Assembly: GCA_965231145.1 (NCBI GenBank)
Contig: OZ246420.1
Coordinates: forward strand, 720,001-752,000
Origin: Candidatus Saccharimonadota bacterium
GTDB lineage: Bacteria > Patescibacteriota > Gracilibacteria > Absconditabacterales > Absconditicoccaceae
Direction of reading: 5' to 3'
DNA length: 32,000 nt
Shown here piece after piece: positions 1 through 32,000 of this stretch. Under the pieces are notes generated by a model that was given only the letters and a program-made list of their open reading frames with translations, was not told the origin of the DNA and ran no database searches. How positions within the stretch are numbered: the stretch's first letter is position 1; every line of letters starts with the position of its first letter. The position numbers were made by a program, and so were the translations under genes.

Positions 1-2
1 GA

Positions 3-125
3 AATGATGCTTCTAGAATAAAATTCTTCCAGTTGGCGCCTGATCTATGATATTGTATGTCTTTTATGTATGAATATGACTTAAAATCTATACAGGAGAC
101 AATTAATGACTTTATAAGTGATTAA
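3..125 (+). CDS. 3' end of an unidentified CDS entering from the left edge (partial)
   Basis: The frame is open from the window edge to TAA at 123-125, with one in-frame TGA read as Gly. No recognisable motif. Confidence 0.2.
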
Positions 126-141
126 TCTGTAAGGAGTATAT

Positions 142-339
142 TTATTCTTTTTCTAGTGGTCTTTGTGATTCTATTTTCAATCTCTTTTCTCTAGCTAATC
201 TCTCGTTTCTTAAAGCAGTATTTCGTTTCATCATCCAAGCATAATATTTAGGATCATTTTCTTTTGTGACACTCATAAATAGATTAAAAACTTCTGTTAA
301 TGCTTTTCATAAACCGTGGTCATCATCCTTCATATCCAT
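142..339 (-). CDS. Small hypothetical protein (65 aa, basic C-terminus)
   Basis: ATG at 337-339, TAA at 142-144, one TGA-Gly. Sequence MDMKDDDHGLGKALTEVF...ERLAREKRLKIESQRPLEKE. No family recognised. Confidence 0.3.
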
Positions 340-428
340 TTGTTATATAGCAATAAGATAAAAGGACATAATACATACTAATTTAAGTTAGTAAAGAAAT
401 TGCAAAGTAAGGCATTAATCTTATATTG

Positions 429-446
429 ACGTAAATTTAATTACGT
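429..446 (+). promoter_or_regulatory. Palindrome ACGTAA-N6-TTACGT overlapping a TTGACG -35-like hexamer upstream of the ATPase gene
   Basis: Perfect 6-bp arms read directly from the sequence, 13 nt upstream of the ATG at 459. A promoter or operator role is only inferred. Confidence 0.2.
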
Positions 447-458
447 TATTTTATAGAT

Positions 459-2435
459 ATGTGAAGTATAATTAAGGAAAATAGTCCTTATATCCCTAGA
501 TTAATAGGAATATATTTTGCAGAACCTTATAAAAGATTTGATAGATGAACAATTATCAATTTATCGCAAGATTATAATATTAGTAAAACTCCTCAATGAA
601 ATGAATTTAGTGAATTTGATACTTCAAATTCTATTGATTTGTATGTGGAAGAAGAATTATGAGCAATAGTATTAAACATAGAAAAAACATTTAAAGATAC
701 ATTTGGAAGAGTTTTATCTAACGCTATTGAATGATATTCAAATAATATTTCCACAAGAGCTATAATATGAGATAATTGAGCGGGGAAATCAACTATTTTA
801 GAACTTATAGAAGGATTTTATAAAACAGTTAGTCGTAAAATTATTGCTGATTCAATTAATGAATTAAGAGAAGGTTTGGGTTATGTTAATTCTATTATTC
901 CAGGCATAGTTTTTATAATCGTATGTAAAGATATTAAATGAAAAATAAGACATAAATTAGTAAATCTAACAAGAACTCAAGGTATATTAAGCTCTAAGAA
1001 TGAACTTAAATCAATCATTTTAGAAAATTATGATTTGTTAGGATCAGTATTAACGGATCATTTACATATTTGTAAAAACAAAGAGGATGCCGTACCAGTA
1101 ATAAATTTACGCTTACCTAACTTTTCACGTAAAAGTTGAAGAGAAAACATTATACCTTACTGGAACTCTTTAACTATATTTCTCTTTAATCTCATTAAGG
1201 AAGATAATGTTGAAACGTTCTTTCCAAATAACGAAGAAGCAAATTTATTAAATTGATATTTTCTTACAATATATCAATATTTAATAGAAAATAAGATCCC
1301 TAAAGAATCGATAATCTTCTTTTTCCTTTTTTATCATTTAGGATCTTTTGAATATGTGTCTCGCAAAGACTTAAAATATGATCCTCAAAGTGAAGAATAT
1401 AAACAAGTAATATTAGCCCATCAGATTACTATAGATATATATAAAGAAATTGCTCAAAAACATAAATCTACAGAGTATAATGATATAATTTCTAAATTGC
1501 TGTCATTAATAAATGCTTATCAAGATAGTCAAATAACTATTAGTGAAGTAGAAAGCAGAAAAGGATCTGATAGACTTGCGATTAATATGAAAGTTCCACT
1601 TTCTCCTGAATTAAAACTACCAAATATGTATAAATTCATTTTTGAAATCATACCCAAGCATTTAGTGAATGATTTAAAAGTTAGATCTATTCTAGAATAT
1701 AATTTAACTATTCCAATTGCGACTTTCCTTAATAATTTAACTAATATCGAAAACAATGAAACAAAGAAAGATCTATTAAAAGCCATTAAAAATCATTGGC
1801 TATTTACGGTAAATGTTAAATTGCAAACTCCCTCAGGGATACATTATCTCGACTCACTATCATCCTGAGAAAAACAAATGATATTACTTTTTTCTCGCAT
1901 AAAAAATAATATTTCTTCGTATTATGAGAACCCTATTAAAGATGAAGAAAACCAAAAGACATTGCCACATTTGATACTGCTTTTAGACGAGCCTGAAAAT
2001 TCATTACATTTGGAGTGGCAAAGAAAATTTATATATATGTTTCTTAGTAATCTATCATACTTTATTAAGTCTTATAATGTCGAATATATCAGTATTTTTA
2101 TCGCCACACATTCGCCATTTATCATTGGAGATATTCATAAAGATAATATAGTGTTTTTGAGCAGAAAGGTATCCGAATGAGATATAGCCTCATTTTCTCT
2201 TGTAAAAGACCGAGACTCATTAGCTAAGGATAGTAAAATACTAATTGATAATACATTTCTGTGAAATATACCCGAGCTCATAAAATGAGCTTTCTTTTTG
2301 TCGAAACCTTATGGAGAACTATGAGAAAGATTTTTGGAAAATGTCGCAAAGAATAAGCAATTTACACCAGAAGAACTAAAAGCAATCTGTTGAGATGATT
2401 ATTTAATGGAATATCTTTTAATGAAATTTAAATAA
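459..2435 (+). CDS. ABC/AAA_21-type ATPase, Septu PtuA-like (658 aa under table 25)
   Basis: One frame joins track ORFs 1356..1868 and 1878..2180 across about 16 TGA codons. Walker A is II-G-DN-G-AGKST, with TGA at 768-770 and 777-779. ABC signature is LSS-G-EKQ, with TGA at 1866-1868. Walker B is LILLLDEPENSLH and the H-loop is ATHSPFI. TAA at 2433-2435. Confidence 0.85.
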
Positions 2436-2436
2436 T

Positions 2437-3333
2437 ATGATAAGATTGAATGACATTCTCGAAAACATCTTAGATACATACTGAGAAAGTGTGGATAATT
2501 TAACTAATCCTCGCCAATTTCACACATATAAAAATTATCTACAAAACTTAAATACAATAAGCTGAAATATTCAAAAGATTATATTAGAAGAAATAGCCTT
2601 AAATAATGTGCTCGCTGAATATAATAATAGCCAGAATGGTAATCTTTTCTATTATAAGAATAACGTTCGATTTTTTATTAAGAAAAGAGTATTTAAAGAA
2701 AAGTTATATGATCAATTTAAGGTATGTCCTTATTGTGGAAAGATCCCTTTTACCCCTACAAGAGAAACAGTCATATCGTGCCATTTAGATCACTTTTTTA
2801 AGAAAGAAGATTATAATAGTTTAATGTTAGATCCATATAATTTAGTTCCTTGTTGCCAAACTTGTAATTGACCAAGTGGTAAATGATCAAGAGACTTTGG
2901 AAACTGATTATTTTTTCATCCGTATTTATGACGATTTAAACGTGAAGGAGATAATACATTTATATTTCTAGAATTATGAAGTAATTGTTTTGATACTACT
3001 TTTGAGTTTAACTACGATTATATAAAGAATAATATTCGGTCATTAGTAGATAATGCACTAAATAAGAGCCTATCTATTGATTTAAATGAGCATATTAAAT
3101 TCTTTTGATTGAATAGTATATATGACTCAGAAGATACTGCTAATGATTACCTCAATTTCAATAACCTAAAAGATATAATATTAAGTAGACCGAATAGTGA
3201 AAGAATAGATAGTTTACAACAGATATTTAAAAATCGAGCTCCGATAACAAGAGATGAGATATTAAAATATGTTAACGGGAAAATGAAAAAAGACTTAGTA
3301 GACAGGCTAAAGAAGGACATCAACGGAACTTAA
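2437..3333 (+). CDS. HNH endonuclease, Septu PtuB-like (298 aa)
   Basis: Starts 1 nt after the ATPase stop. Joins track ORFs 2608..2871 and 3109..3333 across 8 TGA. HNH motif is CPYCG...SCHLDHFFKKEDY...YNLVPCCQTCN-G-PSGK. Confidence 0.8.
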
Positions 3334-3495
3334 TATACTATCTATATAGATAGTATTAAAAAGTTGTAAAAAAGATCCTTTAAAGGTTTAATTTCTATAG
3401 ATGATAACTTAGTAAAATAAGTCCTAAAGTAGTTGCTTTTAAGTGTCAATAAAGTAAGGTTAACTTATTTATAATTATTTCTTTTAATATAAAGT

Positions 3496-3945
3496 ATGGA
3501 ATTATCGCAAGATCAAGCTAATCTTCTTATTCAAAAGCCGAAAGTTTTTAAAGAAGCAAGTGATATTGTTCTCTGAGATAACAGACGGACAAGAGAAATA
3601 ATTTCTGAAGATGGACATGATTTATTTCTACTAGATTACTATAAGTCATCTATAGTTTCTGCAAAATTTTCTTATAACAACAGATATAATACAAGCGTTG
3701 TTTTATTTAGATACTGCTCTAATGCGATCCATACTAATCCACAGAATGCTTGATGAGAGACATTTAAATGACCCCATATACATTTCTATAATGAAACTTA
3801 TTGAGACAAAATTGCATCACCAGTTAGCGATATATGAATAGAAAAAGGGAAAGAAAATGATATTATATATGTACTACAAAAGATTATTGCTTATCTTCAT
3901 ATAAATAATAACCCTAATATACAAGCAGGAATGTTTAACGTTTAA
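3496..3945 (+). CDS. Small uncharacterised protein with an H-x-N-P ... G-P-H-x-H motif (149 aa)
   Basis: ATG 3496, TAA 3943-3945, 6 TGA-Gly. Motif IHTNPQNAGGETFKGPHIHFYNETYGDKIASP resembles a DUF-type family I recall (HxNPDG...PHxHxY.EGYGDKWA). I cannot verify the accession. Confidence 0.6.
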
Positions 3946-3967
3946 CGTTTAATTTTTAATAAATAAT

Positions 3968-4741
3968 ATGTTCTGAGAAAAAGTTCTAGAGCAGTATCTA
4001 GCGCGAATTAAAGACAATACAGTAATTCAGAACTCAAATACTTATTCTGAAATAATTACCCCTTTCCTTGATAACTCTAATGACCATATATGAATATATG
4101 CAACTAAAGAAAATGATAATATAAAGTTGTCAGATGATGGACAAACTATTAATGGCTTGATATTTAATGGGGTAAATATTTCCGATAAAAAGTCGGCTAT
4201 CATTACAAATATATTAAATGTATTTTGAGTAAAATATGATGAACATACAGGACAAATTTATACTTCTGGAACAATAGATAATATTTGAAAAAAGAAACAC
4301 TATCTCTTACAAGCGATTGTTGCAATAAATGATATGTATTTATTATCTAGGAATAATATTTTTTCATTTTTTAAAGAAGAGGTAGATCTTTACTTTAAAG
4401 AGAACTGAATTATTTATACAAAAGACATAAAGTTAACAGGAAAGTCTTGATTAGATTATAATATAGATTTTGTCTGTCCTAAATATAAAGATAAAAAAGA
4501 AACCCTAATTAAAGTCGTAAACAAGCCTAAAAAAGATAATATTATAATATCTATAGGAACTTTTACAGATATCATTTCTAACAGAACTGATATTGATACA
4601 AATCAGCTACTAATTTATAATGATGATGAAGGAAAGTTATCTGAGGAACATAAAAATGCTCTTGCAAAGTATTCAATTGTGTCTTTATGACGAAGTCAAA
4701 AAGATTTAATTAAACAATACGTTGGACTTGTTAATTCATAA
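3968..4741 (+). CDS. DUF1828/DUF1829-like protein (257 aa)
   Basis: ATG 3968, TAA 4739-4741, 7 TGA-Gly. N-terminal ITPFLDNSNDHIGIYATKENDNIKLSDDGQTINGL matches the remembered DUF1828 pattern (TPFLD..ND.I.IY....I.LSDDG.T). C-terminal G-K-S-G-LDYNIDFV...ETLIKVVNKP fits DUF1829. Confidence 0.65.
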
Positions 4742-4761
4742 ATTATAGTTTATTTATAAAG

Positions 4762-4795
4762 TAATCTCAGTCTTTTGACTAAGATTATTTTTTTA
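4762..4795 (+). terminator. Rho-independent terminator after the 3968..4741 gene
   Basis: 11-bp stem taatctcagtc/gactaagatta with one mismatch, loop tttt, followed by a T7 run. Confidence 0.6.
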
Positions 4796-4796
4796 T

Positions 4797-5017
4797 TAGA
4801 AGGGGGATAGATGCACCCCTTTAGACAAATGAGTGCATTACCCTACGTCATCCAATGTCGTGGGGGTAAAGAAAGGAATGTAGGTATTAAGCCAAAAATA
4901 GCATATGGGGGGACGACAAAAGACGATCAAACGGCACGACAAAATAGTGTATCTAGAAAAAATATCCGTCTACTATTTAGGTACTTTTTTGACAATGGCT
5001 TATGAAAGCCGTTTTTG
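4797..5017 (+). ncRNA. Candidate structured non-coding element (unknown class; alternatively a single-strand replication origin)
   Basis: A locally G+C-rich patch in AT-rich DNA. Hairpins at 4800-4805/4816-4821 and 4841-4847/4859-4865; the second contains a T-G pair, which favours the + strand. Loop ATGCAC (4811-4816) is complementary to GTGCAT (4833-4838). Stem aaatagt/actattt. Terminal hairpin ggctt-atga-aagcc plus T-run at 4997-5016. The overlapping track ORF 4811..5005 has an R/G/P-rich composition unlike the other proteins here. Confidence 0.3.
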
Positions 5018-5184
5018 TGTTTTGAACACCTAAAAAGTAGCCTTATTTTAGTTCAAATGTAGTAGGTAGGTAGTAGGAGATCGTCTTTAGAGTGCTCTAA
5101 ATAAAAAACGTCCTTTTTGAATTAGATATTGAAACATTGGGAAAAAAGTATTAATAGAGTGTCATTTATTCTGGAAACAGGATT

Positions 5185-5370
5185 ATGACGCTTACATATA
5201 AAAAGCCCAAGATCATAAGGAAAAATACAAAGAAGGAGGATATTCCTGTGCTTTTTAGAATTGTGGCGTCAAAAGAAAAACCTACTTCTAAATATCCAGT
5301 CGGAGAGTTTCTAGATAAGTTCGTTAAGATGATAGAATATTGAAACTTAAGTGATGATGACGACGATTAA
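5185..5370 (+). CDS. Small hypothetical protein (61 aa, acidic DDDDD tail)
   Basis: ATG 5185, TAA 5368-5370, one TGA-Gly, followed by a terminator. No family recognised. Confidence 0.35.
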
Positions 5371-5406
5371 GAATAAAATATTGATACTCACAAGAATAAA
5401 ACTATA

Positions 5407-5439
5407 GTTAGTCTGCCTTGCAAGCACGACTAACTTTTT
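5407..5439 (+). terminator. Rho-independent terminator
   Basis: Stem gttagtc/gactaac encloses the palindrome cttgcaag and is followed by ttttt. Confidence 0.5.
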
Positions 5440-5484
5440 AGTCAGCTCAAAATACACACTCAAGCAATTGAGAAATTTTCCTTA

Positions 5485-5576
5485 TACGGTCAAAAAAGGA
5501 GGTATAGCTACCTACCGAAGACCGTAAAAGGAATTTGGGCGCTTGCAAGGCGTAGTGGTTATGCCTCCCTTTTTTA
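5485..5576 (+). promoter_or_regulatory. Structured leader or small RNA ending in a terminator-like stem plus T-run, directly upstream of the 5591 gene
   Basis: Stems tacggtc (5485-5491)/gaccgta (5520-5526) and ggta/tacc. A long-range stem ggaggtata (5498-5506)/tatgcctcc (5560-5568) with one T-G pair is followed by cttttttatt. An A9 tract and the ATG come next. Confidence 0.3.
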
Positions 5577-5590
5577 TTATTCAAAAAAAA

Positions 5591-6874
5591 ATGCAGATGT
5601 CTCTTACTCACAAATTAGGTCTTTGGGGAAGTCTTGGAAAACTAGAAATAGTAAACGAAAGATTAATATTTACTCCGCCAGCAAAAGGCGTAGAGGCGTT
5701 TACTATCAAACTAGATGATCTAGATGTAATAGATTTACAAAAAACATCTTGGGTAAATTACTCCTTAAGACTGGTTACTAAGTGAGATAAGATTTATAAT
5801 ATACCTAAGCTTGATAAAAAGAACGGGGAAATGGCTTTGTCTCGGATTGAAAATCACTCAAAAGCTAAGATTGATACAAAAGACGAGCAAACCCAAGCAA
5901 CGACAAAAAATGTTCTATCTCAACCTAAAAAAGAACCAACGGAAGAAGATAAAATAGGGCTCCATAATTTTGGCTTATGGTTTGCTGTTATTGTTATATT
6001 TTTGATATGATCTGTATTAGATAATCTGATGATGATCCTGTTATTTGTCCCAATTCTTGGAGTGTGGGCTACTAAGACTATGAAGACTAAAGATCTAAGT
6101 ATGATACAAAGGCTAAAATCCCTTAAATCGTATAAAGCGAGATACATAATATCAATCATATTATTGCTTTTTTGTGGGGCTATGGTTCAGGGTAAAATAG
6201 CGACGCTAAATGAAAATCCACCGGAAATAGAAGCAGTAGGAGGAGAGAATATTGATCTTGGCACTTGAGCCGACTATCAGTTATCATTAAACATAAAAGA
6301 TACTAAGAGCCTTACTATTAATGGGCAGAAAATAACCGTTTCAGGGGATAAAATTACTAAGGAGTATAATTTAAGTAATACCACCTGATTAACTGTACAT
6401 ATCGTTGGTAAAAATACAGTTAAAACGACTGAAAAGACTATTACTGTAATAAGAAGTCTTTCTGAAAGTGAATTAGCGAAGATCAAAGCAGATGAAGACG
6501 CCAGACTAAAGGTTGAGGCAGAAGCAAAAGCACAGGCAGAAGAAGCAAGAAAAAAAGAAGAGGTATATAAAAATTCGCCTGAATATAAAGCAGTGCAACA
6601 GCAATTGAAACTAGACCAAGCTCTTAAAGATCATAGTTCTGATATGAAATATATGTGTACTGAATGAGTTAAACTTATGCTTAAAGCACCTAGCACGGCA
6701 GACTTTCCTTCTATTAGTAAGTTCAGATATGGCGTAGTAAAAAAACAACTCCTAGTTCAATCTTACGTAGATAGTCAAAATGGGTTTGGAGCACAAATTA
6801 GAACTAAATTCATATGCTATTTTGATTTAAGGGAAGACGACATTGTAATAGTAGATATAAAATTTGATAACTAA
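5591..6874 (+). CDS. Membrane protein (427 aa): N-terminal cytoplasmic domain, 2 TM helices, coiled coil, C-terminal PSTADFP...DSQNGFG...R.KF.C domain
   Basis: Joins track ORFs 5543..5785, 6029..6268 and 6677..6874 across TGA codons. TM segments are GLWFAVIVIFLIGSVL and MMILLFVPILGVWA. Lys/Glu/Ala-rich coil KADEDARLKVEAEAKAQAEEARKKEE. The C-terminal domain is shared with the 25387..25854 product. Confidence 0.75.
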
Positions 6875-6979
6875 GTAAGATGTTCGATAAATCTATTTTA
6901 GAGTCATATTCAAGTTAAAATACTTGAACATTTTCTCGATTTCAGTATATACCTAGATATTTACGACTAATTACTTCAT

Positions 6980-8815
6980 ATGAAAAAAGAAGTAGTCAAA
7001 AACTATAAGAGGCAATATGTCATTTATTGCAGAAGATCTTCTGATGAGGCGTCAGGACAACAAATACAGTCTATTCCCGATCAGATCAAGAAATGTATAG
7101 AATATGCTAAAAATAATGATCTTGAGATAGCGTTAAAGCCTAAAGATTTTCCTTTTGAAACAGAAGAAGACCTAAAGAAAGAAGATTTAGAACCTGATCT
7201 AGCATCGAGACAACTATACTTAGATACAAGGCATCTATTTATTATCAAAGAAAGTGAGACAGCGAAAATCCCATATAAGAGGACAAAACGAAGGGGGCTA
7301 ATCGTAATGATAGGGAAGGAGAAAAGTGTACAATGATTATTAAGTTATAGCCCTGATAGGCAAGCAAGAAATATGCTGGAAGGAGGAGAACTTATTAATT
7401 TTGTGGATAAAGAAAATAAGGAATTGGACTTTGATCTTAAGTATACGAATTTTCATTTTGAACCTACAGCTTCGGGCAAGATGATGTTAGGCATTTAGTT
7501 TGTTTTCTCAAAACAGTATTCAGATAAGCTTTCGGAAGATATTAATAGAGGAAAAGAAAGTGCAGTACTGAAAGGTAAATCACAAGGAAGATATAAATAC
7601 TGATATACAAGAGATGAAAAAACAGGTAAGTATATACCTTCGGAAAGATATTTTGAATTAATGAAAAGAGCTTTTGAAATGAAGCTATACGAGAACAAAA
7701 GCGATGAATATATAGCTGAATGGCTTAATGAAATGGGATTTAATAGGGAAACGCTTAATACAAGTAAGTCTGTAAATGATAAGGCATTACATAGAGTGCG
7801 GGTTAATCCTTTCTATTACTGAATGTATATTGAAGGAGAAACGATAACAGATCTTCGTAATGATGAAGATTTTAAACCAATGATTACCGAAGAAGAACAT
7901 ACTATCCTTCTTGAGAGGTATAATAAGCTCTTTGAACGTTTAATGCCAAAAGAAATAAAAAAAGAAAATGAAGAGTTAATGCCGTTACCTAGATGATTTG
8001 TAAGAAATGAAAAATGAGATAGCTTTGCTTTTTATGTGGTTACAAAAGCGAGGTTTCTTAAGAAGTTAGAGAAGATACATCAAACAGATCCTAGCGTTAC
8101 TTTAAAGGATATTGTTAGCACTCATCATATAAGATTTAGAGACACTAACAAAGCCTCGAAGACTTATAATATGGAAATAGCATTTGATAGGATAGATAAA
8201 GCTATTATTAAATCACTTAGCCACCTTAAAATAAGCGATAAAGATTATCAAGAATATGTTAATTATAGAATTGAGGAACTAGATAAACTTAATAAGCAAA
8301 TGAAAGAGCAGTACAGCTTTATTCTTTTGCAACTAAATAGAAAAAAGTCTGAAAAAACTGAATATATGAAAAAGATGATGTGAAGAATCAAAAGAGATGA
8401 TGAACAAAAGATATATGAAAACCATCTAGATTTGCTCGATAGTCAGATAGCATGACTTCAACAGACGATGAACGCCGTTAATAATGAAGAAAGGGACAAA
8501 ATGAAGGAATTTGATGCCCTTGTACAAACCATGCAAAATGCAGTTAGGAAGTACTCAAACTCTACATATGTTCAAAAAAGAAAAATGATAGAATTAATGT
8601 TCTCGAACATAGTTGTAGATAAACAAAAAAGGCTTACCTTTGAGGCAAACCCTTGATTAGATGTCGTATTTAATAAGTTTTTAATGTCATCTGGAGATAA
8701 CTCTATTTTGTTAAACTCTTTTATGAGCGACCTCTACCAAAGGAGGTTCATCATTGGTCATATCTGTACTTTGCTACGCAAAAGCGAAAAATGAAGCAAG
8801 TTACTGATACAGTAG
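6980..8815 (+). pseudogene. Large serine recombinase with a single in-frame TAG (7496-7498)
   Basis: Catalytic N-terminus YVIYCRRSSDEASGQ. The frame continues through TGA codons and joins track ORFs 6980..7336, 8036..8383 and 8468..8656. The one TAG falls between ...GKMMLGI and FVFSKQYSDKLSEDINRGKE, inside the conserved resolvase-domain helix. The frame is otherwise open to TAG 8813-8815. Confidence 0.65.
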
Positions 8816-8893
8816 ACTACAAAAGGGATCTAAACAGAAAAGCAGAGTTAAATCTATATATAACGAATAAATCGCTCATAACATTATATCGTT

Positions 8894-9826
8894 ATGACAC
8901 AGACAAAGAATCCACAAGCACAGCTTGTAAGAAGAACATTAGCCAAGCTCGAAAAGAGTCAAAGGAACAAACGAGACTTTATTAGGTATTTAGAAGAGAG
9001 TAAATCCCCTCTTCTTAAACATACCATAAAAACGAATAGATTGAAAGAATGCGGAAACGTAGTAACTTTTCGCAAACACTTAGAGACAGGAGAAAAACAG
9101 CTACGTTCAGCTAACTTCTGTAAGTATGATAGAGTATGTATTGCTTGTGCTACCAAAAGAGCCATTGGTATGATTAAAAGGTTTGAGCAGGGAATAAAGG
9201 CTCAAAGTCTCTATGAGAAACACCGATACTATATTGTGCTGACCATCAAGCATAATGCATGAGATACTCTTGAAGATCTGATGGCGAAGCTATTGTCTTC
9301 TAAAGAGAAACTTGCAAGAAACTATAGAAACTCAAAAAGGGATGTTCAGAAGAGTAAAAGTTTCTTTACTGCTTTTGATGGCATGGTAATTTCTATTGAA
9401 GTAGCTCATAAGGGGAAAAATGGATGGCATCCACATATCAACATACTGGCTTGTAGCAGTAAAGAAATACCTATAAAACAGGGTATGCATTTAAGAGGTG
9501 ACGTCAATGAACAGCTTCAAAACGAATGGCTTCAAATTACCTGAGATAGCTTTATCCACAATATCCGTAAGATCAACGTAAAGAACGACTACTTTACGAG
9601 AAGCGGGATCGGTGAAGTCTTTAAGTATGCCATTAAGTTTTCTGACCTTACTGTATCACAATTAGCTACCATTATGGAGCTTCAGCAGAAATACCAGTAT
9701 CGTTTCTTCTCAACGTATGGGATTTTTAGAGGTTGGAAAGTGGAAAAAGTGGAACAGAAAAAAGGAGAATGGCATGAAGGTAGCTTTATTTATCAAGAAA
9801 GTATTTGATATAATCTAAAAAACTAG
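8894..9826 (+). CDS. Rolling-circle replication initiator, pC194/pUB110 (Rep_1)-type (310 aa)
   Basis: Motifs LKECGNVVTF...ANFCKYDRVCIACATKRA (Cys cluster), GWHPHINILA (HUH) and GEVFKYAIKFSD (catalytic Tyr). Three TGA-Gly join track ORFs 8894..9262 and 9281..9544. TAG at 9824-9826. Confidence 0.8.
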
Positions 9827-9843
9827 GAGATAATATCTCCTAG
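9823..9843. terminator. Perfect hairpin between the convergent Rep and CDF genes (candidate bidirectional terminator)
   Basis: ctaggagat-aat-atctcctag overlaps the Rep stop codon. A T-rich stretch follows on the + strand. Confidence 0.45.
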
Positions 9844-9867
9844 TTGCTTTGTTCTTAGCTTCATGCA

Positions 9868-10659
9868 CTACTTAGCAAGCTTTAATATCCTAAACGAACC
9901 CCTTGCAACTAAAAGGAACACAATAGTTCCTATTATCAGGTCAGGATAAACTGAATGTGTGAAGTATACAATCACACCTGCAAGAATAACGCCAATATTA
10001 GCTATGACGTCATTTGAGGTAAAAATGTAACTCGCTTCCATATGAGCTTCTTTGCTCTTCTTCTTTTGGAGCAGATACAAAGATGCTGCATTTCCTATCA
10101 AAGCGAAAAGCGAAACCAAAATCATAGTTAGATAGTCAGGAGAACCTTCAAATCCTAAAAATCTACGCAAAACCTCAAATAATCCGAAAACAGCTAACGC
10201 AAGTTGAAAGTATCCACTTAGTTTAGCTACTCTCTTTTTCTTTGACATTATGCTCCCTACGACCATAAGGCTCATACCATAGACAATGGCATCTGCTAAC
10301 ATATCAAGCGAATCAGCAACCAATCCCATTGAGTTTGCTATCAAACCTGTGATGATTTCTATAACAAAAAATCCAGCGTTGATGGCAAAAACAATCCATA
10401 GGAGTTTTTTATCACTCATCTGTTCAGCTTCTCCAATGTTTTCAACTTCTTCTGAAGCTATTAGGCTTGAGTTGAAATTAAGCTCAGCGACACTTTGTTC
10501 AATTGCCTTAGTCTGCCCATCGTGGTAAACTATAAGAGTTCTATTGGGTATATCGAACTCAAGCTTTTTGATTTCCTCGTAAGGTTCTAATTTCATCCTA
10601 ATCATCTGCTCTTCCGATGGACAATCCATCTTAGTAACTTTGAATATTTCTTTTTTCAT
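9868..10659 (-). CDS. Cation diffusion facilitator (CDF) metal efflux transporter with an N-terminal HMA-like domain (263 aa)
   Basis: Uninterrupted track ORF. N-terminal FKVTKMDCPSEEQMIRMKL. CDF TM signature ANSMGLVADSLDMLADAIVYG. No TGA codon at all. Stop is TAG. Confidence 0.9.
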   Translation of the reverse strand: MKKEIFKVTKMDCPSEEQMIRMKLEPYEEIKKLEFDIPNRTLIVYHDGQTKAIEQSVAELNFNSSLIASEEVENIGEAEQMSDKKLLWIVFAINAGFFVIEIITGLIANSMGLVADSLDMLADAIVYGMSLMVVGSIMSKKKRVAKLSGYFQLALAVFGLFEVLRRFLGFEGSPDYLTMILVSLFALIGNAASLYLLQKKKSKEAHMEASYIFTSNDVIANIGVILAGVIVYFTHSVYPDLIIGTIVFLLVARGSFRILKLAK

Positions 10660-10705
10660 ATAATGAGTTTTAGGTAAAGTATTTATGTTTCATACTGTAG
10701 TATAT

Positions 10706-11122
10706 CTAATTGAACTGTATCTGAAAGCTATACATTCCCATAGCACACGTTCCATTAACAACATCTCAAGCTTTTTGTTCTGGCAGTTGCACTATATCAG
10801 ATCATTTTGGATCTAAGTTTTTTGAATAGCTCAGCTCAGGTATTCTTACAGCACTTTCACACCCATAAGCATTTCTCCCCTGTATTTTAATTTCTGTAGG
10901 CATTCCCGCCTTAGCAACAGTCATTTTTGGACTATATCCTTGCCCTGCAGTTATGGTGATTTGTTGCTTTCCATTTACCACTACTACATTTGAAGATGGC
11001 GCAGTTGAGACTGTTCAAGCATTGCTTGAAGTATTATCACCTTTGTAAAGTTTCACACCAGTAACTATACCTCCTACTAAGAGAACAGTTACAATGGCAA
11101 TAATAATGTTTGTTTTTGTCAT
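10706..11122 (-). CDS. Membrane-anchored cupredoxin-like small domain protein (138 aa)
   Basis: N-terminal TM IIIAIVTVLLVGGIV, then VVVVNGKQQITITAGQGYSP...YGCESAVRIPEL...GTCAMGMYSFQIQF. This is the type of protein commonly found next to HMA-permease and copA genes. Three TGA-Gly. Confidence 0.7.
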
Positions 11123-11132
11123 TGAAAAGAGA

Positions 11133-12137
11133 TTAAAGACTAAAGAAAGGCTGTATAATACCCAATGCAACAAGACTGCTTGAGAAGTTATAGAGCGCTA
11201 ATACGATCAAGATAATACCGATTGTTTTGAAGAAGAGGTTTGATGATGATGACTTTTGGATGGATTTTCATGTCACACTCAATAGTAAGAGCATAGGCAA
11301 AGTACCTAAAGCAAAGCTTAACATCGTCAACCCTCATGCTAAGAAGCTACCTGTAGAAAGTGTATATACCTGCATTGACTGTGTGAAACCGCATGGAAGA
11401 AAGAATGTTCCAATACCTATCAGAAGAGGTCAAAGAAATGAATTACCTTTTCAAGAAAAACGCTTAAAGATACCTCATCAAAATGCTACTCCCCCTCTTA
11501 CAACTCATAAAAGATTCAGTCATAGAATGAAGAGAACTACTGCTATAACCATATTTAGCACAATACTTACATTCTGCGAAAGTTGAAACGCTGCACCGAT
11601 CATTCATAAAATCCCTCAAAGAATGAAGAATCCTACAAGTCTTCCAATATGAAAGAGTGAATGCGGGCGAAATGAAGAGTTTTGTGAATATACCGTTCAT
11701 AAGGCTAAAACTACTCACCCTACAACTGCAAGGCAGCTTGATACCGATGCTATCAGTCCAATAATAAATGATGTTCCATACGTCCTATTTTCTGCGTTGA
11801 GCATTTGTAGCAATCCAAGTTTTTGAAGCTCTACAAATCCATATATCAAAGCAGCTGCCATGACAAAGGCAAGGATGTATTCTCACCGATTTATTGTTTT
11901 TTCTTGAGGTTCAGTATGTATACTATAACCATGAGGATGAAGCAAAGGATTCATAATAGCAGATAGCTGTTCAGGTGTCACTTCCTCATCACTATGAATT
12001 ACTTCCACAGTTTGACGTCTAAGACTTACTTTCACATGATTCACACCTTCGATTTCGCTTACTGTATCTTGTATCAAAAAGATACATGCCTTACAGTGCA
12101 TTCCTTTCACATGAAGCGTATGTGCTTGTTGATCCAT
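11133..12137 (-). CDS. HMA domain fused to a DsbD_2/TauE-like multi-pass permease (334 aa)
   Basis: Extends track ORF 11883..12137 (HVKGMHCKACI) through about 14 TGA. TM region has SSCLAVVGG and FFLPCGFTQ motifs. I checked the frame triplet by triplet and found no TAA or TAG. Confidence 0.75.
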
Positions 12138-12165
12138 TATGTAAAGTTTTTTACGAATAAAAGTC

Positions 12166-14436
12166 TTACAGTTTTGTATTTTTCAATCTGAGGCTATTTG
12201 CTACCACGCTTACACTACTCATCGCCATTGCAAGTCCTGCAAAAATAGGATTGAGTAGTACAGGATAAAAGAGACCTGCTGCAAGTGGTATTCATACTAT
12301 GTTATAGATAAACGCCCAAAAGAGGTTTTGCTTGATAGTTGCCATTGTTTTTCTAGAAAGCTTAATGGCTTTTACAAGCTTGCTTATATCTCCTGCTAAA
12401 AGTGTAATATCAGCAGTTTCTATAGCTACATCAGTACCTGTACCCATAGCAATTCCTACGTCAGCTAAAGCAAGTGCAGGCGCATCATTTACACCATCTC
12501 AACACATCGCTACGACCGCTCACTCCTCTTTCAGTGAACGAATTACATCTGCTTTTTGATGCGGCAACACTTCTGCTCTTACATCATCTATTCATACGAG
12601 GGAAGCAATATGTTCAGCGGTTTGTTTGTTGTCTCCAGTTAGCATTACTGCTTTTATTCAAAGACGATGAAGCTCAGCGATTGCTTCTTTCGCATTATCT
12701 TTGATAGTATCTGCGATTCCAAATATGGCCATTACCTCTTTATCTGTAGCAAGGAAGATTGGAGTTTTCCCTTGAGACGTAAGAGTAAGAATATCTTTGA
12801 GGTCATACGTTGCTCATATATCATCCATAAGCTTTATATTACCTGCATACCATGTAGCACCAGCTATTACTCACTCAACCCCTTTTCCTTCAATCATCTT
12901 GAACGAAGAAACTTCTTGAAGCTGCATGTTTTCTTTGCTCGCACTGTTCACAATAGCTTCAGCAAGTGGATGCTCAGATTGCTTTTCAAGGCTCGCTAAT
13001 ATTTGTAAGTCATTGGCTCTATAGTTTCCTATATAATCTACCAGTTCAGGTTTCCCTTTTGTGATAGTTCCTGTCTTATCAAAAACAACAGTTGTTACTT
13101 TATGCATTTTTTGCAGGCTTTCTGCATTCTTTATCAGTATACCCTGTTCTGCTCATTTACCCACACCCACAATAATTGCTGTTGGCGTGGCAAGTCATAA
13201 AGCACAAGGACAAGCAATTACTAATATACTTACAAAGGCAACTATACCCGTTACAAAGTTTCCTGTAATAATCCACACTATGAGTGATATTATTGCTAGA
13301 ATCAAGACGATTGGCACAAATATTGAAGAGATCTGGTCAGCAAGTTTTTGAATTGGAGCTCTTGATCCCTGGGCTTCCTGTACCATGTGGATAATATGCG
13401 CCAGCATACTATCTGACCCTAAAGACGCAGCTTTCACCTTGAGAAATCCTTGTTTATTTATTGTCCCTCAAATAACTTTCTCTCATTCTTTTTTCTCTAC
13501 TGGCATAGATTCACCTGTAATCATAGATTCATCTATACTGCTTGATCCACTGGCAATGATACCATCAACGGGAATTTTCGATCATGGCTTGATAAGTATA
13601 ATATCATTTTGTTGTACCTGCTCTATAGATATTTCCATTTCTTTTCCGTCTCTTTCTACGATCGCTGTTTTTGCTTGAAGGTTCAAAAGCTTTTCGATTG
13701 CTTCACCAGTTTTAAGCTTTGATTTCGTCTCAAGATATTTTCCATAGTAGATGAAACCAATAACGACAATAACCACATCATAGTAATGAATGCTCACATC
13801 TAAATAAGGAGCAAGAACCTCTTCAAATGCGCTTACTATAAAGCTATAAATGAATCAGACGAGAGTTCCAAGTCATATCAAGGTTTCCATACTTGCGACA
13901 CCAGTTTTCAAGAATCTCCACAAAGCTATGATGTATTGTTTACCAATAACAAATAATACATACGTGGCCATGAGAGGGAATGTATGATGCCAAAGCTCAT
14001 ATAGCCATTCTGACATTTCAGGAAAAAACCCTTGCTTACCTCATATATCAAGAATCATATATACAAAACTCAAAACCACAAAAGGAATGATGATGTTAAT
14101 GTTTTTTTTCATCCCTTTTATCTCTTCAAGCTTTTCGTCTTTCGTTTGATTCATCCCTAAATGAGCTGCATGTTCATCTGCTGACATTTTAGAATGATCC
14201 ATCTTACTATGATCTACTTTTGGAGCAGAGCCAATAAGCTGATACCCCATAGGCTCAATAGACCTATTCATATCTTCTATACTCACCGTTTCAGGATCAA
14301 AGTTAAGCTTAGCAGTATCAGTAGCAATATTCACTTCACATTCTTCCACTCATGGAAGCTTTTTGAGTGACTTTGTGATATTATGTGCACAGCTGGCACA
14401 GTGCATCCCTTTCACTTTATATGTATCTTGCATCAT
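12166..14436 (-). CDS. copA: Copper-translocating P1B-type ATPase (756 aa)
   Basis: Joins track ORFs 12871..13107, 13195..13437, 13582..13797 and 14041..14349. Motifs are GMHCASCA (HMA), [39 protein letters not shown] and [16 protein letters not shown] checked the whole frame for TAA and TAG. Confidence 0.95.
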
Positions 14437-14460
14437 TCTTTTGCTAGAAAGTAAAATATA

Positions 14461-15600
14461 TTATGGAGTTCACCCTATTCAGTTTGTCCAAATACTTATA
14501 CCATTGGGCATTTTACCTACTGGAATAGTACTCTCAACTTTATTATCTATATTATTTATAACTGTGACCGTATTACTAAGAAGATTTGTAACATATGTTT
14601 TCTCTCCATTTGGAGATATAACTACTCCATGTGGAGCTTCTCATCCTATATACTTTTCTACAACATCAAGACTATTTGCATCAATTTTATAAATACTACT
14701 TCCAACAGGTTCATCAAAATAATATCACTGATCTGCCACATAAATATATGCACTATCTGGCGTAGAATATAGCTGTATTGGTCATACTGATCACTCTGGC
14801 AAACTCACCGTCTTAACTTCTTTACTAGCAATCTCATAACGAGCAATACTTTTAGCATTGTAGAGAGAAGCAAACACGTACTTATTATCTGGCGTTACTG
14901 CCACCTGAATTACTTTTCAATTCAATGGAATGATTTCTGACGTATAAGTCACTGTATCTATCTTCGCTATTCATCTTTCTCCTATAAGTGCAACATAAAG
15001 CGTTGTCCCATTGGCAGATAAACGCAATCAGTGAGGCTGCGCTCAATCAGGCAATACTACTGTTTGTTTTACTTTTTTGGTTGTTAAGTCTACTACATAG
15101 ACCTTTCATTTATCCTGAGACGTAACATATGCTGTACTATCGTCATGACTTATTACTGCATGTGCTAGATGCGCTCACTTATCAAGGCTAACACGTCAGA
15201 TAACAGTATCGGTCAGCGGATCGATGATAACTAACTCATCGTTATTTGTTTCTTCTACCGTATGTCATTCTTTTTCATCTTCCTTTATGTTCGCTGTTAT
15301 AACTACTACTGTTCCTTTGGGTCATACTTGGACATTATGTGCCGAGAACGATAAAAGCTTACCATAGTATTGCTCTGTTAAGCTTATTGTTTTTATCACA
15401 GTATTTTTATCTGCATCGATAACACTTACTGCACTTTCTCATTCATTTGCTATGTATATCTTCTGATTTACTGACATATTAATATCTTGTTTTTTCTCAA
15501 ACGAGAAATTTCTATTCGCTCATTTTATCGTCAACATCAACCATAATAAGAGCCCAAAGGCAAATACACCAATAACTACAACAACTCATTTGTATTTCAT
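14461..15600 (-). CDS. YVTN-family beta-propeller repeat protein with an N-terminal signal anchor (379 aa)
   Basis: The frame is open only under table 25; about 18 of about 31 Gly codons are TGA. Repeats of the type YIANE-G-ESAVSVID, AYVTSQDK-G-KVYVVD and KTYVTNLLSNTVTVI. Confidence 0.8.
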
Positions 15601-15627
15601 ATCTGTATAGCTTAGAAAGTAAAAAAG

Positions 15628-15906
15628 CTATTTTCTCGTGCTTACATCCCGTACTCTTACTAACTCATCTACAAACTCCTCTACTTCAGCTTTGTCTTTT
15701 GAAACCAGCTTAGTCTTACCACAGCACTTCAAATGGTTTTTGAGAAGTTGTCTGTTTGCTTCTTTTAAAAGACCTTGAGCTGCGTTGATTTGGTTCGCAA
15801 TATCAGCACAATAAATATCGTTCTCGATCATCTGTAAGACTTTATCTAATGTGCCTCTAGCCTTCTTAACTCACATTGAGATCTTATCCTTATTACTTCA
15901 AAGCAT
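15628..15906 (-). CDS. csoR: CsoR/RcnR-family metal-sensing repressor (92 aa)
   Basis: Extends track ORF 15628..15831 upstream through 2 TGA to ATG 15904-15906. KKARGTLDKVLQMIENDIYCADIANQINA...NHLKCC gives the C...H...C ligand pattern of the DUF156 family. Confidence 0.85.
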
Positions 15907-15932
15907 GGTTCATAACTTAATGGTAAAACATG

Positions 15933-15947
15933 ACCCTATGGTAGGGT
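15933..15947. promoter_or_regulatory. Candidate CsoR operator (inverted repeat ACCCT-N5-AGGGT)
   Basis: Lies 27 nt upstream of the csoR start. It resembles the G/C-tract inverted repeats bound by CsoR-family repressors. Confidence 0.35.
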
Positions 15948-16045
15948 TATAGCAAAGATACCTATTATTGCAAGGGGAAATAAAAGCTGAGTTGCATCTT
16001 ATCACTAAAAGCGTACATATAAGATATTTACTCATCAAGATCGAC

Positions 16046-17272
16046 ATGAAATATCAGTCATATTATCCATATCCTCTTCAGGTTGATTTTGAAAGTCCGT
16101 TATGGGATTTCATCAAAAAAGATTGAAACGAAAAAATTGTATGAGATCTTATGGTAAAACGGATGCAAAATTGACTACGCTATAAGCGCATGAATAATGG
16201 AAAGATGGAAAGCTTTATATCTGAAACCTTAATGGCTATCAGATATTGATTACCGCCTGAGAAAAAAGATGATTGAATATATGTAAGTGGACTTTATTTA
16301 GTAGTAAGTCGCATTATCGAAGTCCTTATCACAAGAATGAAAGATTGCGGAGTTGATGATTGAGTGTTAGTAAGAATACTTATGTGAGGGATGCTTCACG
16401 AGTATTATACGACTGGTGAATATGGAGAAAAACTCCGAGATATTCTTGATGAAGAATGAGCAAAACAGAAGGCTGCTAAATGAAAATTTGTAAAAACACC
16501 TGTATCACAGTTACGGACTAAGCTTATTCCATTTCATACTGAATACGCATCTCAGAAAAGGAATGAAGCAGAATATAAACTATGAAAATTCCTTACTGGG
16601 ATTCTTAAAGGGAAAATACCTGTAATGACAATGGACATACTGAAAGCAGCGACAACAACTTCCATTATAGAGCCTGAGTTATTAAAATTCGATAAAGAGG
16701 GAATAAAAATAACTAAAGAAGATTTTCCAAACGACCCTGACATAGTCAAAGGATTTCAGCAAACACGTATTTTAAGAAAGTGTGAACTTTACGAAATAAA
16801 TCTGCTCATCTGTATAGTGGCCGCTATATACCAAGAGGAAGAATTATTCCTGTATTTTGACCCTTACCATCTTAGACTATGAATATGCGATAGAAAGAAC
16901 TTAGTCATCAAAAGAGACCATGTAAACCTGATAATGAGCTTTACTAATATACTTCATAGCATCTTCTGTGAGCATTGCATCAAGATAGCATTTGGTAAGT
17001 TTGATATAGATTTCTCTACTCTAACACCTGATGAGACAGCAGATGTACTAAAAAAGATGTTAGATGACCTTTATAGTCAACTTTCAAAAGTGTGTCCTGA
17101 TGATCTCACAGTAACCGTTGAATGAAAGGTAGAAGATATGTGAAAATTTGCTGAAGTAGATGAAGCAATAACTCATTGAAAGGTTGGATTTGATAAGCAT
17201 GATGGTAAGAAAAAATGAATTATTTTTAAGGTAAAAAAGAATTTGAATAGCTACAGGAAAAAGATAAAATAA
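16046..17272 (+). CDS. Hypothetical protein (408 aa), no recognisable domain
   Basis: Joins track ORFs 16625..16882 and 16934..17125 and extends upstream to ATG 16046 through many TGA. I verified the frame triplet by triplet. TAA at 17270-17272. Confidence 0.6.
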
Positions 17273-17359
17273 TGCTACGCCCTTCAGCAAAGGGAAATTT
17301 ACTGGGATGGTTTTTCACACGCTTCCTTAGCAGGAAGAGAAGAGCCTACCCCGACTGTT

Positions 17360-17527
17360 ATGACCACAGATAAAGTAAGGGACATTCTATGAGAAGAGTA
17401 TCAAGATCTTCCTGATGAGAAAATCCAAGACATCATCAAGATCTGCAGAGCTATCGCAAGATACGCTATCGAAAACTACTCAGAAATCTCAAAGAAACAC
17501 AACCCTGAAGAGGAACAAGACGCTTAA
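17360..17527 (+). CDS. Small acidic protein (55 aa) upstream of recombinase 2; related to the 25947..26138 product
   Basis: MTTDKVRDILGEEYQDLPDEKIQDIIKICRAIARYAIENYSEI. Pattern D..I.DII..C..IA.Y.IEN matches E..L.EFIN.CKRIANILIDYAEEN upstream of recombinase 3. Confidence 0.45.
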
Positions 17528-17541
17528 CAGCGTCTTTTCTT
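17519..17541 (+). terminator. Rho-independent terminator
   Basis: gacgct-taac-agcgtc followed by ttttcttt. It overlaps the stop of the small ORF. Confidence 0.5.
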
Positions 17542-17633
17542 TGACCAAGAACAATAAAGTAAGTTGAACTTGCATTATTACATAATAAGACTATGAATGA
17601 GCTAATTATTTGTATCTTTCGAGAGTTTAACAA

Positions 17634-19358
17634 ATGGCAAGAAAAAGAAATCTTTTACAGTACGATATTGCCAATCAAAGTCCTGTGTTTTCTGCTTGAG
17701 AAAAAGTAATAGATAAAGGCAAGAAGCAGTGAATCATCTATGCAAGAGTTTCTACAGAAGAACAAAAGAAAGATGGAAATGGGATAAATGCTCAAATCAC
17801 TGACTGTAAGAATTGGGCAAAAAGAAACGAAGTTGAGGTAGTAAACATATATACTGATGAAGCTATATCCTGAACAGATCTAACAAGACCATGATTCAAT
17901 ACAGCTATCAAATTCATAGAACAACAGAACAAGAAAGGAAACTTCATTGAGTATTTTATATGTAACTCCACTTCAAGATTTTCAAGATCACCTGAACTAT
18001 GAAAAACTTTTGATATGGTAGGAAGGGTACAGATAGCCTGAGCTAAGTTAGTCTCTGTAGGTAACTGATGAGTAATAGAGACCAATACTGAAGAGTGACT
18101 TATACAATCAACACTGAGCTTCATGAGTGATGCTCTTGAATCTATGAAAGGAAGTAAAAGAGTGAAATATGGTCTTAAAGGAAAAATCTATGAAGGATTG
18201 CGACCATTTTCTCAATGTCCTATGGGATACGAAAGAATAGTAATAGAAAGATGAGGTAGAAACATAAAGAAGCTTATCAGAAAAGAACCTCATGCAACCA
18301 TCCTTGCAGATGGTCTTAAACTCTTTGCTGACTGATCTCTTATGACGAAGCAAGATCTCTTTCTCTATTTTGAGGAACAATGACTAAGATCAAACAGCAA
18401 GAAGAACAAACAAGAAAAGCTTCATAAAAGCGTAGTGTATAATACAATCTTAGATCTATGGAAACTGTATGTGTATGCAGGCTATCTGACGTATCCACCA
18501 CTCTGAATAAATGAGCTTATTCCAGCAGATCATCCTGCGCTTATAGATTTAGATACTCTCAGCAAGATCATGAAGAGGTTGAGCTATGATAAAGAAACAG
18601 TAAACCAAGAAACAAAAAAATACGATATGGATTCTCAAGACTACCCTCTTACAAGAATACTACAATGTGAAGAGTGCTGAAAATGAGTAACCAAGCGAAA
18701 GTCGAAATCTAAGACCTGAGACTATCACCATTACTATGGTTGCAACAACCCTGATTGCACCTTACATAAAAAGTCTATCAAAAGAGACGAAGTACATAAT
18801 GCAGTAAGAGAGAAGCTTACTACTCTTTCTGTTTGAGACAAAATGATAAAGGTCTTAGAGTTAGTTTACAAAGAAGAATTACAACTCATTACCAAAGACA
18901 AGAAGGTAAGAAACAAATCAAAAGAAGAAAGGATTGCAAACCTACAGAAAGAAATGAAAGCCTTAGAAAACATCATGGAAAAAATAACGAACGATCAACT
19001 CTTCCAGAAGAAACAGGAAGAATGGGCAAAACTCAATCAAGAAGTTGAGAATATCCATAAGGAGATAGACGATCAAGACTTCCAAAAAGATGAACAGGAT
19101 AAAGTCTTTAATGAAGCAAAGACTATTTTATGCAATCCTGCCGCTATCCGAGATTTTGGAGATGCTGAATTAAAGCAGTTAGTAATTAGGGTGTGCTTCA
19201 ACAACAAAATTATGTATAAAAAAAATCAAGGGTTGCACACCCCTGAAATATCAGGTATCTATTTAGCTAAAGAGCGATTATCATATTCGTCATTACGTAA
19301 ATCTGGAGACATTGAGTTTATTTCTGAACACCTATGACTTGACTGAGGGTGAATTTAA
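17634..19358 (+). CDS. Large serine recombinase (574 aa)
   Basis: Motifs IIYARVSTEEQ (catalytic Ser), SG-TDLTRP-G-F, Zn ribbon CEEC-G-K...YYGCNNPDC, and coiled coil (track ORF 18843..19337). The frame is continuous from ATG 17634 through about 20 TGA. It reads past TGA 19335-19337 to TAA 19356-19358. Confidence 0.9.
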
Positions 19359-19580
19359 GGAGGAAATGCTGAAATTCTACTACTTTGGACTTAGCTTGGC
19401 AAAAGCCGGCAATCTTGAAAGATACCGCAAATACTCCTCATTTCTCTCACATGACAGTATATGAACTATAGGGAATACGTAAAAAAAGTTATTTTTTCTC
19501 GGATAAACTATATAAAGATATAGTAAGGTACGGTTGGAATAGCATTCCAATTCCTTATATTCTTACCAAATAACGTATTT

Positions 19581-19793
19581 ATGCCTGCTCTACCTGAAGC
19601 AAGTAAACCAACCACACAAAAATGAGATAGAATAATCACCAAATTGATGCTTTATCTCATAACCCACTTAATTATGGGAATACTTTGGATATCACAACTC
19701 TTTATAGAGACCTCACTAGAGCAATCTGTACAACAACTTACTGCGAGTTCAAGTCCTCAAAATGCTATTTGTCATAAGGTAGAGGTGACATAA
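19581..19793 (+). CDS. Small single-TM protein (70 aa)
   Basis: ATG 19581, TAA 19791-19793. TM helix LMLYLITHLIMGILWISQLF. One TGA-Gly. Confidence 0.35.
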
Positions 19794-19818
19794 ATATGTT
19801 GTAATATATTTTACTATC

Positions 19819-20292
19819 ATGGCCAAAAGCGGAAAAGAAAACATTAAGGTATTCATTAATACCTGCTATACTGAAATATGAGCACAAGTGGCAGAATTGC
19901 AGTCTTATAAAAGCACTCTAGCCATTATTTTTTCTGCAATAGCTATAATATTAACCGTACTTCCCAACGAAGTTACTATACATTTAGACAAAGATTATAA
20001 CGTAATTAAGGTGTTTCAAGGATATTGCATATTAATCACAGTATATACGCTTGTATTAATCTGAATTAGCTATCATCGAGGTATCAATATACAAAAATTA
20101 AGCACTATATCCGTAGATGAAGAGGATTATTTGCAACAAACTGCCCAGAATTTAACGTCAATTATTAAGAAAAATGACGTTATATTAAGTAGACAGCAAC
20201 GAAACCTCGGTATTATATTTCTTTCTATATTATTGGTACTACTAGCTACAATATCTATAGTATTTATTGGATATGAAGTCGTTATTAAATAA
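19819..20292 (+). CDS. Three-TM membrane protein (157 aa)
   Basis: ATG 19819, TAA 20290-20292. TM helices LAIIFSAIAIILTVL, GYCILITVYTLVLIGISY and LGIIFLSILLVLLATISIVFI. Frame verified. Confidence 0.5.
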
Positions 20293-20307
20293 TCACCCCC
20301 GCTTATT

Positions 20308-20901
20308 ATGTCCCATATTTCTAAAGAAGAAGAGAAAATCAAATTAGGTCTTATAAAGGCAATCCAATACATAAACTTATACAATTGAGAGAAAGATGAA
20401 TATAAAAGATTTTGCTATTTAAAAGATGCTTTTCTTATAGCTACAGAATTTACACCAACAGCATTTATTAAAGAGCATATATGAAAAAAGACTAGCGACC
20501 AATCAATACTAGCAAAGATTAAGCTATTAAAAATCACAAGACATTTGCTTTCTCATTACCCCTTTTTCTCGTCCTGAGATGAAATTTTTATCGATTACGA
20601 AATGATGAAGGGAGGGCAAATTATATCTTATTTCGAATGAATAGATAAAAGTCCTATTCATATCCAATATCAATATATTTCTTGAGAAGAAGTAAACTGT
20701 GAAATCTGTATTCCTCCTCTATGACCTAATTGACGCTTCTTTTTTAATGAAATGTTTAAATTTACTGAAAATCGCTTCTCTAATGATAAAAACGCACCTT
20801 TAGTAGTAATGACGATGATTGCTCTTACTCTTTTTCAAGAATATATAAGGTCTATACCCGGGTTAGACAAAAAACTGTCAATTCATTGGGAAAATACTTA
20901 A
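20308..20901 (+). CDS. Hypothetical protein (197 aa) containing an R-x4-H element (KITRHLLSHY)
   Basis: ATG 20308, TAA 20899-20901, 8 TGA-Gly, frame verified. The Rx4H match is short and could be chance. Confidence 0.5.
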
Positions 20902-20912
20902 TAGAGAATAAA

Positions 20913-23900
20913 CTAATCCCACTTTTTCAAAATAGTTTCTACATCTTCCTTCAGCGTTTCAGCTAACGGAACTTTACTTATCGCCTCTCTAATTGCTGAT
21001 TTAATAATACTCTTTTCAGAAAAAGGAAATTCAATCTTACTGAGAAAGAGGACAAAGAAATCTAGATATTTTGCTAAATTTTTAGAAACATTCACATTGA
21101 TTATAAGAGCAGTAAAAACACTTATAGCTGCTTCGTAATTCTTAAAAAACTTGAATTTAGATATTATTTCTTCATGGGAATATCTCTCTTGATTTAGAAT
21201 ATTAATAATCACATCTACACTATATAGGGTATTTTTATAATTCTCCATTATTAAAAGAGCTAGGCACTCATCGTGCTTTTCCTTAGTTATGATACTATGT
21301 TCAAACAGCAGGGTAATAATTGTATTAATCGAAGTTGATTGAACCTTAAATTCTTGGAGGGCAATCAGAGAAAGGACCTCGTCATCTGCATAAAAATAAG
21401 CTCCAGTTTGTTGAGCATACATCATAACATCTAAGTATTCTACCCCTAGTATTTCTTTTAATCTTTCGTTTTTAACAATAATACTAGATACCATAGGCGA
21501 AAGTTCACAGGCGTTTTCAATAAATTGTTTAATTTCTAATAGCACTTGTTGTTTTTGTTTATATTCTTCTTCTGTATGCTCGTGTTGTGCATATTGTCAT
21601 TCGCCAGTCTTATAAAAGGATATGTGCTTTCATCATAAATGCTTTTCCTCCAAAATATCTCAATTGAGCTTATCAAGCGTTGACTGCAACACTACTTTAG
21701 AAATAGGCAACTTGTTAAAGCACTCTAAAAGTCCCAGTTTATGTAAAGTTATTATAGCAGTAATATCTATGACGACACTTCATATTTTTAATAAATCCTT
21801 TTGTACACCTCATAATACTCTAATTCATCACAATGAAGTAATTGCATAGTAAGCTTCTACTATATTCATATTTCTATTTTCTGCTAGGAAGGACAATGTA
21901 ATTTTACCTTCATTATATAATTTTAATAGCTCCTGTCCTTGTTCATAATTAGCATCTGCAGTGGCATTCATTTGTTCTAGCATATTCTTTATACTGTTTT
22001 CATCATTCTCATCTATAGTAAGCATCTTTACTGCACTCTTATCTCAGAATTTTATTTCTGAACTGCTTAAAACATAATGATACGCATATAAAAACTTACT
22101 TTTAATATTTTTAACCTTTCACTTTCTCGTTCAACTCAAAGCAATCTCATCTCACTCTTTAGCATCTTTAATTAAGCTATATAAGTTATCTGAGGTTTTT
22201 AATATTTCAACTCCGGGTAGTCATACGATATCACTTTGAATAATATAGCGAGCAGTAGAGCCGTTCTCTTCAAGCTCAAAGTAAACCCCCTCAGCTATTG
22301 TGTTCTGATGTAATATGAATGAGAGTTTGCCTTGCTTATCATTGTTTATTACCATCATATAAAGATTATAAGCATCTTGTTCTGAAACATTATCACATAA
22401 GTATTCATAAGCCATTTTTAATGCTTTTTCTCCATATCATAAAGAAATTAAGATTTCAGCGTAGGTTCTTATATTACTTCTATAAATTTTACCATATTCA
22501 TCACTTTCTTGACAATATTTATCTACTTCCTTTAATCTTTTTTCATCTTGTGTTAAATATTTTAAGTGATTTAATCGTAGTAATGAATTAGGGTCATTAG
22601 TCAGTTTTACTAAATTCTCACAGTTTATAATTGCGTTTTTATAATCTCTAATGTTTTGGTAAATCTCAGTTTTCATTATAAGAACATCCTTATCTATGCC
22701 ATATACTTTTATATAATCATCACAAAAAGAAATTAGTTTTGAAGCTTCTATATCATTTCTTTCTCCTGCTTTGATAATATTTTTAAGGGTGTCTAGATTA
22801 TTATTTAATGGAAATAGCTTTTCATAAATCTTATACGCTTCTTTGTTATAATTTAATGTAAGTAACATTTCTCATGTATAATATAATTCCCACAGAGGAA
22901 GGGTATCTATTTGGGAAATTATATTTTTAACAAGTCAATCAACATCTATTTTTATGCCCATTTTCACTATATCTCATTCGCTTATGCAGGCTAGTAATGT
23001 AATTTTATCTTTTATCGATGTAGAGTTAATCATCTCATCTAACATGGATTTTGCCAATGTTTCATATCAAGCGGTCCTCAAATAGAATTCTAAAAGAGTA
23101 TATTTTACTTTATGGGTATCTTCTTCATTTTCGGGATTTAATGCTAACAATATTTTCTCTGCTTTTTCTATATTTCAAATTTGTGCATAGGTTCTAGCTG
23201 CAATTAATGTGGTTTGAACATCTGATAAGTCCTCCTTAATCATGCCTAAAACTTCTTCAGCGGGTTTGCCAGATATTAAAGCCATCCAAATTTGATTAGT
23301 ATGAGTAGTAGTTAATTCCTTTTTGCCAATTCCTCGTTTTTGTCAGCTATTTATTATCAAATCAAATATTTGTAGTGCTTTATCTTTTTCACCTAGAGAA
23401 AAATTGACCAACGCATTATTCATCAATCGATAAATAAATATGGATTTAAATTTAGAACCATAGATATTATCCCATAGTTCAGAATAGACTGATTGTAGCC
23501 ATATTAACTCCTTCTTATCCTCTGCAGTTAGTAAATATGTTCCTTTTTCTATTTTCTTATTTTTCTCAAATTTACTTAATTTAATATCAGCTATTTTACT
23601 AACACAGTATAAAGTCTTTTTAGGGTTCTTTTTCATGATTTCTTCAAAAATACTTATTGCTTTATCTTCTATTCACTGTTGCATTGCTATAAGTCCCAAA
23701 GTCATGTTTATTGCTTCGTTTGATGCTATATGGGTAGGAATATTTTTATATATTTCCTCAAAATTACCTGATTTCCCCTCAATTACTATCTTATAATTAT
23801 ATGCTGGTAATACTTTGGGATTAGATTTTAAAATCTCATCTAAAGAAGTTATTGCTTGTTCATCAGATATTTTTTTATCTAACCATTCAATATAAATCTT

Positions 23901-24674
23901 TACTGTTTGTGAGTATTCTGGTCCGTAATTCACGTCACTCGCTTTTTTAAGCCATTTGACAACCTCTTCTTCGTTATGAATATTTCAAAAGAACCTGACA
24001 TTTAATAAGTAGAATTTGAACCTTACTTCTACATTAGAACCTTCTACTAAAGGTATAAGAGCATCTCTTAATACAGCAAACTCATCTAAACGATACGAAT
24101 ATATTAAGTCGTTTGCTATATTGTCTATAATGTCAATCAGATACTTATCATCTGGCTTTTTAAAACTTTCTTGTATACTTTTTAATATTTTCGTGTGTTC
24201 ATTTAATGTTTCCTCTGTTTTATCTGTAAAATATCTATTTATAATATCTTGCCCATCTGGCAATGAAAATAATCTGTTCCAATCATTGTACCACACCAAC
24301 TCAATGCCTGCCTGTTCAGCATTTTGATGAATAGTATCCTTGAGTGGATTATCTGCCCAAACTAAATGAGAAAATATATAAATTTTAGTTAATTCATATT
24401 CTCCGCTTATTTTTCTATCTATCGCATTTTGAATGGATTTTGCTATTTGCCTATAATGGTCATAACTTACACTTGTTAATGCTTCAAAAAATTTAGCTTG
24501 AAATCATATTCATCTAACTGCTTTAGTTTCAATTCAGGCATAGTTAAAAAAATGTTCTATCGGCTCTACAATATTACATTCTCTACGAAAAACTTCTTCA
24601 CATAATTGTTCAAAAGCAGTTGTAGTATCAGAATGAATAACTTGAAATATCTTCCAATCTATTAAATTAGGCAT
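20913..24674 (-). CDS. Giant TPR/alpha-solenoid protein (1253 aa) with an N-terminal PD-(D/E)xK-like motif and a C-terminal PIN-like region
   Basis: Track ORFs 20913..21545, 21828..22025, 22221..22415, 22437..22868, 23343..23636, 23673..23933 and 23985..24299 all share one frame. I read every intervening triplet and they are linked only by TGA codons. ATG 24672-24674, stop 20913-20915. N-terminus WKIFQVIHSDTTTAFEQLCEEVF...YAGIETKAVRGIGFQAKFF. C-terminus GSVVIDITAIITLHKLGLL...AYFYADDEVL. Confidence 0.7.
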
Positions 24675-24849
24675 CTTCTTCTAAAGCTAATGAATAAAGC
24701 TTGTAATAATATATTTAAAATAATTGGTATTCACAAGTCTTAAAATCTGTGTGCAAAAGTATATGAAAACCTTTTATCATATTAAATAAAGAATTAGTAA
24801 TTTGAAGCTACTAATTCTTCAATCGTCAAATAATTGTTAAGTACGCTTT

Positions 24850-24868
24850 GCACAAATTCTACATATAT
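24850..24868 (+). repeat. 19-nt motif GCACAAATT-N3-CATATAT, copy 1
   Basis: 16 of 19 positions identical to copy 2 at 25096..25114. Both copies lie in the 700-bp non-coding gap upstream of the giant ORF. Confidence 0.4.
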
Positions 24869-25095
24869 AAATATGCGTTCTCGAGTAAGTGTCCAAAAAC
24901 TAGAAATATCATCAATGAAGAGAAATAAGAGTTGGATAAATACTTTTGATTGCTTTTATAGTTTGCTAAATTAGTGGATTTGGACAAAAAAGTTCTCTAC
25001 GGAAGTATGTGAAAATCATACACTCATTTATAGTCTTAAATCTCAATATATACCTAACTTTTCATCATTTAAAGAAAAAATAAATACTCCGTTTC

Positions 25096-25114
25096 GCACA
25101 AATTTCGCATATAT
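25096..25114 (+). repeat. 19-nt motif GCACAAATT-N3-CATATAT, copy 2
   Basis: See copy 1 at 24850..24868. Confidence 0.4.
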
Positions 25115-25155
25115 TTCCTCTAAAAGTTATATAATATAGATTTGAGTTTGATTTT

Positions 25156-25311
25156 GGCTTACAAAACCTTATTTTCACTGGTGCAACATCATTACATATT
25201 AACCACACAATCCTCTAGTAATAGAGGGACGGTTTGCGATTTTCTCCGCTTACTGTCCTCACGGGCGTGTGGTGTAATGGTGTTGCAACCTGAGAGGTCG
25301 TAAGCCGTCCC
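25156..25311 (+). ncRNA. Candidate structured RNA of unknown class (about 155 nt)
   Basis: The most G+C-rich non-tRNA patch in the island. Nested helices: ggcttac (25156-62)/gtaagcc (25300-06); ggtgcaacatcattac (25180-95) plus accacac (25202-08) pairing with gtgtggt-gtaatggtgttgcaacc (25267-90), with one bulge and one U-G pair that favours the + strand; hairpin cctcta-GTAA-tagagg (25212-27), a GNRA loop. gggacgg (25226-32) is complementary to ccgtccc (25305-11), giving a pseudoknot or an alternative pairing. Confidence 0.4.
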
Positions 25312-25340
25312 ATTATTATTTCTACATTGAGCTTATGACT

Positions 25341-25368
25341 GAAGGATAATCATATACCTTCTTTTTTT
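25341..25368 (+). terminator. Weak terminator-like hairpin plus T-run between the structured RNA and the 25387 gene
   Basis: gaagg-N11-ccttc followed by tttttttatttttt. An A-tract and the ATG come next. Confidence 0.3.
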
Positions 25369-25386
25369 ATTTTTTCAAAAAAAACC

Positions 25387-25854
25387 ATGAAAAAATGGCT
25401 TTATGTAGTGGCGATAATTCTTCTAATCGGCGTACTTTGAGGAACATACTACTATGTTCAACTCGACAATAAATCTTCTAATAATCCGGATATTGAAATG
25501 TGTAAAAATGAAGTGATGAGTGTTTTAAAATCGCCCTCAACGGCAGTTTTTGGAACATTTGATACTACAACTGACAATATTGCATCATACGTAAGATGAG
25601 AAGTAGATAGTCAAAACACATTTTGAGGTGTTTTAAGAATGAAGTTTGTATGCGTAATTAATTGATTTGATGTCAGAATAGTAAGTTCTGAAGGAGATAG
25701 AGATGAAATAAACGAATTAGAAATACTCAATAGCTATATTTTCAATAATACTATACCTACTGGCACAAGAGCAGAAATATATACGCAGTACATGAAAGAT
25801 ATCGCAGAAATAAATCTTAAATATTATGAATGAACTAAGGACTTACTTCCATAA
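25387..25854 (+). CDS. Signal-anchored small protein (155 aa) carrying the PSTA.F...DSQN.FG...R.KF.C domain
   Basis: ATG 25387, TAA 25852-25854. N-terminal TM WLYVVAIILLIGVL. The segment MSVLKSPSTAVFGTF...VDSQNTFGGVLRMKFVCV is homologous to the C-terminus of the 5591..6874 product. Confidence 0.7.
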
Positions 25855-25946
25855 GTATTGACATTTTCACGTTTGAAACACAGATGTCATTGAAACAAAG
25901 GTGTTCTAAATATAAATAGATGTCATTCATATTTTAATATTATCTT

Positions 25947-26138
25947 ATGAAAGCCATTCAACCTATAACGGTTGAACTCGCTAGGGATATGGTGTGACAT
26001 TTAGTCAGTGAAAATTGTGAAGATACGGAGTTACTCGAGTTCATTAATAATTGTAAAAGGATAGCAAATATCTTGATTGATTATGCTGAAGAAAATATTT
26101 TAAAAGATTTACCATCTTACGAAGAAAAAGATGAGTAA
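25947..26138 (+). CDS. Small acidic protein (63 aa) whose stop overlaps the recombinase 3 start
   Basis: ATG 25947, TAA 26136-26138, overlapping ATG 26131 of the recombinase. Related to the 17360..17527 product. Confidence 0.5.
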
Positions 26139-27750
26139 AAAAGCAGTAGTATATACAAGAATATCTTCAACCACTCAAGAGAGTTGAGGTTGATTAGGTA
26201 GCCAAGAAACGTCTTGCAGACAATATTGCGAAAGAAAAGGTTATGAAGTAATAGAGGTTTTCCAAGATGTATTCTCATGAGGAGAACTTAACAGACCTTG
26301 AATAAAGGCTATGTTCAATTTTATTGATGACTATAATCGCAAAAATACGGAAAAAATTAGTGTGTTTGTTACTCATAGTATTAATAGAATAGCTAGAGAT
26401 TATAAGGTACATCTTGAGCTTACTACAGAATTATTAATGAGAAAAGTAAACTATGAAACTGTAGATATGACCTTCGAGCGTACTCCCATGGGTAAATACA
26501 TGGAATGAATGATGGCGTTGAATGCTGAATTCTTTAGAACAGAAAATAAAGAAAGAGTTATCTCTAGACAGGAAGCTAGATTATTAGATGGTTATCGACC
26601 ATTTGACCATCCTACCGGATATAGAACTACCTATGCTCTCGGTGGATGAAAATTACTTATTGCAGATGAACCTAATGCTTCAATTATTAAAGAAGCCCTT
26701 GAAGGATATGCAAATGATATATTTAATAGTATAGATGAGGTAGCTAAATTTTTACAGCAAAAGGGCTTAAATTTATATAGAATTAGAAACAAGAAAAGAG
26801 AATGAAAATATAATTATGTTCATAAATCATTGGCATGAAGAATGCTAAAGCAAATTTTATATACCGGTTATATCGCATATAATAAGGTTACTTTCGATAA
26901 AAACTGATTAATAAAGAAAGAATGGAACATTCCATTGAGGAAAGGTAGGCATGAGTGAATTATCGACTTATCGACATATTATAAAATTCAGGAAAAACTA
27001 AATGGAAAAAGACCTTATGAAAAGGAAACTAAAGCTATAAACGAGAATTTCCCTTTAAGGTGATATATTGAGTGTGATTGTTGTAATCTAAAATTTAGTT
27101 CGGGCTTATCAAGAAGCAAAAATAGAAAACAAGTCCCTTATTATCAATACAATAAAGGATGTATACATAAGGGGAAATCTATTAATGCAAATAAATTGCA
27201 CACAGACTTTGATAACCTAATTCAAGATAGTCAAATAAATGATGAATTTCTTAATTTTATGAAACTAGTAATAGCATCCGAATATGAACAAAGGAAAATA
27301 GACAAAAAACAAAATAAACAGAGTTTTGAAAAAGAGGTAAAATCTATAGATAATCAGGTGAATAATTTAGTTAATAGTCTTGCTTCTTCATCTTCTAATC
27401 TCGCAAGAACAAGAATTGAGCAAAAAATAGACGAGTTAGAAATGAGAAAGGTTAATATTAATGAGCAAATGAGTGAGGATAATAGTGAAGAATTAAGTAG
27501 CAAAGTAATAGAAATAGCGTGCTCTATTATAGAAGACCCATATTATATATGGAAAGATGGCAATATATCACAAAAACAATCTCTATTAAATATATTGTTC
27601 AGAAAAAAAATCCCAGTCAATAAAATGACCGGAACTTTCTGAACACTACCTTTTAGTAGTTTCTACCTGTTTTCTAGCAATATTTCAAAAGATAAGTTTC
27701 AACATTTGGAGGTGACGAGACTCGAACTCGTGTCTAAAAGTCATGCATAG
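26131..27750 (+). CDS. Large serine recombinase (539 aa) whose 3' end overlaps the tmRNA gene antisense
   Basis: Motifs VVYTRISSTTQES (catalytic Ser), FS-G-GELNRP-G-I, Zn ribbon CDCCN...YYQYNKGC, and coiled coil (track ORF 27196..27642). Under table 25 the TGA at 27640-27642 is Gly. The frame then runs on as ...TLPFSSFYLFSSNISKDKFQHLEVTRLELVSKSHA to TAG 27748-27750. Confidence 0.85.
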
Positions 27751-28056
27751 ATCCTTACTACCATCATAGTCTGTGAATTTCTCCCGGAGGCTATCTGAGC
27801 CCGCGACAGGCATCGATACTTTAATATATGTTTTAAGCCCACATAATCGGCTGGTTTTCCTGCTCATCACTCGGGCCTAGCAGGAGTCAGGGGCCGAGTT
27901 TAGGCTTTAACTACGCAGCATATGCGTAATTGAAAGCTGACAATCTCATGTTAGAGTTTGCATGTTTTGGTGAACGATTATTTTATCCTCGGTACGTTCG
28001 TCGAGCGATGGCTAGATATACACATGGGGTACTTCTATCAATACCAGCACACCCCC
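27707..28056 (-). ncRNA. ssrA: tmRNA (transfer-messenger RNA)
   Basis: 5' GGGGGTGTGCTGGTATTGATAG pairs with 3' CACCTCC-A, giving a G3-U70 Ala identity pair. T-arm is ACGAG-TTCGAGT-CTCGT. Internal tag frame GCA AAC TCT AAC ATG AGA TTG TCA GCT TTC AAT TAC GCA TAT GCT GCG TAG (27961..27911). CCA is not encoded. Confidence 0.9.
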
Positions 28057-28117
28057 ATATATAATATACGAATTATACTTATTTCTGTGACGATTTACCA
28101 GTGTATTATAGTATCTG

Positions 28118-28447
28118 CTAAGCCATAGCAAGCTGTTTTACTCTTTTGGGAATAGCAGCCAATTTTTTGCTTTCTTCTTTATCTAAGCTTAGCTGGTAGA
28201 CATCATACATATTTTGTAATCCTATCCATACTTGTGCGGAAGTGCCAAATGCGGCTCACACACGGGAAGCAATCCTTGGGGTAACGTTTCTACGTTCCTT
28301 GAGGATATTATTTAATTCTGACTTATCAATTCCCAAAATGTCAGCAAATTGTTTCTGTGATCGTCCTCTTGCTGCAATTTCTTCACGTATGTATTCACCT
28401 GGGTGAAAAGCCATAGGCACTCTGCTATTACGCATGATAATAATCAT
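28118..28447 (-). CDS. higA: HigA-type antitoxin (XRE-family HTH)
   Basis: Extends track ORF 28256..28447 through one TGA: ...AFHPGEYIREEIAARGRSQKQFADILGIDKSELNNILKERRNVTPRIASRV-G-AAFGTSAQVWIGLQNMYDVYQ...; TAG at 28118-28120. Confidence 0.85.
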
Positions 28448-28461
28448 TAATGATAAAAACT

Positions 28462-28764
28462 TTATTGATAGTGATTATTAATCTCTATTATTCATACAAC
28501 CTGTATCTCTTTGATTTGATTAACTGTGAATATTAATCTTCGAGCCTTATTTAGTCTGACACTTTGCTGACCATCACGATCACCATTAAGCTTTTCACAA
28601 TGCAGGCCACCGATAGCATATGCATCTCTTATATCAGATGCCTTTATAAAAAAGTTTATCCATTTGATATAACTTCTGATAATGTCAGGATGAAATCTTT
28701 TAGACTTTCATTCCCGATATAGTTCCTCTAGCTTAGGATCATGAAAAATCACCTGCATGGGCAT
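28462..28764 (-). CDS. higB: HigB/RelE-type toxin (plasmid maintenance system killer, 100 aa)
   Basis: ATG 28762-28764, TAA 28462-28464, 2 TGA-Gly. MPMQVIFHDPKLEELY...GGLHCEKLNGDRDGQQSVRLNKARRLIF fits the HigB pattern. It lies immediately upstream of higA. Confidence 0.8.
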
Positions 28765-28813
28765 TTTTTTATTTGTAAAATAATATTTTTGTTTTTGCAC
28801 TTATCAAATGAAG

Positions 28814-28871
28814 GTTTTCAGAATACTCAACTTTTCATAAAAATCAAGAAAAAGTTGAGAGTTTTGAAAAC
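28814..28871. repeat. Long imperfect inverted repeat (22-nt arms, 19 of 22 matching, about 13-nt loop)
   Basis: gttttcagaatactcaactttt ... aaaagttgagagttttgaaaac, located between tRNA-Leu and the higBA start. Confidence 0.5.
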
Positions 28872-28993
28872 TATTATCTCTGTGTAATATTATCAAATAG
28901 AAGTATATTCTTATATAAAAAATCCGCCTCAAAGAGCGAATTATTCGTAGGTAATATTTTTTACTTTATGAACTTTCTACGTTATAAACTCTA

Positions 28994-29078
28994 TGGTACC
29001 GGAGAAGGGACTCGAACCCTCACATCTTGCGACATACGCACCTGAAGCGTACGTGTCTACCAATTCCACCACCCCGGC
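28994..29078 (-). tRNA. tRNA-Leu (anticodon CAG), class II with a long variable arm, CCA encoded
   Basis: The reverse complement GCCGGGGTGGTGGAATTGGTAGACACGTACGCTTCAGGTGCGTATGTCGCAAGATGTGAGGGTTCGAGTCCCTTCTCCGGTACCA closely parallels E. coli tRNA-Leu(CAG). Anticodon loop is TT-CAG-GT. Confidence 0.95.
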
Positions 29079-29186
29079 TTATATTAATTAACAATTATTA
29101 ATGTACAATTAATAATCGGCATAATATATGCTTTCTATGAGTATTTTCAATCTTAGATAGACAAATACTAACTTACTATAATTGCT

Positions 29187-29756
29187 CTACACTTTTAGTG
29201 ACCCACGGAAACCTCTTGCAGCATAGTATGACTCTGCACCATTGTGATAGGTGAACACCATATCATAGCGACGATCACAAAAGATGGCACCGCCAAGTTT
29301 TCTAATATCTGAAGGCGTCTTTACCCAACTTGATGTTTTTGTATCAAACTCCCCTAGCGTCTGGAGCTCTCTATACTGCTCTTCTGTTAGTATTTCAATA
29401 CCCATGCCCGTCGCCACATCCAGAGCATTATCTTTTGGCTTATGCTCTTTTCTCGACTGCCATGCCGCGCGATCATAACACAAACTTCTGCGTCCCTTCG
29501 GAGACTCTTCTGCACAGTCAAAAAATACATATTCATTTTTCTTTTTATCGTATCCTACGACATCTGGCTCTCCGCCAGACGCTTCCATCTCATGAAGCGA
29601 CCACAGCTTTTCAGGATGAGACTCCAGCTTTTTTTCTATCTTTTCCCATACAAGGCCTTTATGACGACTCATATTTTCCTCAAAACGGTCTTTCAATGCG
29701 CTCAGTAATTTTCCTTTCTGCTGTTGTGATAGCTCTTTTTGATTTTGCTTTGACAT
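29187..29756 (-). CDS. DUF4256-family protein (189 aa)
   Basis: Uninterrupted track ORF. The motif LWSLHEMEASGGEPDVVGYD matches what I remember of DUF4256. No TGA codon. Stop is TAG. Confidence 0.85.
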   Translation of the reverse strand: MSKQNQKELSQQQKGKLLSALKDRFEENMSRHKGLVWEKIEKKLESHPEKLWSLHEMEASGGEPDVVGYDKKKNEYVFFDCAEESPKGRRSLCYDRAAWQSRKEHKPKDNALDVATGMGIEILTEEQYRELQTLGEFDTKTSSWVKTPSDIRKLGGAIFCDRRYDMVFTYHNGAESYYAARGFRGSLKV

Positions 29757-29951
29757 AATATGCTACTTAAGGCATAAAGAATTGGTTTTAAGCTACTCAA
29801 TAAAGCAATATTTTTCAAGCGATTTTACTATGTCTTATAAAAAGTCTATTTACCAGACGCGATACAACATAAGGTAAAGTCTTGTAATAAAATTACAAAA
29901 TACTATATTGACTCAACAAAATAACTCGCCTCTTTATCTTCTTCTAAAATC

Positions 29952-31265
29952 ATGAAATATATGAGAAAAAAATTACTCTTATCATTTTTAGCTATTATAT
30001 GAATGTGCTTTGCCGGCGTCTCGGCTGCAGGTTACTGTACTCTGGAGTTTGGGCGAGGCACACCAGAGGGGGATTACATTGCAAGAGTACTTTTAACAGG
30101 TAACAGTAATGTATTGGATAATGTAACTGTGGGTGCATCATCTCCTTTTTATACTCATTATAATACATGAGTAACTCTTACGGGAGGACAATCATATAGC
30201 ATAACCATAAGAGTAGGAACTTTCCCTTGATCTACTCAATCAGTAGCTGCTTGGATAGATTACGATCAAAATGATGTATTTGAAGCAAGCGAAAAACTAT
30301 GAGAAACAACATCTATGGGGCCAGATACTTATACCACTTTTTCTTTTTCAGTACCAATGACATGAGTCAATGGGACAACAAGAATGCGCGTATTGGAGTC
30401 GTCATACGGTACAAATCTTGATCCATGTGCACCAGCATGGCTCTATGGAGAAACAGAAGATTATGACATCACTCTCATATGAATGGCAACAGCGGCTCCC
30501 ATCGGTGGTGAAGGTTATAGAAAACTCCCTATAGACAATTGTCCGGATAAAGATATTTCGCCTACACCCTACGATGGGTTATGCGCGGGCATGAGTCCGT
30601 TCATTGGTGGGATACTGGCCGACTCAATTAATACTGCTACAGCAACTGGATCAAATAACATGACCGGAGAGGTGTCGTTCTCTACAGGAGATATAAACAA
30701 CGATGCGACAACTGGAACCCATGAACTTATAGAGGATCCTTCTTCTATGAATGCGGCAGCCAGATGTACAGATAGTGAAGAACAAAGTGCATATGAGTTT
30801 TGAATGAGTCATGCGATAACATCAAAAGAGACATGCCTTTCGGCTGATATGAATGGAGGGCTCATCAGGATCGATGCAGCAAAAATGATAGTAAATTTCG
30901 CTATGAATGTACTCGACAGAAGACCAGATTCGACCAAAAAATGTGTATTTAATGATATGACTGATCAATCAGTAGAGACACAAGAATATGCATTAAAAGC
31001 CTGCCAGCTTGGTCTTATGGGGCTTAAGGGAAATGGGACTCCTGCTGCGATGTTTCACCCAAATGAACTCGTTAATAAGGCTCAGTTCGTCTCTGCCCTT
31101 TCAAGATTACTCTATGGAGAAGCTCACAACTCAAAAAGAACATGTCGATATTGTATGCATGCACAGGCACTCAAGGATGCTTCTATTATAAATCTCACCA
31201 ACGATCTTATGCAGCCTATCAAAAGAGGTCGAGCAATAATCATGTTCATGAGAGTAACAAAATAA
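29952..31265 (+). CDS. Secreted protein with a GEVED-type domain and C-terminal SLH-like repeat(s) (437 aa)
   Basis: Signal peptide MKYMRKKLLLSFLAII-G-MCFAGVSAA. AWIDYDQNDVFE...RMRVLES...LYGETEDYDITL is the GEVED motif. C-terminal FNDMTDQSVETQEYALKACQLGLMGL...FHPNELVNKAQFVSALSRLLYG is SLH-like. Joins track ORFs 30483..30803 and 30804..31265 to the upstream region through 7 TGA. Confidence 0.8.
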
Positions 31266-31290
31266 AGCAGCCGCCACAGGCTGTTTTTCT
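31266..31290 (+). terminator. Rho-independent terminator
   Basis: cagcc-gccaca-ggctg followed by tttttct, immediately after the TAA. Confidence 0.6.
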
Positions 31291-31342
31291 CTATTTACTA
31301 AAGTAATGCGATTTACTATAATGTGTAAACTATCATATTCAT

Positions 31343-31627
31343 ATGAAGAAAACTCTCAGAACGTGTCCACAGTGACACCAATACTATAAAAGTTCGGACT
31401 GCCCAACATGTCCGTTTTGTGCAAATGAAAAGAAGCCTACAAGAGGTTTTCTTACAGAGCTGTCTGCACCTGCAAGGCGCGCATTACAATCTGCAGGTAT
31501 TCGTACTATAGAGCAACTGGCAGCTCATACAGAAAAGGATCTACTCACACTCCATGGGTTTTGACCTGCATCGCTCCCCATACTCAGAAAGATATTACAT
31601 GCGCATAAACTCTCTTTTAAAAAGTAG
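31343..31627 (+). CDS. Small Zn-ribbon plus helix-hairpin-helix protein (RNA polymerase alpha-CTD-like family, 94 aa)
   Basis: TCPQ-G-HQYYKSSDCPTCPFC then LSAPARRALQSAGIRTIEQLAAHTEKDLLTLHGF-G-PASL. ATG 31343, TAG 31625-31627. Confidence 0.75.
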
Positions 31628-31672
31628 CATGATTGCTATTATCCGATCATATTTAGTTCATATATCTCTCTC

Positions 31673-32000
31673 ATGCAAAAAATCACTCCTTTCCTCTGGT
31701 TCGATAAACAGGCTGAAGAAGCTGCACAATTTTATACTTCTCTTTTTAAAAATGGTTCCGTGGGAACTATCGCTCGCTATCCTGAAGGCGTGCCAGGGTG
31801 ACAAGCCGGTTCAGTTATGACAGTATCTTTCTCGATAGATGGAACAGAATTTGCTGCGATCAATGCGTGACCTATCTTTACGCTCAACCCTTCCGTATCA
31901 TTTTTTGTAACGTGTCAATCCGCTGAGGAGGTAGAGATGTATTGGAACAAGCTTATAGAAGGTGGAAAAGCACTTATGGAGCTTGGAAGTTATCCGTTTA
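31673..32000 (+). CDS. PhnB/VOC-like protein (3-demethylubiquinone-9 3-methyltransferase-domain family), 3'-truncated by the window edge
   Basis: MQKITPFLWFDKQAEEAAQFYTSLFKNGSVGTIARYPEGVPG-G-QAGSVMTVSFSIDGTEFAAINA-G-PIFTLNPSVSFFVTCQSAEEVEMYWNKLIEGG. Two TGA fall at conserved Gly positions. Confidence 0.8.

Follow-up and report, generated by a model that had tools for sequence, protein, structure and literature searches.

Which genetic code are the genes of this locus written in? When the window (i.e. the whole 32-kb stretch of DNA that was analysed) is read with the standard code, the longest stop-to-stop frame reaches 273 amino acids and none attains 300, vs. 14 frames of at least 300 amino acids (the longest of 1255) when TGA is read as a sense codon. 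No frame of at least 300 amino acids was found in the whole window with TAA or TAG treated as sense, and 200 composition-preserving shuffles gave no TAA/TAG-free frame of this size (longest, 250 amino acids). The overall TGA pattern is far beyond chance. With TGA as a sense codon, 26 genes totalling 9015 codons occupy 86% of the window (Table 1), whose GC content is low (0.27-0.41). Gene stops are TAA (15) and TAG (10), and nothing else. Pfam domains run unbroken over the TGA codons, E1-E2_ATPase for instance being covered from position 2 to position 180 out of 181, and gene calling with the standard code yields fragments, 55-234 amino acids long. An earlier note on this DNA had claimed that TGA is sense, that full-length frames end only in TAA or TAG and that standard-code calls are fragmented. 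These claims hold, and TGA codons are present at all six positions that it listed in the copA, ATPase and PhnB-like genes, on the strands given.

Table 1. Features of the window, with positions counted from its first nucleotide.
Feature	Coordinates	Strand	Remarks
Whole window	1..32000	.	26 genes, legible only if TGA is a sense codon; in frame, 206 TGA, 25 CGA and 9 CGG
AAA_21-type ATPase	459..2435	+	16 TGA; Walker A TGA at 768-770 and 777-779; signature-like TGA at 1866-1868
Third serine recombinase	6980..8815	+	reading frame broken by a TAG (7496-7498)
HMA + DsbD_2 membrane protein	11133..12137	-	13 TGA, 1 CGG
copA, P1B-type Cu ATPase	12166..14436	-	16 TGA, including 13195-13197 (CPCAL-G) and 13153-13155 (GK-G-AE)
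YncE/YVTN beta-propeller	14461..15600	-	18 TGA; 7 columns reach 68% Gly or more, and six of these 81% or more (91 distant homologues)
Large serine recombinase	17634..19358	+	20 TGA, 4 CGA
Large serine recombinase (recombinase-2)	26131..27750	+	12 TGA; 3' end overlaps the 3' end of the tmRNA gene
tmRNA gene	27707..28056	-	tag reading frame ANSNMRLSAFNYAYAA stops at TAG
HigA-like HTH antitoxin	28118..28447	-	CGA at 28361-28363
HigB/GraT-like toxin	28462..28764	-	CGA at 28540-28542 (aa75), CGG at 28714-28716 (aa17)
tRNA-Leu(CAG)	28994..29078	-	sole tRNA in the window
DUF4256 gene	29187..29756	-	0 TGA among 14 Gly codons; GC 0.43
PhnB-like (PF06983)	31673..31999	+	truncated at the end of the window; its TGA (31868-31870) lies in a variable column

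We aligned the TGA positions with the corresponding columns of standard-code homologues. Over the 52 TGA columns pooled from CopA, the YncE-type propeller, the serine recombinase and HigB, the mean frequency of glycine is 0.50; glycine is the majority residue in 28 of these columns and tryptophan in none. In comparison, the GGN columns of the same genes have a mean glycine frequency of 0.70. For CopA, 91 standard-code homologues give 76.5% glycine and 0% tryptophan across the TGA columns, 12 of the 16 being at least 86% glycine, and glycine is also found in solved CopA structures at CPCAL-G, GK-G-AE and G-DGxNDAP. The TGA columns of the YncE-type propeller average 48% glycine, seven of them being near-invariant; a conserved glycine is also matched by the TGA located three codons upstream of its TAA stop. 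Several other TGA columns have Ala, Ser or Asp, or vary, so not every TGA occupies a conserved glycine position, as is expected for a synonymous glycine codon at unconstrained sites. Moreover, TGA interchanges with GGA, GGT, GGG or GGC 130 times in orthologues. It accounts for about 37% of the glycine codons, and the glycine content of the window proteins is 6.2% with TGA read as glycine, vs. 4.0% without it. The homologue columns and the GGN interchange bear out the claim that TGA is glycine, neither stop nor tryptophan, and we consider this meaning as almost certain in the source organism.

The examples first put forward for this claim, all described as invariant glycines, fared unequally. 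Both CopA sites (CPCAL-TGA and GK-TGA-AE) are glycine in 91 out of 91 standard-code homologues, and also in structures 3j09 and 3rfu. In the ATPase, the Walker A motif II-TGA-DN-TGA-AGKST does align to the GGSGSGKST of ABC transporters, but through weak local matches only (E = 0.04); the TGA of LSS-TGA-EKQ would correspond to the glycine of the ABC signature. The AINA-TGA-P motif of the PhnB-like gene, one of the four examples, was overstated: solved homologues carry Tyr, Asn or Arg at this site, and the other TGA of the gene corresponds to Lys, Asp or Pro.

What is new in this analysis is that CGA and CGG appear to behave as tryptophan rather than arginine codons. There are 34 of them in the window genes, with frequencies per 10,000 codons of 27.7 (CGA) and 10 (CGG), TGG reaching 56.6; they would represent about 40% of the tryptophan codons if read as such, and AGA is the dominant arginine codon. 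In six pooled CGA/CGG columns, i.e. 6 of these 34 codons, the mean frequency of tryptophan in standard-code homologues is 0.35, with no Arg/Lys majority; 38 pooled AGR/CGY columns have means of 0.41 for Arg and 0.19 for Lys. CGA lies on Trp or aromatic columns at aa190 and aa506 of the large serine recombinase (17634..19358), aa156 of recombinase-2 and aa75 of HigB. At aa190 (18201-18203) and aa506 (19149-19151), six out of seven standard-code homologues have Trp, the remaining one having Phe and Tyr, respectively, and the CGA of recombinase-2 (26596-26598) shares the Trp column of aa190. The CGA of HigB corresponds to the tryptophan within NDQWR of PDB 6f8s_B, in a column where 127 library representatives include Tyr (48), Trp (43), Phe (21) and Arg (6). 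Two further CGA codons of the large recombinase were found at aa355 (18696-18698), which is TGG in orthologues and Cys in standard-code homologues, and at 19275-19277, in a variable column, and the CGA of the HigA-like gene falls on a site that is buried and hydrophobic (Ile or Val) in solved HigA structures.

For CGG, two codons of the window itself are comparable: one in the third recombinase (7799-7801), which lines up with a TGG in the paralogue and with Leu in standard-code homologues, and the other at HigB aa17, in a variable polar column (Glu/Thr/Lys). Relatives carry CGG at invariant tryptophan columns, namely CopA 388 and 707 (Trp in 91/91) and YncE 371 (Trp in 85/85). In addition, the AGOG of the relative L008 has a CGR codon on the WWWEF tryptophan of four solved structures. 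Other codons tell little or fit tryptophan poorly: besides HigB aa17 and aa355 of the large recombinase, two adjacent CGR codons in the AGOG of the relative align to Lys/Leu/Glu-Ala. The alignment register is ambiguous for the CGR codon at aa111 of Rep_1, which one hand-read register places on a conserved Arg.

The alternative that survives best is plain NCBI table 25, in which UGA is glycine and CGA/CGG are still arginine, the tryptophan columns reflecting real Arg/Trp substitutions or chance. Table 25 is the code of Candidate Division SR1 and Gracilibacteria (Campbell 2013 and Rinke 2013, cited in PMC8629427), and the window shares its glycine UGA, found in frame within conserved genes without terminating them, its UAA and UAG as the only stops, the low GC and the fragmented standard-code calls. 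Arginine would also fit at HigB aa17 and in the hand-read register of Rep_1; moreover, only six window codons are pooled against standard-code homologues. However, among non-identical orthologue pairs of CopA, YncE and DsbD, CGG is paired with TGG in 10 cases out of 10 and CGA with TGG in 7 out of 8, i.e. 17 interchanges, and a further orthologue comparison gave 10 interchanges of CGA/CGG with TGG, plus one CGG-CGA pair. In these orthologue comparisons, CGA and CGG were never paired with AGA, AGG, CGT or CGC, and in the further comparison AGA pairs solely with AGG or AAA-type codons. Moreover, an arginine in place of the tryptophan of CopA 388, CopA 707 or YncE 371 is not tolerated in any of the 91 or 85 standard-code homologues, and two paralogous recombinases as well as HigB have CGA on Trp/aromatic columns. 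Table 25 keeps all other codons standard, which does not agree with these columns and with the TGG interchange, and we regard it as an improbable description of this locus. The assignment to table 25 made earlier was right for UGA but is very probably not the whole code. We conclude that CGA very probably encodes tryptophan, and that CGG is likely to do so in this organism, the evidence for the latter coming mostly from relatives.

A code with glycine UGA and tryptophan CGA/CGG was predicted by Codetta for Absconditabacteria (Shulgina & Eddy 2021, PMC8629427); it is a computational prediction, without NCBI table. The tryptophan behaviour of CGA and CGG matches this prediction, and plain table 25 therefore appears incomplete. 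The likeness covers the same reassigned codons (UGA, CGA and probably CGG), the dominance of AGA for arginine, a GC content within the reported range, and CGA and CGG being rare yet approaching TGG. Two differences should be mentioned: the support comes here from one 32-kb window and relatives, not from a whole genome, and the nearest GTDB representative is labelled Peribacteria.

Table 4 (Mycoplasmatales/Entomoplasmatales and insect endosymbionts), with UGA as tryptophan, is the code with which public gene callers translated these genes: the YncE and CopA of the window are found in a public protein collection with Trp at every TGA (P0001, P0124). A sense UGA in a low-GC, reduced genome is common to both cases. 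Nevertheless, the UGA columns of the window are glycine and never have a Trp majority, none of the tryptophan expected by this code is seen in the 16 TGA columns of CopA, and TGA interchanges with GGN, not TGG, in orthologues. The tryptophan content would also reach an implausible 2.85%, and the published Trp assignments come from coding-density heuristics that are blind to the difference between tables 4 and 25 (bioRxiv 10.64898/2026.05.24.727570). Table 4 is refuted by the glycine columns and the GGN interchange, with hardly any probability left to it. The standard code, with genuine TGA stops (pseudogene-rich decay or assembly errors), selenocysteine or read-through, is refuted as well and is just as implausible: it can claim table 11 ORFs of up to 273 amino acids and the genuine-looking in-frame TAG of one recombinase, but the 26 genes contain 206 in-frame TGA vs. 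this one TAG and no TAA, TGA sites are kept as TGA or GGN in orthologues from independent assemblies, full-length Pfam domains cross TGA codons, an independent assembly agrees with the window at 100% identity along 4.7 kb, and TGA aligns to Gly, not to Cys or Sec.

The meanings of UGA, CGA and CGG proposed here are based on the residues in alignment columns and on the synonymous-type exchanges seen among orthologues. The nearest relatives of the window proteins belong to recoded uncultured bacteria; for CopA and YncE, the closest homologues that use the standard code come from Patescibacteria/CPR. The sole match to a GTDB representative, L005, has a 65% identical YncE, a syntenic CopA and the same recoding, and bears the NCBI label ‘Candidatus Peribacteria’. 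The window contains no rRNA or ribosomal-protein marker by which to place it in Absconditabacterales / GTDB class JAEDAM01. Codon behaviour and protein neighbours, the sole guides to the lineage, would put the source among the uncultured low-GC members of the recoded Absconditabacteria (SR1)/BD1-5 ‘Gracilibacteria’ group, and the window is very probably chromosomal DNA with two code changes (UGA to glycine, and CGA/CGG to tryptophan). Both changes would apply to every gene, including those of three integrated mobile islands, with termination at UAA and UAG only and with arginine specified by AGA, AGG, CGU and CGC. According to published work (PMC8629427; bioRxiv 10.64898/2026.05.24.727570), UGA would be decoded by a tRNA-Gly(UCA) after the loss of release factor 2, and CGA/CGG by tRNA(UCG)/tRNA(CCG) with Trp identity, the expected marks of which are G73 and the lack of A20. 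Neither tRNAs with anticodon UCA, UCG or CCG nor a release-factor gene were found in the window or in the fetched flanking loci of the same organism and its relatives; this decoding machinery is therefore one that we infer rather than see.

The three islands end with recombinases and carry copper-resistance genes, defence-like genes and Rep_1, and the large serine recombinases adjoin the tmRNA gene. Prophages and phages of Absconditabacteria/Gracilibacteria using code 25 are known to have dense in-frame TGA and to be legible only in the code of their host (PMC10746230). The islands of the window are likewise TGA-dense and readable only in the host code; unlike these phages, none of the three has phage structural genes, and they bear the genes mentioned above instead. 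One copper island shows 88-91% nucleotide identity between genomes with differing tmRNA genes, and the islands therefore appear to move between recoded hosts. We give about even chances to the wider proposal that host and mobile DNA share the three-codon code, that serine-recombinase islands next to tmRNA move between recoded hosts, that this constitutes independent support for a bacterial sense-codon reassignment, and that the code may extend to a Peribacteria-labelled lineage. If true, no bacterium with the standard code could read the islands, and a bacterial sense-codon reassignment based so far on one computational screen would gain independent support at the sequence level.

The glycine meaning of UGA is well known, and this part of the result is thus ordinary. 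The tryptophan signal of CGA/CGG brings independent alignment- and codon-level support for one of the few sense-codon reassignments proposed in bacteria, and also shows the integrative elements of these hosts to use the same code. Given glycine UGA and apparently tryptophan CGA/CGG, annotations made with the standard code, table 25 or table 4 mistranslate the proteins. Table 11 breaks every gene of the window into pieces of 55-270 amino acids; table 4, used by public pipelines on these contigs, turns 206 glycines into tryptophan, including those of the CopA catalytic motifs and of the Walker A motif; and table 25 would still write 34 tryptophans of the window as arginine. Systematic errors of this kind spread, for this lineage, into protein databases as well as into family profiles and predicted structures. 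The DUF4256 gene translates identically under all the codes considered.

Read with the standard code, the window contains no stop-to-stop frame longer than 273 aa. With TGA as a sense codon, 14 frames reach at least 300 aa, the longest being of 1255 aa. TAA or TAG as a sense codon was also tried and rejected, as neither gave any frame of at least 300 aa in the window. In 200 shuffles preserving local composition, frames free of TAA and TAG extended to 250 aa at most, short of the 300-aa mark. We accepted 26 frames as genes, which together span 86% of the window and contain 206 in-frame TGA in 9015 codons (212 in a second count). They end in TAA (15) or TAG (10) and never in TGA; in the other two frames, TAA, TAG and TGA are all frequent. 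The tmRNA tag frame, whose stop codon was read for the window tmRNA only, ends in TAG. Moreover, several Pfam domains run unbroken across TGA codons: E1-E2_ATPase (2-180/181), Hydrolase, HMA, DsbD_2, Resolvase, DUF6978 and DUF1828/1829. The Logan assembly ERR4405440 is 100% identical to positions 27336–32000; as this assembly is independent, the in-frame TGAs are not assembly noise. Its gene calls are pieces of 55–234 aa, the fragmentation that the earlier note had predicted for a standard-code annotation.

Across the 26 genes, TAA or TAG interrupts a frame just once: a TAG at 7496–7498, within the region of the first serine recombinase gene that encodes the catalytic domain. Homologues have Leu, Met or Ser in this column. 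Rather than a recoding, this TAG probably reflects a sequence error or a nonsense mutation (pseudogene).

For four proteins (CopA, YncE, a recombinase and HigB), we then set every TGA to X and compared the masked sequences with homologues of normal Trp content, i.e. from standard-code organisms. Over the 16 TGA columns of CopA, the 91 homologues carry Gly at 76.5%, Ala at 8.9% and Trp at 0%, and Gly reaches at least 86% in 12 of these columns; the GGN columns of the same protein give 83.6% Gly. The CopA structures 3j09 and 3rfu have Gly at CPCAL-G-LATP, GK-G-AE, G-DGxNDAP and other such sites. In the YncE-type propeller, the 18 TGA columns are 48% Gly. Seven of them are near-invariant, including that of a TGA located three codons upstream of the real stop. 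For the four proteins pooled, mean Gly is 0.50 over 52 TGA columns (majority Gly in 28, majority Trp in none) and 0.70 over GGN columns. In addition, where orthologues from seven other loci have a different codon opposite TGA, that codon is GGA (80), GGT (25), GGG (18) or GGC (7). Gly makes up 6.2% of residues if TGA is Gly and 4.0% without it, and Trp would rise to 2.85% if TGA were Trp. The alignments rule out a standard-code or pseudogene reading of TGA, and their columns also reject TGA as Trp.

The interpretation of TGA as Gly proposed in the earlier note is thus supported by both the alignments and the orthologue codon pairs. The six codons it cited are all TGA on the strand that it gave. 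Its two CopA examples (CPCAL-TGA and GK-TGA-AE) fall on invariant Gly sites. Its Walker A example is consistent with Gly, with weak local matches behind the reading, and we infer Gly for the TGA of the LSS-TGA-EKQ signature. Its PhnB-like example (AINA-TGA-P) is not diagnostic, since solved homologues carry Tyr, Asn or Arg at what had been taken for a conserved Gly. Finally, the translation table 25 that it assigned holds for UGA and is incomplete, because CGA and CGG behave as Trp.

This second recoding was missed by the earlier note. Absconditabacteria have been predicted to read CGA and CGG as Trp too (Shulgina & Eddy, PMC8629427). The window genes contain 25 CGA, 9 CGG, 51 TGG and 188 AGA codons, and CGA/CGG codons were masked before the alignment columns were examined. 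In the middle recombinase, the CGA at aa190 faces Trp in six of seven standard-code homologues (Phe in the other), and the CGA at aa506 faces Trp in six of seven (Tyr in the most distant). At these two columns, its paralogue next to the tmRNA gene has CGA (aa190) and TGG (aa506), and the first recombinase has a CGG opposite a TGG of its paralogue. The column of another CGA/CGG codon of the middle recombinase (aa355) is Cys in homologues, and the solved structures sought in the PDB do not cover the recombinase column. In HigB, the CGA at aa75 aligns with the Trp of ‘NDQWR’ in PDB 6f8s_B. Among 127 library representatives, found with a TGA-free stretch as query, this column holds Tyr (48), Trp (43), Phe (21) or Arg (6); four of the six Arg come from the four closest matches, presumably recoded relatives. 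The CGG at aa17 of HigB lies in a polar, variable column, and a CGA of HigA aligns with a buried Ile or Val. The CGA of Rep_1 was left out of this evidence because its register against five plasmid homologues is ambiguous (Leu, Arg or Pro). Over six pooled CGA/CGG columns, mean Trp is 0.35 and none has an Arg/Lys majority; over 38 AGR/CGY columns, mean Arg is 0.41 and mean Lys 0.19. Trp content is 0.94% with CGA/CGG as Trp versus 0.57% otherwise. Within the window, these alignments point to Trp through few testable codons, and direct support for CGG from the organism itself is thin.

The meaning of CGA and CGG is tested most cleanly by comparing orthologues codon by codon. When CGG is opposite a different codon, that codon is TGG every time (10 of 10), and for CGA it is TGG in 7 of 8 cases. 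In a second orthologue comparison, CGA/CGG never pair with AGA, AGG, CGT or CGC (one CGG–CGA pair was found), and the partners of AGA are AGG and AAA, never CGA or CGG. Furthermore, CGG codons of relatives fall on CopA columns 388 and 707, which are Trp in 91 of 91 standard-code homologues, and on YncE column 371, Trp in 85 of 85. A CGA/CGG codon in the AGOG glycosylase of a relative falls on a Trp of the ‘WWWEF’ motif of four solved structures.

UGA as Gly, common to table 25 and the window, is well established, while CGA/CGG as Trp is a computational prediction of 2021 that is absent from the NCBI tables. The window is therefore a further instance of a known code and adds independent support for its less established part. 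The public entries matching YncE (P0001), CopA (P0124) and the middle recombinase (P0244) are table 4 translations, with Trp at every TGA where Gly belongs and Arg at CGA/CGG, and other assemblies of the same DNA carry fragmented table 11 calls. Database copies of this lineage's proteins thus carry systematic errors, at roughly 3% of their residues.

By analogy with the literature on the lineage, UGA would be decoded by a tRNA-Gly(UCA) with loss of RF2, CGA and CGG by tRNA(UCG)/tRNA(CCG) with Trp identity, and CGU and CGC by tRNA(GCG). ARAGORN found no tRNA-Gly(UCA) or CGR-reading tRNA in the window and the loci from the same organism and relatives, nor did the window or the fetched loci contain any of these decoding genes (tRNAs, RF2). 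In one relative, a cluster of nine tRNA genes includes a single tRNA-Gly, with a UCC anticodon. The codon meanings themselves are demonstrated at the level of sequence comparison, that of CGG mostly through relatives.

The window contains no phylogenetic marker gene. The closest named standard-code homologues of CopA and YncE belong to Patescibacteria/CPR. A GTDB scan gave one relevant representative genome (locus L005, CAYRCS010000016.1), in which a YncE gene with 65% identity adjoins CopA with the same recoding: TGA is a sense codon (21 in YncE) and CGG falls on invariant Trp columns. Its NCBI title is ‘uncultured Candidatus Peribacteria bacterium’. This label is probably wrong; otherwise the recoding would extend further than reported. 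NCBI labels in this group often conflict with GTDB over the applicable code (bioRxiv 10.64898/2026.05.24.727570). One of the contigs encoding a nearly identical recombinase (94% in the public translation) comes from a sample labelled wastewater metagenome, and the source samples appear to be of wastewater type. Contigs identical to this DNA occur in runs ERR4405439-41 and SRR36443210, and a close relative is represented by the 160-kb contig k141_890605 of ENA ERZ27239171. Because the reported signature of Absconditabacteria combines UGA as Gly with CGA as Trp (PMC8629427), our best inference places the organism there.

The window corresponds to a chromosomal tmRNA/tRNA-Leu neighbourhood with three tandem blocks, each closed by a large serine recombinase gene reading toward the tmRNA gene.

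Coordinates of the main features in the window
Feature	Positions	Content or remark
AAA_21 ATPase, Cys-rich 298-aa protein, DUF6978, DUF1828/DUF1829	459-4741	in this order from the ATPase; defence-like
First serine recombinase	6980-8815	block end at 8815
Copper island (middle block)	8692-19309	Rep_1, cupredoxin-like, HMA-DsbD_2, CopA, YncE, CsoR, recombinase
CopA	12166-14436	public entry P0124
YncE	14461-15600	public entry P0001
Middle serine recombinase	17634-19358	public entry P0244; block end at 19358
1253-aa PIN-TPR-GreABC-type protein	20913-24674	defence-like
Last serine recombinase	26131-27750	block end at 27750
tmRNA	27707-28056	
HigB/GraT-like toxin and HigA-like antitoxin	28118-28764	between tmRNA and tRNA-Leu(CAG)
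DUF4256	29187-29756	

The last recombinase gene shares about 44 nt with the tmRNA 3′ end, and orthologues of the middle one abut and overlap tmRNA 3′ ends in several other genomes. The similarity between the window and L008, a locus from a related genome, ends at window position 19309 (‘TGGAGA’), the 3′ terminus of the L008 tmRNA. This arrangement suggests that islands have inserted one after another at the tmRNA gene. No convincing long direct repeats mark the island ends in the window, as expected for serine recombinases. The copper island shares 88–91% nucleotide identity with L008 (1534–11676), whose tmRNA and tag differ; it is also adjacent to the tmRNA gene in a third genome, and counterparts lie at loci L021 and L022. 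It is mosaic, a CzcD-like gene (9790–10705) and a 408-aa gene (15988–17359) being absent from the shared part. The genes of the mobile islands are all TGA-dense and contain CGA. The tmRNA tag peptides diverge among the recoded relatives (L008, L011, L013 and L021), e.g. ANNKFAKTSNSVYNLVKGAFAPAYTFA and ANSNRAAGLNLNRFNAYAFA. Two intervals carry defence-like cargo; the AAA_21 ATPase weakly resembles AriA from the PARIS system. The contig ERR4405440_131026, from the same strain, ends at position 27336 inside the last recombinase gene, as would be expected if strains differ in their island content.

Finally, the TGA share of Gly codons declines with rising gene GC across the window, from about 0.5–0.67 at a GC of 0.26–0.30 to 0–0.18 at 0.41–0.43. 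This trend may result from mutational bias or from recent acquisition from standard-code donors. The lowest shares are those of DUF4256 (0 of 14 Gly codons) and the CzcD-like gene (9868–10764; 1 of 17).

What the first reader, a model, noticed from the sequence alone, without database searches (positions are those of the whole stretch)
20913..24674. A 1253-codon ORF invisible under the standard code: nuclease-like N-terminus, long TPR-like solenoid, PIN-like C-terminus
Seven separate track ORFs on the minus strand share one frame. I read every intervening triplet and found only TGA, with no TAA or TAG, between ATG 24672-24674 and the stop at 20913-20915.
- The N-terminal about 120 aa (FEQLCEEVF...YAGIETKAVRGIGFQAKFF...IYIFSHL) has the E...QxK spacing of PD-(D/E)xK/Mrr-like restriction folds.
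- The central about 750 aa are repetitive, helix-rich and TPR-like.
- The C-terminal about 350 aa contain VVIDITAIITLHKLGLL...E...YFYADDEVL, resembling the acidic triad strands of a PIN-like nuclease with an inserted helical region.

A protein with an effector, a repeat sensor and a second effector, carried on a mobile island next to small membrane genes, is the kind of architecture seen in single-chain immune sensors. I cannot match it to any named system, so it is my best candidate here for an undescribed defence or conflict protein. The domain calls come from short motifs only.
Basis: partly seen in the sequence, partly recalled or inferred. Interest (0 to 1): 0.8.

Follow-up and report, generated by a model that had tools for sequence, protein, structure and literature searches.

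The report
Recoded TPR–GreA/B-C–PIN defence protein
The 1253-codon gene is real once TGA is read as glycine, and it is a divergent member of an already described family of bacterial anti-phage proteins (nuclease head, TPR repeats, GreA/B-like RNA-polymerase-binding domain, PIN nuclease), not an undescribed system.

Summary
The minus-strand frame 24674..20913 has 1253 sense codons, 25 in-frame TGA, no TAA or TAG, and ends in TAG. The whole window is TGA-recoded, and TGA means glycine (code 25).

The C-terminus is a PIN domain with all five family-conserved acidic residues. The middle is a TPR solenoid. The N-terminus is probably an Mrr-like restriction-endonuclease-fold domain, which is the weakest call.

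Residues 787-883 are a GreA/GreB C-terminal-like domain, supported by a family profile, by PDB GreA/GreB hits and by an AlphaFold/Foldseek model.

The architecture REase+TPR+GreAB-C+PIN is the commonest form of the "TPR-GreAB-C-PIN" (TGP) conflict system of Kaur et al. 2021. One TGP protein, Agp of E. coli Bab/Agp, has been shown to mediate abortive infection.

At least 134 representative proteins (E<=1e-10) match; the full-length ones listed (mostly about 1150-1450 aa) are single chains that align collinearly with residues ~270-1170.

The gene stands alone in an integrative-element region flanked by two serine-recombinase genes next to the tmRNA gene. Public protein sets hold it only as table-11 fragments or as a TGA=Trp translation.

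Verdict: a new, very divergent (<=25% identity) member of a known kind, from a code-25 bacterium.

The parts
20913..24674 (-). Complete gene: 1253 codons plus a TAG stop. It is read with TGA=Gly (code 25) and has 25 in-frame TGA codons.
   Evidence: - Searches give the translation and stop-codon counts.
- Homologues have Gly at the TGA positions.
- The identical gene is present on two Logan contigs, L001 and L002.
24681..24683 (-). In-frame TAG two codons upstream of the ATG; it fixes the N-terminus.
   Evidence: -.
- The N-terminus 'MPNLIDWKI' also lines up with the N-termini of homologues such as P0008 'MPNLSRFQI'.
24225..24674 (-). Residues 1-150: probable Mrr-like (PD-(D/E)xK, restriction-endonuclease fold) effector domain. 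Candidate active-site residues are E22, E49 (or N44), Q59 and K61. G47, G55 and G57 are TGA-encoded.
   Evidence: - MAFFT aligns it collinearly with the REase-type N-domains of 24 homologues. Q59, K61 and W132 are invariant; F21 and E22 are nearly invariant.
- Global hhalign gives z=4.2, with 3 of 150 shuffles reaching the real score.
- The AF2 model has pLDDT 73 and the order helix, beta-hairpin, helices, strand, helix, strand.
- The only PDB match with E<=0.001 is Avs4, 8dgf_B (E=2e-4, 160 columns). Its effector is an Mrr nuclease.
- Against: an HMM of the homologues' N-domains is not significant on this sequence. Pfam finds nothing.
22320..24224 (-). Residues ~151-785: helical linker followed by a TPR-like alpha-solenoid, the putative sensor or scaffold.
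   Evidence: - Pfam TPR_14, TPR_19 and TPR_2 hit residues 324-352 and 489-519.
- It aligns collinearly from about residue 270 with homologues whose TPR hits are strong: TPR_14 in 36/37, best 2e-27.
22026..22316 (-). Residues 787-883: GreA/GreB C-terminal-like (GreAB-C, FKBP-like) domain plus the conserved 'IKSKF/YxxA' helix.
   Evidence: - An HMM of this region built from 33 homologues, without this protein, hits residues 787-883 at 44 bits, E=8e-16.
- The family profile hits PDB GreA 1grj (5e-5), GreB 2p4v (5e-4), 2pn0 and Gfh1 2etn.
- Pfam GreA_GreB hits 26 of the 34 members scanned (33 homologues plus this protein, which is not itself among the hits), best 4e-10.
- The AF2 model matches the C-domains of GreA, GreB, Gfh1 and Rnk over 74-85 columns, at 2.8-3.6 A for the Gre/Gfh1 chains.
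21780..22025 (-). Residues 884-965: helical linker of three helices between GreAB-C and PIN.
   Evidence: - AF2 places helices at model residues 123-152, 158-164 and 169-179.
- Pfam HTH_upst_double_PIN hits weakly here (E=0.07-0.24) and in 5 of 34 family members, best 7.5e-4.
21237..21779 (-). Residues 966-1146: PIN domain of the TGP family. Its acidic residues are D970, D1001, D1082, D1097 and D1098.
   Evidence: - Pfam PF20698 PIN-TPR-GreABC hits at E=1e-13, above the gathering score.
- An HMM built from 34 sequences of Kaur et al.'s PIN.aln gives 88.6 bits, E=1.9e-29, covering model positions 2-181 of 183.
- All five acidic columns are D/E in at least 94 of 111 homologues and are kept here.
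- The AF2 model matches PIN proteins PAE2754, VapC and SMG6 with target-normalised TM 0.5-0.65.
20913..21236 (-). Residues 1147-1253 plus the stop: C-terminal helical extension conserved in the family. Its function is unknown.
   Evidence: - The family consensus continues to the C-terminus.
- AF2 confidence is low beyond model residue 405.

Best explanation
The gene encodes a single-chain TGP conflict protein: an Mrr-like REase N-domain, a TPR solenoid, a GreA/B C-terminal-like domain and a PIN domain. It comes from a bacterium that reads TGA as glycine (code 25, the Gracilibacteria/Absconditabacteria type). It stands alone as a gene in an integrative-element region flanked by two serine-recombinase genes beside the tmRNA gene.

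Shown here:
- The ORF and its genetic code.
- Membership of the TGP family.
- The GreAB-C and PIN folds.
- Retention of the PIN acidic residues.
- Standalone gene organisation.

Inferred from the family literature, and not tested here, is the mechanism:
- In an uninfected cell the protein is inactive.
- During phage infection, the GreAB-C domain docks on the RNA polymerase secondary channel as GreA/GreB do. Alternatively, or in addition, the TPR array binds a phage or altered host component.
- That event brings the PIN nuclease onto RNA and/or drives oligomerisation.
- Oligomerisation switches on the N-terminal Mrr-like DNase, as tetramerisation does in Avs4.
- The result is nucleic-acid degradation and abortive infection.

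My probabilities: TGP family member about 0.95; anti-phage or anti-mobile-element role about 0.7; N-domain has an REase/Mrr fold about 0.65 and is catalytically active about 0.45; RNA polymerase is the sensed partner about 0.4.
For: - ORF and code.
- PIN domain: PF20698 at E=1e-13. A profile from the published PIN alignment gives E=1.9e-29. D970, D1001, D1082, D1097 and D1098 are all conserved.
- Family size and shape: 458 representative proteins at E<=1e-3 and 134 at E<=1e-10. The full-length homologues listed (mostly about 1150-1450 aa) align collinearly with residues ~270-1170.
- GreAB-C domain: a homologue-only HMM hits residues 787-883 at E=8e-16. The family profile hits PDB GreA, GreB and Gfh1. 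Pfam GreA_GreB hits 26 of 34 members scanned.
- Structure: the AF2 model of residues 770-1195 has pLDDT 82 and pTM 0.72. Foldseek finds both PIN proteins and GreA/GreB/Gfh1/Rnk C-domains.
- N-domain. A relative of the homologues' N-domain gives a weak Pfam Mrr_cat hit (5e-4).
- Literature: the TGP system, its 13 alternative N-terminal effectors including REase, and the RNAP-surveillance hypothesis are in PMC8195603. The string REase+TPR+GreAB-C+PIN occurs 1034 times in its source table.
- Experiment on a relative: the Agp TGP protein confers T5 abortive infection, and a GreA/B-C point mutation abolishes signalling (bioRxiv 10.1101/2024.11.07.622273).
- Avs4 comparison: the Mrr effector of Avs4 is described as assembling into a tetramer in which two dimers form the active sites.
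- Context: two PADLOC candidate systems (PDC-M62, PDC-M24) and a HigBA pair lie in the same window. Serine recombinases and the tmRNA gene are nearby.
Against: - No functional data exist for this protein or for any REase-type TGP.
- The Bab/Agp study found no effector-independent activity for the TGP core, so the PIN 'first line' role is unproven.
- N-domain homology is weak. The HMM is not significant and the hhalign empirical P is about 0.02.
- The AF2 model of the N-domain was built with an alignment of the presumed relatives and with Trp at three TGA sites. pLDDT is only 52-55 around residues 40-70.
- The column of the catalytic Asp holds N44 in the MAFFT and hhalign alignments. E49 fits only if the hairpin is short.
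- Foldseek did not report which part of Avs4 was matched.
- PADLOC 2.0 has no model that hits this protein.
- The immediate neighbours are uninformative.
- The other candidate defence genes lie about 16 kb away, in what may be a different element.
Confidence: 0.75

Rival explanations
1. The family is the same, but the N-terminal domain is not an active nuclease. It would be a degenerate or unrelated alpha/beta module that acts as an oligomerisation or adaptor domain, leaving the PIN domain as the only catalytic effector, acting as an RNase on transcripts.
For: - In the MAFFT and hhalign alignments the family's catalytic Asp column is N44.
- The family motif GRxGQxQ is absent.
- HMM and Pfam searches do not recognise the domain.
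- The PIN acidic residues are fully conserved.
Against: - Q59-x-K61 and the F21-E22 helix are retained at invariant or nearly invariant family positions.
- G47-I-E49 reproduces the family's G-V-D motif if the hairpin is as short as in homologue P0011. AF2 places 47-49 and 54-59 as a beta-hairpin.
- The best PDB fold match is Avs4, a nuclease-bearing protein.
Confidence: 0.3
2. The protein is not an immune sensor. It would be a housekeeping or element-encoded regulator that uses its Gre-like domain to modulate the host RNA polymerase and its PIN domain to process RNA, for example for maintenance or addiction of the mobile element in the manner of a toxin-antitoxin system.
For: - GreA, GreB, Gfh1 and Rnk are ordinary RNAP secondary-channel factors.
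- PIN domains are typical VapC toxins.
- The gene sits on an integrative element next to a HigBA pair.
Against: - The N-terminal module varies among close homologues, and nothing aligns to residues 1-150. The literature lists REase, HNH, TIR, SIR2, PNPase and peptidases in that position, which is the hallmark of conflict systems.
- The family evolves fast, at most 25% identity.
- One family member has been shown to act as an Abi system.
- No antitoxin-like partner gene lies in the same orientation.
Confidence: 0.12
3. The trigger is a phage protein recognised directly by the TPR solenoid, as in Avs pattern-recognition receptors, and the GreAB-C domain plays only a structural role.
For: - TPR arrays are the ligand-binding part of Avs3 and Avs4.
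- The same REase-type N-domain is fused to a plain TPR array without GreAB-C or PIN in L003.
Against: - GreAB-C is a constant part of the family core.
- A GreA/B-C point mutation (S628L) abolishes signalling in Agp.
- The family has no STAND NTPase module.
Confidence: 0.25
4. The TGAs are true stops, and the locus is a decayed pseudogene or a set of short genes.
For: Public protein sets hold the table-11 fragments P0001 and P0004-P0007.
Against: - Every long gene in the window carries in-frame TGA, except the DUF4256 gene, which has none.
- TGA falls at invariant Gly positions of the P-type ATPase and at Gly-conserved columns of this family.
- There is no TAA or TAG in 1253 codons (P about 1e-39).
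- The protein aligns collinearly over about 900 residues with single-chain homologues.
Confidence: 0.01

Closest known systems
TPR-GreA/B-C-PIN ('TGP') conflict system, REase+TPR+GreAB-C+PIN architecture (Kaur, Iyer, Burroughs & Aravind, eLife 2021, PMC8195603; Pfam PF20698)
   Same: - Same domain order and same constant core: TPR, then GreAB-C, then the family-specific PIN domain, then a helical tail.
- A variable N-terminal effector position, here occupied by an REase-like domain.
- A standalone gene.
- A rapidly evolving sequence.
   Different: - At most about 25% identity to any representative protein.
- The N-domain is a divergent version that lacks the GRxGQxQ motif and has Glu or Asn where relatives have the catalytic Asp.
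- It is encoded in genetic code 25. No entry labelled Gracilibacteria appears among the passages shown from the TGP part of the published table; both mentions in that file concern another system.
- None of the 111 full-length homologues examined has the raised Trp content that a TGA=Trp mistranslation gives this gene.
Bab/Agp abortive-infection system of E. coli ECOR25 (Ibarlosa et al., bioRxiv 10.1101/2024.11.07.622273)
   Same: Agp has the same TPR-GreA/B-C-PIN core. It is the only experimentally tested relative. It protects against T5 by Abi, and its GreA/B-C domain is needed.
   Different: - Agp carries an N-terminal amyloid motif and signals to a separate pore-forming partner, Bab, encoded next door.
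- Here the effector is fused (REase-like), and no co-oriented partner gene is present.
Avs4 (AVAST type 4), an Mrr nuclease-STAND-TPR receptor, PDB 8DGF
   Same: - The N-terminal model's only significant PDB match is Avs4.
- Both proteins place an Mrr-type nuclease head in front of a TPR-containing sensor.
- The likely logic, oligomerisation-activated DNase, is the same.
   Different: - This protein has no STAND NTPase domain.
- It has GreAB-C and PIN domains, which Avs proteins lack.
- No sequence-level match to Avs4 was found.
GreA/GreB/Gfh1/Rnk RNA polymerase secondary-channel factors
   Same: Residues 787-865 share the C-terminal FKBP-like domain that anchors these factors on RNA polymerase.
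   Different: It lacks the N-terminal coiled-coil finger that reaches the active site. The domain is embedded in a 1253-aa multidomain protein.
VapC-type PIN-domain ribonucleases
   Same: Same PIN fold with conserved acidic residues.
   Different: - It is a family-specific PIN variant (PF20698) with a beta-hairpin and long-helix insertion.
- No VapB-like antitoxin is present.
- The PIN domain is fused to sensor domains.

Membership tests
TPR-GreA/B-C-PIN (TGP) system | C-terminal PIN domain of the family-specific type (PF20698) | tested here: met
   - Pfam gives E=1e-13, 52 bits, against a cut-off of 27.8.
- An HMM from the published family alignment gives 88.6 bits, E=1.9e-29, over the full model length.
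- The fold is confirmed by AF2 and Foldseek.
TPR-GreA/B-C-PIN (TGP) system | GreA/GreB C-terminal-like domain between the TPR array and the PIN domain | tested here: met
   - A homologue-only HMM hits residues 787-883 at E=8e-16.
- The family profile hits PDB GreA and GreB at 5e-5 and 5e-4.
- PF01272 hits 26 of 34 members scanned.
- Foldseek matches GreA, GreB, Gfh1 and Rnk.
- This protein alone does not reach PF01272.
TPR-GreA/B-C-PIN (TGP) system | TPR repeat array upstream of GreAB-C | tested here: met
   - Pfam TPR hits in this protein are weak.
- It aligns collinearly with homologues that have strong TPR hits.
TPR-GreA/B-C-PIN (TGP) system | Conserved acidic residues of the PIN active site | tested here: met
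   D970, D1001, D1082, D1097 and D1098 are present. These columns are D/E in 94-111 of 111 homologues.
TPR-GreA/B-C-PIN (TGP) system | Variable N-terminal effector or adaptor domain (one of about 13 types; REase is common) | tested here: inconclusive
   - No homologue aligns to residues 1-150, so this is a variable module.
- 42 of 111 homologues carry a G[VIL]D...QxK REase-type N-domain.
- This protein's N-domain shares FExLC and GxQAK with them, at z=4.2, and its model matches Avs4.
- The HMM is not significant.
TPR-GreA/B-C-PIN (TGP) system | Mostly standalone gene without conserved neighbours | tested here: met
   The flanking genes are on the other strand, and the same arrangement is seen in L001 and L002.
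TPR-GreA/B-C-PIN (TGP) system | Anti-phage / abortive-infection activity; interaction with RNA polymerase | not testable with these tools
   Known only for Agp. The RNAP interaction is a published hypothesis.
Mrr-like PD-(D/E)xK nuclease domain | alpha-beta-beta-beta-alpha-beta core with the catalytic motif E ... D ... (E/Q)xK | tested here: inconclusive
   - Q59-x-K61 and E22 are present.
- The acid on the first hairpin strand is either E49 or replaced by N44.
- AF2 gives the order helix, hairpin, helices, strand, helix, strand, with low confidence at the hairpin.
- Pfam Mrr_cat does not hit this protein and only hits weakly (5e-4) a relative of the homologues' N-domain.
Avs / AVAST STAND receptors | Central STAND NTPase (P-loop) domain | tested here: not met
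   No NTPase family was found in the Pfam, NCBIfam or PADLOC scans of this protein, and none is among the 25 most frequent Pfam families of its homologues.
Bab/Agp two-gene amyloid-signalling system | Adjacent Bell-domain partner gene, with an amyloid motif shared with the N-terminus of the TGP protein | tested here: not met
   - The N-terminus is a globular alpha/beta domain.
- The neighbours are on the other strand and give no significant Pfam hit and no PADLOC hit.
- Amyloid motifs were not searched for explicitly.

The most novel reading that the evidence does not exclude
The locus would be the first recognised RNA-polymerase-surveillance (TGP) immune protein of a code-25 Patescibacterium. 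It would be fully adapted to TGA=Gly, and so expressible only in code-25 hosts. Its N-terminal head would be a new, re-wired subfamily of the Mrr-like effector, with Glu49 or Asn44 in place of the canonical Asp and no GRxGQxQ motif, and with altered chemistry or a non-catalytic adaptor role.
Probability: 0.15. Interest if true: 0.45.

Novelty: new member of a known kind. Interest (0 to 1): 0.3.

Why it matters
- Recoding hides real genes. A 1253-aa defence-type protein is present in public protein collections only as table-11 fragments (including 210, 143, 97, 65 and 64 aa) or as a TGA=Trp mistranslation. Word-based homology searches with it found nothing.
- It extends the TGP family to a TGA=Gly lineage with a contig of about 1.1 Mb. 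It also supplies a very divergent sequence that could help define which residues of the GreAB-C, PIN and REase modules are truly constrained.
- It does not reveal a new kind of system. The architecture and the mechanistic hypothesis were published in 2021, and one relative has been tested experimentally.

Tried and rejected
- **Word-indexed searches.** Single-sequence searches with the full protein and with residues 781-1253 found nothing. A profile from the published PIN alignment recovered only this gene's own fragment and one 303-aa PIN protein.
- **Other libraries on the full protein.** PADLOC, NCBIfam and a single-sequence PDB search gave no useful hit.
- **Scans for close relatives.** Genome, metagenome and viral contig scans found none. 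The A3 alignment was too divergent to seed a locus scan. A scan with homologue P0008 returned one locus that shares only the N-domain.
  - I therefore used substrings of P0003, the identical gene translated with TGA=Trp.
  - Both AF2 models therefore carry Trp at the TGA sites, which weakens the model around residues 47-57 in particular.
- **N-domain by sequence.** The HMM built from 42 REase-type N-domains was not significant. Local hhalign found only the FEQLC helix. The A5 profile against PDB sequences gave only chance-level hits and not Avs4. Pfam on residues 1-168 found nothing.
- **Viral fold library.** The search with the N-domain model was uninformative.
- **Island boundaries.** No second copy of the tmRNA 3' end is in the window. 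Direct repeats were only weak AT-rich pairs. The element boundaries remain undefined.
- **Promoter and terminator scan.** Matches were at chance level in this AT-rich region.
- **Rejected: TGA=Trp (code 4).**
- **Rejected: Avs/STAND membership.** The protein has no NTPase domain.
- **Rejected: a Bab/Agp-type two-gene system.** No co-oriented partner gene is present.


Full report
**1. The observation**

Translating the minus strand from 24674 to 20913 gives 1254 codons. The in-frame stops are 25 TGA and the terminal TAG, with no TAA and no internal TAG. An in-frame TAG lies two codons upstream of the ATG, so the N-terminus is fixed.

Under table 11 the stretch breaks into exactly seven minus-strand ORFs of at least 60 aa.

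From base composition, the chance of 1253 codons free of TAA and TAG is about 1e-39. The other five frames carry 36-121 such stops.

The recoding applies to the whole window. ORF coverage rises from 0.42 to 1.33 when TGA is read as sense. Every long gene except DUF4256 carries in-frame TGA.

TGA stands for glycine, not tryptophan:
- It falls at CPCAL*LATP and *DGVNDAP of the copper P-type ATPase.
- Within this gene, homologues have Gly at the aligned TGA positions in 20% of cases, against a 4.6% background. Strongly conserved glycines include positions 841 (96/111), 950 and 746.
- With Gly at TGA, the protein's Gly and Trp contents match the family medians.
- TGA supplies 45% of the Gly codons in this gene, similar to most neighbouring genes. 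The gene is therefore fully adapted to code 25.

**2. What the protein is**

*The PIN domain and the published system.* Pfam places PF20698, 'PIN domain associated with the TPR-GreAB-C-PIN system', on residues 968-1105 (E=1e-13, above the curated cut-off), plus weak TPR hits.

This led to the literature. Kaur, Iyer, Burroughs and Aravind (eLife 2021, PMC8195603) described a widespread conflict system with two parts:
- A constant, rapidly evolving core of TPR repeats, a GreA/B C-terminal domain and a new version of the PIN domain.
- One of 13 alternative N-terminal effector or adaptor domains in front of it, including REase, HNH, TIR, SIR2, PNPase and peptidases.

In their source table the string 'REase+TPR+GreAB-C+PIN' occurs 1034 times, against 2971 occurrences of 'GreAB'. 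An HMM I built from 34 sequences of their published PIN alignment hits residues 966-1146 at 88.6 bits, E=1.9e-29, over the full model length.

*Homologues.* Word-indexed searches with the single sequence found nothing. The profile search returned a 210-aa protein identical to the C-terminus, a table-11 fragment held under source NCBI on a 1,107,293-bp contig. Its cluster also holds P0003, the same 1253-aa gene translated with TGA=Trp from two Logan assemblies.

An exhaustive HMMER search with P0003 residues 1-1195 found 458 representative proteins at E<=1e-3 and 134 at E<=1e-10. The full-length ones listed (mostly about 1150-1450 aa) align collinearly with residues ~270-1170 at 20-25% identity. 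None aligns with residues 1-150. This is the pattern expected for a constant core behind a swappable head. The homologues are single chains, not split genes.

*The GreA/B C-terminal domain.*
- Of the 34 sequences aligned over residues 770-1195 (33 homologues plus this protein), all hit PF20698. Twenty-six hit Pfam GreA_GreB, best 4e-10; this protein itself is not among the 26.
- The profile of that alignment hits PDB GreA (1grj, 5e-5), GreB (2p4v, 5e-4), 2pn0 and Gfh1, each over their C-terminal domains.
- An HMM of this region built without this protein hits residues 787-883 at 44 bits, E=8e-16.
- An AlphaFold2 model of residues 770-1195 with that alignment has mean pLDDT 82 and pTM 0.72.
- Foldseek against the PDB returns two groups. 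One is PIN proteins (PAE2754, VapC, SMG6; target-normalised TM 0.5-0.65). The other is the C-domains of GreA, GreB, Gfh1 and Rnk (74-85 columns; rmsd 2.8-3.6 A for the Gre/Gfh1 chains).

*PIN active site.* The five acidic columns of the family PIN domain are all kept: D970, D1001, D1082, D1097 and D1098.

*The N-terminal domain, the least certain part.*
- Among 111 full-length homologues, 42 carry an N-domain with the motif FExLC...GRxGQxQxGVD...GxQCK...ATTxxRD...WxDI.
- An HMM of these does not score this protein significantly.
- Global hhalign gives z=4.2, with 3 of 150 shuffles reaching the real score.
- MAFFT aligns the whole domain collinearly. Q59, K61 and W132 are invariant; F21 and E22 are nearly invariant.
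- The family's catalytic Asp column holds N44 in these alignments. Alternatively, G47-I-E49 matches G-V-D if the hairpin is as short as in homologue P0011.
- Two of the three TGA-encoded glycines here (G47, G57) would then coincide with the two conserved motif glycines. This is my inference.
- An AF2 model of residues 1-171 with 24 such N-domains as the alignment reaches pLDDT 73. It shows a helix (15-32), a hairpin (47-49 and 54-59), helices, a strand (97-101), a helix and a strand (125-129).
- Its only PDB match at E<=0.001 is Avs4 (8dgf_B; E=2e-4, 160 columns). The N-terminal effector of Avs4 is an Mrr nuclease.
- A Burkholderiaceae protein (L003) has the same type of N-domain as the homologues and gives a weak Pfam Mrr_cat hit (5e-4).

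Caveats on the N-domain:
- The model used Trp at three TGA sites.
- Its alignment presupposes the homology it is meant to test.
- The hairpin region has low confidence.
- Foldseek did not say which part of Avs4 was matched.

**3. Genomic context**

The gene stands alone. The genes downstream (157 and 197 aa, 19819-20901) are convergent with it, and the gene upstream (148 aa, 25408-25854) is divergent. None has a significant Pfam hit or any PADLOC hit.

It lies between two large serine-recombinase genes (17634-19358 and 26131-27750). The second of these abuts the 3' end of the tmRNA gene at 27706-28056. The same arrangement is present in two Logan assemblies. I could not find att repeats.

The window also holds:
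- Two PADLOC candidate defence systems: PDC-M62 at 459-3333 and PDC-M24 at 3496-4741.
- A HigBA-like pair.
- A Rep_1 gene and a metal-resistance cluster.

**4. How it most likely works**

The steps shown here are the ORF, the code, the domain architecture, the folds of the GreAB-C and PIN modules, and the retention of the PIN acidic residues. The mechanism is inferred from the family literature.

Kaur et al. proposed the following sequence:
- The Gre-like domain engages the beta-prime coiled-coil at the RNA polymerase secondary channel on polymerases hijacked by a virus.
- The PIN domain cleaves the extruded transcript.
- The N-terminal effector is released if that fails.

In the one tested relative, Agp, T5 infection triggers Agp-dependent activation of a partner pore-former. 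A GreA/B-C mutation abolishes this, and no effector-independent activity was seen. In Avs4 the Mrr nuclease is described as assembling into a tetramer in which two dimers form the active sites.

For this protein I therefore favour infection-triggered oligomerisation that activates a fused Mrr-like DNase, with a possible RNase contribution from the PIN domain.

Three points remain open: whether RNA polymerase or a phage protein is the ligand, whether the N-domain is catalytically active, and what the PIN domain cleaves.

**5. Comparison with known systems, and novelty**

The protein passes every sequence- and structure-level membership test for the TGP family that I could run. The exception is the identity of the N-domain, which is inconclusive.
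- It is not an Avs/STAND protein, because it has no NTPase domain.
- It is not a Bab/Agp-type two-gene system.
- It is a new and very divergent member of a known kind.

Its particular features are genetic code 25, the absence of close relatives in the genome, metagenome and viral collections scanned, and a re-wired N-terminal motif.

The claim that the system is undescribed is not.

**6. Verdict**

The finding is a correct rescue of a gene hidden by recoding, but it is of modest novelty. Interest 0.3.

Noticed in passing
window 459-3333 (+): An ABC/AAA_21-type ATPase (658 aa) is followed by an HNH-like protein (298 aa). They match PADLOC candidate system PDC-M62 A and B (3e-27 and 2e-21) and, more weakly, Septu PtuA/PtuB. 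Both genes are TGA-recoded.
   Followed up: partly
window 3496-4741 (+): A DUF6978 protein (149 aa) and a DUF1828/DUF1829 protein (257 aa) match PADLOC candidate system PDC-M24 A and B (7e-31 and 5e-67).
   Followed up: partly
window 6980-8815, 17634-19358, 26131-27750 (+); tmRNA 27706-28056 (-): There are three large serine-recombinase genes. The first is split into two ORFs and may be disrupted. The last overlaps the 3' end of the tmRNA gene. This suggests tandem integrative elements at ssrA. No att repeat was found.
   Followed up: partly
window 8894-17272: A Rep_1 replication protein gene is followed by a metal-resistance cluster: a CDF-like transporter (my reading of the translation, not scanned), an HMA-DsbD_2 protein, a copper P-type ATPase, a YNCE beta-propeller and a CsoR-like repressor. 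The G+C content here (0.35-0.39) is higher than in the TGP gene (0.29).
   Followed up: no
window 28118-28800 (-): A HigB-like toxin and an HTH_3 antitoxin pair lie between the tmRNA gene and tRNA-Leu(CAG).
   Followed up: no
window 25408-25854 (+) and 5543-6874 (+): The 148-aa membrane-anchored protein upstream of the TGP gene and the C-terminus of the 443-aa protein share a motif, 'SPSTA.F...V.G.VDSQN.FG...R.KF.C'. No family is assigned (seen in the translations).
   Followed up: no
window 20913-24674 (-); proteins P0001, P0003-P0007: Public protein collections hold this gene only in two forms. One is five table-11 fragments (210, 143, 97, 64 and 65 aa), whose lengths equal five of the seven table-11 ORFs. 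The other is a TGA=Trp translation from Logan. This is why the word-indexed searches failed.
   Followed up: yes
L003 3085-5673 (+) (Burkholderiaceae MAG JBKJLF010000035.1): The REase-type N-domain found in many TGP homologues (40% identity to the N-terminus of P0008) is here fused to a TPR_12/TPR_10 array without GreAB-C or PIN. The head domain therefore appears to move between different sensor bodies.
   Followed up: partly
window 29187-29756 (-): The DUF4256 gene has no TGA codon at all and the highest G+C of the genes tabulated (0.43), unlike its neighbours. It may be a recent acquisition from a standard-code organism.
   Followed up: no

Follow-up and report, generated by a model that had tools for sequence, protein, structure and literature searches.

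Structured regulatory RNAs are almost unexplored in Patescibacteria and their mobile elements, and a 700-bp spacer beside a giant putative defence gene raises the question of what kind of RNA it may encode and which of the neighbouring genes such an RNA would serve. The spacer lies in the stretch of 32,000 nt analysed here (hereafter the window; GC content 33%), in which TGA is read as glycine. As the invariant glycine positions of CopA carry TGA (MC[TGA]DGVNDAPAL, CPCAL[TGA]LATP), the host is a code-25 bacterium, and the closest named relatives of the window proteins are found in 'Candidatus Absconditabacterales'. ORF lists made with translation table 11 break up every gene of the window, for example 12166-14460 (-), where TGA stands for Gly, and the protein database entries for these code-25 genes show W at TGA.

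Fold and classification of the spacer RNA

The initial annotation had described by eye a nested, highly base-paired RNA candidate in this spacer, with more than 35 potential pairs and with the + strand favoured. The predicted minimum-energy fold is the same nested rod. The closing stem forms between GGCTTAC (25156-62) and GTAAGCC (25300-06), the long interrupted helix consists of 25182-95/25274-87 together with ACCACAC (25202-08) and GTGTGGT (25267-73), and the internal hairpin is present at 25212-27 (Table 1). The pair number holds as a minimum, the rod itself containing about 49 pairs.

On the + strand, the 236-nt segment has a minimum free energy of -77.0 kcal/mol against -47.5 +/- 4.2 kcal/mol for shuffled sequences (z = -7.08, 0/200), and the 166-nt core alone reaches -67.4 kcal/mol (z = -7.05). 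The preference for the + strand was borne out, the opposite strand of the 236-nt segment giving z = -4.89, and at least 15 G.U cells of the alignment described below would become A.C mismatches on the other strand. Across 796 windows of 160 nt taken from both strands, this element (hereafter type 1) had the lowest energy, below that of the tmRNA, and together with a second element at 5391-5550 (type 2, described below) it gave the two strongest z-score outliers. The GC content over 25150-25349 is 0.39-0.50, compared with 0.20-0.30 in the flanks. Modelling and sequence comparison confirm type 1 as a real, strongly folded RNA-type structure of the + strand with conserved helices.

That the element belongs to no known RNA class was upheld by the searches. 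At the gathering threshold, Rfam 15 returned only tmRNA and tRNA for the whole window, and at E<=10 only sub-threshold matches of microRNA or snoRNA type (<=22 bits) were obtained over 24900-25500. The five loci L003, L004, L007, L008 and L009 likewise gave tmRNA and tRNA only, and the type-2 element gave nothing. ARAGORN called only the tmRNA and a tRNA-Leu in the window, with no tRNA at the RNA element, and TRF detected no tandem array, its only call being an 11-nt, 2.4-copy repeat in the promoter-like region. Type III toxin-antitoxin RNAs carry tandem direct repeats of about 34-36 nt; this class was rejected on the absence of such repeats in the TRF output. Retron msr/msd, IS110 bridge RNA and IscB/TnpB omega RNA were also rejected, there being neither an adjacent partner enzyme nor an Rfam match. 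Among the subset of window ORFs scanned with Pfam, the domains found were PIN-TPR-GreABC, serine recombinases, Rep_1, HigBA, AAA_21 and others, and none was a retron, bridge or omega partner enzyme. Full-text literature searches yielded no description of such RNAs in Absconditabacteria.

Homologues, covariation and the type-2 sister family

Homologues were reached through 18 close relatives of the neighbouring recombinase and the contigs that encode them. One of these, L003, is a 936-kb contig of the MAG GCA_030429145.1 with a recombinase 61% identical, and it carries a type-1 RNA at 8628-8865 (nhmmer E = 6e-44). The block of promoter, RNA and terminator is 82% identical between the two (window 25080-25382, L003 8568-8870). 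The homology ends at the downstream gene, which L003 replaces with a different membrane-protein gene, and resumes at 25858 with xis, int, tmRNA and HigBA at 70%. By part, the identity amounts to 87% in the RNA core, 79% in the tmRNA, 70% in int and 65% in xis. Three blocks (26, 48 and 27 nt) show no difference at all, and the changes concentrate in P2 and hairpin 1. Those in P2 (A-U>G-C, A-U>C-G, U.G>C-G, C-G>U.G) leave 0 broken pairs, with wobbles on the + strand only, and an independent MAFFT/RNAalifold fold of the 2 sequences counted 2 double and 3 wobble changes, again with 0 broken pairs.

A search with a covariance model built from the window and L003 sequences added a divergent sequence, L016 1341-1526, as the third member, with 28.4 bits and an E-value of 6e-4 over 62 kb. 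Over the three type-1 sequences 96.6% of cells are paired and 17 pairs show double changes, counts that are biased by the model-aligned row of L016; when the partners were slid by 1-3 columns as a control, pairing went down to 37-47%. The initial annotation had proposed homologues and covariation as a check, and in both L003 and L016 the helices are preserved by changes that are compensatory or retain G.U pairs. Elsewhere, no type-1 RNA was present in five loci with 42-55% identical recombinases or in the loci of recombinases P0003, P0005, P0006, P0008, P0013, P0014, P0015 and P0016. Searches with blastn against phage and plasmid collections gave chance matches of 23-37 nt only, exact and degenerate pattern scans of viral collections gave nothing or one chance match in a coding region (L012), the pattern scan of genome_contigs returned L003's own contig only, and the metagenome pattern scans gave 0 matches. 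So far, type 1 has been seen in three distinct loci and type 2 in four, all of code-25 Patescibacteria.

Comparison of the homologues also allowed the parts of the element to be graded by conservation. In the promoter-like region, the -10-like hexamer reads TATAAT in the window and TATAGT in L003, followed by TATAGATTT, and CTAAAAGTTrTATArTATAGATTT is conserved in the alignment of the two. Its function as a promoter stays putative, since a consensus promoter scan makes no call at 25080-25140. The two copies of the direct repeat change together, both reading TTTCGCA in the window and both TTTCTTA in L003 (about 8580-8600), and they look like an operator for a DNA-binding protein. A second copy of GCACAAATTnnnCATATAT occurs 246 nt upstream of the promoter repeats (24850-24868).

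Within the rod, hairpin 2 and its junction lie inside the 48-nt stretch identical between the window and L003, and CGGTTTGC...GCTTAC is retained in L016. As hairpin 1 is shrunk in L003 to CCUU/AAGG, a 4-bp hairpin with a large loop of 9 nt, the GNRA tetraloop noted in the initial annotation is not a conserved feature of the element. The alternative pairing it had proposed between GGGACGG and CCGTCCC (X:X') fared better: the complementarity is exact in the window and is kept in 3/3 type-1 sequences (AAGGCGG/TCGTCTT in L016), although the pair count (95% paired, 2 double and 2 wobble changes) is not significant with 3 sequences. X' and P1 have 2 nt in common, so that X:X' and the rod are alternatives to each other. 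Segment C is without sequence variation between the window and L003 and is missing in L016. The weak terminator that had been suggested is present as GAAGG...CCTTC followed by T7, and its stem and U-run are kept in L003 with a different loop; a simple terminator scan misses it because the loop exceeds 8 nt. Its 3' strand TATACCTTC-T7 aligns with the type-2 tail TATGCCTCC-T6. Two further candidate features were rejected, namely the outer helix 25143-52/25326-35 of the window MFE fold, which is not kept in L003, and a small ORF through the rod (~50 codons, open in the window and L003), which shows mostly non-synonymous changes and is closed in L016.

Type 2 was found by looking for GC-rich spacers in other islands. 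In the alignment of its 4 sequences (A4), 94.8% of cells are paired with 21 covarying pairs (double changes), a level that 0/500 shuffles reach. The topology is common to both types: a long closing stem is followed by an A/U-rich 5' internal loop and a short helix (ACCACAA/UUGUGGU in the second type-2 copy of L004, L004b, and ACCACAC/GUGUGGU in type 1 of the window), and the three-way junction bears two hairpins, of which the 5' one is small and the 3' one larger. A 3' tail able to pair with part of the 3' hairpin completes the scheme; in type 2 the two strands (GGAGGUAUAGCC with GGCUAUGCCUCC) match over 12 bp, and the U-run comes directly after. Pairing in this 12-bp X:X' is complete (100%), one pair has undergone a C-G<->G-C swap, and the only departures from Watson-Crick pairing are G.U pairs on the strand of the gene. 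The type-2 closing stem, of 14-17 bp and with near-palindromic arms in some copies, shares sequence with the local terminator hairpin, and the conserved tail forms its 3' strand. As neither covariance model detects the other type, the two are separate families or very distant relatives at most, and any relationship would rest on topology, common short motifs and common downstream genes. The window holds one copy of each type and L004 holds two of type 2.

Table 1. Features of the spacer RNA, its surroundings and the type-2 elements. Coordinates refer to the window unless another locus is named.
Feature	Coordinates	Strand	Remarks
Promoter-like region	25080-25140	+	TATAAT (-10-like) at 25130-35, then TATAGATTT
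Direct repeats TTTCGCA x2, 11-nt spacing	25092-98, 25103-09		TRF: period 11, 25092-25117, 2.4 copies
Rod core	25156-25306	+	MFE fold; consensus fold with L003
P1	25156-62/25300-06	+	
P1b	25166-70/25294-98	+	
P2	25182-95/25274-87	+	double changes in 9/14 pairs, 100% paired (3 sequences)
Internal loop ATATTA	5' side of rod	+	
P3	25202-08/25267-73	+	double changes in 4/7 pairs, 100% paired (3 sequences)
Variable hairpin 1, CCTCTA-GTAA-TAGAGG	25212-25227	+	at three-way junction
Hairpin 2 (GGACGGTT-TGCG-loop-CGC-TTACTGTCC) and junction strand CACGGGC	25226-25266	+	most conserved block
Segment X, GGGACGG	25226-32	+	5' strand of hairpin 2
3' tail X', CCGTCCC	25305-25311	+	complementary to X
Segment C (GCTTATGACT)	25331-25340	+	can pair GGTCGTAAGC (25296-305) instead of P1
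Weak intrinsic terminator, GAAGG(ATA)...(TAT)ACCTTC + T7	25342-25368	+	predicted folds
A-run	25377-84	+	before downstream gene
Downstream gene, 155 aa	ATG 25387, to 25854	+	code-25 translation; N-terminal transmembrane helix, phrog_13160-type domain
PIN-TPR-GreABC domain gene, 1253 aa	20913-24674	-	Pfam; neighbour of RNA spacer
Small Xis-like ORF	between 155-aa membrane-protein gene and recombinase	+	
Large serine recombinase	26131-27750	+	
tmRNA gene	about 27706-28056	-	ARAGORN, Rfam
tRNA-Leu	28994-29078		ARAGORN
Type 2	5405-5576	+	CM R2 124.9 bits; fold z = -6.49; directly upstream of gene 5590-6874
Type 2	L004 7889-8052	+	
Type 2	L004 14142-14322	+	
Type 2	L007 4243-4066	-	

Downstream genes and the role of the RNA

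The genes upstream of the type-1 copies differ. The tie to the giant defence gene that the initial annotation had drawn did not survive, as the RNA follows the PIN-TPR gene in the window only, the gene before the L003 copy encoding a KAP NTPase and that beside the L016 copy being P4-cII-like; the tempting link between the RNA and PIN-TPR defence was removed as unsupported. From these unrelated upstream neighbours, and from the related recombinases whose loci are without the RNA, it follows that the RNA belongs with the downstream envelope-protein gene. By sequence comparison, its conserved partner is this membrane-protein gene and neither the defence gene nor the recombinase. The P4-cII-like neighbour is a Phage_P4_cII family protein encoded divergently at L016 274-1188 (-).

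The 155-aa downstream protein matches phrog_13160 of PHROGs (E = 3.6e-10) and has a C-terminal domain in common with the window protein 5590-6874 (E = 1.5e-8). It had no match in Pfam, PADLOC or PDB and only families of unknown function in PHROGs, and when the stop-to-stop frame that extends from the RNA into the membrane protein was used as a protein query, the window's own protein was the only match. All seven elements (3 type 1, 4 type 2) lie on the same strand as the next gene. After each come a U-run, an A-run and, 12-45 nt on, a start codon, and by inspection of the sequences all seven products have a signal or transmembrane segment at the N-terminus. Five of the seven genes form one mosaic family. 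L016_1547, behind a type-1 element, matches the window protein 5590-6874, behind a type-2 element, with E = 2e-63, and L003_8873 and L007_3964 share other modules of the family; such an element stands upstream of 5/5 mosaic-family homologues in the loci examined. The start codon at 25387 lies 19 nt past the T7 run and 12 nt past the whole T-rich stretch, and the distance from the U-run is too short for a separate promoter.

Leader and sRNA had both been offered for this element at the outset. Both readings stand, and the comparative context now favours the leader. On sequence and modelled structure, type 1 is best read as a new RNA family absent from Rfam 15 that would work most like terminator-type leaders. 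The role that we consider most likely, while holding to it tentatively, is that of a cis-acting 5' leader or attenuator of the gene at 25387. A conserved structure with covariation and a recurrent same-strand position before related genes, as looked for in a leader, were both found. From its own conserved promoter, a transcript covering 25141-25375 (+) would be made, with the ~165-nt rod and a ~60-nt tail as 5' leader, and the fold of this leader would set the read-through of the weak intrinsic terminator, which amounts to conditional transcription termination. In addition, the U-run may mask the A-rich translation start region. The rod would compete with alternative pairings of its 3' strand and the tail (X:X', B:C) beside the U-tract hairpin, and because of this competition the number of transcripts continuing into the gene would depend on what stabilises or opens the rod, for which a protein, RNase III or a small ligand might be candidates. 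Transcription, the switch and its effector are here what we infer.

The U-tract hairpin is present in all 7 elements. For GGUCGUAAGC in the window and L003 there are two alternative partners, the 5' GGCUUAC of P1 and the 3' GCUUAUGACU, and folds constrained to one or the other differ little in energy (window, -77.0 vs -73.8 kcal/mol; L003, -79.3 vs -80.6 kcal/mol). The B:C pairing was rejected as an antiterminator, the terminator forming in both constrained folds of the window and L003. In L016, the segments pair alternately as 1:2, 2:3 and 3:4, with GGCGACU/AGUCGUC directly before the U-run, and as modelled this layout is that of a classical 1:2/2:3/3:4 attenuator. The layout of the tail varies between window/L003, L016 and type 2. 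As the terminator forms in both folds of the window and L003 and the layouts of L016 and type 2 differ, a switch between alternative folds is only plausible.

Like terminator-type leaders, type 1 has a promoter (putative here), a structured 5' domain, what may be mutually exclusive helices beside a U-tract and a gene directly after, and the type-1/2 motif recurs upstream of related genes. Unlike them, it matches no known aptamer or leader family, would have an unusually long rod as its sensor domain, is carried on mobile islands of a code-25 candidate phylum and shares one gene family with a second structural type. The processive antitermination RNAs HK022 put and EAR are also cis-acting structured RNAs of mobile elements placed between promoter and terminators; they differ from type 1 in size and fold and show no similarity to it. 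Together, types 1 and 2 are best explained, as far as their sequences indicate, as leaders that form a small group and are carried on mobile islands of code-25 (Absconditabacterales-type) bacteria. They represent two unrecorded RNA families with good covariation, interchangeable before one island-borne envelope-protein family, and are concrete targets for metatranscriptomics and structure probing.

A more doubtful reading, though one that has to be weighed, is that of an independent stable sRNA that stops at the U-run hairpin, measures about 200-230 nt and acts in trans, with the downstream gene expressed by mere leaky read-through. It might be an island immunity or regulatory RNA like phage P4 CI, or the RNA partner of an island protein. 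The conserved promoter-like region and conserved terminator of the element would suit such an RNA, and its identical blocks of 48, 27 and 26 nt exceed the usual need of a simple attenuator. In P4 immunity, the leader of a small integrative element encodes the CI RNA, with the segments seqA, seqB and seqC and with termination close by. The complementarity of GGUCGUAAGC to two other segments of the same putative transcript resembles this seqA/seqB/seqC logic, and the P4-cII-like gene adjoins the L016 copy; unlike P4 immunity, type 1 shows no sequence or Rfam similarity to it, is accompanied by a serine and not a tyrosine integrase, and lacks the B:C pairing in L016. Against action in trans, no complementary target of at least 10 nt is common to the window and L003 loci. 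Position in 7/7 cases directly before exported-protein genes, with two RNA types before homologous genes, fits action in cis better, and the occurrence of the same type-1 RNA before proteins without a common domain argues against a specific RNA-protein partnership. ToxIN-like type III toxin-antitoxin systems share the order of promoter, RNA, leaky terminator and protein gene; they differ in that the type-1 RNA is without a repeat array and the downstream genes encode membrane proteins of varying architecture, none with a Pfam or PADLOC match, and not ToxN/AbiQ-like endoribonucleases.

Going beyond the leader reading, we regard it as unlikely that a new class of regulatory RNA, restricted to the mobile elements of code-25 Patescibacteria and with the rod as its sensor, gates island envelope proteins. 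Such a class might be riboswitch-like, protein- or RNA-sensing, or a P4 CI-like immunity RNA acting in trans, the envelope proteins would be candidate superinfection-exclusion factors, and types 1 and 2 would represent alternative answers to one task. Should the RNAs respond to a signal, they would reveal how the display of surface or exclusion proteins is timed by these reduced epibionts or by their islands.

It appears improbable that the leader does no sensing at all and that its double-stranded rod is an RNase III processing site or a 5' mRNA stabiliser, roles for which phage T7 and lambda transcripts offer precedents. The long near-perfect helices (P2 of 14 bp and P3 of 7 bp; 14-17 bp in the type-2 closing stem), the mobile-element context and the conserved 5' UTR position are in keeping with it, but it leaves unexplained both the 48 invariant nt in hairpin 2 and junction and the conserved complementarity of the tail beside the U-run.

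A DNA-level element acting as a single strand or cruciform, whether a single-strand or RNA-primed origin, an oriT or a recombinase or repressor site, is very unlikely. The type-1 segment folds significantly with DNA parameters too (z = -5.3), the arms of some type-2 stems are near-palindromic, a Rep_1 rolling-circle gene lies at 8882-9826 of the window, which also holds three serine recombinases, and RNA-based origins exist in prophages (PMC7157519) and serve as a precedent. However, the many G.U pairs occur on the gene's strand only and are preserved by the changes between homologues, and the elements keep a fixed position and orientation before genes. Two or more copies per island region (window, L004) are unsuited to an origin or att site, the Rep_1 gene is 15 kb off, and the small island of L003 is without Rep_1.

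An island-encoded, 6S-like RNA polymerase-binding rod is scarcely credible: the long closing stem, open junction (12-18 nt and 7 nt), apical hairpin and length of about 160 nt with an interrupted middle recall 6S RNA, but Rfam 6S models (RF00013-type) give no match even at E<=10, the 'bubble' is partly hairpin and variable and not a conserved open one, and type 1 is gene-linked, with several copies of the two types per region.

Further features of the island region

The protein encoded at 20913-24674 combines TPR repeats with the PIN domain known from the PIN-TPR-GreABC conflict system (E = 1e-13). Searching for homologues of this 1253-aa protein returned no relatives, its K/E/I-rich composition being suspected of swamping the word-based candidate list.

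The last 44 nt of the serine recombinase ORF (27706-27750) overlap the 3' end of the tmRNA on the opposite strand, and the C-terminal peptides of its relatives P0004, P0007, P0012, P0013 and P0016 (for example ...MTGFEPVS...) resemble antisense tRNA/tmRNA T-arms. The target sites of these islands are probably the 3' ends of tRNA and tmRNA genes. Large serine recombinase genes occur three times in the window (6971-9826 region, 17631-19358 and 26131-27750). A stop at 7498 interrupts the first of them, the Rep_1 rolling-circle gene comes next, and the pair of recombinase and Rep_1 is also present in L004 and L017. The three recombinases and the Rep_1 pairing suggest a tandem array of islands adjoining the tmRNA.

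Besides, a HigB-like toxin and an HTH_3 antitoxin are encoded at 28118-28800 (-) between the tmRNA and tRNA-Leu, in synteny with L003. At 441-4741 (+), an AAA_21/AAA_15 ATPase, a Cys-rich protein called HNH-like by eye and without a Pfam match, and DUF6978 and DUF1828/DUF1829 proteins are clustered, and this cluster is probably a further defence cassette. Upstream of the type-2 element, a GC-rich spacer at 4800-4960 (+) shows a moderate fold (4751-4910: -41.8 kcal/mol, z about -4.7). Between the mobile modules, genes for cation efflux, a CopA P-type ATPase, a YncE-like propeller and a CsoR-like repressor make up a metal-resistance region at 9868-16062 (-).

What the first reader, a model, noticed from the sequence alone, without database searches (positions are those of the whole stretch)
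27640..27750. Recombinase 3 reads through its apparent TGA stop and ends inside the tmRNA gene on the opposite strand
Under table 25 the TGA at 27640-27642 is Gly, and the ORF continues for 35 more codons to TAG 27748-27750. Its last 44 nt (27707-27750) are the reverse complement of the tmRNA acceptor 3' strand and T-arm; the peptide ...HLEVTRLELVSKSHA is encoded antisense to CACCTCC/ACGAG-TTCGAGT-CTCGT.

The element and ssrA are therefore fused with no spacer. Inference: the attachment site lies in or at the tmRNA 3' end. If so, the element may supply part of the tmRNA 3' terminus after integration. The recombinase C-terminal tail would then differ between the integrated (attL-fused) form and the excised (attP) form.

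Genomic islands at ssrA are well known for tyrosine integrases. An LSR fused in this way is unusual to my knowledge.
Basis: partly seen in the sequence, partly recalled or inferred. Interest (0 to 1): 0.7.

Follow-up and report, generated by a model that had tools for sequence, protein, structure and literature searches.

The report
Serine integrase gene split at ssrA
The recombinase gene really does run into the tmRNA gene, because this mobile element inserts at the last five bases of tmRNA and its integrase gene spans its own attachment site, so insertion detaches a conserved 57-residue tail that excision would restore; a similar case was noted in Dehalococcoides in 2011.

Summary
The genome reads TGA as Gly. 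The large serine recombinase LSR3 (26131-27750) reads through TGA 27640-42 and stops at TAG 27748-50, 44 nt inside the convergent tmRNA gene (27707-28056).

The overlap is not fortuitous. It is attL of an 8.4-kb integrative element, E3 (19304-27711). The crossover core TGGAG is the complement of the tmRNA 3'-terminal CUCCA. The LSR gene spans its own attP. Its last 57 codons lie at the far end of the element (19309-19482). They match the C-termini of homologues that have an uninterrupted gene, one of them on a 10,046-bp circle. They rejoin in frame in 5 of 5 elements and are under purifying selection.

E3 is the tmRNA-proximal member of a tandem array of three such elements. The middle element, which carries copper resistance, occurs alone at ssrA in another host, with homology ending exactly at the predicted cores.

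The invariant TGA codon lies in a conserved hairpin. On the tmRNA strand this hairpin looks like a replacement ssrA terminator.

Precedent exists: in Dehalococcoides ssrA islands, dsiB overlaps attL (McMurdie 2011). Mx8 and SSV integrases also span attP. I therefore rate this a new variant of a known kind. Whether the tail swap has a function is untested.

The parts
27707..28056 (-). ssrA (tmRNA) gene. Its 3' end (discriminator A) is at 27707, and CCA is not encoded.
   Evidence: ARAGORN; Rfam RF00023 at 73.4 bits over the full model
27707..27711 (.). Crossover core TGGAG of attL of element E3 (P3-O-B'). It is the complement of the tmRNA 3'-terminal CUCCA.
   Evidence: The same 5-mer sits at the other two junctions, 19304 and 8692. 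Homology with L059 ends at the cores. The core common to all relatives is TGGA.
26131..27750 (+). LSR3, a large serine recombinase, in its integrated (attL-fused) form of 539 aa. Bases 26131-27711 are element DNA. Codons 27712-27750 (VTRLELVSKSHA plus stop) are read from antisense tmRNA.
   Evidence: Pfam Resolvase 78 bits and Recombinase 31 bits. Homologues are 535-576 aa at 96-100% coverage. In L001 the tmRNA-derived part is read in another frame.
27640..27642 (+). TGA = Gly codon. It is invariant as TGA in all homologues with DNA in hand and lies in the outer stem of the conserved hairpin.
27596..27645 (-). Conserved hairpin inside the LSR3 ORF. The outer inverted repeat is TGTTCAGAAA/TTTCTGAACA. 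The inner stem is 27610-27620/27625-27635 and is followed on the minus strand by U8 (27609-27603). It is probably the ssrA terminator supplied by the element (inferred).
   Evidence: RNAalifold on 8 loci gives 21 pairs, 5 with compensatory changes. 97.6% of cells pair on the minus strand against 86.9% on the plus strand; for the inner helix the figures are 97.7% and 76.1%. MFE is -26.3 (minus) against -15.9 kcal/mol (plus). The simple terminator scan did not flag it.
19304..19308 (.). Core TGGAG at the junction of E2 and E3 (P2-O-P3'); this is attR of E3.
   Evidence: LSR2 and its 95%-identical homologue P0213 diverge exactly here..RKSG|DIEF against ..RKSG|DDEIRTRV, the latter being tmRNA antisense. 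L059 homology ends at 19309.
19309..19482 (+). Detached 3' segment of the LSR3 gene (P3'). It has 57 codons (TLSLFLNTYDLTEGEFKEEMLKFYYFGLSLAKAGNLERYRKYSSFLSHDSIGTIGNT) plus TAA.
   Evidence: tblastn against tails of uninterrupted homologues reaches E 7e-9. The tail HMM scores E 3.6e-23, though this tail was itself in the HMM's training set. It joins in frame after 27711 to give 584 aa. Third-position differences exceed first- and second-position ones.
19304..27711 (+). Element E3, about 8.4 kb. It holds the detached tail, small ORFs, a 1253-aa PIN-TPR-GreABC protein (20913-24680, minus strand), a secreted or membrane protein (25384-25854), a 63-aa conserved ORF and LSR3.
25947..26138 (+). 63-aa ORF overlapping the LSR3 start. 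A homologous small ORF precedes the LSRs of E2, L001, L008, L009 and L059. It is a candidate directionality factor or regulator (inferred).
   Evidence: blastp between them gives E 1e-13 to 1e-4. It has no Pfam hit. L003 and L004 carry an HTH_17 gene at this position instead.
17634..19358 (+). LSR2 (574 aa as it stands). Its own tail is at 8697-8815. Its present last 16 codons (from 19308) are read out of frame from E3's P3'.
   Evidence: Pfam Resolvase and Zn_ribbon_recom. The rejoined ORF is 597 aa. The family shows the same tmRNA-fused and tail-bearing classes.
8692..19308 (+). Element E2, about 10.6 kb, carrying copper resistance (P-type ATPase, HMA/DsbD_2, CsoR-like and others). P2' lies at 8697-8815.
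   Evidence: blastn against L059 gives 88-91% identity over 8692-9789, 10706-15987 and 17360-19309. In L059 it is a single element abutting a tmRNA gene.
6980..8815 (+). LSR1 of element E1. It is a pseudogene, with TAG at 7496-7498 where the L008 homologue has TGG. Its present C-terminus after 8696 is E2's P2', which happens to be in frame.
   Evidence: The left end of E1 was not found; it lies between 4742 and 5124.

Best explanation
Bases 27640-27750 are the 3' end of a large serine recombinase gene that crosses attL of an integrative element, E3 (19304-27711), into the convergent ssrA gene.

The element integrates by conservative serine recombination within TGGA(G), the complement of the last nucleotides of mature tmRNA (acceptor stem plus discriminator). 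The tmRNA sequence is therefore untouched, and only its 3' flank is exchanged.

The attP core lies inside the recombinase ORF. On the free circle the gene would encode about 584 aa with a conserved 57-aa helical tail. After integration those 57 codons sit 8.4 kb away at attR (19309-19482). The chromosomal gene instead ends with 12 residues read from antisense tmRNA. Excision would rebuild the full gene.

New elements of the family insert between the resident recombinase and ssrA. This built the three-element array E1-E2-E3, in which the oldest integrase is already a pseudogene.

What is shown by sequence: the junctions, the cores, the in-frame rejoining, conservation of and selection on the tail, the circular relative, and the same E2 in two hosts.

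What is inferred: that LSR3 itself catalyses the reaction; that the hairpin at 27596-27645 terminates ssrA transcription; and that gain or loss of the tail changes the enzyme's activity or directionality.
For: 1. Code 25 and read-through are established.
2. tmRNA is at 27707-28056.
3. All homologues keep the TGA and the next roughly 20 residues, then split after ..LE into two classes. One class carries tmRNA-antisense tails in varying frames. The other carries a conserved tail..LLN....SL.E..EEI..F.YFG.LL.K.GN.
4. P0014, which has the conserved tail, is on a 10,046-bp circle. It was assembled twice as rotations with 0 mismatches and carries Rep_1, HTH_17 and the LSR. Its attP core is TTGGTGGAC.
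5. A tail HMM finds detached tail ORFs at the far ends of four integrated elements. L028 (E 3.5e-20) and L029 (E 5e-15) were not in the training set; the window and L009 tails were.
6. Five independent elements rejoin in frame: window E3, window E2, L009, L028 and L029.
7. The tail is under purifying selection. Differences by codon position are 18/5/24 for L028 against L029 and 4/3/13 for L002 against L034. dN/dS is 0.03-0.68 where it can be computed, mostly 0.1-0.6.
8. E2 in L059 has homology bounded exactly by 8692 and 19309 and abuts a tmRNA gene there.
9. P0213, a 95%-identical homologue of LSR2, is fused to tmRNA antisense at the very residue where LSR2 meets E3.
10. Hairpin covariation shows strand asymmetry. 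Unoccupied ssrA sites elsewhere have a hairpin and T-run in the flank that integration would displace.
11. Across the family, 101 of 142 representatives end in tDNA-antisense-like peptides. Standard-code relatives end inside tRNA-Ser, tRNA-Arg and tRNA-Thr genes.
Against: - No excision junction or circular form of E3 itself was found. The only close protein in the databases is the integrated form.
- No unoccupied ssrA from a close relative was recovered.
- The crossover cannot be narrowed below the 4-5 shared bases.
- Building the array requires attP to recombine with a hybrid P-O-B' site, which canonical serine integrases do not normally do.
- The tail is predicted helical, but only at pLDDT 40-64, so no structural role can be assigned.
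- Part of the tail's conservation (the LLN codons, CTGAAC, 12-22 nt from the core) may be DNA-level attP recognition.
- The consensus terminator scan did not call the hairpin.
- The covariation rests on only 8 related sequences.
- The left end of E1 and of the array was not located.
Confidence: 0.85

Rival explanations
1. The anatomy is as described, but the C-terminal swap is a neutral by-product of attP happening to overlap the 3' end of the integrase gene. On this view the tail has no role in activity, stability or directionality.
For: All recognised LSR domains lie upstream of the core. The tmRNA-derived replacement tails vary in frame and sequence. McMurdie 2011 also considered a trivial explanation. 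AF2 gives the tail low confidence.
Against: The tail is about 48-57 aa, far longer than an att half-site. It is conserved between LSR3- and LSR2-type families and shows a coding pattern of substitution with pN below pS. Its frame is kept in 5 of 5 elements even while detached.
Confidence: 0.3
2. The tail segment is conserved as DNA, as an extended attP arm or a regulator binding site, and not as a peptide. The open frame would then be incidental.
For: A DNA motif, (T)TT(A/T)C(T/C)GAAC, lies 12-22 nt from the core in all P' arms. It recurs inside the LSR ORF, with TTTCTGAACA at 27636 and 19321.
Against: Conservation extends about 140 nt beyond the core. Third codon positions vary most. The amino-acid motif EEI..F.YFG.LL is kept with different codons. 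The frame is continuous with the LSR in every case.
Confidence: 0.1
3. The overlap is a fortuitous read-through: the functional protein ends near 27639, or TGA is a stop here, and the element merely lies next to ssrA.
For: Under the standard code the ORF would stop at 27642.
Against: There are 12 in-frame TGAs at conserved Gly positions. The TGA and the following residues are invariant in homologues. No homologue ends there. The junction cores and the L059 boundaries fall on the tmRNA end.
Confidence: 0.02

Closest known systems
Dehalococcoides ssrA-specific genomic islands with the serine recombinase DsiB (McMurdie et al. 2011, PMC3146451)
   Same: A large serine recombinase sits next to attL and is convergent with ssrA. 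Its ORF always overlaps attL, with the stop codon in ssrA or in the neighbouring island. Islands form tandem arrays downstream of ssrA. The authors already suggested that the gene may be complete only on the circle.
   Different: [quoted passage not shown] They have a fixed module with a second small serine recombinase (DsiA), RecF-like, ParB and Mom genes; none is seen in E3. The hosts here use code 25. Here the detached tail is identified, shown to be conserved and in frame, and a free circle is seen. Sequence relatedness to DsiB could not be tested.
Myxophage Mx8 IntP/IntX and fusellovirus SSV1 integrase (integrase genes that span attP)
   Same: attP lies inside the integrase ORF, so integration into a tRNA gene changes (Mx8) or splits (SSV1) the gene. 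For Mx8 the altered C-terminus changes activity or specificity (PMC6070905 and PMC4383910).
   Different: Those are tyrosine recombinases with long tDNA identity segments. Here the enzyme is a serine recombinase with a 4-5 bp core, and only the last roughly 10% of the protein is detached.
SCCmec CcrAB and other large serine recombinases (phiC31, Bxb1, A118, TP901-1)
   Same: The domain architecture is Resolvase, Recombinase, zinc ribbon and coiled coil. Integration is site-specific at the 3' end of a conserved single-copy gene. The best solved-structure hit is the TP901-1 integrase catalytic domain, E 1e-8.
   Different: The known ones target protein-coding genes or intergenic sites, and their genes do not cross attP. 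In 2015 the Islander authors stated that serine integrases were not known to target tRNA or tmRNA genes.
Integration-dependent immunity of cluster G, N and P mycobacteriophages (recalled from memory: Broussard et al. 2013)
   Same: attP lies inside a coding gene, so integration removes a C-terminal segment and changes the protein's behaviour.
   Different: There the split gene is the repressor and the integrase is a tyrosine recombinase. This comparison was not checked with the tools here.

Membership tests
Large serine recombinase (serine integrase) | N-terminal resolvase catalytic domain with the catalytic Ser-Arg context | tested here: met
   PF00239 scores 78 bits over residues 5-149. The YTRISS motif is present. 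R, S and Q columns are invariant in 56 sequences.
Large serine recombinase (serine integrase) | Recombinase domain, zinc ribbon and coiled coil in the C-terminal half | tested here: met
   PF07508 scores 31 bits. Cys315/318/344 are invariant. Zn_ribbon_recom hits LSR2 and most homologues, although LSR3 itself falls below that Pfam model. AF2 of homologue P0014 shows long paired helices at 373-453 with pLDDT above 85.
Large serine recombinase (serine integrase) | Conservative recombination at a 2-bp crossover in short att sites, without long attP/attB identity | tested here: inconclusive
   Only 4-5 bp (TGGA/TGGAG) are shared at all junctions, and no longer repeat of the tmRNA end exists in the window. 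The dinucleotide itself cannot be resolved without experiments.
Dehalococcoides-type ssrA genomic islands (DsiB) | Integration at the ssrA 3' end, with the LSR gene adjacent to attL, convergent with ssrA and overlapping it; tandem arrays | tested here: met
   compared with the description in PMC3146451
Dehalococcoides-type ssrA genomic islands (DsiB) | [quoted passage not shown] | tested here: not met
   No copy of the tmRNA 3' end is found even with up to 3 mismatches. Only TGGAG is repeated.
Dehalococcoides-type ssrA genomic islands (DsiB) | Integration module with a second small serine recombinase (DsiA) plus RecF-like, ParB and Mom genes | tested here: not met
   The other E3 ORFs have no such Pfam hits. 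The gene next to the LSR is a 63-aa ORF of an unnamed family.
Dehalococcoides-type ssrA genomic islands (DsiB) | Sequence homology of the integrase to DsiB | not testable with these tools
Cluster look-ups returned no organism names.
Integrases whose gene spans attP (Mx8 IntP, SSV1 Int) | The attP core lies inside the integrase ORF, so integration changes or splits the gene | tested here: met
   circular relative
Integrases whose gene spans attP (Mx8 IntP, SSV1 Int) | Tyrosine recombinase chemistry | tested here: not met
   The protein is a serine recombinase.
Classical tDNA islands (Islander definition) | attP carries a tDNA fragment that restores the gene and leaves a displaced tDNA fragment as a detectable repeat | tested here: not met
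   The crossover lies in the last 5 nt, so nothing needs restoring and no BLAST-detectable fragment is left. Such islands would be invisible to repeat-based finders.

The most novel reading that the evidence does not exclude
The split gene may be a hard-wired directionality or commitment switch for a serine integrase. Only the free circle encodes the full-length enzyme with its conserved C-terminal helix, and that form would drive integration. The chromosomal copy makes a tail-less enzyme ending in tmRNA-antisense residues, with different activity, stability or partner dependence. It might, for example, be excision-competent only with the small upstream ORF product, or inert. The same architecture would operate across a large and largely unrecognised clade of serine integrases specialised on tmRNA and tRNA genes, each bringing its own terminator for the target RNA gene.
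Probability: 0.3. Interest if true: 0.8.

Novelty: new variant of a known kind. Interest (0 to 1): 0.55.

Why it matters
Serine integrases are prized genome-engineering tools because they are simple and unidirectional. Their direction is thought to be set only by a separate directionality factor.

A natural family in which integration itself rewrites the enzyme's C-terminus offers a testable, genetically encoded mode of control. It also supplies integrases with a universal, highly conserved target: the tmRNA/tRNA acceptor and T-arm.

The finding also shows that serine integrases target tDNAs widely. They leave only a 4-5 bp repeat, so repeat-based island finders would miss them.

In a small-genome, TGA-recoded bacterium, such elements stack defence, copper-resistance and other cargo at ssrA.

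Tried and rejected
- The viral-contig scan with the LSR alignment found no relatives.
- The single genome-contig scan used a tmRNA 3'-end pattern. It returned mostly unrelated phyla and no empty site from a close relative.
- A search for a direct repeat of the tmRNA end in the window found none.
The model of P0014 gave a low-confidence tail, so no fold search was made.
- I tested whether attP is a clear imperfect palindrome. Ungapped arm comparison gave 10-16 of 40 matches, which is not convincing.
- I looked for displaced tRNA fragments or tails in nine standard-code loci. No repeat of 10 nt or more was found, apart from one 10-nt match in L042 that is inside the tRNA body and looks like chance.
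- I looked for the left end of E1 and its detached tail in 4700-5600. There is no TGGAG and no tail-like ORF. Only weak similarity to L008 starts at 5124.
- Cluster look-ups to name host organisms or identify DsiB returned no names.
- The consensus terminator scan found nothing in 25800-28600, although folding and covariation support the hairpin.

Full report
**Observation.** The window uses TGA as a sense codon. With TGA read through, ORFs of at least 100 codons rise from 13.4 kb to 42.8 kb of sequence. In the recombinase the TGAs fall on conserved Gly columns, such as RPG, in an alignment that includes standard-code homologues. The ORF 26131-27750 (LSR3) has Pfam Resolvase and Recombinase domains. 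It passes TGA 27640-42 and ends at TAG 27748-50. A tmRNA gene lies on the opposite strand at 27707-28056 (ARAGORN; Rfam 73 bits).

**The tail is not a fortuitous read-through.**
- Seventeen close homologues (42-98% identity) are 535-576 aa long and cover 96-100% of the read-through query.
- All keep the TGA and the following TLPFSS(F/L)(Y/F)L. None stops at the equivalent of 27639.
- After a shared ..(H/D)LE the C-termini fall into classes.
  - One class consists of peptides that are antisense translations of a T-arm and acceptor, such as LEMTGFEPVS, GGDESRTRV, GGDGGSRTHV and RGVEPLTSS, in different frames.
  - A second class has a conserved non-tRNA tail, ..LELCQDLLN..SLSE.QEEI..FHYFG.LL.KSGN.. 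(P0009, 10, 11, 14, 15).
- L001 (GCA_030429145.1) and L009 confirm LSR genes ending 30-34 nt inside tmRNA genes.

**Where the missing tail is.** The conserved tail is encoded in the window itself at 19300-19479, 8.4 kb upstream and on the same strand (tblastn E down to 7e-9). It starts right after a TGGAG at 19304-19308. The same 5-mer begins the tmRNA overlap (27707-27711) and occurs again at 8692 at the end of the first recombinase. Joining ...CAT TTG GAG (27711) to ACA TTG AGT... (19309) is in frame and gives a 584-aa protein.

A profile built from eight tails finds detached tail ORFs at the distal ends of four integrated elements. Two of them, L028 (E 3.5e-20) and L029 (E 5e-15), were not used in training; the window and L009 tails were. 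All rejoin in frame, as does the window's second element, making five of five.

Tail substitutions are concentrated at third codon positions: 18/5/24 for L028 against L029 and 4/3/13 for L002 against L034. pN is below pS throughout. The segment is therefore maintained as coding sequence.

**The free form exists.** P0014, which has an uninterrupted tail, is encoded on a 10,046-bp circle. The circle was assembled independently from two runs as rotations of each other, with 30-nt k-mer overlaps and no mismatch. It carries a Rep_1 gene, an HTH_17 gene and the LSR. Its attP core TTGGTGGAC mimics a ..TCCACCA end. No tRNA or tmRNA is present on it.

**A tandem array, and independent confirmation of the junctions.** The window holds three LSRs in the same orientation: LSR1 at 6980-8815, LSR2 at 17634-19358 and LSR3. 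The layout is ...P1-TGGAG-P2'...P2-TGGAG-P3'...P3-TGGAG-tmRNA.
- P0213, a homologue 95% identical to LSR2, diverges from LSR2 exactly at the core and continues as tmRNA antisense (..RKSG|DDEIRTRV). Other LSR2 relatives carry either tmRNA-antisense or conserved tails.
- The contig encoding P0213 (L059) comes from a different host; its right flank holds Sua5 and RNase J. It carries the same copper-resistance element as a single insertion at its tmRNA gene.
- blastn homology between L059 and the window runs over 8692-9789, 10706-15987 and 17360-19309. It starts and stops on the predicted cores.
- LSR1 carries TAG where its L008 homologue has TGG. This fits E1 being the oldest, tmRNA-distal member.
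- Other contigs (L007, L008) show similar arrays.
- The core common to all relatives is TGGA, the complement of the acceptor-end UCC plus the discriminator A.
- The mature tmRNA sequence is therefore unchanged by integration. Only its 3' flank is replaced. In L059 an encoded CCA appears to be displaced.

**The TGA codon and an embedded hairpin.** At the nucleotide level A(C/G)T T(A/T)C TGA AC(A/C/G) is almost invariant, including synonymous sites. It forms the 3' half of an inverted repeat (TGTTCAGAAA 27596 / TTTCTGAACA 27636). The repeat encloses an inner stem that shows compensatory changes among eight loci: 21 pairs, 5 of them with double changes.

On the minus strand 97.6% of cells pair, against 86.9% on the plus strand. 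For the inner helix the figures are 97.7% and 76.1%, because many pairs are G.U only on the minus strand. On that strand the inner stem is followed by U8, and the fold is -26.3 against -15.9 kcal/mol.

This is the shape of an intrinsic terminator facing ssrA, about 100 nt past the tmRNA end. Unoccupied ssrA sites in other organisms have a hairpin and T-run in the flank that integration would displace. I therefore infer that the element brings a replacement ssrA terminator inside its integrase ORF. This is an inference: the simple scan did not call it, and the sample is small. LSR1 has a comparable minus-strand hairpin plus U6. LSR2 has a different inverted repeat at the equivalent codons.

**Breadth.** A profile search of 1.84 billion representatives finds 1,278 family members at E below 1e-30. 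Of 142 full-length proteins among the top 150 hits, 101 end in tDNA-antisense-like peptides, against 15% of internal control windows. A minority end in helical tails of the type LVD....WN.L...L..W. Standard-code relatives at 27-33% identity end inside tRNA-Ser, tRNA-Arg and tRNA-Thr genes.

**What is known.**
- The Islander paper stated that serine integrases were not known to target tRNA or tmRNA genes.
- McMurdie et al. 2011, however, described Dehalococcoides ssrA islands mobilised by the CcrB-like serine recombinase DsiB, in tandem arrays. They noted that dsiB always overlaps attL, with its stop codon in ssrA or the next island, and may be fully functional only on the circle.
- Tyrosine integrases of Mx8 and SSV also extend across attP, and for Mx8 the altered C-terminus changes specificity.
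- I found no paper describing a conserved detached tail for a serine integrase, or such elements in Absconditabacteria.
- The present case differs from the Dehalococcoides islands in three ways. It has a 4-5 bp core rather than a 20-bp repeat. It lacks the DsiA/RecF/ParB/Mom module. It has a small conserved upstream ORF instead.

**Limits.**
- No excision junction for E3, and no empty site in a close relative, was found.
- The tail's structure is predicted only at low confidence, and its function is untested.
- Accretion requires recombination of attP with a hybrid site.
- The left end of the array is unresolved.

**Verdict.** The observation and the main inferences are right. The anatomy is well supported, at about 0.85. 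A regulatory meaning of the tail swap is plausible but unproven, at about 0.3. I rate it a new variant of a known kind, of moderate to good interest.

Noticed in passing
window 459-4741: The leftmost part of the island carries two candidate anti-phage systems. One is a Septu-like ATPase plus HNH pair matching PADLOC PDC-M62A/B (459-2435, 2437-3333). The other is a PDC-M24A/B pair (3496-3945, 3968-4741; E 7e-31 and 5e-67). GC here is about 27%, lower than in the rest of the array.
   Followed up: partly
window 8692-19308; L059 1534-11676: Element E2 is a copper-resistance cassette (P-type ATPase 12166-14460, HMA/DsbD_2 membrane protein, YNCE-like beta-propeller, CsoR-like repressor). It is shared at 88-91% nucleotide identity with a different host that has a different tmRNA tag. 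This indicates recent horizontal transfer between code-25 bacteria.
   Followed up: yes
window 7496-7498: LSR1 has an in-frame TAG where the L008 homologue has TGG. The tmRNA-distal integrase is thus a pseudogene. Its present C-terminus (8697-8815) is the tail belonging to LSR2 and happens to be in frame.
   Followed up: yes
window 25947-26138 and 17360-17527; L001 9813-10016; L008 9825-9965; L009 9838-9984; L059 9727-9894: A conserved 46-67 aa ORF (..AR(D/E).LG(D/E)...C(K/R)R.A....DYAE..) lies immediately upstream of, or overlaps, each LSR start. It has no Pfam match. The circular relatives have an HTH_17 (excisionase-like) gene in that position instead. It is a candidate recombination directionality factor.
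   Followed up: partly
window 19321-19330 and 27636-27645: The 10-mer TTTCTGAACA occurs only twice in the window. One copy is in the LSR3 hairpin and one in the detached tail, 17 nt after the core. Relatives show matching variants in both copies (for example AACGC in L029). This may be a protein-binding site repeated on both sides of attP.
   Followed up: partly
L036, L037, L039, L040, L042, L043, L045, L046, L048, L051: Distant standard-code homologues (27-33% identity) of this LSR family end inside tRNA-Ser, tRNA-Thr or tRNA-Arg genes on the opposite strand, usually as ..EM(A/V)...(F/I)E(P/L).. No repeat of 10 nt or more of the tRNA end was found upstream, apart from one likely chance match in L042.
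   Followed up: partly
L059 1520-1540 against 11665-11680: The flank displaced by E2 in L059 reads ..AATTTGG|TGGAG, so the native tmRNA gene there encodes CCA. After integration the tmRNA end is followed by GATTTACG, so the encoded CCA appears to be lost. In L009 the element instead supplies a CCA (GTTGG|TGGA).
   Followed up: no
window 28118-28800 and 28994-29078: A HigB-like toxin and an HTH_3 antitoxin pair lie between ssrA and tRNA-Leu(CAG). An HTH_3 gene, tRNA-Leu(CAG) and the tmRNA tag (one substitution) are also found in this arrangement in L001.
   Followed up: partly
window 5528-6874 and 25384-25854: Cargo proteins of E1 and E3 share a C-terminal motif (..VDSQN.FG...R.KF.C..) behind an N-terminal membrane segment. 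This suggests a recurrent surface or secreted cargo family on these elements.
   Followed up: no
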